This document shows, in pieces, positions 1-50,138 of a stretch of DNA of 50,138 bases (positions are counted from its first letter, which is position 1; every line of letters starts with the position of its first letter). A program made the position numbers and the translations under genes. A model generated the notes under the pieces. The model was not told the DNA's origin, did not search any database, and saw only the letters and a list, made by a program, of their open reading frames with translations. The DNA is from Rhizaria sp. SCN 62-66 (lineage: Eukaryota): positions 1-50,138 of the forward strand of contig MEDY01000231.1 of assembly GCA_001724265.1 (NCBI GenBank), in the 5' to 3' direction.

Positions 1-75
<75 letters not shown>
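1..75 (-). repeat. (CAG)n microsatellite of at least 25 units, encoding polyQ in the PFKFB frame
   Basis: Uninterrupted CTG x25 on the + strand from base 1, in frame with exon 2 and truncated by the window edge. Confidence 0.95.
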
Positions 76-76
<1 letters not shown>

Positions 77-1548
77 GCGGGTTGCTGCAAGGATAGCGGC
101 TGGTGCGACTGGGACTGCGAGGATGAGCAGAGCGGGGACACAATCCCGCTCTCCGCGTCCACGGGGCCGACTGTGTTGCTGTTAGCCCCCGGCGTGCTGC
201 CAGCAGCGCTGTTGGAGCCCGTGGTGGTGCCCTGGCTGGCCGCGGCCGCGGCGGCCGTAGCGACGGCCGCGGCGGCCGCGAAGGCCTCTGCCGAGGGCAT
301 AGGCGCGCCGTAATACGCCCTGTAGTCGACGCGCGAGGGGTGTTCTTCGGAGGCGCCGGGGCGGACGAGGTAGATGGGCGCCTTGGCGATCTGCAGGTTC
401 ATGAGGAAGAAGACGAGGCGCGTCGGCAGGTAGCCGCGGATGCCGTGCGTTTCGACGCGGCGGCCGGCGTTAATGATCTTGATGTAGCTGTCCGTGGTAA
501 GCTCCGTCTCAGAGATAGTCTCGTACTGTCGCTGGTAGTTGGCGATGCGCTGGTGGAAGTCCTGCACGATGAACTCCTCGCTCTTGCCCTATAATGCGAG
601 AAAAAAATGATGTCGAAACAATAAGATGAGCTTAAATCAGTGTGACGGATGCAAAAAAATACAGTAGTTAAGTCTTTAAGAGTTAAGTGCGATATATTCT
701 CGGACCTGATAGTCTGGCGAGAAGCGCTTCGTGTCCTTGATAGTGGCCTCGATGAGGGCCTTATCGTCGCAAATGCTCTCGACCCAGATGAGCTCATAGC
801 GCAGTCCGGAGTCCTTGAGGAACTTGCGGAGGAAATCACGCCGCTCAACGTTGCTGTTGGTGGCGTCGTAGATGGCGGCCTGCCCGCCGCGCGCAAAGTA
901 GGCCAGCAGGTCCTCGGCGGCCATGCGCGCCATCTCCTCGCGCTGCGCCGTGCCCGTCGTGTTGCTAGGGTCGAAGTAGTCGGCGGGCGTGTCCTTCCCC
1001 ACCAGATGGCGCCGGTACTGGCCCAGGTTGAAGATGCGCGACTGGTAGCCTAGCCACTGCAGGTAGCGCGCGATCTTCTTCGCGATGTACGACTTGCCGC
1101 GCGCCGGCAGCCCGACCATGCCGACCACCAGGTACTGCTTGTTGTCCTTAATGTGCAAAATGGGCCGGTTGAGGAAGGACTCAAACGAGGGCCGGCTCGT
1201 GCGGAGCATGCCGCGCTGCGTCGATGACGACGTCGCCGCGGGGGTCGCGGAGTTGCCCGGGGTGCCGGGGGTCATCGGGCCGAGCACTGCGGACTGCTGC
1301 TGTGGCTGCTGGTGCTGTTGTTGCTGATCTGTCGAAGCATGCAGCGGCGCATCATCGGTCGTCATTGCAGACGAGGTTGTGTCTAGGGCGGGAATAGAAA
1401 CAGTTCTAGCGGCATTCGTTCGTGCCGATGCTTGTTGTTGCACAGCAGCAGTCGCTGGCGTTGCTGCAGTCGTGGTAGCGGGAGTTGTCGAAGAAGATAC
1501 AGGAGTAGGGGACGAGGCTCCCGCGGAGGCGGCGTGCGACGGAAGCAT
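1..1548 (-). CDS. PFKFB: 6-phosphofructo-2-kinase/fructose-2,6-bisphosphatase family protein, 3'-partial (exons 1548-706, 588-<1)
   Basis: Kinase motifs VGMVGLPARGKSY, FNLGQYRR, AIYDATN and WVESIC. Phase-0 intron 705-589 (CAG|GTCCGA...TTATAG) continues into DFHQRIANY...YIKIINAG...IRGYLPTRLVFFLMNL...PIYLVRPG, then Ala-rich and polyQ sequence running off the window. Confidence 0.92.
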
Positions 1549-2230
1549 AGGTCTATTGCGTCACTTAAGCAACGAGCAGAATAATATAGCAAAGTTTAAA
1601 AGCTAACAGCGTAAAACAGAACCAAAACAGTGAAAAGAAGTGGAAGAAATGTGATGTTAAGAGGCGAGGACGAGATTCACGAGACCCGGATCAGAGGAGG
1701 GCTTACTTATCGGGCGGGAGATGAGAAAGTTCGCAAAGGGCAAGCAGAAGAAAGAGACGTATAAGTGAAAACACTTAAAACTATCCAACGTCACAAGCCG
1801 AAGCAATCTGACGGACACCCCACAGGGATAAATGAGCTTTGCATTGACTGAGTCGACCATCTCTCGGTCACTGGTCCAACCAAGAAGTGACCGTGGGCAG
1901 CGGCCAGGTGACCGTGAGCAGCGGGTTTAAGGGCGGTCGAAGCCTCCTTGGGAGGCCCAGAAGGCCCTCTAAAGCGACGTCTAGGGCCCGCAGTCGTCAA
2001 GAGACGCACACTTAGTATCGATTTATTTAACATTCATGGGCTGGTTTATGTTGTGGTCATGTCTAGATTTGCTGAAGACCCTGATGTCCCCTGCTGAAAA
2101 ACGGGGGATGATGAGCACTCGACTCACAGTTGCCCAGTGCACCTCCTTCGCTTAACGACCTTTGTTCGACCCCACGCCATCGTCAGCCGCGCTTACCATT
2201 GCTCTCCGTTGTGTATTACTTCTTCTATAG

Positions 2231-4058
2231 ATGCGGGTCGCGCTTTCTGTAGCGCTCCTGTTAATCCTTGGAACGCTGGGTTCCGCCGTCCAGTTGGACG
2301 ATGCCCAGCGTCTGCAAGGTACGTTCTCCTTTCTCTTTGACTCGTACCAACCGCACACCCGTTCAATGGCGGGTTGCGTCCTACTATTGTACACTCAACA
2401 CGCTTAAATACTATTTCAAAATACTCACATCCGCCTTCGCTTCTCTCTGTGCCCCTGCTATCCCTTCGCCTGACCCCACAGGTCGTGTGGCTCCCGAGCT
2501 CGGAGCCGCGTTCGCCGAGCTGTCGGTGCTCGCGCCCGGCGGCCCCGCCGCTAGCTCTGGCTCCGGTACTCTGGACGCGTTTGCTGAGCTGGAGGACTAC
2601 TTCAAGGACGTTAACGCACCCATCTCGCTTGACCTTCTACCGAGGGAGCTCCGCACCCCTCTTGAGCAGCTCACCCCGCTGACCAAGTGTGCGAAGCCTT
2701 CCCAGGCGCGCGTCTCCCTCGAGCCCTTCAACGCCAACAAGGCCATCTCCCGCGAGCTCCTCACGGCGATCATCGGTAAGCCCGAGCGTTTTGCCGAGCT
2801 CGAGCGCACCGTCAAGGCGCACTCGTTCTCGTGCATCGACTCGCGCAAGCAGGGTCCGATCCTCGGCACCCCCGGCGGCGACTTCGGCGAGTTCCTCGTC
2901 GCGCTTTCGGTCACCGAGGACTTCCTCAACAACCCCTTCAGTGAGGAAGAGATCTTCCAGCTCCTGCGTCAGTTCGTCACCTGGAACGTCCGCAACAACG
3001 CGACCTTCTTCCTCAACACTGACGAGGCCGCCGTGTCGACGCTGGCCTCGCACCTCCACGTCAACGGCCTCACGCGCGTCGTCACCGACGTTGACATGCA
3101 GAACCCGCCGTTGTCTCTGCGCGACGAGATGCTCGAGCTGCTCGCCGACCCCGTGCATCAGGGCTCGCGCATCCTCAAAGCCTTCCTGCAGTTCCCCGAC
3201 AAGTTCCGCCTCCGCGCGGGGCTCGCGCCCGCGCTGCTGCGCGCCGCGCACCGCCTGCTGTGGGACCGGCTCGACAAGGCCGCCGACGGCTCGCTCATCT
3301 ACAAGCGCATTAACCTCGAGGTGTACTCCGGCGAGCCGCAGCCGCGCGCGTGGATTTCGGTCCGCTCCTCGCAGGGCTGCGAGGTCGCCGGCGCCGCGCA
3401 CGCCTTCTCGCCCATCAACGTCGTGAACCGCGCCGTGGTGCCGCAGACGGCCGCCGAGAAGGCCGCCGCCGCTGCTGCTGCCGCCGCCGCGACGGCCGCG
3501 GCCCCCGCGCGCGGCGTGGACGTGGCCCAGGCCGCCGCGACCAAGTCGTTCATCGAGGCCGGGCTCAGCGTCGACGGCGCCGACCTCGCCGCGATGGGGC
3601 TCGCCGACGACGGGCTCTTTGCCTTCGTCGAGACGGCCGCCGCGGTGCGCCGCAACACGCCCGCCGTGCTGGGCAAGCTCGCCGCCGCCGTCAGCGCCGC
3701 CAAGAACAGCAGCGGCAACGGCAACGACACCAAGGATGCTGGTGCGAACAAGACTAACAGCACTGTCGCGCCCTTCGGCAAGAAGTACTCTGGCGAGCTG
3801 GAGCACCAGTCTGCCAACGGCGCCAAGCAGGTCGAGTCAGACCCGAACCTGGTGCCTGTGCAGGCCTTCGTGCACCACCCCGACGCCGTGCGCGACCTGC
3901 GCAAGTGGCTGTCGCGCTTCTTCGCGCTGCGCTTCCCCGCCGCGGCGTCGGAGCAGGTCATGATGCAGACCATCACGCGCCGCCAGGAGGCCGTGCTGCA
4001 GGCCGTCGCTGAGAGCGTCGGCAGCGACCTGCCCTTCTACACCATCACCATCGAGTAA
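2231..4058 (+). CDS. Secreted protein (about 554 aa) with a CDCA/beta-carbonic-anhydrase-like CxDxR...GTPGGD motif (exons 2231-2318, 2482-4058)
   Basis: ATG at 2231 gives a signal peptide, MRVALSVALLLILGTLGSA. Phase-1 intron 2319-2481 (G|GTACGT...CTGAC..CACAG) joins the long ORF. Motif FSCIDSRKQGPILGTPGGDFGEF; TAA stop. The gene is well supported, the family call is tentative. Confidence 0.75.
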
Positions 4059-4549
4059 GCGGCGGGGTGGATTGGTTTGTGTTTTATGATAGGTTGCTTG
4101 GTTGGTGTCAATTCTGTTTTTGTTTGTTAGGTGGTGTGTCGGTCGGAGGGTTGTCTCGTGTGTTTGGTCGGTTTGAGTTCGGGTAGTGTTGTTCGATGAC
4201 AGACTCGCTCAGCGGCTGAATGTGATGCGTGTGTGCCAGAATGTCTCCTCGTGTCTGCTTTTGACAAGTATGAATCCGTGGACGCAACTTGCGCGTGTCA
4301 AATGATGAAAAAGAATACATATCATAGTTTTATTTCAAATGAATATACGTATCCTGTTTGGACTTCTAAAGTTGGCTATTGTATGACAAACACAGACAGA
4401 AACTCAGAAAAACGGCACATTGTTACTGAAGCAAAGTTTACTTGACTTGTTCAGCGTTGCTCTCCTCGCAATGGCACGCGGGTAATTTGTTGATCGCAGG
4501 GTGTGCGACACACATGGATTGAATCGGACGGATAAAACGGCAGTTCGGC

Positions 4550-5432
4550 TTACGCCTTGTTGTCGCCAGCGAGGACGAACGACAGGAGGCCCGAGACGCC
4601 ACCGGCGTTAACAAACACGCCGGTCACGGCGGCACCCAGCATGACGAGCATGGAGATGTCCGCAATGACCACGCCAAGCTTGCGGCCCTCGCCGCCCTTA
4701 GCGATGTAGCCGCGCGCGTAGACGATGCGGCCAACGAAGTGGATGATGGAGAGGATGACCGTGAGGCGGGTGTAGAAGACACCCGCAGCGAGCATGAAGG
4801 TGATGGTCGCGGGGAGCTTCTCGAGGAAGTTCTGGTGCGCACGCTGGTAGGAATTGAAGACAATCCAGTCCTCCATCGAGAGCTTCTCGGCGAACTTGCC
4901 GCAGCCCTGGTTGGGTGCAGGTTCAAAGCAAGGAGAGCAGAGATTTAAAAAAAAAAAAAAAAAAAAGACCGGGTTTGGGGAGAGATGAGTCAAAATATGG
5001 CAAGGAGGATCGAAGGCTTAAAAAGCATTTTTAAAATATAGCATATTCCAACATGGTCTAAAAAGTGGGAATGAGTTTGAATCGAAATGAAGATGATATG
5101 GCCACATCTTTATGTTAGATATGAGTTGAAACGCACCTGGTCAGGGTAGCCGTGCTCGGGGGGGCGCTTGAGCTCGGGGAAATGAGTGGCAAAGAATTTC
5201 TTGCCAAAGAAGCGGCGGCGGGCAGTGCCAGAAGCAACCCATCCCTGTGTTAGAGCAGCGTGTAATGTGCGGGCAAGAAGAGGAAGATGGTGAGCACGAG
5301 TCGGAAAGGAACAGGGCAGATATGTGGTGGACAAGGAAAATGAAGTCAACGTACGATAAGCTGGCACTGGAGAGCCGTAAGGACGGCCATAAGGAGCACC
5401 CAAGCGTACTCAGTGGCAACGGTAAGAGCCAT
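4550..5432 (-). CDS. MAPEG family membrane protein (microsomal glutathione S-transferase 3-like), exons 5432-5355, 5244-5137, 4906-4550
   Basis: Spliced product MALTVATEYAWVLL...ARRRFF...GYPDQGCGKFAEKLSMEDWIVFNSYQRAHQNFLE...GRIVYARGY. FNxxQRAHQNxLE and GRxxYxxGY are MAPEG motifs. Two phase-0 GT-AG introns, one with a CTAAC branch point; TAA stop. Confidence 0.9.
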
Positions 5433-6111
5433 TTTGCTGTCGCAAGAAGGTAAAGTAGCAAAATCGAGGTGGATGTGAGACCAAAAGGAGCAAGATTTGA
5501 TGTGGGTAGAGTACCGCAATATCGAGAGTAGATATGGCAGTGTTACAGGCAGTGATTCGCTCTGTACTAAAATGAAAATGGTATTCTAACGCACAAATTC
5601 TTAACTCAACTAAGATCAACCGACTTCACCCTTAATACTAGCGCAAACAACTCGCCCAAAGAAGTTGACGCTCTCTGCTTTTGCGGTGGGCGGTCACGTT
5701 CGAGAATCCCCTCGACGTCGCCACACGCACCGACCACAACCAGCGCGATCAGACACAAACGACGACCTACCATACTACAAACAACATTTTATCTCAGAAA
5801 TAAGCCCAATTGGTGCGTTTTCATTCTTCATTTGTCGTCTCTATTGAACTTTTGTTTCGTGAAAGTGTTATATACTTGTCCTGGCCTCTTGTACATGTGT
5901 GCCTTGGAGAATGTGCAAATCGCCGAAACAAGTTGAATAATCCATAAAATCCACGATAAACAAGGCAAAAAGCATGCTACAGCTTAGGAAACTCCACCCA
6001 TGTTATAAAAGCGCGCTTTTAAAGCGATAAATATTTCACCATGCCCAATAGTATTCGTATCCAACATATTTCTCTGTTCATATCTCTCAGCCAATACCCC
6101 CTCTTGCTTGC

Positions 6112-8090
6112 TCACACGTCCTCGAAGCCCTCCGCGGTCGCGATGGCATCCCCGGCGGACCCTAGCTTGGTGTTCATGGTCTCGACCGTGAACTGCACGG
6201 TGACGAGCGCGCCCAGCGCCGCAGTGGCCGCGCATGCCGCCAGCACGGGCGCCACGCCAGCCTTGTCCAGCACCAGCGGCAGGCAGAAGGATCCCAGCAC
6301 GGCGCCCAGCTTGCCCGCCGCGGCCGAGATGCCGTGGCCCGCGGCGGCAATGTGGCGCGGAAAGCACTCGCCGGGCATGATGAATGTGGTGAGGTTCGGC
6401 CCGGCGTTGCCGAAGAAGAATGTCAGTCCGTAGAAGGCCGTAAAGAGCCCGTGGATGAGCGCGGGGGACCCCACCGCGCCCTGGAGCTCCTGCGCGGCCG
6501 CCGCGGCGCCGTCGTCAAGCGCAGGGGTTGGGAAGGCGCTGTAGTCGGGCTGCACGGTGCCATCGTTGAGCCAGGATGCCGCCTCAAGCACGGAGGTGTA
6601 GCGCGTGTAAAGGATCATCATGGCCAGGTAGCAGGCCGCCATGAGCGCGAAACCGACAGACTGGATGCGCTTGCGGCCCCAGCGGTCAATCACCATCGCG
6701 CCCGCCCAGTAGCCTGTGAGCAAAGGCGCAGAGACAGAAGAACAAATAGATTCATATACACAAAGAAGAGCATAAGTGAGCACAGTCAGTCTTAACAGTT
6801 GATAGTTTGAATCATATAGCACACATAAATACAGCATAGGAGGAGTCAGAGCGAATCATATGTGTGCGCGCACGTACCAGGCACGGCCATGCCGGCGATG
6901 ACGAGCGCGACGCGCGCCAGGTGCATGACGTGTTTGTGCACGTCTTCGGCCGGCGCGTCCTGCGGCAGCGGCGTCGTGTGCGCCAGCAGCGTCGCCGAGA
7001 ACATCGCGTTGGCATAGAACACAACGTCGAAGAGGAACCACGCAGCCGAGGTGCCGAACATGAGCGTGCCGTAGCGGCGCAGCTCGGCCAGTTTGGTCGC
7101 CAGCGGCAGCGCGTCGTAGTAGGCTGCGTCGCTGTCCTCCCGCGCGCGGTGGCCCTCCTCAACCGTCGCCGCCCCACCGCCCGCGCCGCCCACGCTGGCG
7201 GCAGAGGCGGCGCTGTCGGAGGCGTCGCTGCCCGCGGCGTTGGCATCGCCGTCGTCAAGCGAGGCCGCCACGGCGGGGTCCTTAAGGATGATACGGTAGT
7301 AAAGCAGCACTGCGCCGGGGGCCGCGGTGGCGAGTAATGAAAGCCGCCAGACGAGGCCCAGCCCGGCGGCACCGGGAGGCGCAAAGGTGATGAGCAGCAG
7401 CACGACAACGGGCGCGCCCAGGCAGCCCAGCGCCTGCATGAGGAACAGCGCCGACATGGCGCGGCCGCGGCCCGACGCGTCTCTGCTAGAGTTGCTGTTG
7501 GAGTTGAAGTGCGTGGTATCAGCCGAGAGCACGGCGGCAAGCGGGTACTCGCCGCCGATGCCGATGCCCATGACGAAGCGCGAGACGATCATCCAGGACA
7601 CGAACAGCGGCTCCGAGCTGGTGAGCGCAAGCGCAGAGGTGACGGCTCCGGCGATGACGATGATCTGCGTGGCGACGAAGATCTTGGTCCGCGCGATGCC
7701 CGGCGCGAGTGCGAGCGCGCCGAAGAAGAGCTGGCCGAGCATCTTGCCGATCTGCGCCGTGGTGGCGACGATGCCGAGCGAGAGCGGGGAGAGCTCGGCC
7801 TGCGTGTGGACGAGCAGGATGAGCACGAGGTTCATGGCGAACGAGTCGTAAGCGCTGTTAAGGAAGCAGAGGCCTAGCACGAAGACTCGCATCCACCCGT
7901 GCGGGTTCTCCACGTCGAACCATCCGTACGACTTGCCGCCGCCGCTGCCGCTGCTGCCGCCGCCACTGCTGTAGTCGTAACTGTCGGGCTTGGCTGGGTG
8001 GCCGTCGAGCAGGCGCGCGGCCTCTTGCGCTGAGTCGCTGTCGTCGCCGGCGTCGCGGATGTACGAACCGCTGGACTTGGAACGGCCCAT
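6112..8090 (-). CDS. PHO84: MFS inorganic phosphate:H+ symporter (PHS/Pho84/PHT1 family), exons 8090-6878, 6713-6112
   Basis: Motifs AYDSFAMN, GQLFFG, GIGIGGEYPLAAV (PHT1 signature GGDYPLSA), RGRAMSALFLMQALG, WFLFDVVFYA, PG|YW, FFGNAGPNLTTFIMPGECFP and HGISAAAGKLGA. Phase-1 intron 6877-6714; TGA stop. Confidence 0.9.
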
Positions 8091-8832
8091 AGGGTGTAGA
8101 CACGCGCGGGGGGCGGAAAGCGGGGTGAAAATAGGACGGACGCGATGTACGTGCGGTGTTCTTAGTGCGGGAGCAAAAAGATCGAGAAAGGCTCTAACGA
8201 GGTAGAGCTATCAAAGACAATAACGACCTATAAAAGAGTGACTGTAGGGACGTCGCAAGCATGCGCGTACATTTACGAGTAGGTAAGATTAGATATGAGT
8301 GTGAATGTGCGAGAATTGACTATATCGAGTACGTGTTGGAAGGCTGGGTGGGTGCAATGTCATCAGCCAAAGAGAGCGATGATGAGGTTCAGTTATGCAA
8401 GTGCAGGGAGTGTCCGTGTTCGTATAAAGATACGAAAATAAGCCGATATGCAAAAGCATAGCTGTAGTACAGTTATATCTCGACCCCAGCTTTACCAACG
8501 GTCTCAGTGACGAGTCTCATCAAGATATGTTTCCTCCTTGTTCCTTTGCTCAGCTCGGCTGTGCTCGCGGTCAACGAGCCGAGAAAAGTGGCTGTGGCTG
8601 AGATTTTCTAGCTGCATTATATCGCTCCAAGACCGTCTGAATTCAAAATCAACGCCTGCAATAGCACTAATGCGCATCAAAGTTTCTTTTTTTTTATTCA
8701 GCATGCTCACACACTCTTCATGCCTCTCCCCGCGCCTCCCATCTCCGCAGCTACCCCGAACACGCACTTCGCGCCTCCAGCGCCCGCTTCCGCCCCGTAC
8801 CGCCGCCGCACGTCTTCTCTCCTGCCCGTGCG

Positions 8833-11800
8833 ATGTCTGAATTGCGTCCGTCGTACCTCGACGACCCGTTCTTTGCCGAGACGCCCGTGGCAGTGAACCC
8901 GCTGTGGCAGGGCGACCTCAAGGCGCGCCTCGCAGCGCACAAAGAGCAGCGTAGGCTCGCGGCCCTCGCACGCGGCAGGCCCGTGGCCGCCGCCGCTGCG
9001 CCCGCCGCAGCCCCTGCGCGAGTGCCGAGTGCAGCCGCGCCGGCCGCGCCCGTCGGCAGTGTGTTCGCGGGCACAGCTGCCATCTTCGGCCCCGCCGCGA
9101 CGCCCGCCGCGAGCGCCGCCACGGCTGCGAGTCTGGCTAACAGCAGTGGTGCCTCCGCCTCTGCCTCTGCAGCTGACTCGAGCGCTGCGTCTGTGTCTGC
9201 GGCCGCGATTTACGGCGCTGATGACATTGCGGCCGCTTTTGCGACGGGTATCGTCGCCGGCGCGGGTGTGAACAAGTCGCAGAGCATAGGCCCGATCCCA
9301 GCAGCTGCTACTGCGAGCGCTGCGAGTGCATCTTCCTCTGCGGCGACTGCAGCTATGCCTGCGGTGACCTCCAGCTCGAGTTCGAGCTCTCGTCTAGACG
9401 GCGCACACAGTGAGGCTGCAACCAGTGCAGGCGTCGCAATGAATGACTCGTACACTGTCCACGACAAGGACGACGACAGCCACAGCACCTCCGACGCAGC
9501 AGTGTCGCTGGATGAGTCCACGCTGAGTGACCATCGCAACATGAGCGCGAACAGCATCAACGACTTCCTCCTCGTGGCCGAGAGCCCCATCCTCGCCCCT
9601 CGCGCCCCTCAGCAGCAGCAACAGCACAATCACATGGGCGAAGACAGTGACAATAGTGTCTCTTCATCTGCCAGCACCAACGCCATCGACAGTGACAGCG
9701 ACGACAACGAATTCATCTCGCTGTCGGCCTTTGTCGAAGATGACCCCTATGCGGCGCCCACTGCCCGCGAGTACGCGCGCGCCGCCTACGTCGCCTCGCC
9801 GCCCGGGCGCCCGCCGTGGTGTCCCGCCCCCGCGGCCGCGCCCGCCGCGCCCGCGCTCGCGCTCGCGCACCTGCCTGTGCTCTCCGCCGCCGAGGCCGCC
9901 GTGGCCGCCGCCGCGGAAACGGTCAACCAAAGCAGCAGCGCCGGCAGCGGCTGTGGTGCGGGCGCGGAGCCGCTGCTGCGCCCGCGCGCCGCGCTGCTGT
10001 CTGGCGCCGCGGCCCGCGCGGGGCTGCCGCCGCTGGAGCGGCTGCACGAGGAGGTGCTCGACTTCGTGCAGTTCATCTCGCCGACGCAGGAGGAGCGGCG
10101 CGCGCGCGAGGCCGTGCTGAAGCGCGTCAACGCCGTGGTGCAGTCGTTGTGGCGTGATGCCTCGGTCCAGCCCTTCGGCTCCTCGCTCACGGGTCTCTAC
10201 CTGCCGCGCTCAGACCTAGACCTGGTGCTCACGAAGCCCATGACGGGCGATGAGGCGCGCGAGGTCGCCAAGCGCAAGCGGTGGATCCAGCACAACGGCG
10301 GCCGCGTGGGCGACTGCGCCTTCAGCAAAGGCGTGTTCGATCGGCTCACGCGCGCGCTCGCGGCGCAGGGGCTGGCGCGCGACGTCGAGGTCATCGCCCG
10401 CGCGCGCGTGCCCATCGCCAAGTTCACCGAGCCGGCCACAGGGCTCAAGATCGACGTGTGCATCAACGAGACTGGCGGCGTCGCCACTGCGCGGTTCATC
10501 TTGGAGCACGCGCTGCCCATCCCGGCTTTCCGTCCGCTCGTGCTTGTGCTCAAGCACTTCCTCGCCGCGCGCGGGCTCGCTGAGACCTACGGCGGCGGTG
10601 TCGGCTCATTCCTGCTGCAGCTCATGGTGCTGGGCTACTTGCAGCACCACCCTTTGCGCGGCAGCGTGCGCGACCTGCGTCACCCCGCCACGGCCCTGGG
10701 ACTCGGCGCGCGCGAGGCCGCTGTGCTCGCCGCCGCCGGCGCGCCAGAGGCCGCGGTCGCCGCCGTCGCAGGACTTGCCGCCGCAGCCGCTGCGGTTACT
10801 GCAACCGTCAACCATGACGCGAGCTCGAGCTCCAACTCGAGCTCTGCGAGTGCGAGCGCGAGCGCGGGTGTGGCTGATGACAGCGCTAGCGCCAGTGCCA
10901 GCGCCAGTGCGAGTGCGGCTGCAGTCGGCGCGGCGTCGTCGCTGCCGCCGCTGCCGGTCTCTGACGCCGACAGCCACGCTAACTTGGGCTCTCTGCTGCT
11001 GGGCTTCTTCTCCTTCTACACCACGGACCTCAACTACACTAAGGTTGGGCTCACGGTGCTGCACGGCGGCGCCGTCTTCAAGAAGGCGCAGCGCCGCTGG
11101 TTCAATCCCACGCGCCCCGCGCTGCTATCGATTGAGAACCCGGTGGACTCGGACCACGACGTAGGCGCCAACTCGTACGCCATCGCGCGTGTGCGCCGTG
11201 CTTTCCTGGCCGCGGCCGCCGCCGTGCGCGCGCGCGTGGCGGCCGAGACTGAGGCGTACCTGTGCGTGCGCGGGGCCAAGGCGCGCGCCGCGAGGGCCGA
11301 CGCCGCGCGCGACGCGCGCAAGCGTAGGGCTCGGCTCGCCGCCGCTAAGGGCAACGGCGGCGGCGTGATGGACGCGAAGCAGCGGCGCGCGGCGGCGGCG
11401 GCGGAGGCGTTGGGGCTGCCGTTCGCCGTGGGCAGCGGCGCGCTGGAGGAGCTCGTGTCGGCGAGCGAAAGCGGCAGCGACGGCGACTGTGCCACGCTGG
11501 GCGACTCGGACGACAGCGACGACGACGATGACTCGGTGTACAACCGTCGCGGTGGCAAGAACAACATCGGCAAGCGCGGTGGCAAGGGCGAGCTCACTGG
11601 CACCGTCAGCAACAAGGGTAAACAGCAGCGGAGTGGGGGGAATGCGCGCGACATCCCGATCGCCATCAGCGACACGGACAGTGACGCCGAAGCGGGCAGC
11701 AACCAGCCGCAATCAGTTGGCCCCAGTGACGTTGACGCGTCGGCGCTTGCACCGTCGGTGGTGCCCCCGCTGACGGCCTTCATTCCGTCGAACCCGTTTG

Positions 11801-13059
11801 TGTGGCCCGCGCTGCTGCCGCCGCCATGCGCCGGCTATTCACTCGCGCTGCTCGCCGCGCCAGTCACCTCGTTCGCCGCCCTCAACGCCAGCTCCTCCGC
11901 CCTCGCCAGCTCCAGCTCGAGCATTGCGAGTGCGAGTCAGCCGCTGGGGCAGTACACGAGCGCGCGCCGCGCGCACGCCGCCGCGGCGGCCGCGGGATGG
12001 GCCGCGGCGCCGCTGCTGCCTCTGACGCCTGCGCTCGAGGCCGCGCTGCAAGCGGAGATCCTGCGCGCAGCAAAGAAGGCCCGCCGCATCTACAAGCGCG
12101 CCGCGCGCACCGCTCTCCTCGCCGCGGCGGCTGCTGCTTCCAGTGAGCAGAGTGACCGTGGGCAGCGGGAGGTCACTGTTTCGCTGCCGGTGCACGTCGC
12201 TGTGCTGCCCGAGGGCTGGCTGGCAGCGGCCGCAGCGGCGCCCTCGCTGCTGCAGCTGCTGCTGCCTGTGACGCCCGAGGACATCGTGGGCCGCCACCCA
12301 CGCGGGGCCGACGCTGCCGCCGTGGACGCCGCACGCGTGGCCGCCGCCGCCGCCGCGGGCGGACTCGCCTGGCTCGCCAACGCCAACGCTAATGATGACT
12401 CACACTCTGGCTCCAACTGCCACGGCCACGGCCACGGCAAGGGCGCGGGCGAGAGCGTGAGTCTGGCGGCATGGAGCTCGCCGTTCGTGCCGTTGTGGGA
12501 CGGTGACGCCGACACGGCCGTGGACGTCGAGGCCGAGGAGGCCGGGCGCGCCGCGCTGGGCGCCGTTGCCAAGCTCGAGCGCGCGCTCGCGGGACGCGTC
12601 GCCGCGGCCGACTGGGGCGCGGCGGCCGCAGCCAGGTGGGAGCGCGCGCACAGGGCCGGCGAAGAGGAGGCGGCGCGCGGCGCGGCGGCGGCGGCGGGCG
12701 CGGGGAGCAAAGACAAAAGCAAAAAGGGTAAGGGCAAGGGCGCTGACGGTGACAGCCAGGGCGCTGGAAACGCTGGCAGTCAGGCTGATGTGGACGCCTT
12801 CTGGGCTCAGTACGACGACGAGGAGCTCAATAGCGGCAGCAACAGCGGTAAGAAGGACAAGAAGGACAAGAAAGACAAAAAGGACAAAAAGGACAAGAAG
12901 GACAAGGAGAGTGCGTCTGAAGCTGCCACTGCAAAGAAGGATAAAAAGGACAAGAAGGACAAGAAGGACTGCGAGCACGAGAGCGTCGCCAGCCTCGCCG
13001 CTGCCGCTGCCTCTGCCGCTACTGCGAAGAACAAGGGCAAGGACAACAATGCACATCAA

Positions 13060-13100
<41 letters not shown>

Positions 13101-14445
13101 CCAACCTAAGCACCAACATCACTAGCACCAGCAGCATATGCACATCACGATTGACTCCGCTGCGGCGAACCCGAACAGCAACAACAACAACAGCAAGAAC
13201 AAGTCTACTGTTGCTGTGACGAAGGACGCAGCACACGCAAGCTCTCGTGCGAAGCGCACCGCCGCCGCGTTTGCGGGCGACACTAGCAACGCCCGTCGCG
13301 GCGCTGATGCCAGTGACGACGACGATGATGATGACGACGACGACGACGACGATTTTTTCTCCGGCACGACGTTTGGCAACACCGATCTCGGCGATCCCAG
13401 CCACCTCTCTTTGCGCAGGGGCGGCAAGAACAGTGGCAAGAGCAGCGACAAGGGCGCAGCGCGCGTCGTCGACCTTAGCTCGGACTCCGACTCCGCGTAT
13501 GAGATCTACAGCCACCCGCCCTCGGCTGCAGCTGGCGCCCACGGTCACGCCCACGGTCACGGTCGTGGCGGCGGCAAGGCGACTGAGGTGGTGACGATCG
13601 ACGAGGACTCTGACTCCAACTCTGATGTCAAGGCCTCGGCCGCGAAGCGTGCAAACAGCGGCAAGGGCAAAGGCAAGGGCAGGAGCAGCAAGGACTCTGA
13701 GACCGAATACACCGGCAGCGACGACGACGACGACGACGATGACGCGAGTGACGCGTACGAAACCGATGACGACGACGACAACAGCGGGGGCAGGTGGCAC
13801 CACGAGTCCGACAGTGAAAGCGCCTACAGCGACGACGAGGACGATGACGACGATGACTACGACAGTTAGCTCCATGACTCTCGCAGCGGTGGCGGTCGTG
13901 ACGGCAGTCGCGGCGGCAGTCGCGGCGGCGCCCGCGGCGGCAGCAACAGCGGCTCCAGTCGCAACGCGTACCAGCAGCTGCCGCAGTACCAACACTATCA
14001 GCAGCAGCGCACCATCAACGGCATCGGCGGCGAGCGCCAAGGCCGGGCCCGCGGCGGCCACGGCAACGGCTACGGCGGGTATGACCGTAGTGACCGCAGT
14101 GACCGCGGCCGCGACCGCAGCCGCAGTGGGAGCTGCGGTCAGAACCAGAGCGGCAGCAACCGCGACGCGCGCGGGCAGAGTCGCGACGGCCGCGGAAACG
14201 GAAACGGAAACGGCAGCAGACAGCAACAGAGCCAGCCCGGTCAGGGCGGCAACCGCGCCCACAGTCGCGACCGCAGCCACAGTCGCGACCGTGGGCATGG
14301 GCACAGCAAGGCCGGCGAGGACTTTAGTGGCACCGGTGACGGCAAGCAGCGTAAGGGCAATGCGGGTCGGTCGGAGCAGGCACAGGCGCGGCGCAATCAG
14401 AAGAAGCAAAAGGCCAGTCGGGACAAGAAGTCACGCATGGGCTAA
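8833..14445 (+). CDS. TRF4: Non-canonical poly(A) polymerase, Trf4/PAPD5/TENT4-like; 1870 aa if TAG codons at 13123 and 13867 are read as sense
   Basis: Motifs LHEEVLDF, FGSSLTGLYLPRSDLDLV (GS + DxD), ARVPIAKF, IDVCIN, GGVGSF, NLGSLLLGFFSFY and LSIENP. ORF 8833-13125, ORF 13138-13869 and the downstream RGG/RS-rich segment share one frame, separated only by TAG. The frame ends with TAA 14443-14445 at the GC-to-AT boundary. Confidence 0.88.
12850..12969 (+). repeat. KKD tripeptide repeats (AAGAAGGAC-type units) in the Trf4 C-terminal region
   Basis: Translates to KKDKKDKKDKKDKKDKKDK...KKDKKDKKDKKD with synonymous variation between units. Confidence 0.85.
13123..13125 (+). other. In-frame TAG codon 1 (Trf4), context QQQNQPKHQHH*HQQHMH
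   Basis: CAC CAA CAT CAC TAG CAC CAG CAG CAT; the frame stays open to the next TAG at 13867. Confidence 0.8.
13867..13869 (+). other. In-frame TAG codon 2 (Trf4), context DDDDYDS*LHDSRSGG
   Basis: GAC AGT TAG CTC CAT GAC; 191 further sense codons follow before TAA at 14443. Confidence 0.75.
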
Positions 14446-14633
14446 CAAACCCACAAATGATGCTGAAACGAATCGATATTTATGTATGTTTGCAATTGTA
14501 ACTTAGTTATAGCGCTAGTTGAATAAAATAGTATGATTAATAGAAAATAGAAAGTGCATACCAAGATTAAACACAAATCAAAAAAGACAACAAACAAAAA
14601 CGGTGAGCTCTGTGGAGTGTCAAGCCGGGACAG

Positions 14634-15989
14634 TTACATGAGCATATCATAGATAAACTTAACAATCAGCTTCTTGATCGCAATCTCCTCATTGGTGTCA
14701 ATCGGGTGCTGCTTCACAAACGCGGCGCCCCGGCGTCCGATGAACGGGTTCACGCTGGTCCCATGCGCGTACGGGCGGTACTGGTGCGGCGCCATCGCAA
14801 CCTTGTAGTCGAGCTCAGACCGCACGAAGAACACATTGCTAACGTTGAACGTGTTGAGGTCACCGTAGCGCTTGAGGTGGTCCTGTGCGATCACCCAGGC
14901 GTGTTGAGTCGTGTACGGGGGGCCCGCGAGGAGCAGGCATGCGTTGTAGAAGGTCGTGCGCGAAATAGCGCCCCGCGGCGCGAAAACTGACGCGTACAAA
15001 GACTCCTCACTGTGCGTGGGGAATGTTGCCTCGCCATAGCACGCGCGCAGCAGCTCGTGCTGCGTGTGCATGCCGAAAGAGCCCAGAAACAGCTCGGGCG
15101 TGTAGGCCACTTTGTAGCACTCCGTGGGCGGCAGCGTGCGCAGACTCTGGTGCACTGCGGCGAGGTCGTCGAGCTCGCTGCCGGTGCGAATGCGCCCGCA
15201 GATCTCACCGGCGCCGCCGCGCTGGCCCGGAACGAGGGAGCTAAATGCGTCGTTCATGGCGCGCACGATGGGGCCCATGTAGTAATACCAGAACAGGCCC
15301 TTGGCCGTCGTGTCCTTACCGCTTACATCAGGCACGGAGCACAAGTTAAGCCGCGCAGCTAGCCCCGCGCGCGCTGTGTCGTCGCCGGCAAGGCTCGCCT
15401 CAATCTGGCGCGTGACCGTCTGAATCCTGTCAGCACAACCCGGGAGGAGGTCTCGGAGAGTGGCAAACCCATCGAAGTCGAATTCACGGCCGAGATACGG
15501 CGTGTCGGCGACGACAGCGACGACGCGGGGGTTCTGCTTCGGGGCAATGCTCTGGCGGTACAGTGTGGCAACGGCGCCCGCAGTTCCGGTGTCGATAAGG
15601 ACGATCTTGCGCGTATCGCGCAGGTGAGGCGCCTTGGTGAGCACGGTGTGCAGGTCTTGAAGATACGTCTCCATATTCTGCTCAGCGCGCTCCGCCGGCG
15701 TCAGCAGCGAGGATGACTCGCTGAACCGCAGCGGAAGAGTGTACACGGGCGCATTAAAAGGCTCCGAAAGATTGGCGTGAAAAAGGGATTCTGGGGCGTG
15801 CAGGGGGTAGTCGTACGCGGTGTGACCGGCGTTGGACAGCATCACGAATGCAACTTCAGTGCGGTTAAGATTGTTGCTGGTGGCGCGGAAGTGGTATGTG
15901 AAAGAGCCGAGAAGCGGGTCATCATGCTTGTACGAAAGAAGTATGTCTAGGAAAACGGTGGCTGATGTTGCGGCAACCATGAACATCAT
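14634..15989 (-). CDS. Peptidase S28 family (PRCP/DPP7-like) homolog, divergent and probably inactive; 5' end uncertain and may extend to about 16180
   Basis: LLTPA...ETYLQDL (cf. LTxEQALADL), KIVLIDTGTAGAVATLYR...VVAVVADTP (cf. GGSYGGxLAAWxR...ASSAP), LNLC and SNVFFVRSELD (cf. SNIIFxNGxxDPW). A possible upstream exon, DCFDESN..TFNLKY (cf. DHF..TFxQRY), could join via intron 16096-15995. TAA stop. Confidence 0.62.
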   Translation of the reverse strand: MMFMVAATSATVFLDILLSYKHDDPLLGSFTYHFRATSNNLNRTEVAFVMLSNAGHTAYDYPLHAPESLFHANLSEPFNAPVYTLPLRFSESSSLLTPAERAEQNMETYLQDLHTVLTKAPHLRDTRKIVLIDTGTAGAVATLYRQSIAPKQNPRVVAVVADTPYLGREFDFDGFATLRDLLPGCADRIQTVTRQIEASLAGDDTARAGLAARLNLCSVPDVSGKDTTAKGLFWYYYMGPIVRAMNDAFSSLVPGQRGGAGEICGRIRTGSELDDLAAVHQSLRTLPPTECYKVAYTPELFLGSFGMHTQHELLRACYGEATFPTHSEESLYASVFAPRGAISRTTFYNACLLLAGPPYTTQHAWVIAQDHLKRYGDLNTFNVSNVFFVRSELDYKVAMAPHQYRPYAHGTSVNPFIGRRGAAFVKQHPIDTNEEIAIKKLIVKFIYDMLM

Positions 15990-16454
15990 CGCGGCTGCAG
16001 AGCGAGCAATAGACGCCTGCGCATTGGAGCTAATTTGGTGTGCACCCGAAAAAAGAGGAAACCAACGATGAGATAAACCTTAAGCCGGAATTGTACAGGA
16101 ATTCCTGAAGGAAAAAGTCAGTAAACGATATTTCAAGTTGAACGTGACTTGAATGAAGTTTGATTCGTCGAAACAGTCGCATCTATGTCAGAATCGAGCA
16201 TCTGTCGACGACGCTGAGGATGGGCCAAGGGCTGAACGTTTGGTGTTGCAGTTCGCGAAAAATCCCGAAATTGCTTTTCCCCGTTGCGGCTGGCTGGCGT
16301 GAGAGACGAATGTCGGAAAAGAATTGGTTGAAGCGCGCTTAAGCGATCGTTAATAGACGTCCAATTTTACATTTGGACTAGTTTATTGATTTTCAACCCA
16401 CAGAAACCTTTTTGACGCGAGCTGTTTGCCGGAACCTCCTGCTTCCTTCTGCAA

Positions 16455-17434
16455 ATGTTGCGCTCTCTTCGTGCCGTTCGCTCGGTCTCTTCTGCGTTCC
16501 CTGCCGCCTCCGCGGTGATGCCCGCTCGCCTGTTTACCGCTGCTGCTTCTGTCGCTGATGCCGCTGCTGCCAAGCCTATTATTGCCGCCGAGAGCATGAT
16601 CGCCGACAAGCCCGTCGACCTCACTGAGGCTGTGCGCGTCGTCAAGGCCTTCTGCACCACCCCCCTCGACCAGACTCTCTCGGTACGTTCCTTGTTCGCT
16701 TTTTATGTCCCACATGCATCAGTTCTTCACATTCTTGCATCAAAACCCTAGTTCTACACTGTGACTCACATCTTTTTTATTATTCATCCCCTCATCTTCA
16801 CTTTTTCTTTCCGCTTCCTCTTTCCCGCCTCGCCTTTCGTACACCACACCTTCAGCTCGCACTGGACCTCAACGTGGACCCTCGCAAGCCGAACCAGATG
16901 GTGCGCGGCATGGCCAACGTGCCCCACGGCGCCGGCAAGAAGGTCGTGCTGGCCGTCTTCGCCTCTGGCGAGAAGGCCGAGGAGGCCCGTGCCGCGGGCG
17001 CTGACATCATCGGCGATGACGCGCTGATTAAGCAGATTCTCGAGGGCAAGATCGAGTTCACGCGGTGCCTGGCGACGCCCGACATGATGCGCCACCTGGC
17101 GAAGGTTGCGCGCGTGCTCGGCCCCCGCGGCCTGATGCCCAACCCGAAGCTGGGCACGGTGACGAACGACATCAAGGGCGCCGTCGAGGCTTCGCGCCAG
17201 GGCCAGATCCAGTACAAGTGCGACCGCCAGGGCACGCTCAACGTCGCCGTGGGCAAGGCTTCGTGGTCCGACGCCAAGATTATCGAAAACATTGACGCTT
17301 TTGTCACGGCGCTCATCGAGGCCAAGCCCGCGGGCGCCAAGAGTACCTTCTTCAACAAGGTCTACCTGTCTTCCACGCAGGGCGGCGTGTCGAAGGTACT
17401 CGACCTCAAGCGCGCGCCCTTCAAGACCGCGTAA
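16455..17434 (+). CDS. MRPL1: Mitochondrial (bacterial-type) ribosomal protein uL1, exons 16455-16682, 16856-17434
   Basis: Presequence-like MLRSLRAVRSVSS; LNVDPRKPNQMVRG, PHGAGK, AGAD, ATPDMM and LGPRGLMPNPKLGTV. Phase-0 intron 16683-16855; TAA stop. Confidence 0.95.
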
Positions 17435-18534
17435 GCAGCAGAAGCATTGCAGATTGCACATAGCAGAACGGTGCGGTGCAGTAGTGGACTGCAGGGATTA
17501 TTTCTCACAGGTTCACTGTCGTTTACTCGCTCTCGATGGTGCTTGAGTGAAGCAGCGGCTGTATGGCGCTGTGTTTGAAGCATGTTTGGACTGGGCGACT
17601 GATTGAATGAGAAGCGAAGCAAAACGAGACAGCCTGGCGCAGCGGCCCGATATGGACGCACACGCGCAGCAGCAATTAAATAGGCAAACGTGTATACTGC
17701 CAAGACTACACGGCTACTTCTTGTGTTCCAGATGGAAGAGAGATTCTCTGAGTGGATGTTGTCTAGTGTGTGTGTTTGCGAGTGTATAGTGTGGAGAGAG
17801 CTGTGGAAGGTGCAGTGCTACTGGCGATGTCACAAACAGCACATAATATCTCTATAGCAATCGTGCTCTACTCAGAGGTAGATCAAAGCTTGCTTTATTG
17901 CGTGCTTTGTTTGTTGCGGAAGACAGTGGCCTGCGTATTTATTCCCTATCAAGGGGCGAGGAGGCTTCTTCTCCCATTCACACAAACACACATATAACCA
18001 ATTTCTCTTTGGATTCCAATCTCTCTTTATACGCACGCTGCTGCATCGTTAAGCTTCGCATCGTTTGAAGGGGGTTATTAAGAGAAGAGACGTGTACGGA
18101 CGTGGTTATGCTTTGTGCACAAGGGGATATTCATAATATTATTATATAATACATTTGTCAACTTACACTTTCCGTTTGTCGTGTCTCGACGAAATTGTGA
18201 CATCTATATCGTGCACTGGATAGGGTGAGGTCCGTTGGCTGCTCGCCATTGGCTGCGAAGTGTTCAGTTGACTGGCGCGTTTTGAGTACTGAGAGCGATG
18301 ATAGGACTTACATGACATATTATTAGGTTTATATATAGGAAACTTACTATGAATTTCTGTTTTGCTACTTATTTTCAACGCGACGATCGTATGCTCTCAC
18401 ACGATACTGTTTTCCCATATTTCCCATGCACCTCACCGTGCAGCGTCTATCATCTCCTTCCACACGGTGCACGCTTTATCCTAACGTGCTGCTAACATCT
18501 ATCCAGGCCCCTAGCATTAGAACCTAGCTGAGAT

Positions 18535-21500
18535 ATGTTTGCACGCCAGCCGGGCTCGCTGGCGGCGAGTGCCGTCCCCTGGGCGAGTCAGCGGGAGTTC
18601 GACGCAGTGTACCACGGTCTATTCGACTTCAAACACCCACACAATCAACAAGCGTACGCCTCCATTCTACAAAGACGATTTATAAAACTGAATCAATGTT
18701 GTATTCACGATTAATTCTACACAAAAACGTTGCTTTTATTTGCTCACGTCCGATTTCAATTCTTCTTTGCATCATTTTACTATGACATGCCAACTCGGAA
18801 CCGAACACTCTCTTTTTCCTTAACACGTGTGACAACAACAGCGCTCTCGCTGCCGTTGACACCTGGCGCTCTCGCGTGGCCAAGTTGCCCCTCTCCGTTG
18901 ACTCCACGGCTTCGCTTATTGCGCTTGACCTCGCGTTCACTGCGGCGCACCCCACCGCAGCCGTCCACTACCCAGCCCCATGCCACCAGCACAATACACA
19001 CAGCCACAGCGACAGCGACGATGGCGTGCAGTCGAGCAACTCTCACGCTGCTGATTTGGATGCAAACGCTAGCTCGGCATCTTACTCCACGATGTCGTCC
19101 TCGTCTGACGCTGCCGTGAATGCGACTGGTATGAACATTGAGCAGGCGGATCCTTTGCTCGCATCTCTCCTGCCCCAATCTCTTGCCAACCGTAGCGCCA
19201 ACTCGCACAAGAGCGAGAGCGCTGTCTCTGCTGCGCCCCCCGCGCTGTCTTCCCTGCAGGAGCTCCGGTGGCGGCACGAGTACTCTCTCGTGCTGCTGCG
19301 CTTCGTCAACGGCATGGTCGACAAGCTCCAGAAGCGCGCCACCGCGAGTTCCGTCACGACGCTCGCCTCGTCCGCCGGCATCCCGCGGCTGTTTGTGGAC
19401 ATCCGGCACGACGCGACGCACAACGACACGCCGTCGCTGGCGCTGCTGCGGCTGGCGGGCGGTAAGGCGCTGCAGTGGCTGAGGCGCGAGTACTGGGGCG
19501 CCGAGGCGGCCGCGCGCGGGGGCAAGGCAGCGCTTGTGGCCGCGCTCGTCGAGGGCTACTGCGAGCAGGCCGGCGAGGCGGCCGAGGGCGACGGAGGCAG
19601 TTTTGATGCCGAGTCGGATGACGACAACGACGACGATGACGATGACGACGATGATGATGACGACGACGATAGCTCAGCTGACGATGACAATGACGGAAAT
19701 CGCGGTCGCAAGAGCAGGAATAACGATATTTCCGCGTCTGCTGCTGCAAACGCTGCTGCCACAACGTGTAAGTTGCTCTTGGCGCGCGGCTACGAGGTCC
19801 CGATGCGTCCCTCCAACCACGTCAGCACTCTTCTCCGCAGCAGCACGGCCAGCAGCAACGCTACGGGCGCAAGCGCGAAGCCCAAGCAAGGAAGCGCAGG
19901 TACTGCAGTTGCGACTGCTAACGTGAGTGCGGCTGCAGTCGGCGATGACGCAGTGTTATCAGCGACGCTCGGCCTGTCCCCGCCCGTTTATAGCGCGGTG
20001 TCCGCCGCACTGGCCGCCGCCGCCGCGCTCAAGGCCACGCCTTCGGTTGCGTTTCTTGCCGCAGCGCAGCGTGCGCGCGCTAGCGCCGCCGCCAACACTG
20101 CAACGACTTCTCCTAGCAGTCGTAAAGCCACGAGTACGAAGTTTAAGAGCAAAAACGCGACGAATGGATCAATGGCGGATGCTGCAAGCTTAGACCCTGC
20201 TGCAACACACCCTCCTGCGCTCGTGTCCTTCACTCTCCCCGGCGGCTTGACTTACGCGCTCCACTCGCACGGCCCCCACGCGGCCGCGGTCCGCGCGTCC
20301 CCCGCCGCCGTCGCGGCCGCCGCCTCCGCCGCCGCCGTGACCGCCGCCGCGGGCCCCTCGGGCGCGTCCGCAGCGACGGCGGCAGCGACGGCGGCGGCCA
20401 ACGCGGCGCTGCGGCTGCCGGCGGCGCTGGCGGGCATTGCGATCGACGTCGCCGCGGCCGCCGCGGGCGACGGTGCGACGACGGGCGCGGGGGCCGCCGC
20501 GGGGGCCGCTGCGGGCGGACTCCCTGCGGGCGCTGTGTCCGAGGCCGTCGTGGTCTCTGTCGTTGCACCCGTGCTCGCTCCGGTATATTTGCCGGAAGAC
20601 CGCAATACGCCTCGCAGCGAGAACACGAACATCTGCAATGACCGTAATGCTGATGGCCGCAACAATGACCGTGGCAGCGATCATCTTGATGATGAGCTAG
20701 ACGATGAACACAGTGACGCGTGGCAACTGGCAGACGTGTCTTCGCTCGTCGGCTTTTGCTTGGCGACATACGATCAGCTCCACGCTGTTGCCAAGGCAGC
20801 CGTTATTGTCGCGCTTGGCCGAAGCAACAGTGGCCACACGAACAACGCGAGCAAGATCGCGCAGAAGGCGTCCGCACCAGAGACCGCTGCGGCGGGCTCC
20901 CTGAGCGCGAAAGAGGTCCGCCTCGCCGCTATCTCCGCGCTATCGACGCATGGGCCCACCGTGGCGCACCTGCGCGCGCTCGCGTTCGCCTTTGCCGCCA
21001 GCGCTGCGCTGCCGCTGCTGCTCACGCTCTGCTCGGGCTACGCGTCGCTGCAGCCCGCGCTGGTGACCAACCTCGCCGCCGCCGTCGCGGCCAGCCACAG
21101 GCGGCAGCAGCGGAGGCGCTATCGCCGCACTGTCGTGCGCGACGCCGATGACGCCACTGCGCGCAGTAGTGTCACTGTCCTGCAGATTAGCATGGGCGCG
21201 CGTGACTGGTTCTCGGTCGAGTGGCTGCGTCTGCTCCTGGCGGGTCCACTCACCTCCGTCTCGCTCGCACACCCGCACTCGCAATCGCCCCCGCGTGTGC
21301 CCGCGGCCGTGGCGGCCGCCGCGCCGGGGGTGGCTGAGAGCCTGCGGCGGTGGGCAGCGGCGCACGCGCAGACGCGCTCGCAGTCTCGCTCGCAGTCGCG
21401 CGCCCAGTCGCTCGCAGGCAGCGCGCAGTCGCTTGCACGGAGCGCACAGCCGGGGAACGCGAACGCTGCGAAGACTGCGGCCGCGGTTGCGACTGCGACT

Positions 21501-22361
21501 ACTGCGGCCGCGGGGCTGCGCGCGCTGCTTGCTGCGCGCAACACGTACGGCCAGGGCAACGAAGGTGGTAGTGCTAATGCGAGCGCGAGTGCTGTGAAGT
21601 TCGGTGCTAGTGTCGACTCCGCTGTCGACGCCGTTGAAGCTGAAAACGGTGAGCATGACAATACCGCTGCTCGCCGCTCAAAGCGCGCACGCCATGCTCC
21701 CAGCAGTAACGAAACCACTTGCAATGGCGTTGATAGTACCCTCTTATATGATAGCACTGCTCTGAACACCCGGATGCAAACTGTCTCGGCCGCCACCGCC
21801 GCTGCCGCAGCGGCTGCGCACCGTGCCGGCGCTGCCGGCGGCGGTTTACTGACGCAGCCCATTCCCGTGTCAGCGTGCGCGCTTACCGTCGCTATTAAGA
21901 ACAGCCTTGGCGGCAACAACGACTTTTCGTTGCTGTCGCAGTCCATGCCCAAGAGCATCCGTGGCTGGGGCCTCTCAGTGGCGCCGGGCGTCGATGTCGC
22001 CCTCGTTGCTCTCGCAGCCGCTATGTCTCTTGCTAGCGACCGCGAACATAGTGACCATGAGCAGGCGAGTGATTGTGAGCAGATCTACGAGTGTGAGCGG
22101 CTGCGCGCGGCTGTGGCTGGCGGGGTGTGGGGCCGCCTGCTGCTGCGTGTGCCCGTGCTCGTGCCCTTCGTCGCTCTCGCTCTGCAGACCTCTCCACAGA
22201 GACTCGATATCAGCGGCAGCGGCGACGGTAACGTGCGCGGCGATGGCGACGGCTCTGCGTGGCGGCGCGTGCGGGCGTGGGCGCGCTGTCCGCTCGGCCT
22301 GCTGCCCGGACAGGCTGCGGCGTCGGCGGCCGTGACCGCGGGCCACGCGGCACAGCAGTGA
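18535..22361 (+). CDS. LAS1: Las1-like HEPN endoribonuclease (pre-rRNA ITS2 processing), exons 18535-18653, 18842-22361
   Basis: Spliced N-terminus VPWASQREFDAVY...ALAAVDTWRSRVAKLPLSVDSTA; YSLVLLRFVNGMVD; HEPN motif IRHDATH; PSL; LQWLRREYW; C-terminal W...W.RCPLGLLP. Phase-2 intron 18654-18841; TGA stop. Confidence 0.9.
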
Positions 22362-22801
22362 GCAAGCACGAGCTGTTGCAAATCAAGAGTGACATGAAAG
22401 AGCTTGAACTTCCAAAGTTGTATTATTTTTTATATAGTCTTTACATGTACATGTACATGTTTATTTAATACATACGCTTGTCCCGTAATACTACGTGTTG
22501 TGAGACTATTTCGAGCTACTTGATGTTGTCGACGAGTTTAGTCGTAACAAGTGGGTTCGATACCCTGTGTACCCATAATATTACAGCCGCTTGCCGACTT
22601 CTATTTTGTTGTAGGGACAAAAGGAGAGTACACCTTCCCCGAAGCACATCGATACAGGTTTGTTTTTTCTTTGCCCACGACTGCTACAACTGGCTGCGGA
22701 AAAGGACGATGCTATGGATGTAAGTCCGTATTTTGACATCAGCAGTCCAAATACATGTTCATAACTAATAAATTCACGACTTTGCTTGTCATATGGCGAT
22801 T

Positions 22802-24733
22802 TTACGGCTCCCACATGATGAGCGAAATCAATTTCTCTGCTGCCGCAGCTTCTATAATGTTGTTGTCGCAGCGGTAACCGCTATTGTCGTACACGATTAG
22901 TCCATACGGCGCAACAGGGTCTGCAGGCTGCCTCTGCACGCCACGGTGACCGTGAACAACGGCTCCCGAGCGCCCGAACGCGTCACCGCGGTGCCCGAAC
23001 CCCCCCGAGTTGCTGTGGCCGTGGACGTCCGTCACAGAGCTAGCTGCAACGCCAGCCGCAGCGTCGGCGTCGGTGGCGGCAAGCGCGCGCGCCGCGGCAA
23101 TGATGCCGTGCCTGCGGCCTGCGGTGGCCGCCGCGGCCGCTGCTGCAGCGGGCTTGGGCGCAAGCGAGTTCAACACCGCGGCCAGGTCATCGTCGTCGTT
23201 GCAATCATCGTTATCATCGCCCGCTCTAGCACGACTGCTAGTGCCGCTGAGGATGCTGCTGCTGCTGCTGCTGCTATTGCCGTAGCCGTAGCCGACGCGG
23301 GCAACAAGGGCGCGGCTACCGTCGCTGTCGCCCAGGGCCAGCGGGGCGCGCGGGCGCAGGCGCAGCGGCGGCGACGGCGGGCGCGCCTGCGTCCTGTGGA
23401 GGCCGGAGTTGTGCTCAATGATGCAAGCGCCGAAATCACTGCCACATGCGACTGCCAGTGCAGAGCTATGATCGCTGCTGCTAACGTTCACAAGACCGCC
23501 ACGGTTGTTTTCCAGCGCTAAATAACGGAGATTCGCAGCAGTGCCATTGCCATCACCGACGGTTGCTGCTGCCAACGCTGCCGCTGCGGTGATGTCCGCC
23601 GCCTGCCGTTGGTCGCGCTCGAAGGCGGCGCGCAGGCGGGCGCGAGTGCGGGCGATCTCCGCGTCGGATGCGGCCTGCCGCCATAGAGGCCGCCCGTCAG
23701 ACCGCTGCGTCGCTGCAGCCGGGGCGCGCGCGTGTGCGGGTGCTTGCGCGTGCGCGTGCGCCTGTGTGTGCTCGTGAATGTGCGCGTGCGCGGTTGCATG
23801 CCCTCCGCGGCTGCTCATGCTGTTCCTGTAGTTGTCATTTCTATCGGTGCGTGCGTCACTGCGACAGTGCGCGTTCGTGCGCGCGTAAACTTTGCGGTTT
23901 TCGGCTGTCGAATCGAAGTCTGAGTCGTCGGCAAGAGCACACGAGCGAGCAGACTGACTGGGCACAGGGGCGCGTGCGCTTGCGTTAGTCTGGGAGGCTG
24001 CCAGTGGAGTGGCGGGGCCATATGGCGTAGCTAACAATAGACCGTGATCGACAACCGGCTCGCTCTCAGGGGCAGCAACCGCTCGGCGAGTTGCAACATT
24101 ACGAAGACAAGTAGCAGCAGGACCGCTCATGTCGTCCGCCGCAACAGTCTTCGCAGACACAGCGCCGCGACCGGCACGGCCATTGCCTTCAACACCGGCG
24201 TCGCTGAAGCCTACACTGCAGTCGCTCGCACTAAAACTGTTTGTGCCGCCGATGGCGCGGGCGTGCGGGCGCACGACGGGCGGCAAGTCGTCTGGCGGCC
24301 GTGCAACTGGCGGCAATTCGGCGCCGTGCCGCTCGCGAGTTGGCGCGGCGAGCAGACCCGGAATGATGCGACATGACGGCACGGACGGCAGCGGGGCGGG
24401 ATGCACCGCGTTCGGTGCGGGTGCAGAGCGGATGGTGAGAGAGAGGTCGTGAGGAGCATATGGCGCTGCACGGGAAGCCATCACTGTGGCGACCTTAGCC
24501 TGTGCATCAGGGGAAGCAGTAGTTGGGAAGACCGTGTCTTGATGTGTCTTATAAACAGGAGTTTGAGCAGTAAGTTCGCGCGGTGAAATTGCGTCAATTG
24601 GGGAAGTGCTTGTGGGGATGTAGATCGGTGACTCGTTCGCTGAGGTGGGTTGGCTGCTGCGGATGAGACTGAGAGCATCGTGCAAGCTCAACGGTCGCTG
24701 CATGCTTTCAGAATCTACGTGGATAGCGCGCAT
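22802..24733 (-). CDS. Hypothetical low-complexity protein (about 640 aa); start uncertain
   Basis: Long ORF coinciding with a GC-rich block flanked by AT-rich DNA. Composition resembles the disordered regions of neighbouring genes; TAA stop; no recognisable domain. Confidence 0.6.
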   Translation of the reverse strand: MRAIHVDSESMQRPLSLHDALSLIRSSQPTSANESPIYIPTSTSPIDAISPRELTAQTPVYKTHQDTVFPTTASPDAQAKVATVMASRAAPYAPHDLSLTIRSAPAPNAVHPAPLPSVPSCRIIPGLLAAPTRERHGAELPPVARPPDDLPPVVRPHARAIGGTNSFSASDCSVGFSDAGVEGNGRAGRGAVSAKTVAADDMSGPAATCLRNVATRRAVAAPESEPVVDHGLLLATPYGPATPLAASQTNASARAPVPSQSARSCALADDSDFDSTAENRKVYARTNAHCRSDARTDRNDNYRNSMSSRGGHATAHAHIHEHTQAHAHAQAPAHARAPAAATQRSDGRPLWRQAASDAEIARTRARLRAAFERDQRQAADITAAAALAAATVGDGNGTAANLRYLALENNRGGLVNVSSSDHSSALAVACGSDFGACIIEHNSGLHRTQARPPSPPLRLRPRAPLALGDSDGSRALVARVGYGYGNSSSSSSSILSGTSSRARAGDDNDDCNDDDDLAAVLNSLAPKPAAAAAAAATAGRRHGIIAAARALAATDADAAAGVAASSVTDVHGHSNSGGFGHRGDAFGRSGAVVHGHRGVQRQPADPVAPYGLIVYDNSGYRCDNNIIEAAAAEKLISLIMWEP

Positions 24734-25841
24734 ACAAGAGAGAGTGCAATTATTATTAAAAACATGAAATTAAATATCTACGCATCATTCAACCATGTTA
24801 CATTTGTGCAATTTGACGGAGATTTTGTGCCTGGGCATCGAGTTTGAATGCGTCAATGTCATCCATGGCCAGCCATTGGTGACCATATGGTGAGCACCAC
24901 GCGTATTTCTCCTAGGCGGCGAAATGCGATACATCTCGTTGAGATCCGATGCAGTTTGACATTGTAAATGTAAGGACTACACCAATCTCGTGTATTATCA
25001 TTGTCCACGAACAGGATTCAAGCTCAATGAACAATAGTGTGTCCTTACACTGCAAAACGGCGCAGAGTGGCTTGGGCGTATCAGATTGATACAAAGTACA
25101 AAAAGGGGAAATACGAAATTTTTTTAAAAAAAAAGGCAGAATATTACAAACATGACATGCCAAAATATGTGACTACATAACACACATTATAATGAGAACC
25201 ACTGTACATCACTGAGTCCACAGTTGTACACAGTGGTGGATGCCCGAGAGCGGGTACATTAGCAATGTGCCCTGTCGCGTTGCATTGCATCATAACGAGC
25301 AATGACCAACGCCACAATAAAATAGCACTCGCCACAGACTCGACAAGGTGACTCCGGTCAATGTCATCTTGCATCAGCGACACGCCTCACGAGTCAAACA
25401 CCGACACTCACGCAAAAAAAAAAGCACAGATATGCGTCTACTGATCCCGTGTACAGGGAACAGGGGCTCGGACGCAATTAGGCGGCAAAATGATACTATT
25501 GTAATTAAAAAAAAAAAAAATTATCCATGATGGCCGATGGCAGCGGCAGTGAGAGCAAAACGAAGGTGCTTCATCACGATCACATCGTGGTCATGCGCCA
25601 GGCAGTCACTTTCACGAGCAGCGATAAAATCTTCATCGGCCATCCATGAAAAGCAAGCTAGCTAACACACAGATCGAAAGAGACAAATGAAAACACCAAC
25701 TGTTACAACACCAACGAGACAGAAAATGCCCCCAGCAAGAACACGATAGCGACATCAATGGTCCTAGCTTTAGACTCAGACTTAAGTTGCGGCAAGATTG
25801 AAGTGCTTCGCTCGAGCTACTTAGATCGAGTCGCCCAGTAC

Positions 25842-28800
25842 TTAGACGGTGGTTCCGCCCAGATAGTTCTCGTCTCCTTGCGCACCAAGCCCAAGTCCCA
25901 ACCCGAGCCCCAGCCCGAGCCCGAGCCCGTCCCCGTCGTCGTCCTCGTCGTCGTCGCCGTCGTCGTACAGTGCGCCGCCGTGGCCGCCGTGGCCGCCGTG
26001 GCCGGGAGACCCTGCAGCGCGCCCGTGGCCGCCCTTGAGCGCGCGCCTACTGCTGCTCACGTCGAGTCCCCCCTTGCGAGGAGCACGCTTCGCGCCGCCG
26101 CCCATCACGCCGACAACGCCCTGCGGCTACGACGGCGGCTGCGGCTGTGTTTGCACACTCACCTGCTGGCCGACAGCGCCGGCAGTGGCGCCAGCCCCGC
26201 TGCGCGCCGCAGCCACCTTGCTGCCCGCACCCGCCGCCGCAGCGGTGCCGACTGCCGCCGCGCCCGTCGCGGTGTCTCTCTCGTCGCCGTAGCCGTCGCC
26301 GTCATAGTCCTCGCCGTAGTCGCTACCCACGCTGCCGCCGCGGCCCCTACCCACGATCGCGCCGTGGTCGCTGCGGCGCTGGCCGCGAGCGAGGCCGAGG
26401 CCGCGGCGCGCGCTGCGGCGGCGGGCGCGGCAGATAGCCTTGACGTCCTTGACGACGAGGCGCACGATGAGCAGCGCGGCGACGCAGCACGACGCCATGA
26501 GCAGATAAAACACGTTGTCCCAGCCGCCCTTGCCGTCGTCGTCATCGCCACTGCTGCCACCCGAGCCGGCGACGAGCGCGACGAGGATGCCCTGCGTGGC
26601 GGCGCCCGCGGTGCCGAAGCCGTCGATGATGCCCGAGACGGCGGCGAGCGCGGTGGCGTCGTCGCCCAGGTCGGGGTGCGAGCCCAAGTCCGCCGAGACG
26701 GCCGTGGTGATGAGCGCGTAGGGCCCGTTGACCATGACGCCCAGCAGCGTCATGATGGCGATGGTGACGGGGACACCGCCCAGGTGCTCGGCCGTGACGG
26801 AGCGGAACACCAGCAGCACGGGAACCGTGAGCAGCAGCGCCGAGGAGCTGATGAGCGCGGGGCGGCCCGTCTTATCGCTGAGGTAGCCGACAACGACGCC
26901 GCCGACAATGCCGCCCACGTCGAACGTGGTCGACAGGTACCCCGCGACCGAAGACTGGTAGCCCGTCGACTCGAGGTAGTAGGGCAGCCAGAAGAGGAAC
27001 GTGTAGGCGACGAGCTTGGTGAAAAAAAGCGTGAACGAGTACTCGAGCACGCCCGGCAGCAGCAGCGCCGCGAGGAACGTCACGTTCTTCGCGGGGCCCT
27101 TGCCCTCAGCGCCGCCCGCGGCGGGAGACGCCGGCACCACGACCGTGTGCGCGGCGCCGTTGATGCTGGTGCTCATGCTCGCACTCGGACTCGCGGTGGC
27201 GGTCACGGGCACGCCCGTCGTCGAGGTGAAGGCGACAACGGCCTTGCCGTGGCCGCCGCGGCCGCGGTCGAGCGCCGCGGCCGCGTGATCGGCGAGCACG
27301 CGGGCCTCTTTGCTGCCGTAGCCGCGGCCCCCGCCCTCGACGCCGTCTTCCTCCTCCTCGTCCCCGTCCTCGTCCGCGCCCTCGCGGCCGCGGGGGCTGT
27401 TTGTTCTAGCGCGCGCGCCGTAGTTGTGCACGGGCGAGCCCCCCGCGCTGCGGACCACGCTCGCGCCGGAGTGACGCGCGCGGCCCAGCGTCTTGGCCTG
27501 GGTCTTGCCGCGCCCGCTGCCGTTGCAGTTGCTGTTGTCCGCGGGCGCGGACGCGGGCAGCGAGGCGGCGTCGAGGTCGGCGCCCAGCGCGTCGATGTCG
27601 GTCGCGCTCGCGGGCAGCGCGTGTCCCCCGCCGAGTTCCTGTGCGAGCGCGCGGTCGATCTTGCCCTGCGCCTCCTCGGGCGTGGGCGTCAGCGCCAGGA
27701 GCGTGACCGCGGCCGTGAGCACCGAGACGAGGGCGGGGAAGGCGAAGGCGTACACCCATCCAGGGGTGCCGGAGGCCGCGGTGGGCTTGGCGCCGAGCGA
27801 GAGCGCCGAGGTTGCGATGACAACGCCCAGCACGTTGCCGATGCTTGTGTGCGCGTTCCAGACCCCCATCACGCAGCCGCGGCTGCCCTTGGCGAACCAG
27901 TTGGACATGACGGCCACGACCGCGGGCCAGCCAGACGCCTGCATGAGCCCCGTGAAGACGTTAGCGACGGCGTAGTAGGCGAAGGCGTGGATGTCGAGGA
28001 CAAAGCCCAGCGGCCACATCGCGAGCCCGACGCCGACACCGAGCAGCCCGAGCGCGAGGAACAGCCTCAGGTCCGAGCGGTCGGCGATGTGGCCCGCGCC
28101 GAAGAGCCCCACGGCATAGGACGCGAGGAAGAGCGTGTCGAGCAGCCCCAGCAGGCGCTTGCCCGCCGCGCCCACGAAGGGCTCCCAGTTCAGCGCGGCG
28201 TCGGCGTCGGCGCCGTCGGGCACGAAGGCCGACTTGACGATCGAGTAAGGCCGGCGCGTAACGTGATAGACGGCGTACTGCAGGAAGGTAACGAGCCACG
28301 CCAGCAGCTGGTAGCGGCGGTAGTGGCGCGCGAACGCCTGGTCAGACTCAAGCCGCGCCGCGATCGCGGCCGTCGCGGCCGACGTCACTGGCGGTGCCGT
28401 CAGCGAGGGCGCGGCGGCCGAGTCGAAGCCCAGGCGGTTGTCGTCGTCCTTGTCCTTGGCGTCGCCGTCGCCAGCGTCGTCGTTATAGCCAGTCGCGTTG
28501 CTGTATCTGTCGCCGTTGCTGTTGCTGTGGGTAAGGCGCGGACTACTCGAGGCCGCGGCCGCAGCTGCAGTGGCCGCAGTTGCGCTGTTAGGAAAAGCGG
28601 GCACAACAGCGCGGCGCTGCTTCGCGCTGCTCGAGCTGTTAGCGCCAGCCCCGACACTGGCACGCTTGTGCTCCTCCTTGTTTTGCCCATACACACCATT
28701 GCTGTGAACATCATCGTGTTCGTGCTCGTGGTCAAGCTCGTGGGTCGCAACGCGGCCGGCGCTGCGGTGCCCGGCCGCGCTACCGATGCCGTCGCCGCCG

Positions 28801-29645
28801 CTGTCGCTGTCGTCTAGAATGTCGCGGTGCTTCTGCTTGTTTTGCTTACTCTGCTGGTTGGTAAGACTGCCGCTATCTGCGAAGGTGCCGTTGACATCTG
28901 CGGCCGCGGCGGGGTTGGTGCTCAGATACTCGTCGTCGTCGTAATAGTCGTGCAGCTTTGCGCGCTGGTAGTCCTTCCGCCGCGGCGGCTGAGCGTTGTT
29001 GTTGCTGGTAGGTTTGCTATTGTTGTTGTGATTGTTAGCATTGATTCTCAGGCTCGCGTTGAGGCTTGCACCAGCGCGCGGCGCCGCACTCGCGCTGCCG
29101 CTGCTGACCGGACTCAGACTGCTGCTGCTGCTGCTGCTGAGGGCGCTGGCTGCGGGGGCGCCGCTGGCGCCGACACCGTTGCTGTCGAGCGCCTGTTTGG
29201 TGACGGCGGCGGGCGTCTGCGGTACGAGACCGCCAAGACGGCCGGTGCGCGCGCGCCCGGGGCCGCCGGCGGGGTCCTCGCTGTCGTCGTCCTCGTCCTC
29301 GTCCTCGTCGCCGCCGCCGGATAGGCCGCGCGCGGAGCGTCCGAGGGCCGCGGAGGTGGTGGGCAGCGGGAGCGCAGGCAGGCTGGATCCAGCGTGGAGA
29401 CTCGCGGCGGGCGGCGTCGCAGCGGTGACAGCAAGTGCGGGCACGCCGGGGCCCGCGGCGCCCGCAGTAGCGGCAAACGCAGCGGAGTCGGATGCTGTGG
29501 TTGCAGCGGCGTTCGTGGCGGACGCGGAGGCGAAGGAGGGCAGGAGACGAGCTGCAGCGGCTGTGTCTGTGTTCTTGTTATTAACACCGCTCGCACTGCC
29601 GTTGATGCCACCCGAGGCGGAGCCACCGGTCTTGCGGGAAGACAT
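25842..29645 (-). CDS. SLC37A: SLC37A1/2-like sugar-phosphate/Pi exchanger (MFS, OPA family), with a C-terminal tail beyond an in-frame TAG at 26129-26127
   Basis: Motifs YHVTRRPYSIVKS, WEPF, GHIADRSDLR, GWPAVVAVMSNWF, RGCVMGVWNAHTSIGN, KLVAYTFLFWLP and NGPYALITTAVSADLG. ORF 29672-26127 and ORF 26108-25842 are in one frame; it ends with TAA at 25844-25842. Confidence 0.9.
26127..26129 (-). other. In-frame TAG codon 3 (SLC37), context QQVSVQTQPQPPS*PQGVVG
   Basis: CCG CCG TCG TAG CCG CAG GGC, followed by 94 sense codons before TAA. A 36-nt intron (GTGAGT...TCGTAG) is a possible alternative. Confidence 0.6.
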
Positions 29646-31040
29646 CACACCTGAAGGTAAGAGGGTGAGCAACTGACGCTCGACGCGGGCTTAGCGCGCG
29701 AGTGGGCGAAGGAAGAGCGCAAGCGCGTGCGGAAAGGTGGCGTGGCGATGGCGTCACCACGGAAGCGAGGCTGTGGAAGAGGTGTGCCAAAGTTTATAGC
29801 GTTACCGGCAATACTATAGAGTGCATTATGGCAAGGAAAATGACATCTCTGAGCGAGTTTTTTCAACAACGATGATAGAGGACGCAGGCGCGCGGCGAAA
29901 GTGGCGTTCAGACGATGTGTCTAGCGGTTTGTTCACTGGCGTTAATGTTTGCATACAAGCGCTCCACGGAGCGCACAAAAAAATCGCATTCAAATATCAA
30001 TTTAATTAGAGTTATATACACCCCGTTTTCTTAAACCATATTCTTTACATCGCCTTAAGCGTCTCTCCAGACACTGGCAGAATGACTCCAGTCAACGAGC
30101 CAGTCTCGATCGGTGGGGGTCTGATTTGTGGCCAGACTGGTTGGACTTGAGAGAACAGTCTATGTAGTCGTAATCTCTGGGTGAACAGACCAGGTTTTAA
30201 AACCCACGGGGATTATACGCACGAAATTTTATTTTGACAAATTGTAGAGTTCTCCAGCTTCCTTATATGCTGACCTATGAAAGGTCCTTTTTTGAAGATC
30301 GGCCACATCACGAGATCGGTTGTTTGGGCTACGCGCTGTCATACTAAGCAAGAGATACTGAACGATTCGCCCCGCAATTAACTGATAATACACGGCAATG
30401 TAACTGGTAATTATGGTTGCATTTTCCGACCGACTGAACACGCCTTTAAGTCCGTAAACACAGCTCCCTCCTGCTCATCATACGACACATTCTTTGTAAT
30501 GCCCACTTTATTCACGTCTTTACAGCAATGGATACGAATCTTCACTTGCGTGAATACAAAGAGGAGACATGTAGGAACCGATAATATTTGGTTCATTGCT
30601 GGAATCGAAATGTTACCATTTTTTATCGATTATATATATGCTGTAATTATTTATTTGTTTCATAGAAACTAGTTGTTCGTAGCGTAACGGCGCCGACCTG
30701 GCGCAGTCAACAACAAGCGATAGCCTTCACAGATGCGCTATTACTGCCCGCGCCCGCCGCGGCGACAGTGTTAGGCGCTGCAACAGCTGTGGCGAGAAAA
30801 GCTCTCTGGTGGGTTCGTGCAGTGGACACAAGCGGAACTGAAAAGAAGCAGAAAATTTGGCCGTTTTGAGATCTAATATAGCGCCCAAACAATATAACAG
30901 AGATGAAAAAAATGAAAAATTGAGTGAACCCATCGAATACAAGAGATAGAAACGTGGATTCTCTATTGAACGCAGATTGTCAAACTTTGTGCAAACAGTT
31001 TTGAATGTTCTAAAGTTAATATGCTCTTGATTGTCATTTC

Positions 31041-34000
31041 TTAGCTGCCGGTGCTCTTGGTGATATGTCTCCACGCAGAGAAACGTAGCGCAAAGTACGC
31101 CAAAATGCGGACGCCAATCATGAGGCCAATAACCGCAAAAGCGTTTCCGGCGTAGTGGCTGCCGCTGAGTGAAAATAGGTGCATGACATCGCTGCCGTTG
31201 ACCATGGGACAGAACTGCTCCATCGTGCCGTCGTCGAGTGGCACCGTGATGTACTCGTGAGGGTCGCAGCCAAGCTCGAGTCCGTTGAACTCGACTCCCA
31301 TCACGGACTCGAACATGAACTTCTGTGGTGACAGGACCTGAAGCCACTTGAGCCAGCCTACGCACCATGCAAATAAAAAAAAGTGAATACAGATATAATT
31401 GTGAGGAATTGACGTGCGTTAGCGTAAACCCAGTATATGCTAAGTAGCTTTGCATTTCACAACGTATGTGTGACTGAGCTTAAAAAATTTTGTCTTAAAG
31501 AGAGCATATACACAATCAACTGAGTATTACTTGTGCATCCTTACCTGGCATCGTCTCGTTATGTGCAAAGAATCCCGTGACCATCATAAACGGCACCATA
31601 ACAATTGGCGACAGCATGAGCGCTACCGTGCGATACGGCACGAGCGCACCAACAATGAGTGCGTACGAGTGCGTGGCCTGTCCGGTGAGGATCAGCGCAA
31701 AGATGTAGCCGACAAACTTGTTCATGTCGCCCTGAAGTCCGACCATGGGATACGCAAAGGCGCCGAAGATAATCGCAAGCACGGTCTGCAGTGCCATATC
31801 AACAAAAGTGCGCCCCAGGAAGTATGCCGACGTCGAGTAGATGTGCTTCTGCTTTTCGCGCAAGAAAAGCGCGCGCTCCTCTGTAAACGTGAGCACAGCG
31901 GCAACAATAGTGATAAACGCCTGGATCGACGTCATAAAGAACAGAAACCCCACGCGTGCGTACACACTTTGCTGCTTGTTGCCAGTCTGAAAAAAGAGCA
32001 GCCCGACAAAGACTGACAGGAACACGTTGACGGCCACACGCATGACTGTGTTCATCGGCTGGCGGATCACATGCAGAAACGTGCGGTGTGACAAGTGCTT
32101 AAGCTGGTGCTTAAACGCGAGCTGCGGCACGCCCGGAGTGATGTGCTCCGTGCCGCCTGCCCCGGCCTCACGGTCAAGGTGGATTCCGTAGGCGCCCTCT
32201 AGCCCCGCTACAGTAGACGCTGAGTTGCAAAACTCGCCCGGCGCCCCCAAGCCCGCGGCGCCGCCAACACCACCACTGGCGCCCGCACCGCCGGCGCCGC
32301 CGCGGCCGTCCTCGTGGTGGCTAGCGCGCAGGCGCGGAATGTAGTTTGTCAAAAACGGCGTTAAACGAGGGTCGCGCGGCACAGGCCGCATGAGGTACTG
32401 CTCGGCAACTAAGTTAAGCCGTGTGTCCTCGCGCGATGCAATGATGCGCTTTATTGCCATGCTTGACAGCGATGTGAACGGGTAACGGGCTTTGCGAAGT
32501 GCGAGAAGACCATTAACAGTCTTTTTAGCGGCGCTATTACCGTCTGCATTGTCGTTCTCGTCCTCCTCGTTAATGCTGCTTGAGTTCACTAAAGCTGCTT
32601 CCGTGACTACGCTGCTCTTGATGCGCAACTTCGACTTAATCAGCTCAACAGACTTGTGCCGCGGGTCGTGCGGCGACAGCGCGGTGGCCGTGCCCTTCTG
32701 CTCCGCGACAATGAGATCGCGCAGCATGTCGGTTGAGTTCTGCTGCAGCACGTTGAGAAAGAACTCGGCCGGGTTTGCCGACGCCGGGCAGTTGTAGCCG
32801 AGCCCAGTGAAGTAGTCAAGCGCGCGCGGCGCGGGGCCGAAGTACGCGAGCTTGCCGCGCGACAGCAGCACGAGTGTGTCGAACATGTCGAAGATCTTGG
32901 TGTTGGGCGAGTGAATTGTGAAAATGACTGTACGACCAGTGCGCACAAGGTCCTTAAGCACCTTCATCACCTTGACAGCGGTCGTCGAGTCCAGGCCGGA
33001 CGTCGGCTCGTCGAGAAACAGGATCGCGGGATCGCGGATCATCTCGACGCCGACCGACACGCGCCGCCGCTGGCCGCCAGAGATGCCGCGCACAAACGCA
33101 GTGCCAATGGGCGTGTCAGCGCAGTCGAGCAGATCAAGCTGCTTCAGAATGCGTTCCACACGCTTCATCTTGCGCTCCTCGCCAATGGCCTCGGGCAGTT
33201 GCATTTTGGCCGCAAAGCGCAGGGTCTCGCGCGGCGTTAGCGTGCCCAGCAAGACGTCTTCCTGCAAGTCTCGGTGTTGCGTAGCAAATAAATAAGAGTT
33301 AAGGGAGAGCTGTAAGTGCGTACACAAAAATTAAGTTTTACGAATAACGTCATTTCATCGGTAACTTGATCACACTTTTGGTCATGCGTACCTGCATCAC
33401 GTATCCTGTAAGCGAGCCTAACTCCGTCTCCGACACGCGCGTGCCGTTGAGCAGCACATTGCCTGTCGAAATTCCGTGTTTTTTTAGGTACTCCTCCTCA
33501 TTGCCCCTGCCACCAGCTCCGCCAATGCCGTTAGTAGCCGCGCCGTCCTCGTCTTCATCAGACCACGCCCCGCCGCCTGCGGCAGCTGTGCTGCTGGCAG
33601 CGGCCGCGGCCCCAGGCTTGCGCTTGCGCATGTCCGTCGGTTTGAGCTGGATGCGGCCCGAAAGCGCGTTGAGCAGCGTCGTTTTGCCCGCGCCGGACGC
33701 GCCCATAATGGCGACCATGCGCCCGGGCTCGATGACGCCGCTAAGCCCGTCAAGAATTGTTTGCGGCACGTTCTCCATCGCCTCACGGTTGCACATCCAG
33801 CTCAGCGCCGGGCACGCCGAGCCGCGGCCGCCAGAGTCGTCCGCGCCGCCGTCGGCGTCGTCGTCGTCATCCTCGTCCCAGCGCCCGATCGGCGCGGCAA
33901 AGTCGTCGACGGCGTCGTGGCCGTGACCGTGGGCATTACTGCTGCTGATTGTGCCGTTTGTGCTGTTCTTGTCCCAGCGGCGCGCACCGCTGTCGTGGCC

Positions 34001-37000
34001 AACTGCAAGAAGGCTTGGTGTGTCAGGAGTAGCAAACGCGCTTGCAGCAGCACGATAACGCGCGGCAGCGCTTGGTTTTGCACCAGCGCCAGTACCAACA
34101 GTAGCGGCGCTAGCGCCTGAGCGGCCCTTACCCCTGTTAGTGCTTGTACCGTTCGTGGTAGCTTGCTCTTGCACGCTAAGCTCGTGAGTAACACTCTCGC
34201 GCCCGCGGTTTTTTGGAAGGCGTTTGATGACGCGCACTGAAACGTTGCGGAATTCAATTCGCGTTGGCTCTTTGACACTCCAGCGCTCTACTTCCTGCGG
34301 CACCGTGTGCATCTGCGCGTACTTGGCCGCCAACTCATGCACGTCGACATGCCTGCGCACGCTCACGTCGCTATTGTCCGCCCAGTCGGGCGCAGTGGCG
34401 ACGGGCGTAATCGCAGCAGCCGCAGCGCGCGCGGCGGCAACCTCGGCAGCGGCCTCGGCGGCGGCGACGGCAGCGGCAACGGCACGGTCGGTCGCCTCGC
34501 GCTCCTCAGCTTCGCGGCGCAGCTTGACCTTGAGATACTGCTCACCGGCATCGCTCTTGTCGCCATCGCTGCCAGCGTCGTCGTCAGTGCGACTCACAAT
34601 CTTGTCGCTGCCGTTTCCGTCAACATCCGTGTCGCTGTCGCTGAGCGCATTGGCGTGGCGCCGGGTCTTTGCGCTTGGCTTTTCGCTGCCAGCGCTTAAC
34701 TTGGCAGCAGCAGCTGCAGCCGCAGTGACTGGCTTCTTGACGGCGAGCGCAGTGTTATTTTTTGTTCCGTGGGAGTTAGTGTTGTAGCGCTCGTCGTCGC
34801 TTGTTAGCTCAACGTCGCTGCGGAGAGACCGTGAGCGTGACCGCGAGCGCGACTGCGGGTGTGCGCGTTGTGACTTTGTTGTAATGCTATTAGCAACAGC
34901 AGGCGTTGGGCGCACAGTGCAAGACGCAGGGGAGCCAAGCGAGAACTCAACTTTGTCACCAACCTTGACATCAACAGCATTGGTTGTAGAGTCGATGTTT
35001 GCGCTAAGGGCAGCGGCAAGGTCTTCTGCCGCAACCATGCTGCCGGTGCGCCCGCGCTGCTGTTGCCTTTGCTTTGATCCGGCCTTGGTCGTCTTGGTGG
35101 CAGCGTAGCTCGGCGACGCAATAGAAGCAAACGCGCTTGCGCGCGACTTGGGGCTCAAGTCAGAGACGTTGCTGCTGCCGCGGACAATGCGAGTGGCACT
35201 GTCCATAGCACCTTCTTCTTCGTCATAGTCGTCTACATCCTCTTTAGTGTTCACTGTGTTTGCACAAGAGTTCTTCGCAGCAGTAGTTGACAATCCATCA
35301 CTTTTGACGTCTTTGCTACTAACAGCGCTCGCAATGGCGTTGCTCTTGCTCTTGCTTGTGATGTTGCTCTTGCTGTTTAACGCAACGCGGCTTGAGACTA
35401 ACGCAACTGCTTCGCTTGCAAGCTCCTGCTGCTTTTGCTTTCCGGTGTCGCCAGTCCTGAGTCCGGGTGTCGCGACTGCAGGTCCGGTGCAACTTGGCAG
35501 AGCACGAGTTGACGTAGAAGCCAAGGTGGAGGCCGGTGCGGAGGACAGGGCTGAGGTGGAAGCTGTGGCTGCAACCGCCGCGGTCGCAGCCGCGCGCTCT
35601 CTCTCGGCCACAGCCGCAGCAACGGCGTCACGCGCCCTTGCCACCGCATCAGGCGTCTTTGAGGGTGCCGCAACAGCAGCCGCACTTGCGACAGCGGGAG
35701 TAAGGCGCGTGCTTGCAGGAATAGCGGTAACATTGGCGGTGGCAGCGCGGGTTACAGCGGCGGTATTAGTGGTTGTGACAGCCATGGGATCCGCAAAGAC
35801 GTCGTCGTCTTCCTCGCTCGCGCCGTCTCCGCGGGTGTTCTGTTGCTCGAGCTGTTGCTTGAGGCGGTACTGCTCAGCGGCCGCAGCCTTTGCCGCTGCG
35901 CGTTGCGCGTGCTTAAGCTGCTTCTTGATGCGCTTGGAATTGACAGCAGCTGCAGCTGTACCGGCACCAGCAGTGTAGACCGCGTTTGGCGAGTCTGCGT
36001 CAGATTCCGATGCAGTGCTGGCCTTGACACTCTTGTCAGTGCTGTTGTCAAAAACTGGAATGGCTGTTACGGAGGGGCGCGTCGACAAACCTGGCATCAC
36101 CGCCAGCCCGCCGAGCGCGGGTCCCGTTGTATTCACTGTCACTGGCAGAGGCGCCGGCATTGCAACTGCGCCGAGGCCCAAGCCCAGGCCAAGACCGGCG
36201 GCTCCTGGTGGCGCGTAGAAGGACGGGGGTACAGCGCTGTAGCCGCCGCTTCCAACGCCCACAGCCGCGACCGCGGGTTGGCCCAACGCAAGCGCGATCT
36301 GCGTGGGCGTCGCGCCGCGGCTGACGCTGCCGCCCGCGCTGGCGCTATTGCCCGCGGCCATGTGGCCGTGGCCGTGTGCGAGTGAGGCGGCGAGCGGCTG
36401 CGGGTACGCAAGGCTGCTGCTGCCGTGCGCGTGGCTGTGCGCGGCGCTGGCCGGCCGGCTGAGCGCGGCGGGAGCAAGGGACATGGCCGCACCGGTAGCA
36501 AGGCTGAGGCTATCGCTATGTCCGTGGCGCGACGGCTGCTGCTGCTGATGGTGCTGCTGCGGGAAAGTCAGCACGTTGTTGTTGCCGTGGCTGAGGCTGC
36601 TGCTTTGGCTGACAGGGCGCGCCGCAAGGTGGCCGTGGGCAATGACAGGCAGTGCAGTCGCGTGAGCCAGCGACGGCGGCAGCGAGTCGCCTGACTGCAG
36701 TGGGAAAGCTACTGCGGGTGCGGCTGTGCCATACCCAAGAACAGCTTGAGTACCTGCGGCAGTCACGGGAACTGGTGGTGTTGGAGGCGAAGCAGCAATG
36801 TTATTATTGCCCAAAATGTTCGCGCTGAGCGCAGATAAGTCATGCGCAAACGCACTTGACGGCCGCCTCTGCTGTGCGTTGATGTTTCCAACCACGGCAA
36901 GCGGCAGCGCGAACTGAGGCGGCTGCTGCTGACGCGTGTTGCTGGTGGCGCGCGGAGACGACGGCGCCGATACAGAGCCGACGCCGCCAGCGCCGTCGCC

Positions 37001-37600
37001 GCCGTGTCCGTGGCCATGGCTGCCGGTACGGCTGTGCGCGCGTGTGCGGCTGTGCGCAAGTGACGGCGGGCCGGCGTGGGCGCTACCGACGACGACAGCA
37101 GCGCCGCTGCTGATGATACTGGTGTCGTTGGTGGCGTAGTCGGCTGTGTAGCCGTACACAGCTGAGTTACCGAGCGCAGCGGAGTGACCGTGAGCGGAGC
37201 CAGGCATTGAGTGCCGATAACTTAAATCGGTTGCGCTAGTGCCAGTGATAACACCCGCGCTGGCGTTGGTGCTGACGCCTGCGTTCGCAAGGAGCAACGA
37301 CTGCTTGTCGGCAAACGGCAGCCCCGCAGCGGGAGCAGGAGTCGCTGAGCGAGATGCGATGTGCATGTTGTACAAATCGGTCGCTGATGCAGAGGACGAA
37401 GACGAGGACGCGGGCGAGCCGGGCCGGGAAACAGCGCCTGCGTTGTTAGCGCCGCTCGCAGTGTTGCCGTTAGTTGCGGAGCTGCCCGTGATGCTGGAGA
37501 AGGCGGGGGTCGGCCCGCCGCCGCCGTGCATTGTAGAGCCCTGGCGACGGTGGCGGTTGCTTGCAGCAGCCGCAGCCGGCGCAGAAGCGGAGGGGTCCAT
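31041..37600 (-). CDS. ABCG (White-family) half-transporter A with a very long disordered N-terminus, exons 37600-33392, 33261-31545, 31357-31041
   Basis: Walker A GASGAGKT, Q-loop GYVMQ|ED, signature ISGGQRRRVS, Walker B LFLDEPTSGLD, TIHSP, NPAEF and a C-terminal TMD. Introns 33391-33262 and 31544-31358 preserve frame; TAA stop. Confidence 0.93.
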
Positions 37601-38416
37601 AGCGCGCGTCTCGGCGGAGCAGTCCGATTGACGCGTTATGCACTGAGACTGAAGAGCGCTGAAAGCAGACCTGAAGAGGGGCTGTCAAGGAAGATCTGAA
37701 GCACGTTCAACGCGTTAGCGTAAGGATATTATTGTGAGTCGTTGTTGTAGACTACAATCAACTTAAAAATGTGGGAAAACAATGATTTTTTTTTAAGATA
37801 GGCAAGATATGAGTCGACACAAATGAGGAAAAACGAGGAGTAGTGGGAGTTGTTGCAGGACGATCGCGGATCGTTTGAAAGAGTCGATACACAATAAAAA
37901 CATATGTCTCTCAAAGTTATATGCTGGTAAAAGATAAACACAACAAAGACATAACGTTTCTATGAGGTATAACTTGAAAATCACACAAGTATATGATGAA
38001 CATCTCGATTTTTTTCGGTGTAGGTCAGGCTCGCAGGCAGATTTTTTGCCTCACCGCTATTGCTTCCGTGCCCCTCGTGCTCACAGTCGACATTTGAAGC
38101 TAAGCCACCCAGGCACACAAAGGAGCAGCAGCAACAACGTCTTCAAGTCACTCAACTTCAAATCCATCTTCTACTTCACAGCTCCGTTGTAACGCTCTTT
38201 CTTGCAACTTGAACAAAATTATGTTCGGTAATGCACCCCAACAAAATGTTGCTTTCTCACATGCTGCCTACATTGCCCCGCCCTGGTCACTTCTAATTCC
38301 CATGCTTCAAGTTGTTCTTAACCTTAGCGCAGCCTCTTCTTTCTCCCTTTATACCTACAACGGCTGCTTCCTGGTGAACAGCGCGCGTTGCTGCTGCCAC
38401 TGTTCCTGAATCCGCA

Positions 38417-40101
38417 ATGCCAACGCTGTCCTTTCACAGCATCACCGTTTCGGTGCCCGACATCAAAGGTGCGCGCCGCTATCTCCCCGCCGCATGCGTC
38501 TCCAACGCCAACCGGCGCGAAGTATTGCACTCAATCTCTGGCAAGTTCCCTCAAAAGGGCATCGTCGCAATCATGGGCCCGTCCGGCTCCGGCAAGACCA
38601 CGTTCCTCAACGCCGTGAGCAACCGCATGGCAATCGGCGGCTCCAGCGGCGTCAAGTGCTCCGGTGCTGTGCGCGTCAACGGGCGCGAGGTCGACCCCGA
38701 GTTCTTTTACTCCAAGTCCGTCTCGTTCGTCCCGCAGGACACGTGTCTCTTCGCAGAGCTCACGCCGCGCGAGGCTATCCGCTTCTCTACCACGCTGGTC
38801 TACCCCACGATGTCGGCGCCCGCAGTGGAGGCCAACGTCAACAGCACGCTCGCCGCGATGGGGCTCGGCAAGTGCGCGGACACGCCGGTCGGAAACGAGA
38901 TGTTCCGCGGCGTCTCGGGAGGCGAGCGCAAACGGTACGAACACACGTTTGATTAAAAAAAGCACTCCATTGGGATTGCAGCTTAATGCCTTTGAAGTGA
39001 CTTGAAGTCTGACATGCTCGCTTGACACGTCGCTTTACATGTACTGCAACATCCTGTGACTGATTGCAGCAACTTGAAACCAATATTACTTAAATGGCGC
39101 AGGTGTGAGCAGACACATCTACAAACAAGCTAACAGATCTGATTTGTGAACTGTTCTTGCATATGTTCTAGCACGAGTATCGGCGTCAACATTGTTAACA
39201 ACCCGTCGGTGCTGTTCCTTGATGAGCCAACCACAGGTCTCGATAGTACGTCACTTTGTTCTTACGCGCAAACTTAAAGTTCGAGCTTGAATATCTGAAT
39301 ATACATCTTATATGCATCCTGTATTGCTTTGACTCTCCTTGTAGCCGAGACTGCCGCGATGGTTGTTCGTTCGATTCAGAACATCTCCGGCTCCCGCCCC
39401 TCCACGAACGCAAGTTCGAGCTCGAGCTCGAGCTCGGGTTCCAGTTCCAGCTCCAGCTCAATCACCTCAACCGCCCCGCCGTCGTCCGCCGCGTCCACGG
39501 CTGACTCTGAGGAGGACGGCCGCATCGTGATCATGACCCTGCACCAGCCGTCGTCGGACATCTGGGACATGATCGACCACCTCGTCATCCTGGCGCAGGG
39601 CTACGTTGTCTACAACGGGCCCGCCAAGGACGCCATGGACTTTTTTGTCTCCATTGGCTTCCGTCGGCCCACACACATCAACCCCGCGGACTACTTCCTC
39701 GACATCGTGCAGTGCGAGGAAGACGACGACGACGCCAGCGCCGCCTCAGCCTCCGTCGCTGCGGCGGCGGCGGTGCCGCAGATGCCTGCGCTGCCCGGTT
39801 CCTCGGCTGCGGCTACGGCAGCGGCGGCGGCGGCGGCCAGCGCGGCGGTTGTTGCGCGCACCAAGGGCTCCAAGAAGCAGCGCGCGAAGTTTCTCGCGAC
39901 TGCGTGGCGTCACCACGAGAAGCTGCGCCGTGCGCCGCCCCCGATCCCCAGCAGCAACAACAACAACATCAGCAGCAGCACTGGGGCTGGGATTGGTTCT
40001 GCCACCTTGAGTGTTACCAGCGCTGCGGCGCCGGGGCGCGGGGCGGCAAGCGTGGGTGCACTGATGGGCTGGGACAACGGCCGCAGCGGCAACGCCGTCA
40101 C

Positions 40102-40132
<31 letters not shown>

Positions 40133-41740
40133 GCTGTCGGTGGTGGCAGCGTGACCAACGTCGTGAAGGACGCGCGCAGGGCCAAGCTCGAGGAGATGGT
40201 GCGTAAGTACAACGAGCGCATGCAGCAGCAAGCCGAGGACAACGGCGACGCGCTCGACGAGGAAGAGGACGACGGGGGATACGGCTATGATGAAGCGGCG
40301 TACGTCAACACAGCGTTTTTCGGAGATATCTCGCTTGTTTCTTGAATAGTTTAAACAATATTCCGCAAATGTAAAAACTATTTATTTTTACATTTGAATC
40401 TATTATTTGTTTTTAAATTTTAAAATATCTCTCAAATTCTGAAACGTTGATTTGATTTCTGGCGATCTAAAAAAATATCGGCCGAAATTAACTTTCATCA
40501 CTATCTTCTCACATCTTGACATGATGACTTGTTTTGCGCGTTCACAGTGCTCCCAATGGCTCATCGTTAGCCCCTTACGGCAGCGCCTTGTCTACCCCGG
40601 CGCAGGCGGTGAAGGGCACGTGGAGCCACGAGCTCAAGACGCTCACCGCGCGGTCCTGGAAGACGTTCTCGCGCACTCGGTACGTAGGCGCTGAGAGTGA
40701 ACCAGCGCTGTAACATTTGAGCCCAGTGCGCCTTTGCCTTGAGTGAAAAAATCCACTGAATTACTGAGAGCTCTATTTGTGCACATTTGTGAGCTTATGC
40801 AACTTGAAAAACTTGATTCTCACACTTACACTTTGACGCCAATTCTTGTTTTCACCACAGCCTGATGATCCCAATGAAGCTGGTGCAGATCTTCATCACC
40901 GCTGTGCTTATTATCGGGCTTTTTTCCCCATTTGGCTTCGACCAGATCTCGGTGCTGAACCGCACGGGCTGCATGTACCTCGTCATCATCGTCCAGATCT
41001 TCGCCACTGTGCTCTCCGTCGTCATGCTGTTCCCAGCGGAGCGCGGCGTCTACCTCAACGAGCAAGCGCAGCGACTGTACTCGGTGTCGTCTTACTTTGT
41101 TAGCAAGCTCATCATTGACCTGCCAATCCTTACCCTGACCATCTTTGGCTTCTGCCTGCTGGTGTACTTCCCCGTCGGCTTCCAGAGCGACTTCGCACGC
41201 TTCCTGCGCTTCTTCTTCGTGCTCGAGGGCGTCGCCATCTGCGGCCACGCCATGGGGCTTATTGTCGCCGCCTGCGTTGCCTCCCCCGCCATTGCCGCCC
41301 TGCTCGCCCCCATGGCCATCGCGCCGTTTATTCTCTTCTCGCACATCGCCATCCCCGGCGACCCTGACGCCAAGATCATCGGCATCCTGCGCCCGTTCCA
41401 GATATTTTCCCCCTTCTGGTGGGGGCTTGACGCGCTGGCCGTAACAGAGTTTGCGGGGCTCAAGCTGCACTGCACCGACGACCAGGTGTACGCCGTGCCC
41501 TCAGTCGAGCACGGGCTGCTTTACATGTGTCGCTTCGTGTTGGGAGAGGAAGTCCTAATGAGCTACAGCATCCACCTGGGCGCCTTCGCGCCCTCGCTCG
41601 TGTACCTGTTCCTAATTGCCACCATGCACGTCGTCATGTCGGGCGTGCTGCTCAAGGTACTCTCGCTGCGCGTCGCTAAGTGCGTGCCGATGGAGCCGCC
41701 GCAGGCCGCCGTCAGCGCGCCGCGCCTCGTGCGCAAGTGA
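38417..41740 (+). CDS. ABCG (White-family) half-transporter B, exons 38417-38934, 39172-39245, 39345-40299, 40548-40679, 40861-41740
   Basis: Walker A GPSGSGKT, FVPQD, VSGGERKR|TS, LFLDEPTTGLD, TLHQP, NPADY and a TMD with FPAERGVYLNE. Four GTACG-AG introns with consistent phases; TGA stop. Confidence 0.93.
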
Positions 41741-42376
41741 GTGAGTGAGATGTAAAAGGTTGTGTGAGTAAGGCCTGTAAGCGCAGATCGTGAGATTGTA
41801 TGGATGCAAAGCACACATAGGAGGCAAGTCGACGTTTCTGTATACGGATGAGCGAGGCCCGTTCATTCGTGACTCAAGGTTTTGTAAGTGTGATGTGATG
41901 TAGTGTGACAATGTTTTGTATGAAGTCAGCGCTGCTGTGAGTTTAATTTTTATTTGTGTTTGCTGTCATTGAATAGTTGGTCGAGTTCGTAGCTTTGATA
42001 CTTCGTGATTGTCTTTGAATGTATACGTACGTGTGCCAAAATGAATACGATAAGAGTGGACAATACAATGCTTGAGAGCAGTGTTTTGTATTGATTGTTG
42101 TGCGCTACAGAAAATTAATTGGATAAATACGGTATAATACACATTATCAATAGTAATTGTTGCAATATTGAAGAATAATACACTTTTAAATATGTTTGAG
42201 TTGTTCATAGCACTAAAGCGAACAAAGCGTAGCCGGCCCTAACTGGAGCAGTGCTGCAACTCATGACGCCTGCGTCTGGTTCGCAATACATAGGCTGTCA
42301 ACTGGCCAGAGTGCAGCATTCGTCGTTGCAGCGTGCGTTGCCAGAACAGCTGCAAGCTTTAGCCACAGTGTCGCTT

Positions 42377-44491
42377 TCACGCAACAGAGCTGCTGTCCCC
42401 CCCAGCAGCAGAGCCAGGCGCGGCAGGGGCAGCGACTACGGGCGCGGGCGCGAACATGCTGTCGGCCAGAGCGACCTTCACAGGCGCCGCTGCAACAGTA
42501 ACAGCAGTATAAACAGGAGCAGATGCAGCCCCAACCTCAGCAGGAGCAGCAGCAGCGCTAGGAGCGACGACAACTGGAGCCAGCGCCGCCGCCACAGTCA
42601 TGGGGACTGCAGGGGCAGCAGCAGTGGCGGCGGGCGCAGCGGCCGTCGCGGGCGCGGGCTTGGCGAGCCCACGCGCAGCGGCCTCGGCGCGCATGCGGTC
42701 GCCAAGCTGCTTGAGCACGTCGGCGCCGCCTTTCTCGTTCATCACCCACTGCTTCATCTTCTCGTCGTTGCCAACAGCGAAGGTGCCGAGCATGACGCCC
42801 AGCAGGATCAGCAGCCCGATGTTGCGGTGCGCGCGGAAGGCCGCGCCGCACGCCTCGCGGTTTGTAGGGTCCAGCGCGCGAACCTGCTGCAGCATGAAGC
42901 GCAGCGGCAGCAGCGCGGTGAGACAGAGCCACTCGATCGAGGCCGAGTTGACAGAAACGAGCCCCGCGGCCGCGAAGCAGCCCGCCGCGGCCCACGCGAA
43001 GGCGCGCAGGTACGCCTTGATCTACACAGCGATGAAACAAAACAAAAACGGAGCAAAAGCGGAAAATACCAGCGTTGTGAGTGATATATCGGCGATAAGT
43101 CTTAAAAAAAGAAATAATTATCGCAAGTGAAGCATAAAAGTAAGATCTCTTTGGCCGCGTACCTGCGGTCCGAAGTGGAGCGCCGTGGACTTGACGCCGA
43201 TCTCCTTGTCGTCTTGCGTGTCTTGAAGCGCGTAGACGGTGTCGTAGAAGATGGTCCACGCGACGCCACCCAGGTGCAGCAGTGCGAGCGCGGGCGCGTG
43301 CGGGGCCAGGTTCTCCACGCCCACCGCGGCCGCCGCGCCGACCCAGAGCCCCCAGTTGAAGGTGAGTCCCAGCACGGCCTGCGGCCAGTTGGTGTAGCGC
43401 TTCATGAGCGGGTAGGCGACGACGAGCGGCACGGCGGCCATGGCGACGGCGGCCACGCGCAGGTCGCCGATGGCGGGCAACACGGCCAGCCCCACGAGGC
43501 ACTGCAGCGCCGTGAAGGCCAGCGCCTGCGGGGCCGACACGGCGCCCGACGCCAGCGGCCGCGTCTGCGTGCGCGCCACGCGGCGGTCAAAGTCGCGGTC
43601 CCACAGGTCGTTGATGGTGCAGCCCGCGCCGCGCATGGCGACTGCGCCCACGGCGAGCGCCGCGCACAGCGAGAGCGCGGGCGCGCCCTGCGGCGACACC
43701 AGTGCCGCGCCCCAGTAGCAGGGCAGCAGCAGCAGCCACGTCCCGATGGGCTTCTCGAGCCGCGCGAGGTGCGCGTAGTGCTGCAGCGCGGGCGGGAGCG
43801 CGGCGACGAGGCGCGGGGCCGCGGCCACGGATCCCAGCGCGCGGAAGAAGGCGCGCGCCTCGGTCAGCAGCGGCAGCGCGGCCAGCCCCGCGGGCAGCGG
43901 GGTGAGCAGCAGCTCCTCGGCGCGCGCAAACGGCGCGGGGAGGAACGACTCCAGCTGCGCCTGCGATTGTGCAGGCAGTTGCGCCTGCTGCGGCGGCTGA
44001 GGCTTAGATGGCGAGTTTGCGACTTTGGCGGCGGCTGCTGTGTTGGAGAAGGCGCGCACGGGCAGCGCTGTCGAAGCCAGGGGGTTGCACGCGGAGGCCG
44101 CCGCCGTAGAGCTAGCGCTGGAGCTGGAGCAGGAGAGCAGAGCTCCTTGTGTGGACGCGAGACGAGGGCGGGGGCCCGTGGCAGCGAGCGAGCCGCTGAC
44201 GCTGAAGGGGCGCGAGGGCAGCGACAGGACGGCGGTGCGCGCGGCGCCAGCGCGGGCACGGACGCGCAGAGGCAGCTGCACGGGTGTAGTGGCAAGAGCG
44301 CTGACTGCAGCAGCCGCCTTAGGGTTGAGCGCAGCGGCGAGCGAGGACGCGGTGCGCACCGAGGCCCCGACAGTAGCGGCAGCGCTGTGGCGGCACGGGG
44401 AGAAGGGAGACGAAGATGCCGGGAGGGAGGCGGCGGCAAGCAAAGACCTGCGCAGAGCAGCAACCGGCTGGCGAGCGCGCAAGGCAAGCAT
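42377..44491 (-). CDS. COQ2: 4-hydroxybenzoate polyprenyltransferase (UbiA family, mitochondrial), exons 44491-43163, 43021-42377
   Basis: RLEKPIGTWLL, MRGAGCTINDLWDRDFDRRVARTQTRPLASG, YPLMKRYTNWPQ, LGLTFNWG and YDTVYALQDTQDDKEIGVKSTAL. Arg/Ser/Ala-rich presequence; phase-0 intron 43162-43022; TGA stop. Confidence 0.96.
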
Positions 44492-44836
44492 CGTCTGCGG
44501 GAGTGCATGCAGGCAGGATCGGAGAACGGGAGGGTGGTGGGGTTGGACGGAGACGAGTGTGAGGGTAATACTGTAAAGTTAGTATAAGCAGATAACACGG
44601 TAAAGACCGTGTACGACGCATAAAATAACAAAAATAAACGTAATGTGGCAGGATTGAAATAATATTTATATCGCACTTTATCAGAGACTCTATACTATCC
44701 AGGCTCACATATTTCATTATCTCTGTGGCCCGCGCGAGTCAGATCTTGCCACCCTCGATTCCAGGCTTCACTCCCAGAACGCACTGCACCTTATAAACGC
44801 TTTCTAAGACGCCACCCGCGAGTTCCCAGCGCTAAC

Positions 44837-46665
44837 ATGCTGTCTTTTGTTGGCCCCTTGCTCTGGGCGTACTTCCGAGGTCCGTACCTGCTCTATCCCG
44901 CCCGTTTCCCCTCATCGCCATCAAACGGACCACAAACCGCACACTTCTCATATCTGCTCATGTGTATCACCTAACCCTTTTTGCCCCGCTCTGACCCTCT
45001 TTGCCCGCCTCTCCCCAGGTGTGTGGGACTCCCTGCGCGGCCTGAGCAAGGTTTTCTACTTGTACCGCAGCTCCCGCGCGATCCGCAAGGCGATGAACAA
45101 GTCGCTGGTGCTCAACGGCGCCGTGTTCCTGGGCTCGCTGCTGCTCATGACGGCGCTGCGCACGGCAATCACGCGCGTCTTCTTCCTCTCCGACCCTGTC
45201 TCCGTGTTTGACGACGCCGAGTCGCTGCTGGGCTGGGCGCTTGCCGTGCTGTGGCTGACCCCGCTCTACCTCGTCTCCACCGTGCTCTCGGCGCCCGCGT
45301 ACAGCGCGATCGCGGCGCACACGCACCGCATCGCCAACCTCGACATGCCCGCGCCGCTGCCCGCCGACGGCGACGGTGACGGCGCCGGCAGTGGCAGCGG
45401 CGACGGCGACGTCGACGGCGAGGGCGACGTCGGCGCGCGCGGCGGCGGTGTAAGCGCGAGCGCGAACTCTAAGAATAGTGGCGGCGGCGGCGGCGGCGGT
45501 TTCGGCGCGCTGTGGCAGTTCATGACGACGTACGCGGAGGAGGTGTACCGCCTGCTGGTGATTAACGTCGGCATGCTGCTGCTGTTCCTGCTGGCCGCGC
45601 TGCTGGGGCCCTTCGACGTCCTGCTGCTGCTCCCGGGTACGCCATGAAATCACAATTTGGAGAATATCTTTGTGAGATTGTCTCAGTTTGTTTGGAAATT
45701 GTGTATCCACGCAATTATTTGTTATTCATACTTGTATTATGTAACTTCATTATGAGGCACCTGCATCTATCATTCAAATTTCCTTACTGATGTGATCTCA
45801 CCACACTGCACCGCATCGCTTCATCTCTTTGCTCCTCCTTCCCCCAGGCTCCGCGCTCATCTACGGCGTGTACCTGTTCGACTACCGCTGGTCGCTCGAG
45901 GGGCTGCCCACGGCGGTGCGGCTTGAGGTTGTGGAGACGCGCTGGCCCTACTTCGTCGGCATGGGCACTGTGCTCGCCGCCAGCGGCGTCTTCTTCTCTC
46001 GTGACTACACCGGGCTCGGCGCCTACCTGGGCACGCTCGCCGCCACTGGCTGCGCGCCGCTCTTCGCTCAGACCGCAGCCTCCGCGTCCGCGTCGGTTGG
46101 GGCGTCGACGGGCGCGGTGGGCGCGGCCTGCGCGGCCGCTGCTGGGGCGGCGCGCGACGTCTTCTCGGGCACCTTCTCCTTCTTCCTGGGCTCGGGGCTC
46201 TACGCGCTGCTCTTCCCGCTCTTTCTTGTTGCCGCCGTGCTTGCGCGGCCGCCGCAGGAGATCCCCACCGCCACCACCACCACCACGGTCACTGCCGCGG
46301 CGGCGGCGGCGGCCACGGGCAGCGCCAACGCCGGCAGCGGCGCCGCGACTGGCGCCGCTACGAATGCGAGTGCAGGTGCCGGTGGCGCGGTCGGTGCCGG
46401 TGTCGGCGGCGGCGGCGGCGGCGTGGTGGTGGTGCGCCGCGCGCGGCCGATCCCGCGGCTGGTGGCGGTGCGCTGGCTGCGCCGCCTCTCGGACTGGATC
46501 CTCGGCGCCGCGCTCGCGCTGCTTGGCGGCGACGCGCGCGGCGGCGGCGGCGGCGGCGGCGGGAGCGGGAGTGGGAGGAAGAAGAGTGCGCGCAAGACGG
46601 CGGCACAGCAGCAGCAAGAGCAGGGGGATGCGGCGGCTGCGAGCGCGGGTGTTAAGGTGGATTGA
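44837..46665 (+). CDS. EI24: EI24 (etoposide-induced 2.4) family membrane protein, exons 44837-44879, 45019-45636, 45848-46665
   Basis: GVWDSLRG, LNGAVFLGS, LWLTPLYLVS, YGVYLFDYRW...RLEVVETRWPYFVGMG and YALLFPLFLV match EI24 motifs. Two phase-1 introns; TGA stop. Confidence 0.85.
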
Positions 46666-47432
46666 AGAGAACGCTCGTAGGGGGAAGCTGATTGTGAGCA
46701 CGGGTCACCCACAGTCACCGGGTCACTCGGGCTCACTGTCGTGGCGTGTATAATCAAGACAAGTTTGAGTCACGTTTAAAGTAATGCCATTTTATTTTGC
46801 GTAATGAGCGCATCCCTTTTTACGTCACTCTTGTGATAATTCTTTCAAACATGCGAGTAGGTAAGCGTGTAAGGTTACGTCCATGTGCAACATATCACCG
46901 ACGTAACATCAGAGTTCCGGGAGGATTTGCGCCATTCTTTTGGTACATAGCGAGCTTTGCTGGCATCAGCCCGACACTTATTAGATTATACAACGCATCA
47001 ATTAATTTTCTTTTCTTTTACATTTTCTGTAGACGTACTTATGTCTTATTAAAGTCAGTCAGAAATAAGTGACCCACAATCACCAGGACTCAGTCATCTG
47101 CCGAAATGATTCGCACATTTCAAAGGTCAGTCTCACTTAGAGTAAGCGTACGCACTTATGTATGCAGTCGATTTAATATCGAAAGATGCGACGGCTGGCC
47201 CCACAAGTTCTTTTGCATAATTGGCAAGCAACAAACGAAGAGCTATTCATCTGACATGCTTTACCTCAAAAATTAAATATCAATGCTCGCATATCAAAAA
47301 GAAAGCGGCTGCAATAGCACCAGGAACAACAGCAAACAGTAGCAGTAGTTGACGCAGCAGGCAACATCTTCTGTTCGCCACCCTGGCCGGGCGCTCCGTC
47401 TTGCCAGGCATTGCCAGCTACACTCAGAACAC

Positions 47433-49890
47433 TCAGTCCCACTTCGTGCTGCGCTCCTTGTCAGCGTAATGCTTGGCCCAGTAGGCCTCCCAGAAGCGCG
47501 CGCGGTACGGCGCCGCGGCCGTGGGCGCCGCCGCCGAGGGCGGGTGGAACCAGTAGTTGACCGCCATGTGGCCCGGGCCGGCCGGACTGGCGGCGGCCTC
47601 GCTCTCGGAAGCACTCGCCGCCGCAGGCACAGGTGCAGGCGCGGTCACAGTCTCGGCCGCGCTGTTCGGGTTGCCGCCGGCGCCAGAGCCAGCGCTAGCG
47701 CTGGGGGAGCAAGAGGTGACTTCGTGAAACCAGCCGGCGGGGAGGTACAGCGCCTCACCGGGGGTCATGTACACCACACCTAGAGCGTCGTCAAGTCGTG
47801 GAGAGGCGGACATGAACGCACAGATTGGAGAGAAAACGATAAGAGAAGAACATCAAGAAAACAAGAAATAAGCAGACAGTCATATCACAATATGCTGCGA
47901 TTCAGGTAGATATGCGACAATACGTCGCTTTAGGAAGCGTGTTTCGATGATATAGTGCGTACCCTTGTTGGCCTCGAGAAAGTCTGCATACTCTTCTTTC
48001 CACTCAGGCTTCATTCCGAACACGTCATCGAGCGTGATGACGTCGTCAAGTTCCTCCTCCTCCTCGTCCGCCGCCACCGCAGTGGTAGACTGGAGCTTGC
48101 GGGCGACCTCACGCACAAGCATCTTGGCCGACGTCGCAGGAGCCTGCGCCAGCAGCAGCGCGCGCGGGATGCCAGAGAAGTGCGGGAAGATGTGCGACTT
48201 CTTGGTCTCGTCGGCGCCGGCGTCGGCCTTGGCCTTGGCCGCCGCCTGCTTGGCCTTGGCCTTGGCGCTCGCGCTCGCCTTGACGGCCGCGCGCTTGCCA
48301 GTCGCAGGCCCGTCCTCCGCGTCATCGTCATCGTCATCGCCATCGTCGGCGTCGGCGTCAGCGTCGGCGTTGGCGTCGGCGTCGGCGTCGGAGGCGGGGT
48401 CGGCGCCGTCCAGTCCGTCACCGTCAGTGTCGTCGCCGGAGTCCATGTCCACGATGTCGCTACACAATCCGACGGAGTGAAGAGTTTACAGTGAAAATCA
48501 AAGTGAAAAAGATAACGAAAGCAACAGGTATTAATTAGAAATGATATTATTGCACATCTTGAACTTGATTTCAACTCGTTAAGAGAACAGTTACAGTTGA
48601 AGAATGACGTATGATTCGACGTACGCATACTCCATCTCGAGATCCATCGACAAATCAATCGCGGCCTCCATATCGCTCTCCAGGGCCTCCTTCTCCGCCC
48701 GGGCCTTCCCCGCGCCCTCGGCGTCCCCGGCGGCATCGCTCTGCGCAATCTCCGCGTCGTGCGCGGCAACGGCGAGCTCGAGGCGGCGGACCTCCTTCTT
48801 GAGAAAGCGCTTGAGGATGGGCGCGGGCACGCCCTCGGGTGTGATGGCGCGATTAGACGAGTAAACCAGCACACCCGTCGGGTGAACGCGTGACACCAGG
48901 CCTGCGAGGGGAGGAAGAACGCGCGATTACAGAAAAAACGCATCGCAAGAGAACTTCGTGAGTTTGATTGAAATGCATTTGATTACACGGAATTTTAAGA
49001 GGTACGTTAAATATAAATTGAATACAGCTATAAAGCGAATGTCGGCAAGCGTACCTCGCGTGTGCATCTTGCCCGCGTCCCTGGGCGAGAAGATCTGGAA
49101 GCGCTTCGCGCCGCGCAACAGCAGGTAGAGGTTGTCGTGGAAGTCGTGGTGCAGCCCACTCGACGCGCCGTCCTTGGCCTGGCCCAGCCACACGTTGAGC
49201 TGGTACGGCACCAGCGGGGCGAAGAGTCGCGGGCGCAGCGGGAAGTCGTCCGCGAGGCGCGTGAGCGGGGAGGCGAGCAGCGCTGGCAGGTCCGAGCCCT
49301 CGTAGTCCTCGGTCTGGCTGGTCAGGTAGTAGAACGGGCAGTTGTTCTCGACGTGCGTCAGCAAGTCCTGGAAACGCATCGGGATGCGTGGGGCCGACTC
49401 GCCAAAAAAGCTCTGTGAAAAGGGCACATATATAACGTAATATTACGAAATGGTGAGATGAGGTCAGAGAGAAAGCATCGATAGAAGATGAAGACCAAGT
49501 GAGAAAACGGACGTGAGCTGAAGCGAGCGACGACATGTACATAGGATGAGCGCAAGAGAAAAGCAATAACGCGTTGTCGCTATGTACCTTAGTAGATGTG
49601 CGTTGCTCGACCTGCACGGTGGCGCCTCCGGCAACGGTCTTGAGGTAGTCGTTGCTCCATTTGGCGAAGTTGCAGAAGTCTGGCGACTGGAGCGTGTTAA
49701 GCAGGATGCACGGCTTGCGCTGCGCCACATAGTCGTTGAAAAACGCCTAGGGGGTCGTCTGAAGCACGTCCACGCGGTCAATTGACCAGGTGGAGGACGG
49801 AATGGTGAAACCCTTGTAGGAGCGAGCCACATCGGCCTTCTTGGGCTTCTTCGTCCGCAGCGGCTGCGCTGCGCCAGCACTGCGCTTCAT
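47433..49890 (-). CDS. JmjC/cupin-8 Fe(II)/2-oxoglutarate dioxygenase, exons 49890-49588 (contains an in-frame TAG), 49412-49055, 48901-48625 (or 48631), 48459-47963, 47779-47433
   Basis: YKGF...IDRVD...TP*AFFNDYVAQRKPCIL, KWSNDYL, YYLTSQ, NVWLG, SSGLHHDFHDNLY..LRGAKRF, LYLPAGWFHEV and HMAVNYWFHPP. The HxD...H triad is intact. Four frame-preserving introns; TGA stop. Confidence 0.92.
49747..49749 (-). other. In-frame TAG codon 4 (JmjC codon 48), context IDRVDVLQTTP*AFFNDYV
   Basis: ACG ACC CCC TAG GCG TTT TTC, 47 codons downstream of ATG 49890 and inside the conserved cupin-8 N-terminal block. Confidence 0.85.
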
Positions 49891-50138
49891 GGTGCTATTG
49901 TGGCACATTAACCATTATTTGAAGGATACAAAAAGAGAAAAATATACGAATGTAAATATTAGATATGATATTACAAGTGCAGTACTATTGACGATGGATT
50001 CATAGAAAATGCGGTATTTGTCTTCGCAAGCACGCCGCTCCATCACACGGGGGTCGCGAATTGGGCCGTTTGCCTCTCCCACCCCACATGTTTGTGATGT
50101 TGAGGCACCCCCCATCCCCAATAAACATCCCTAGATTA

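Follow-up and report, generated by a model that had tools for sequence, protein, structure and literature searches.

In-frame UAG codons in three genes of an uncultured wastewater eukaryote point to UAG as a probable rare sense codon

A 50,138-nt stretch of DNA (the window) comes from an uncultured eukaryote whose genes are GC3-rich and contain introns. Our analysis of it indicates that, in the nuclear code of this host, UAG is probably a rare sense codon with an amino acid as its meaning, and that UAA and UGA serve for termination. The evidence base for this reading is four codons on a single 50-kb contig. These in-frame TAGs lie in three otherwise intact genes, those for a Trf4/Cid1-type poly(A) polymerase-like protein (two TAGs), an SLC37-like transporter and a JmjC/Cupin_8 protein (one each), and none is accompanied by a loss of coding signal (Table 1). 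A preliminary description of this DNA had reported the same four TAGs, and we found all of them at the positions given. It had also held that the frames carry on GC3-rich past TAG to a TAA or TGA, which codon log-odds and composition confirm, and that no internal TAA, TGA or frameshift is needed; we likewise found none in frame in the genes of the window. Its proposal that UAG is sense and that UAA and UGA are stops is, though n is four codons, the best explanation of the window. Its count of 15 gene models did not hold, and a recount gives about 16 genes.

Table 1. Genes and in-frame TAG codons on which the reading of UAG is based. (TAG) marks the codon within the translated context.
Feature	Position	Strand	Description
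Trf4/Cid1-type poly(A) polymerase-like gene	8833..14445	+	Single ORF, ATG 8833 to TAA 14443-14445 with both TAGs taken as sense
In-frame TAG no. 1 (Trf4)	13123..13125	+	Context HQHH(TAG)HQQH; downstream log-odds +0.63, GC3 0.74
Trf4 tail past first TAG	13126..14442	+	439 codons; TAA 0, TGA 0, TAG 1 in gene frame
In-frame TAG no. 2 (Trf4)	13867..13869	+	Context DYDS(TAG)LHDS; downstream log-odds +0.36
MFS/SLC37-like (glycerol-3-phosphate transporter-like) gene	25842..29645	-	Pfam MFS_1, E = 1e-33; ends at TAA 25842-25844
In-frame TAG no. 3 (SLC37)	26127..26129	-	Context QPQPPS(TAG)PQG; 94 codons further to TAA; downstream of MFS_1
JmjC/Cupin_8 gene	47433..49890	-	593 codons; terminal TGA 47435-47433; five-exon, phase-consistent model
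JmjC exons 1-5	49890-49588, 49412-49055, 48901-48625, 48459-47963, 47779-47433	-	
In-frame TAG no. 4 (JmjC)	49747..49749	-	Codon 48, Cupin_8 profile position 2; context TTP(TAG)AFFNDYV

The coding signal behaves differently at TAG than at TAA and TGA. In the 150 nt following each of the four TAGs, codon-usage log-odds are +0.25 to +0.63 and GC3 is 0.74-0.82, and the downstream log-odds equal the values of intact genes. After all 13 of the 13 terminal TAA or TGA codons examined, log-odds are -0.22 to -0.91 and periodicity is absent. The first in-frame stop coincides with the composition boundary in 11/11 genes with TAA or TGA but in 0/3 genes with TAG (hand-calculated Fisher probability, 1/364). 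Across the whole window, 6 of 621 TAGs have 40-codon flanks that are open and coding-like on both sides, compared with 0/687 TAAs and 0/1326 TGAs; two of those six, at 28815 (+) and 46202 (-), are antisense artefacts. With 20-codon flanks the test is noisy: 4 TAGs, 4 TGAs and 1 TAA pass, all but the TAG at 13867 lying antisense to a known gene. Under the UAG-sense reading, the 14 gene terminators are 7 TAA, 7 TGA and 0 TAG, a count that presupposes the reading, and in this small sample the probability of 0 of 14 ranges from 0.10 to 0.007 for a true TAG share of 0.15 to 0.30. The end of one of these genes, encoding an ABCG protein, is backed by an identical C-terminus in an orthologue with 72% identity. 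The signs of decay expected of pseudogenes or nonsense alleles are absent (no frameshift, no in-frame TAA or TGA, codon bias intact).

Three of the four TAGs sit in low-complexity C-terminal tails, which are uninformative by homology; our searches for relatives of the Trf4 and SLC37 tails recovered none for either. In the Trf4 gene, Pfam families PF22600, PF03828 and PF01909 match residues 458-829 of the ORF translation, and both TAGs of the ORF (8671-14445, + strand) lie downstream of PF22600/PF03828 (Cid1/Trf4-type nucleotidyltransferase). GC3 stays at 0.7-0.9 up to about position 14350, and composition is 0.3-0.4 beyond. The gene frame of the tail scores best of six (log-odds 0.45, compared with 0.41 for the whole ORF). 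A coding-like stretch of 189 codons continues beyond the second TAG, and since the gene frame has no ATG, GTG or TTG within 13870-14437 (+), this stretch is not a separate ORF.

The SLC37 tail gives a more modest signal. Its frame is again the best of six, with log-odds of 0.20 over the 94 codons, and the sequence downstream of the TAG has log-odds of +0.25 and a GC content of 0.77. The start of this gene was chosen by eye as the first Met of the translation, within an ORF spanning 25842-29690. The best named matches are annotated "glycerol-3-phosphate transporter 1" and come from chlorophytes, at 35-44% identity. A 1,172-aa gene-caller product that terminates at the SLC37 TAG is present on 3 contigs.

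As judged from sequence comparison, the JmjC codon 48 is the strongest of the four sites, a predicted residue position inside a conserved domain. The TAG is the sole in-frame stop in the JmjC model, whose four introns are all GTAC..AG, 153-183 nt long and 0.35-0.44 in GC. Cupin_8 profile positions 1-56, 79-177 and 214-250 map to exons 1, 2 and 5; exons 2 and 5, at 54.1 and 38.2 bits, exceed the 27.4-bit cut-off, and exon 1 alone falls under it at 22.5 bits. By eye, the metal-binding HxD and distal His of Cupin_8 correspond to HHD in exon 2 and WFHEV in exon 5. Nearly invariant residues flank the TAG in one frame, with Y25 and G27 upstream and F50, R58 and P60 downstream. Of the 143 homologue stretches aligned across codon 48, 139 have an amino acid there and 4 a gap. 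No in-frame Met follows the TAG in exon 1, so a downstream start would lose conserved JmjC residues.

The JmjC TAG recurs in independent data. Contigs from runs X4 (covering 49468-49820) and X6 (49665-49910), which belong to other studies, have 0 differences from the window across the site, so the TAG is not an assembly slip. A 53-aa ORF terminating at this TAG was found on 4 contigs, and on another contig a variant-strain ORF with a K>R change has the same end. The compared runs show zero variants over 3.2 kb. In a poly(A) RNA library, one contig reads TAG at the site with 0 differences, while a second contig from that library (47560-47865) extends 86 nt into intron 4. We saw no splice joint in the contigs of the library, which may be unspliced RNA or carried-over DNA; with one contig entering intron 4, the RNA support is therefore weak.

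Could the four TAGs be stops after all? Under the standard code they would be recent, real stops, with Trf4 and SLC37 having lost dispensable tails that persist as undecayed relics and JmjC being a null allele fixed near-clonally. Three of the four sites do lie in possibly dispensable tails, the population looks clonal, and the standard code would leave 2/14 TAG terminators, an ordinary share. TAG is also the commonest nonsense outcome, accounting for 63-65% of random outcomes in a nonsense-path model with this codon usage; that all four are TAG is, taken alone, weak (p about 0.16-0.18 under the nonsense-mutation null). We nevertheless regard recent stops as improbable, because they would require four independent nonsense events in ~12,000 codons without a frameshift, an in-frame TAA or an in-frame TGA, and in tails without decay toward AT-rich noncoding composition. 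JmjC, moreover, still has all five exons intact, still matches Cupin_8 and shows undiminished codon bias, and it shares the codon 48 stop with a strain that carries an amino-acid change.

Readthrough of a functional stop is also improbable in our estimation. Here UAG would have a dual meaning or be leaky, ending many genes genome-wide and being read through in these genes, partially or depending on context, by a near-cognate or scarce suppressor tRNA. A C directly 3' of the stop is the leakiest context for readthrough, and C follows 3/4 of the TAGs compared with 2/13 of the terminators, 11/13 of which are followed by a purine. As in programmed readthrough in eukaryotes with the standard code, two genes would acquire extended C-termini beyond a UAG that has C as its next base. 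In-frame UAG is rare and restricted to tolerant positions, and 14 terminators are compatible with a modest share of TAG stops. However, a UAG at codon 48 in a catalytic domain, or a second UAG 248 codons past the first as in Trf4, is unlike a regulated extension; at ordinary readthrough rates, passing two stops in Trf4, or the codon 48 stop in JmjC, would be expected to leave very little product. TAG stands at the coding/noncoding boundary in 0 genes of the window. Finally, the TAGs might never meet the ribosome, being assembly errors, intron 3' ends that are spliced out, or targets of RNA editing. Every TAG contains AG, two real JmjC introns finish in TAG (GTGTAG and CTCTAG), and no spliced RNA contig was recovered. 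We think this very unlikely, given that the JmjC TAG is identical in two other studies and present in an RNA-library contig, that several assemblies share the ORF ends, and that homologues, 4 of the 143 stretches aside, are gap-free across the JmjC site. GC-rich coding-like flanks reach each TAG, unlike the real introns (153-183 nt, GC 0.35-0.44). The downstream frame matches the upstream frame at 4/4 sites (about 1 in 81 by chance, by our own arithmetic), which disfavors the TAGs as intron acceptors.

If UAG is a sense codon, Gln has about an even chance of being its amino acid. Another residue, neither Gln nor Glu, is possible but less probable, and Glu itself is rather unlikely. The preliminary description had favored Gln as probable. 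Two observations favor Gln: some of the contexts are Q/H-rich or Q/P-rich, and CAG is one step away from TAG. The sole informative column, that of JmjC codon 48, tells against "probable" by favoring Glu (E 52, Q 25, K 17, R 17, A 9 and others 19; n = 143).

In the proposed scheme, UAG would be read by a tRNA whose anticodon is CUA, for which a mutated tRNA-Gln is the simplest candidate, eRF1 would have lost its recognition of UAG or recognize it more weakly, and Gln would be inserted. The 50-kb window contains no rRNA, tRNA(CUA) or eRF1 gene; an Rfam search of it gave no match, and an ARAGORN search for tRNAs gave no credible gene, its one call, of 102 nt, being dubious and lying within the coding sequence of SLC37. 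In-frame UAG occurs at ~0.3 per 1,000 codons (4 in roughly 12,000, by a hand sum of ORF lengths). Such rarity, together with the confinement of UAG to tolerant sites, suggests a sense codon that is recent or inefficiently decoded. We offer more tentatively the possibility that an incipient reassignment has been caught early, in a eukaryotic lineage that belongs to none of the groups known to depart from the standard code, with UAG decoded, ending no genes and near-absent from coding sequence. This would be the "codon-capture/ambiguous-intermediate" stage that is usually met in theory only, and Glu might even be the residue inserted. The organism could show what early reassignment looks like.

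A change of UAG alone is an already known, if rare, kind of code change, of which the present organism would be an added case. Iotanema spirale is an anaerobic fornicate in which UAG is Gln and UAA and UGA are stops, which corresponds to NCBI table 15. As in Iotanema, UAG alone appears changed here, UAA is a stop and Gln is the favored candidate; unlike Iotanema, the window has GC3-rich genes and encodes COQ2 and a mitochondrial-type uL1. UAA and UAG are usually reassigned jointly, and the splits described in the relevant sections of two papers are few: Iotanema, a rhizarian, Scotinosphaera, Protocruzia and some phyllopharyngean ciliates (PMC5304391, PMC11687900). The list of precedents in the preliminary description was incomplete, as Scotinosphaera, Protocruzia and several phyllopharyngeans are also in print (PMC11687900, in its passages on these codes). 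For Iotanema (Fornicata), the section concerned reports that only UAG is reassigned and UAA is still a stop (PMC5304391). Here we count 4 in-frame UAGs in ~16 genes; the UAG count in that section concerns the rhizarian only. This rhizarian is exLh, a member of Sainouroidea obtained from the bug Lygus hesperus. It has UAG as Leu, and its 384 in-frame UAGs, spread over 71 genes, fall on conserved Leu positions; it is, as our organism probably is too, a non-ciliate with a UAG-only change detected in sequence data of an uncultured organism (same section of PMC5304391). Unlike in exLh, UAG is rare here and Leu fills 3/143 cells of the JmjC column.

Among ciliates, the passages of PMC11687900 on these codes give UAG as Leu in a phyllopharyngean TARA lineage and as Gln in Hartmannula, Trochilia and Protocruzia tuzeti, with UAA firmly a stop and suppressor tRNAs in two genomes. 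Our organism resembles them in that UAG alone is probably reassigned and UAA retained as a stop. By comparison, the window covers 50 kb on one contig, its exons have a GC content of 65-72%, and its introns, of the form GTAC..AG, are 153-183 nt long; we take these features not to be ciliate-like. The green alga Scotinosphaera, a freshwater eukaryote in which UAG is Ser and UAA a stop (as cited in the same passages of PMC11687900), has the UAG-only change that is probable here; in contrast, Ser fills 4/143 cells of the JmjC column, and the window has no plastid-related gene. An ABCG tree gave our organism no named sister.

A further case would be an independent data point on the uncoupling of UAG from UAA. 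Its setting would be a GC-rich, aerobic, intron-bearing eukaryote known from wastewater and bioreactor metagenomes and carrying very few UAGs. The case also has a practical side, in that standard-code gene calling shortens the proteins of this organism: the public 53-aa and 1,172-aa products stop exactly at TAGs.

Two other TAGs adjoin ORFs in the window, at 589-591 and 43022-43024. Both are outside exons; the former is an intron acceptor, and the latter is read as intronic.

The window is eukaryotic, with exons of 60-73% GC and a GC3 of 0.7-0.9 set among spacers and introns of 30-50% GC, and about 16 genes were recognised in it (table). In the minus-strand ABCG half-transporter gene, the N-terminal part is a low-complexity ORF that is very long, at about 1400 codons. 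A TAG at 589-591, beside the second ORF of PFK2, belongs to an intron acceptor and is no codon.

Genes, in-frame TAG codons and ABCG introns in the window
Feature	Position	Strand	Remark
PFK2 (6-phosphofructo-2-kinase)	1-1560	-	continues past left window end
Unknown protein (first)			
MAPEG			
Sugar-type MFS transporter			
Trf4/Cid1-type nucleotidyltransferase	8833-14445	+	
First Trf4 TAG	13123-13125	+	
Second Trf4 TAG	13867-13869	+	
S28 peptidase			
Mitochondrial-type uL1			
Las1			
Unknown protein (second)			
SLC37-like MFS transporter	25842-29645	-	
SLC37 TAG	26127-26129	-	
ABCG half-transporter	31041-37684	-	head to head with the next
ABCG introns	31359-31542, 33268-33391	-	one intron starts GTAAGG
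ABCG half-transporter	38378-41740	+	
COQ2 (UbiA family)			
EI24			
JmjC/Cupin_8 protein	47433-49890	-	
JmjC TAG	49747-49749	-	

The four TAGs of the preliminary description are present and in frame, and, as it had also claimed, the frame stays coding past each of them: over the next 150 nt the log-odds (a codon-usage coding score) ranges from +0.25 to +0.63 and GC3 from 0.74 to 0.82. Over the same distance past the terminal TAA or TGA, the score falls between -0.22 and -0.91 with no periodicity at all 13 ends examined. We then scanned for stop triplets with 40-codon flanks that are open and coding-like on both sides, which returned 6 of 621 TAGs, 0 of 687 TAAs and 0 of 1326 TGAs. Two of the six passing TAGs are antisense to real genes, which leaves the test less than clean; shortening the flanks to 20 codons made it too noisy to be informative.

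Under the reading in which UAG is sense, the 14 gene ends that can be judged in the window divide into seven TAA and seven TGA, and the count of 0/14 terminal TAGs presupposes that reading. The end of the ABCG gene is confirmed by P0147, an orthologous protein at 72% identity whose C terminus is identical. The first in-frame stop lies at the composition boundary in 11 of 11 genes where it is TAA or TGA and in none of the three where it is TAG (Fisher test by hand, 1/364). No tRNA(CUA), eRF1 or rRNA was found within the 50-kb window. A 102-nt tRNA-Gly(gcc) called by ARAGORN at 27209-27310 (plus strand) falls inside the coding part of SLC37, in antisense orientation; no tRNA is placed there by Rfam at its gathering score, and the call is probably a false positive.

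The JmjC gene provides the strongest of the four sites, a TAG that can be set against homologues. Its model has five exons and 593 codons, with consistent phases, a terminal TGA and a single in-frame stop, the TAG at codon 48; its four introns (GTAC..AG) are 153-183 nt long with a GC of 0.35-0.44. The Cupin_8 profile match is distributed across exons 1, 2 and 5, and the TAG falls at profile position 2. Exon 1 was the query of a full HMMER scan, which produced 142 hits. When 41 of them, hand-picked from the top 43, are aligned, conservation is at least 90% both upstream of the TAG (Y25, G27) and downstream (F50, R58, P60, W78 and others). The TAG column itself, across 143 aligned stretches, holds E 52, Q 25, K 17, R 17, A 9, S 4, H 4, L 3, D 3, G 2, V 2 and W 1, with 4 gaps. 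Because the column is occupied in homologues, a residue is expected at codon 48. No in-frame Met was found in exon 1 after the TAG.

The tails of the other two genes were examined for coding potential. Past its first TAG, Trf4 continues for 439 codons with no TAA or TGA; this tail scores 0.45, the top of six frames, against 0.41 for the whole ORF. The 189 codons after the second TAG contain no in-frame ATG, GTG or TTG, which rules this segment out as a gene of its own. The tail of SLC37 (94 codons) is weaker at 0.20, yet still the top of six frames. Protein searches returned two proteins for Trf4 (31-32% identity) and six for SLC37, one of them the window's own product and the others 35-44% identical; none of the proteins found by either search covers the Trf4 or SLC37 tail. 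An exact sequence look-up of two Trf4 ORF pieces gave no match.

To ask whether the TAGs are present in independent samples, we turned to coded sequencing runs with contigs matching the window. Two contigs span the JmjC codon with 0 differences, one from the DNA run X4 (49468-49820) and one from the poly(A) RNA library X6 (49665-49910), and the studies behind both runs differ from the probable source. A 53-aa gene-caller product ending at the JmjC TAG occurs on four contigs, a K>R variant of it on a separate contig ends at the same residue, and a 1172-aa product ending at the SLC37 TAG occurs on three contigs. Neither splice joints nor sequence variants were seen among the matching contigs of the runs examined. 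A second X6 contig (47560-47865) covers JmjC exon 5 and 86 nt of intron 4, reflecting intron retention in that library or else carried-over DNA. As this contig enters an intron and no splice joint was seen, the RNA may be unspliced or DNA carry-over, and RNA support for the TAG is weak. Save for those 86 nt, contig cover from the RNA run is absent over JmjC exon 2 and the introns, which carries no evidential weight. A low-complexity (GAC/GCC)n tract at 48344-48405, in exon 4 of JmjC, draws imperfect contigs by the hundred, together with false joints, in every run; these derive from other sequences and were left out.

All four sites are most simply explained, and we consider this likely, if UAG is read as an amino acid and UAA and UGA serve as terminators. 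The main rival, in which a clonal lineage recently acquired four nonsense mutations, seems improbable. Given the codon usage here, 63-65% of nonsense paths by single-base change lead to TAG, so the observation that only TAG occurs is weak alone (p 0.16-0.18). This rival requires three damaged genes among about 16, without a frameshift, another stop or decay. Equally improbable is a UAG with dual meaning, or a leaky one; 14 terminators are too few to tell it apart from full reassignment. That the TAGs reflect splicing, editing or assembly error is very unlikely, as the flanks are coding-like right up to each TAG, the downstream frame is in phase at all four sites, and homologues are ungapped across the JmjC site.

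If UAG is indeed sense, the amino acid may be Gln, as proposed, or Glu: Gln is favored by the Q-rich surroundings of two sites and by the CAG>TAG transition, and the one informative column prefers Glu. PMC5304391 describes reassignment of UAG only in Iotanema spirale (to Gln) and in a rhizarian from Lygus hesperus (to Leu), and PMC11687900 in Scotinosphaera (to Ser), Protocruzia (to Gln) and phyllopharyngean ciliates (to Leu once, to Gln twice). For wastewater eukaryotes, or GC-rich ones outside the ciliates, we found no report of such a code in the open-access literature. The present case, if correct, would be a further UAG-only reassignment, notable for the rarity of UAG in coding sequence, about 0.3 in-frame per 1000 codons in the window (ORF lengths summed by hand).

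The placement of this organism was examined gene by gene. Best named matches conflict, with Amoebozoa for ABCG, chlorophytes for SLC37 and a chytrid for JmjC. A quick tree search on 37 ABCG sequences, hand-picked among the 120 matches listed, places the window in one clade with two unnamed proteins and the relative at 72% identity, with no named sister; scanning prokaryote genomes with the ABCG protein retrieved six bacterial loci at 24-37% identity. Only one moderately close relative turned up, the source of P0147 (906 aa, on a 21-kb metagenome contig, compared with 31044-34000, minus strand). P0147 runs uninterrupted across the positions of two introns in the window's ABCG gene, and the relative thus seems to lack them. 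All four JmjC introns (47780-49587, minus strand) begin with GTAC (GTACAT, GTACGC, GTACGT and GTACGC), and this type of 5' splice site may aid in placing the lineage.

In a metagenome scan with JmjC exon 2, identity was at most 59% among the best 80 of 226 confirmed loci, which indicates that the organism and its close relatives are absent from the scanned collection. A probe stretch of the window is present in wastewater, bioreactor and microbial-fuel-cell metagenome runs from several studies, and runs X4, X5 and X7 contain contig pieces that match with 0 differences. Runs X8 and X9, which contain just minor portions, were left out. The public contig from which the window derives is about 50,174 bases long, which leaves no room to extend the window. 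Over the last 94 bases of the window (50045-50138), contig depth is far above that of adjoining unique sequence in all four runs examined (in X4, 129 versus 2.5-6). The depth probably reflects a dispersed repeat, and such a repeat would account for the assembly stopping there.

Follow-up and report, generated by a model that had tools for sequence, protein, structure and literature searches.

A UAG Codon Probably Read as Glutamate, with UAA and UGA Kept as Stops, in a Likely Sainouroid Rhizarian

Introduction

The closest described system is the nuclear code of exLh, a member of Sainouroidea in which UAG is read as leucine. The excerpts of Panek et al. 2017 (PMC5304391) give 384 UAG codons in 71 genes for exLh and an L69A substitution in its eRF1, and describe Guttulinopsis and Rosculus as probably using the standard code. 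Codes in which UAG is read as glutamine are listed for Iotanema spirale, Hartmannula sinica, Trochilia petrani, and Protocruzia tuzeti in the sections of PMC11687900 consulted, which also report UAG as leucine in phyllopharyngean MAGs and as serine in Scotinosphaera.

The organism described here is Rhizaria sp. SCN 62-66. The window is a 50,138-nucleotide stretch of contig MEDY01000231.1, and coordinates without another contig name refer to it. The reading proposed, at a probability of about 0.8, is that UAG would be a rare glutamate codon decoded by a tRNA with a CUA anticodon, that UAA and UGA would remain stops, that eRF1 would be correspondingly altered, and that the Trf4-type protein encoded in the window would be 1870 amino acids in length.

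Results

Lineage of the Organism

The genome assembly is eukaryotic and consists of 34.9 Mb in 714 contigs. The best named matches of CDC48 are chlorarachniophytes, and in a CDC48 tree (70 sequences, 814 columns) the organism joins Guttulinopsis vulgaris with a FastTree support of 0.999. This points to a sainouroid (Sainouroidea, Cercozoa), on one gene and with long branches possible. The 18S rRNA gene is very divergent and contains large insertions. No polyubiquitin match was found for the Rhizaria insertion test, and the eRF1 tree gave no named neighbour. The organism comes from wastewater; runs X6-X10 hold small shares of it and are uninformative on habitat.

Trf4 Gene

A gene for a Trf4/Trf5/PAPD5-type non-canonical poly(A) polymerase is located on the plus strand at 8833..14445. 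With TAG as sense it is a single open frame of 1870 codons, which begins with the ATG at 8833, ends in the TAA at 14443..14445, and is interrupted only by TAG codons at 13123..13125 (TAG 1, codon 1431) and 13867..13869 (TAG 2, codon 1679). Yeast Trf4 (3nyb) is the top PDB match of the protein (E 2.9e-40; runner-up 1e-19). Pfam places a nucleotidyltransferase palm (PF22600/PF01909) at amino acids 404-555 (10042..10497, plus strand) and a PAP-associated domain (PF03828) at amino acids 717-775 (10981..11157, plus strand). The palm contains the catalytic Asp motifs, GSS...SDLD at 10177 and KIDVCINE at 10447. Both domains and the catalytic motifs are shared with Trf4/Trf5/PAPD5 (TENT4), but the protein here is far longer and carries low-complexity inserts, which are typical of this genome.

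In translation, a polyQ and Gln-His tract (13057..13122, plus strand) lies upstream of TAG 1, which has a Gln-like context, probably derives from CAG, and is predicted to encode Glu. It is followed by an acidic low-complexity coding segment of 247 codons with a GC3 of 0.77 (13126..13866, plus strand). TAG 2, also predicted to encode Glu, closes an Asp/Glu tract. An RGG/RS-rich tail with a basic end (13870..14442, plus strand) makes up the last 191 codons, has a GC3 of 0.80, and runs to the plus-strand TAA, beyond which GC is down to 0.32. The translation of 13057-14445 agrees in every element with that given in an earlier note on the window: polyQ-NQPKHQHH*HQQH, poly-N, poly-D and HGH tracts, DDYDS*LHDS, the RGG/RS tail, the basic end, and TAA. 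The note was also right that the frame continues past TAG 1, although its length of 440 codons is corrected to 439 between TAG 1 and TAA.

The frame past both TAG codons is confirmed as real. The two parts of the tail have in-frame GC3 values of 0.77 and 0.80, next to 0.82 for the gene body, and past the TAA the value drops to 0.37. When the tail was shuffled 2000 times with dinucleotides preserved, only 6 shuffles were free of in-frame TAA and TGA (mean 5.4). The tail may have an RNA-binding or nucleolar-targeting role, as its composition suggests. The codon-aligned antisense ORF brought forward earlier as evidence for the frame does exist on the minus strand (12400..14430 from stop to stop, 676 amino acids). 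As evidence it is only indirect, since it shadows the sense frame, and it is not supported as a gene.

A cause confined to this locus could lie in misassembly, in a pseudogene, in splicing of 13755-13869 as an intron, or in a second gene further downstream. Both TAG codons are covered by contigs of runs X3, X4, and X6, from three studies, with no deviating letters, so assembly error is ruled out. Isolated letter differences between assemblies were scored at six of ten listed positions, omitting three clustered at 9869-9876 and one beyond the stop. Within the coding sequence, four of the six are synonymous and two are not; a strain difference at 14436 is synonymous in the tail frame. Two records have a 9-letter gap in the tail, which keeps the reading frame. 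The candidate intron, which the earlier note had named as a refuting case, begins with GTACG, like real donors here. Its composition is unlike that of the nine reference introns, however: the pyrimidine share before its AG is 0.33, while all nine have 0.67-0.77, and removal of these 115 nucleotides would leave TAG 1 in place. The intron was rejected, and a local cause of any of these kinds has a probability close to nil.

In the polyA RNA run X5, contigs were present at 13409-13602 and 13936-14271; neither crosses a TAG, and the library may contain DNA. Among the RNA contigs listed, none spans a TAG of this gene. Record 15 of X4, a run that could be DNA or RNA, spans 13755-13869 unspliced (15 of 289 joints listed).

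In-Frame TAG Codons in the Genome

The Trf4 gene is merely where the code becomes visible. A sample of 929 kb in 133 stretches, including the window, was analysed (2.7% of the genome). A Markov model of coding signal, trained on TAG-free frames, took the place of a codon model whose candidate list had been crowded with antisense shadows. After clearly coding sequence, at a threshold of 6, coding persists past 20 of 43 TAG codons, 1 of 97 TAA codons, and 0 of 82 TGA codons. Coding signal flanks both sides of the stop at 36 TAG, 2 TAA, and 2 TGA sites. Looser cut-offs, at which noise is higher, weaken this contrast to 66 TAG, 34 TGA, and 23 TAA sites.

Gene ends were counted as transitions from coding to noncoding that follow at least 80 open codons. 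Without a donor-like motif there are 96 such gene-end-like stops, of which 52 are TAA, 41 are TGA, and 3 are TAG. By eye, the three TAG cases resolve into an intron, a tRNA gene, and what is likely an antisense frame. Transitions with a donor-like motif number 25 for TAA, 21 for TGA, and 4 for TAG.

In-frame UAG was found within conserved coding sequence of eRF1, Thg1, Ubc6/J1, SUV3, a cupin, a USP5-like gene, an MRH gene, a Dicer-like gene, and five kinases. Two further genes in the window, both on the minus strand, have an in-frame TAG: an MFS transporter gene in its C-terminal tail (26127..26129), and a gene with a Cupin_8/JmjC domain at the start of that domain (49747..49749), where the aligned column of 82 sequences has E 34, Q 12, K 10, and R 10. 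Sense TAG is rare, and several dynein and kinase frames, thousands of codons long, are free of it throughout the matched part. Searches of the AAA, ABC, SDR, and tRNA-synthetase families also yielded no in-frame TAG. Splice acceptors or intronic positions account for 6 of 11 kinase cases of TAG, for the DEAD, kinesin, myosin, and Ras cases, for both dynein and both new kinase cases, and for two of three helicase cases; these were left uncounted.

UAG is almost certainly reassigned to sense throughout the genome, with UAA and UGA still used as stops. The genome-wide TAG counts and the tail statistics strongly support reassignment, the earlier preference, over splicing of an intron, a pair of leaky read-throughs, or an extended 3' UTR. 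Under a different account UAG would still be a stop, crossed by leaky or programmed read-through, with the TAG in eRF1 serving as an autoregulatory switch. The rarity of sense TAG (36 clear sites in 929 kb), the C that follows 17 of the 36 TAG sites, a single-copy cognate tRNA gene, and the NIKS, E55, and YxCxxxF elements kept by eRF1 all fit such an account. It is nevertheless very improbable, given the absence of a credible TAG gene end among the 96, the presence of a cognate tRNA, and TAG codons inside Thg1, eRF1, Ubc6/J1, SUV3, and five kinase domains.

tRNA with a CUA Anticodon

One tRNA with a CUA anticodon was identified by pattern search and ARAGORN at G000:C84:76008-76080 on the minus strand. 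It scores 58 bits in Rfam, has a short variable arm and a downstream T-run, and is single copy in the genome by BLAST. Its contig also carries kinase and kinesin genes. The initial tRNA pattern alone was not enriched (12 matches, against 42 for the control), and the CUA tRNA is at 1 of the 12 loci. No tRNA with a UUA anticodon and a Glu-type acceptor was found; of 506 Rfam candidates, 63 were scored.

The nearest relative of tRNA(CUA) among 34 other distinct tRNAs of the organism is tRNA-Glu(CUC), with 47 of 73 ungapped positions alike and a score of 68 against 46 for the next. A genome-wide search with its acceptor-end pattern gave ten matches, which are tRNA(CUA) itself, eight Glu(CUC), and one Glu(UUC), and none in the control. 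All five matches listed from E. coli are tRNA-Glu, as are 12 of the 16 annotated matches listed from a phage collection, in both cases with weak E-values. The fold, read by eye, bears U11-A24, U13-G22, and A46 and lacks base 47, features given as determinants of E. coli GluRS in the excerpts of PMC9976931. The sequence is unlike the organism's own tRNA-Gln genes, and tRNA-Gln(CUG) is present at a minimum of five loci. Genes for a cytosolic GluRS, an organellar GluRS, and a GlnRS-like enzyme occur in the genome, as labelled by sequence reading.

A tRNA-Glu from an actinobacterial plasmid is 54 of 73 positions alike to tRNA(CUA), with 20 of 20 in the D-arm. Likeness to the organism's own tRNA-Glu genes is 47 of 73 and 46 of about 73, and the acceptor ends resemble the latter genes. 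One bacterial genome has a tRNA with both this D-arm and CUA, which is 45 of 73 alike; among phage and viral tRNAs the combination was not found. A bacterial or mitochondrial source of tRNA(CUA) is possible, 73 bases being too few to settle it.

eRF1

The eRF1_1 search returned one eRF1 gene and one gene labelled Pelota-like by sequence reading. The eRF1 protein contains three substitutions in the stop-reading pocket, T32S, G57S, and T58K, and retains E55, NIKS, YxCxxxF, and L69. In an alignment of 117 homologues, from which three fused or duplicated sequences were omitted, T32 and G57 are invariant (117 of 117) and T58 is present in 116, with K only in P0004. In the excerpts of PMC4605324 and PMC5681627, T32 seals the pocket where the third base lies, and T58 is the first residue of a codon-lining motif; the excerpt of PMC12440015 makes no mention of the positions in question. 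T32S, G57S, and T58K would be expected to weaken recognition of UAG. The TAG within the eRF1 gene could provide feedback, and as a single case may be due to chance.

Residue at UAG

Two TAG sites only are highly conserved. In Thg1, TAG is at E77, which is Glu in four of four PDB sequences and one of three conserved active-site carboxylates according to the excerpts of PMC3701042 and PMC6471195; the Thg1 homologue searches returned no matches. In eRF1, TAG is at human E107, where the column of 117 homologues has E 106, D 10, and V 1. This TAG recurs in a JGI contig, and the closest relative (P0004, 84%) has Val. Summed log-odds over 12 domain sites are 7.8 for E, 0.8 for D, and -1.0 for Q; minus the eRF1 and Thg1 sites, E is 3.0 and Q is -0.5. 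Two further sites, in a kinase insert and a Dicer-like helicase, offered no column that could be scored. Columns are variable at the kinase, Ubc6/J1, MRH, USP5, SUV3, and ubiquitin-like sites: the MRH site aligns with Y, H, or other residues, USP5 with C, and SUV3 with S, N, or D, none of them with E.

Leucine, the assignment in exLh, would suit an organism that groups with sainouroids. At -11.6 over 10 sites, and with a tRNA(CUA) that lacks a long variable arm, this assignment has next to no likelihood.

The sequence around TAG gives a different signal. A neighbour-context score, which identified the residue correctly in 18 of 19 control codons (the exception, AGA, scored as Ser), is +13.0 for Gln and -11.8 for Glu over the 36 TAG sites. 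Strongly Gln-like contexts surround 9 of the 36 TAG sites, compared with shares of 3% for GAG and 32% for CAG, a mixture fit has its optimum near 0.9 Gln-like, and the contexts are unlike those of GAG and GAA. The impression of Gln left by the earlier note had a real basis, since many TAG sites are within Gln/His-rich tracts. The check suggested there, for CAG or CAA at these positions in related species, assumed Gln without naming it, and the assumption is probably wrong, because the tRNA(CUA) body, Thg1 E77, and eRF1 E107 indicate Glu. Most of the TAG codons would have arisen by transition from CAG and persisted in disordered tracts, comparable to the Ser-like contexts of AGA.

UAG read as Gln, as in Iotanema, Hartmannula, Trochilia, and Protocruzia, would agree with the context score, the mixture fit, and TAG 1 of Trf4 in its Gln/His tract. 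It would also agree with the one Gln column among the 12 domain sites, a ubiquitin-like copy in which TAG aligns with a CAG codon of the organism's own ubiquitin. With its ATG missing and several further changes, this copy is under weak constraint. A Gln code would place Gln at the Thg1 carboxylate and in an eRF1 column with no Q in 117 homologues, and the sole tRNA(CUA) found is unlike the organism's tRNA-Gln genes. The Gln code is accordingly rated as having little chance of being correct.

An ambiguous UAG, read as both Glu and Gln, could result from competition of tRNA(CUA) with near-cognate tRNA-Gln(CUG), or from partial charging by GlnRS through U35. This would reconcile conserved sites that indicate Glu with contexts that indicate Gln; one tRNA(CUA) faces at least five tRNA-Gln(CUG) loci, and a GlnRS-like gene is present. 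Weighing against ambiguity, a perfectly pairing tRNA usually beats near-cognates. The origin of TAG from CAG accounts for the contexts unaided, and AGA demonstrates such a source-codon effect. E. coli amber suppressors made from other tRNAs are often glutaminylated (excerpts of PMC9976931), which is in favour of ambiguity. On balance ambiguity is improbable, somewhat less so than a pure Gln code, and the residue at UAG is probably Glu, to judge from the tRNA body and the conserved columns.

Discussion

The mechanism proposed for the Glu reading is as follows. Cytosolic GluRS would charge tRNA(CUA) through its Glu-type body, and the charged tRNA would pair with UAG and not with UAA. The eRF1 with T32S, G57S, and T58K in its pocket would compete poorly for UAG. 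TAG codons in Gln tracts would be tolerated CAG-to-TAG changes. With Glu-tRNA(CUA) and the altered eRF1 together, Trf4 would be made as one 1870-amino-acid protein with an acidic segment and an RGG/RS tail. A more speculative scenario, which we consider rather unlikely, is that a bacterial or organellar tRNA-Glu founded the UAG = Glu assignment, possibly with a Glu/Gln mixture, and that the UAG in eRF1 tunes eRF1 levels. If this foreign origin were true, the code change would have been caught early, in an organism with a relative that assigned the same codon to Leu.

Annotation with the standard code cuts short eRF1, Thg1, and Trf4. Scaled up roughly to the whole genome, the 36 sites in 929 kb would correspond to more than 1000 affected codon sites. 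Both molecular components, the tRNA gene and the eRF1 with its three pocket substitutions, are in hand, unlike in exLh and Iotanema, so the loss of UAG recognition is directly testable in yeast. This addresses the question of how eRF1 loses UAG yet keeps UAA and UGA, and a possible use is amber-based code expansion in eukaryotes.

The code would be the second non-standard one in Rhizaria. It shares with exLh its clade, as far as the CDC48 tree indicates, the reassignment of UAG alone, and genes that end in UAA and UGA. It differs in that UAG is probably Glu here and Leu in exLh, and is far rarer here. A tRNA was found here, whereas none was available for exLh, and eRF1 keeps L69 and has T32S, G57S, and T58K, whereas that of exLh has L69A. 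Within the same small clade, one codon was seemingly captured twice by different amino acids. Two separate captures of UAG are likely, because Guttulinopsis and Rosculus probably use the standard code. The pair of exLh and this organism would be a natural test between codon-capture and ambiguous-intermediate models.

The Iotanema, Hartmannula, Trochilia, Protocruzia, phyllopharyngean, and Scotinosphaera codes likewise change UAG only and retain UAA as a stop; none assigns Glu, and the lineages are unrelated. Iotanema eRF1 has T32G (excerpts of PMC5304391), so T32 is altered there as it is here by T32S. A parallel for the residue is Oligohymenophorea sp. PL0344 (PMC10553269, in excerpt), in which UAG is also Glu, read by a tRNA(CUA) derived from tRNA-Glu, as it appears to be here. 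PL0344 reads UAA as Lys, has UGA as its sole stop, and has 10 tRNA(CUA) genes, whereas UAA is the commonest stop here and one such gene was found. Peritrich ciliates and Blastocrithidia (excerpts of PMC11687900 and PMC12153298) also read UAG as Glu, but read UAA as Glu too, with a dual role for UAA in Blastocrithidia. A nuclear code with UAG as Glu and both UAA and UGA as stops was not found in the literature searched, which was chiefly open-access. Measured against that literature, reassignment of UAG alone is a known kind of change, and its assignment to Glu with UAA and UGA as stops would be a new combination.

Ribosomal RNA and transporter genes

The 18S rRNA gene of the protist assembly (G000) lies on contig C706 (G000:C706:4459-8903, corresponding to 1501-5945 of stretch L031). 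It is 4.4 kb long and contains several large insertions, which look like group I introns. One of these insertions includes a stretch with a putative similarity to the His-Cys box endonuclease motif.

Within the window, two ABCG-type transporter genes are arranged head to head at 31516-41740. The N-terminal region of one of them is very long and of low complexity.

A TAG-rich frame and ubiquitin genes

A long frame on the plus strand of contig C44 (L128:2376-4013) contains at least seven in-frame TAGs, clustered and far above the average. Either the gene is relaxed or the frame was called wrongly.

Ubiquitin stretches were identified on contigs C3, C168, C182, C445, and C594 of G000 (L186 and L187-L190). 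The N-terminal third of the protist's ubiquitin is divergent. The only forms seen were ubiquitin fused to L40 and a lone ubiquitin carrying a short tail; none of the 23 matches in G000 is a polyubiquitin. A ubiquitin-like domain lacking its ATG is fused to a Peptidase_S74 domain on the plus strand at G000:C681:2700-3596 (L185:1-897), within AT-richer DNA. It carries a TAG where the protist's own ubiquitin has CAG, and may be a pseudogene or mobile-element copy.

A bacterial tRNA with a CUA anticodon

The pattern search for a CUA anticodon with a Glu-type D-arm returned a single match in the GTDB genome collection, a tRNA of an Anaerolineae bacterium (G001, L184:192-267). It may act as an amber suppressor in this bacterium, or point to recoding there.

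The release factor and its closest relative

The protist's own eRF1 gene contains a sense TAG at codon 107, in exon 2 (L044, G000:C63), through which feedback on the eRF1 level would be possible. The closest relative of this eRF1 is a JGI eRF1 (P0004), which is 84% identical and shares T58K. Unlike the protist's protein, P0004 retains T32 and G57, and its residue 107 is valine. P0004 could represent a stage that preceded the code change or lay to one side of it.

What the first reader, a model, noticed from the sequence alone, without database searches (positions are those of the whole stretch)
49588..49890. Strongest single site: TAG at codon 48 inside the conserved N-terminal block of an intact JmjC enzyme
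Seen: ATG 49890 opens MKRSAGAAQPLRTKKPKKADVARSYKGFTIPSSTWSIDRVDVLQTTP*AFFNDYVAQRKPCIL. There is no in-frame ATG between the TAG and the end of exon 1. All downstream exons, splice sites and HxD/H ligands are intact. Known: cupin-8 JmjC proteins begin with an I.Rv....tP/s.eeF...Yv....P.vi block, so the TAG falls at a polar helix-start position that is usually E-like. Inference: termination would give a 47-aa peptide from a gene showing no other decay. The position fits Gln or Glu, not Leu or Trp.
Basis: partly seen in the sequence, partly recalled or inferred. Interest (0 to 1): 0.85.

Follow-up and report, generated by a model that had tools for sequence, protein, structure and literature searches.

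The report
TAG stop codon read as sense
An otherwise intact enzyme gene of an unnamed wastewater eukaryote carries a TAG "stop" inside its conserved start region, and the neighbouring genes suggest that this organism reads TAG as an amino acid (probably glutamine) instead of a stop.

Summary
On the minus strand, ATG 49890 opens exon 1 and codon 48 is TAG (49749-49747). My splice model gives five exons and 593 codons, with no other internal stop and a terminal TGA.

Homology to other Cupin_8/JmjC proteins runs without a gap across the TAG. The TAG sits between an invariant Pro and an invariant Phe. In 208 homologues that column is E 82, Q 36, K 23, R 23, L 5 and W 1.

The TAG is not an assembly error. 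Contigs from two DNA runs of different studies carry it, and a variant allele (K26R) has an ORF that ends at the same place.

The window as a whole points to a code change:
- Three more in-frame TAGs lie in two other genes (13123, 13867, 26129).
- After all four TAGs, GC3 stays at 0.74-0.82 and the coding score stays positive.
- After all 15 TAA/TGA gene ends, both fall.
- No gene ends in TAG.

Best reading (about 0.75): UAG is a rare sense codon, most likely Gln, while UAA and UGA stop. This is a known kind of variant code in an apparently undescribed lineage. No tRNA(CUA), eRF1, spliced RNA or peptide evidence was obtainable.

The parts
49747..49749 (-). In-frame TAG, codon 48 of the JmjC gene (codon 54 if the upstream ATG is used)
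49588..49890 (-). Exon 1 (101 codons, phase 0). Residues 47-98 match Cupin_8 model positions 1-56
49906..49908 (-). Alternative in-frame ATG six codons upstream (MCHNST...). Public ORF calls P0216 and P0351 start here
49413..49587 (-). Intron 1 (175 nt, GTACAT...CACAG, GC 0.44)
49055..49412 (-). Exon 2. Core of Cupin_8 with LHHDFHDN (HxD)
48902..49054 (-). Intron 2 (153 nt, GTACGC...CGCAG). Contains an in-frame TAA at 48929
48625..48901 (-). Exon 3
48460..48624 (-). Intron 3 (165 nt, GTACGT...TGTAG)
47963..48459 (-). Exon 4 (acidic low-complexity insert, HIFPHFSGIP motif)
47780..47962 (-). Intron 4 (183 nt, GTACGC...CTCTAG)
47433..47779 (-). Exon 5 with GWFHEV (second His ligand) and the terminal TGA at 47435-47433
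13123..13125 (+). In-frame TAG in the Cid1-type poly(A) polymerase gene, inside a Gln/His-rich tract (HQHH[TAG]HQQH)
13867..13869 (+). Second in-frame TAG in the same gene (DDYDS[TAG]LHDS). The ORF runs on to TAA at 14443
26127..26129 (-). In-frame TAG in the MFS transporter gene tail (QPQPPS[TAG]PQGV). The ORF runs on for 94 codons to a TAA that sits at the GC/AT boundary

Best explanation
In this eukaryote UAG is not a terminator but a rarely used sense codon, most likely glutamine. UAA and UGA remain the stops. The JmjC gene is therefore a normal, functional gene whose codon 48 is read through.

Inferred mechanism, not shown here: a tRNA with anticodon CUA, most simply a mutated copy of tRNA-Gln(CUG), decodes UAG but not UAA, together with an eRF1 that recognises UAG poorly.

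Shown here: the TAG lies inside continuous conserved coding sequence; it is reproducible in independent DNA assemblies and in a second allele; all four in-frame TAGs of the window behave like sense codons; and no gene of the window ends in TAG.

Inferred: the identity of the residue, the tRNA and eRF1 basis, and that the protein is actually made.
For: 1. Continuous homology across the TAG. Exon 1 residues about 14-101 align without a gap to homologues. P47 and F50 are invariant and G27 nearly invariant in the 14-row alignment A1. The column is E33/Q11 of 78 and E82/Q36/K23/R23/L5/W1 of 208.
2. The gene is intact. It has 593 codons, one TAG, and four GTAC..YAG introns. It aligns over residues 27-591 to P0003. 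Pfam Cupin_8 scores 54.1 and 38.7 bits on exons 2 and 5, against a cut-off of 27.4.
3. Behaviour after the stop codons. After the 15 TAA/TGA ends (8 TAA, 7 TGA, covering 14 genes), GC3 falls to 0.28-0.66 and the 50-codon coding score is -5.2 to -33.2. After the 4 in-frame TAGs, GC3 stays at 0.74-0.82 and the score is +9.6 to +29.0. For the other 12 genes, no in-frame TAG precedes the final TAA/TGA (the one TAG in a terminal ORF, UbiA 43024, is an intron acceptor at its 5' side).
4. Symmetric test of all three stop codons. Of 146 stops with 50 stop-free codons on each side (TGA 77, TAG 43, TAA 26), those with a coding score of at least 5 on both sides were TAG 6, TAA 1 and TGA 0.
5. Sequence contexts fit Gln: HQHH[TAG]HQQH after a poly-Q run, and QPQPPS[TAG]PQ.
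6. The TAG is not an error. The X1 DNA contig 48362-50013 (depth 41) and the X4 DNA contig 49468-49820, from another study, both carry it. The ORF that ends at this stop occurs on 4 contigs (P0351). A K26R variant occurs on a fifth contig (P0216).
7. The base after the codon is C at 3 of the 4 TAGs, but at only 2 of the 15 true stops.
8. Precedent: UAG-only reassignment to Gln with UAA/UGA kept as stops, and the CUA-anticodon argument (PMC5304391 section 9 and found passages; PMC11687900 found passages).
Against: - Only four sites support the reading, and only one lies in a conserved domain. The other three are in low-complexity tails, where two of them could in principle be real stops.
- TAG is very rare: 4 in 11,406 in-frame codons against 308 CAG. 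If TAG were a neutral synonym of CAG with the same first-position bias as TTG/CTG (52/400), about 40 would be expected.
- Of the 6 TAGs that pass the two-sided test, one is in an intron (16749) and two are antisense frames of the MFS gene (26719, 28815). The TAG at 26129 fails the threshold (3.9 upstream, 9.6 downstream).
- ORFs were delimited by TAA/TGA, so the count of 0 in-frame TAA/TGA is circular.
- No tRNA(CUA) lies in the window, and no genome is held, so tRNA and eRF1 are untested.
- RNA evidence is weak. A contig from the polyA RNA run X6 spans the TAG unspliced (49665-49910). But another X6 contig holds 86 nt of intron 4, and no intron joint was seen, so DNA or pre-mRNA cannot be excluded.
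- The closest homologue, P0001, has Leu at the column.
Confidence: 0.75

Rival explanations
1. Young pseudogene or null allele. The JmjC TAG is a plain nonsense mutation. The first TAG of the poly(A) polymerase gene and the TAG of the MFS gene are ordinary terminators, each followed by unusually GC-rich 3'UTR that happens to stay open.
For: - TAG is rare in frame: 4 in 11,406 codons.
- With 2 TAG terminators out of 14 genes, stop usage would look ordinary.
- In a genome with GC3 around 0.8, TAG is the commonest nonsense outcome (from CAG, GAG, AAG, TCG, TAC, TTG, TGG).
- No spliced transcript was seen.
Against: - The gene has no second lesion in 593 codons or 8 splice sites.
- The stop is shared by two alleles that differ by a conservative K26R change.
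- After the putative terminators the frame stays open for 248+192 codons and for 95 codons, with coding-like GC3 (0.74-0.82) and positive coding scores. It ends at a TAA exactly where the sequence turns AT-rich. All 15 TAA/TGA ends show an immediate drop instead.
Confidence: 0.1
2. Leaky termination. UAG is still a stop for eRF1 but is read through at low to moderate efficiency by a near-cognate tRNA (for example tRNA-Gln CUG). It is tolerated in a few genes and there is no dedicated tRNA(CUA).
For: - TAG is about ten-fold rarer than a neutral synonym would be.
- 3 of the 4 TAGs are followed by C, a context I recall as leaky (for the bases; the context rule comes from memory, not from a call).
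- Near-cognate tRNA-Gln readthrough is described in the abstract of PMC13192750 (search listing only).
Against: - No gene in the window uses TAG as its terminator, 0 of 14. That is unexpected if UAG were still a working stop.
- A TAG at codon 48 of a conserved enzyme would cost most of the protein output.
Confidence: 0.1
3. The TAG is removed or changed in the mRNA. Either it serves as a 3' splice acceptor (CCCTAG|GCG), or it lies in a small intron, or it is edited U-to-C.
For: - A GTACTG donor 239 nt upstream could pair with the CCCTAG acceptor.
- Other introns of this gene end in CTAG or GTAG.
Against: - That intron would delete the ATG and the conserved Y-K-G-F-T-I-P ... I-D-R-V block, which aligns to homologues.
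- Its length is not a multiple of 3, and the upstream ORF would be joined out of frame (and my reading).
- Homologues show no gap at the TAG column, so any excision would create a deletion between invariant P47 and F50.
- The contig from RNA library X6, 49665-49910, carries TAG unchanged and unspliced. This is weak evidence, because DNA carry-over is not excluded.
Confidence: 0.03
4. Sequencing or assembly error in the window.
For: None found.
Against: - Contigs of DNA runs X1 (depth 41) and X4, from different studies and years, carry the same letters.
- The ORF ending at this stop is on record from 5 contigs in two allelic forms.
Confidence: 0.01

Closest known systems
Nuclear code of the fornicate Iotanema spirale (UAG = Gln; UAA and UGA = stop)
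   Same: UAG alone appears to be sense while UAA and UGA terminate. Gln is the best-fitting residue. The predicted decoder is a tRNA with anticodon CUA (PMC5304391, section 9 and found passages).
   Different: This organism has GC-rich exons and spliceosomal introns of 150-185 nt with GTAC donors. It also has genes for an aerobic mitochondrion (mitochondrial-type ribosomal protein L1, and a UbiA prenyltransferase that I take to be COQ2-like). That Fornicata lack such mitochondria is my recollection, not a call. In-frame TAG is very rare here. tRNA and eRF1 were not seen.
UAG-only reassignment to Gln in Protocruzia tuzeti and in some phyllopharyngean ciliates
   Same: The same code pattern, which has arisen repeatedly and independently (PMC11687900, found passages of the Discussion).
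   Different: The composition (GC about 0.6), the multi-gene 50-kb contig and the long introns do not look ciliate-like. The ciliate traits are recalled, not tested here.
Uncultured rhizarian exLh (UAG = Leu) and Scotinosphaera (UAG = Ser)
   Same: UAG is decoupled from UAA (PMC5304391; PMC11687900 passage).
   Different: At the JmjC column Leu is 5 and Ser 5 of 208, against Gln 36 and Glu 82. The Gln/His-rich and Gln/Pro-rich contexts favour Gln. Leu is not excluded, because the nearest homologue has Leu.
Amoeboaphelidium protococcarum (UAR = Gln)
   Same: A non-ciliate, heterotrophic eukaryote with stop-to-Gln reassignment (PMC5304391 and PMC11687900 passages).
   Different: There both UAA and UAG are reported as Gln. 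Here TAA ends 7 or 8 genes.
JMJD7 (JmjC-only 2-oxoglutarate oxygenase; PDB 5nfn, 4qu2)
   Same: It is the best solved-structure match of exon 2, and it is a Cupin_8 fold with HxD...H.
   Different: The sequence match is weak (E 7e-5, 26 bits). This protein is 593 aa and has a long acidic or coiled insert between the two halves of the barrel. Its orthologues are mostly from protists and algae.

Membership tests
Variant nuclear genetic code: UAG sense, UAA/UGA stop | In-frame UAG at conserved positions of intact genes | tested here: met
   One site lies in a conserved domain, between invariant P47 and F50. Three further sites lie in low-complexity coding tails. That is only 4 sites in 11,406 codons.
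Variant nuclear genetic code: UAG sense, UAA/UGA stop | UAG is not used as a terminator | tested here: met
   0 of 14 gene ends in the window use TAG. The sample is small, and ORFs were delimited by TAA/TGA.
Variant nuclear genetic code: UAG sense, UAA/UGA stop | UAA and UGA still terminate | tested here: met
   There are 8 TAA and 7 TGA ends, each with an immediate fall in GC3 and coding score. No TGA (0 of 77) has coding signal on both sides. The only TAA that does (1 of 26) lies in an intron.
Variant nuclear genetic code: UAG sense, UAA/UGA stop | A consistent residue at UAG columns (here Gln) | tested here: inconclusive
   The column gives E 82, Q 36 of 208. Two Gln-rich contexts also fit. 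Four sites cannot separate Gln from Glu, or exclude Leu or Ser.
Variant nuclear genetic code: UAG sense, UAA/UGA stop | A cognate tRNA with anticodon CUA | not testable with these tools
   The window holds none (Rfam gave 0 hits). No genome is held.
Variant nuclear genetic code: UAG sense, UAA/UGA stop | eRF1 altered in its stop-recognition motifs | not testable with these tools
   eRF1 is not in the window and no genome is held.
Variant nuclear genetic code: UAG sense, UAA/UGA stop | Transcript and peptide evidence of readthrough | tested here: inconclusive
   A contig from a polyA RNA library spans the TAG, but the same run also covers intron sequence, and no splice joints were seen. No proteomics is available.
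Cupin_8 / JmjC-only oxygenases | Match to Pfam PF13621 above the gathering score | tested here: met
   Exon 2 scores 54.1 bits and exon 5 scores 38.7 bits, against a cut-off of 27.4. Exon 1 alone scores 22.5 bits.
Cupin_8 / JmjC-only oxygenases | Fe(II) ligands HxD...H present | tested here: met
   LHHDFHDN is in exon 2 and GWFHEV in exon 5. The same columns are nearly invariant in the homologues of A1. Which residues are the ligands is recalled from family knowledge.
Cupin_8 / JmjC-only oxygenases | 2-oxoglutarate-dependent hydroxylase activity and its substrate | not testable with these tools
   No assay is possible. The only solved-structure sequence matches were JMJD7 and one fly protein, all weak.

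The most novel reading that the evidence does not exclude
An undescribed, intron-rich, GC-rich eukaryote found in wastewater and bioreactor samples has independently turned UAG into a Gln codon while keeping UAA and UGA as stops. Its relatives in the databases are all unnamed. It appears to be caught at an early or constrained stage: UAG has already vanished from gene ends, yet it is used about ten-fold less than a neutral synonym of CAG would be. This would be a natural intermediate for testing how stop codons are captured.
Probability: 0.55. Interest if true: 0.75.

Novelty: new member of a known kind. Interest (0 to 1): 0.65.

Why it matters
Departures from the standard nuclear code are known from only a handful of eukaryotic lineages. 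Cases where UAG and UAA have different meanings are rarer still (PMC5304391 and PMC11687900, passages read).

A further independent case would add a data point on how often, and by what route, UAG is captured. It would come from a non-ciliate organism with ordinary introns and aerobic mitochondria that recurs in wastewater metagenomes. The very low use of TAG combined with its absence from gene ends is the pattern expected soon after reassignment.

There is also a practical consequence. Standard-code gene calling truncates this organism's proteins: the public ORF calls for this gene stop at 53 residues. Annotation of such metagenomic eukaryotes therefore needs the right code.

Tried and rejected
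- The genome search 'own': no genome is held.
- The search for related loci in metagenome contigs with exon 2: 226 relatives, 80 kept, best identity 59%. None was close, so there was no second copy of the TAG codon to compare. The loci were not used further.
- The search for homologous proteins with exon 1, 'longer': 164 candidates, none significant.
- Protein atlas with the ABCG exon: it confirmed the family only and gave no usable taxonomy.
- Rfam on the whole window: 0 matches. ARAGORN found only a doubtful tRNA-Gly inside a coding region.
- RNA run X6: depth 2-3, and it covers exon 1, exon 4, exon 5 and part of intron 4. No joints lie at the gene's introns, so it shows neither splicing nor expression. 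X7 is probably DNA. Parts without cover say nothing.
- PFK2 tree for placing the organism: only the quick tree finished. The window groups with unnamed proteins only (SH-aLRT 100 with P0116 and P0117). It falls in none of the named clades sampled (Amoebozoa, fungi, Holozoa), so the lineage stays unresolved.
- Named hits point in different directions: stramenopiles and green algae for JmjC, and Amoebozoa, chytrids and animals for PFK2.
- Literature: three full-text searches and one for Amoeboaphelidium found no report of a wastewater or activated-sludge eukaryote with reassigned UAG. Supplements were not opened.
- Rejected ideas:
  - A downstream start: there is no Met before exon 2, and it would lose the invariant residues P47-E95.
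  - The TAG as a splice acceptor (see rivals).
  - A giant virus origin: the window has spliceosomal introns and cellular housekeeping genes.
  - Pyrrolysine or selenocysteine: neither is known for UAG in eukaryotes (recalled).
- No structure prediction or complex prediction was run, because neither bears on the question.
Full report
**Observation**

On the minus strand an ATG at 49890 opens a frame whose codon 48 is TAG (49749-49747). An in-frame ATG six codons upstream (49908, MCHNST-) is also available, and public ORF calls use it.

After I corrected two splice junctions, the gene has five exons: 49890-49588, 49412-49055, 48901-48625, 48459-47963 and 47779-47433. It has four introns of 153-183 nt. 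All begin with GTAC and end with YAG, and their GC is 0.35-0.44. The spliced frame is 1782 nt, with one TAG (codon 48) and a terminal TGA.

Pfam Cupin_8 matches exon 1 (residues 47-98 to model positions 1-56, 22.5 bits), exon 2 (54.1 bits) and exon 5 (38.7 bits), against a cut-off of 27.4. LHHDFHDN and GWFHEV are present. The spliced product aligns over residues 27-591 with the 582-aa homologue P0003.

**Is the TAG inside coding sequence?**

Yes.

- I fetched homologues through the conserved exon 2 (111 proteins) and compared them with exon 1, with X at the TAG. Of 114 proteins, 85 matched and 78 covered the column. The alignments run from about residue 14 to 101 without a gap at the TAG.
- In a 14-row MAFFT alignment P47 and F50 are invariant. 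G27 of the upstream Y-x-G-[FW]-T-[IV]-P motif is nearly invariant.
- I then added the 142 hits of an exhaustive HMMER search with exon 1. This gave 249 distinct sequences, of which 217 matched, 208 covered the column, and 195 covered at least 10 residues on each side.
- The column reads E 82, Q 36, K 23, R 23, A 10, D 7, S 5, L 5, H 5, V 3, G 2, I 2, gap 2, and W, N, T 1 each.
- The closest homologue, P0001 (67% identity in exon 2), has Leu there. Its model starts only two residues upstream, so it may be truncated.

A downstream start would lose all the invariant residues from P47 to E95. An intron ending at CCCTAG would delete the conserved upstream block. The only GTAC donor in reach gives a 239-nt intron whose length is not a multiple of three, and it joins the upstream ORF out of frame (and my reading).

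**Is it an error?**

No.

- A contig of DNA run X1 covers 48362-50013 at depth 41. Its single difference is at 49983.
- A contig of DNA run X4, from another study and year, covers 49468-49820 with no difference.
- The 53-residue ORF that ends at this stop is on record from four contigs (P0351, identical to the window).
- A variant with K26R is on a fifth contig (P0216). So two alleles share the stop.

**RNA**

A 246-nt contig of a polyA metatranscriptome (X6) covers 49665-49910 with no difference, so it carries the TAG unspliced and unedited. But X6 depth is only 2-3. Another X6 contig contains 86 nt of intron 4, and no joint at any of the gene's introns was seen. The library may therefore hold DNA or pre-mRNA. 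Expression and splicing remain unshown.

**The rest of the window**

Pfam identifies 13 of the 15 genes; the other two (2265-4055 and 22805-24769) have no Pfam match.

I trained a codon log-odds model on 4,663 codons of domain-bearing ORFs and used it in two tests.

*Symmetric test.* Among all stop codons with 50 stop-free codons on each side there are 146 cases: TGA 77, TAG 43, TAA 26.

| Coding score on both sides | TAG | TAA | TGA |
|---|---|---|---|
| at least 5 | 6 | 1 | 0 |
| at least 10 | 3 | 1 | 0 |
| at least 15 | 2 | 0 | 0 |

- The JmjC TAG ranks first (22.8 upstream, 29.0 downstream).
- Of the six TAGs at the lowest threshold, three are candidate sense codons (49749, 13867, 13123). 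One lies in an AT-rich intron (16749). Two are antisense frames of the MFS gene (26719, 28815).
- The single TAA lies in JmjC intron 2.
- A fourth candidate, 26129, falls just below the threshold (3.9 upstream, 9.6 downstream).

*Behaviour after each codon.*

| Codon class | Number | Downstream GC3 | 50-codon coding score downstream |
|---|---|---|---|
| TAA/TGA ends (8 TAA, 7 TGA; 14 genes, one end uncertain) | 15 | 0.28-0.66 | -5.2 to -33.2 |
| In-frame TAGs | 4 | 0.74-0.82 | +9.6 to +29.0 |

- After the TAGs the frames stay open for 298, 248, 192 and 95 codons.
- For the poly(A) polymerase and MFS genes, the ORFs end at a TAA exactly where the sequence turns AT-rich.
- None of the other 12 genes has an in-frame TAG between the end of its high-scoring coding segment and its final TAA/TGA; the only TAG in a terminal ORF (UbiA, 43024) is an intron acceptor at its 5' side.
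- So TAG ends 0 of 14 genes.
- The base after the codon is C at 3 of 4 TAGs, against 2 of 15 true stops.

**Which residue?**

- The JmjC column favours Glu, then Gln.
- The TAG at 13123 sits in HQHH[TAG]HQQH, just after a run of 14 Gln.
- The TAG at 26129 sits in QTQPQPPS[TAG]PQ.
- CAG to TAG is a single transition.

Gln fits all sites best. Glu fits the first only. Leu and Ser are not excluded with four sites.

**Frequency**

In 11,406 in-frame codons of the high-scoring segments there are 4 TAG, 308 CAG and 49 CAA. TTG/CTG is 52/400. A neutral synonym of CAG with the same first-position bias would be used about 40 times. TAG is therefore about ten-fold under-used. That fits a recent reassignment, an inefficient decoder, or partial readthrough.

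The zero count of TAA/TGA in this tally is circular, because ORFs were cut at those codons.

**Mechanism (inferred)**

UAA remains a stop, so the decoder should carry anticodon CUA. The simplest origin is a mutated tRNA-Gln(CUG) gene, together with weakened UAG recognition by eRF1. This is argued for Iotanema spirale and the rhizarian exLh (PMC5304391, section 9, read in full).

Neither component could be examined. No genome is held. The window holds no such tRNA. No further sequence of this organism could be reached.

**What organism?**

The stretch recurs in bioreactor, wastewater and activated-sludge runs of several studies.

- Named hits are stramenopiles and green algae for JmjC, and Amoebozoa, chytrids and animals for PFK2.
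- In a quick PFK2 tree the window groups only with unnamed proteins and lies in none of the named clades sampled (Amoebozoa, fungi, Holozoa). The careful tree search did not finish.
- The window encodes a mitochondrial-type ribosomal protein L1 and a UbiA prenyltransferase.

The lineage is unresolved.

**Comparison with what is known**

UAG-only reassignment is documented for:
- Iotanema spirale (Gln);
- Protocruzia tuzeti and some phyllopharyngean ciliates (Gln or Leu);
- the rhizarian exLh (Leu);
- Scotinosphaera (Ser);
- an uncultured ciliate with UAA = Lys and UAG = Glu.

UAR = Gln is documented for Amoeboaphelidium, oxymonads, hexamitids, ulvophytes and many ciliates (PMC11687900 and PMC5304391, passages read).

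The pattern here matches the Iotanema type, so the kind is known. The organism appears to be a new bearer. Full-text searches found no report of such a eukaryote from wastewater. Supplements were not opened.

**Verdict**

| Explanation | Confidence |
|---|---|
| UAG is a rare sense codon, probably Gln | 0.75 |
| Null allele or pseudogene, plus two ordinary TAG terminators | 0.10 |
| Leaky stop without a dedicated tRNA | 0.10 |
| Splicing or editing | 0.03 |
| Error | 0.01 |

Noticed in passing
window 13123-13125 (+), 13867-13869 (+), 26127-26129 (-): There are three more in-frame TAGs, in a Cid1-type poly(A) polymerase gene and in an MFS transporter gene. All lie in low-complexity tails, and coding-like composition continues to a TAA.
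   Followed up: yes
Public ORF calls begin there, and the X6 contig reaches 49910. Which ATG is used is open.
   Followed up: partly
window 49813-49815 (-), codon 26: A second allele on record (P0216, one contig) has Arg instead of Lys at residue 26 and ends at the same stop.
   Followed up: partly
window 50045-50138: Depth in DNA runs jumps about 20- to 60-fold: 783-2481 against 41 in X1, and 108-342 against about 4 in X4. So the last 90 nt of the window belong to a high-copy repeat, or to sequence shared with other organisms.
   Followed up: no
window 48277-48440 (-): A (GACGCC)n-type repeat that codes for a (D-A)n tract in exon 4. It attracts many foreign contigs and produces all the 'joints' reported. 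These are not splice events.
   Followed up: partly
window 27209-27310 (+): ARAGORN calls a 102-nt tRNA-Gly(GCC) inside the coding region of the MFS gene on the opposite strand. Rfam finds no tRNA there, so it is probably a false call.
   Followed up: partly
window 47780-49587 (-): All four JmjC introns start with GTAC (GTACAT, GTACGC, GTACGT, GTACGC) and are AT-rich (GC 0.35-0.44) against exons with GC3 around 0.8. Exons stand out from introns and intergenic DNA by GC across the window.
   Followed up: partly
window 31044-37684 (-) and 38378-41737 (+): Two ABCG-type half-transporter genes lie head to head. The minus-strand one has a very long N-terminal ORF of about 1,300 codons before its ABC domain, with no Pfam match.
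   Followed up: no
window 1-1560 (-): The PFK2/FBPase gene runs off the window. Its closest relatives (62-71% identity) are unnamed, and in a quick tree it falls in none of the named clades sampled (Amoebozoa, fungi, Holozoa).
   Followed up: partly
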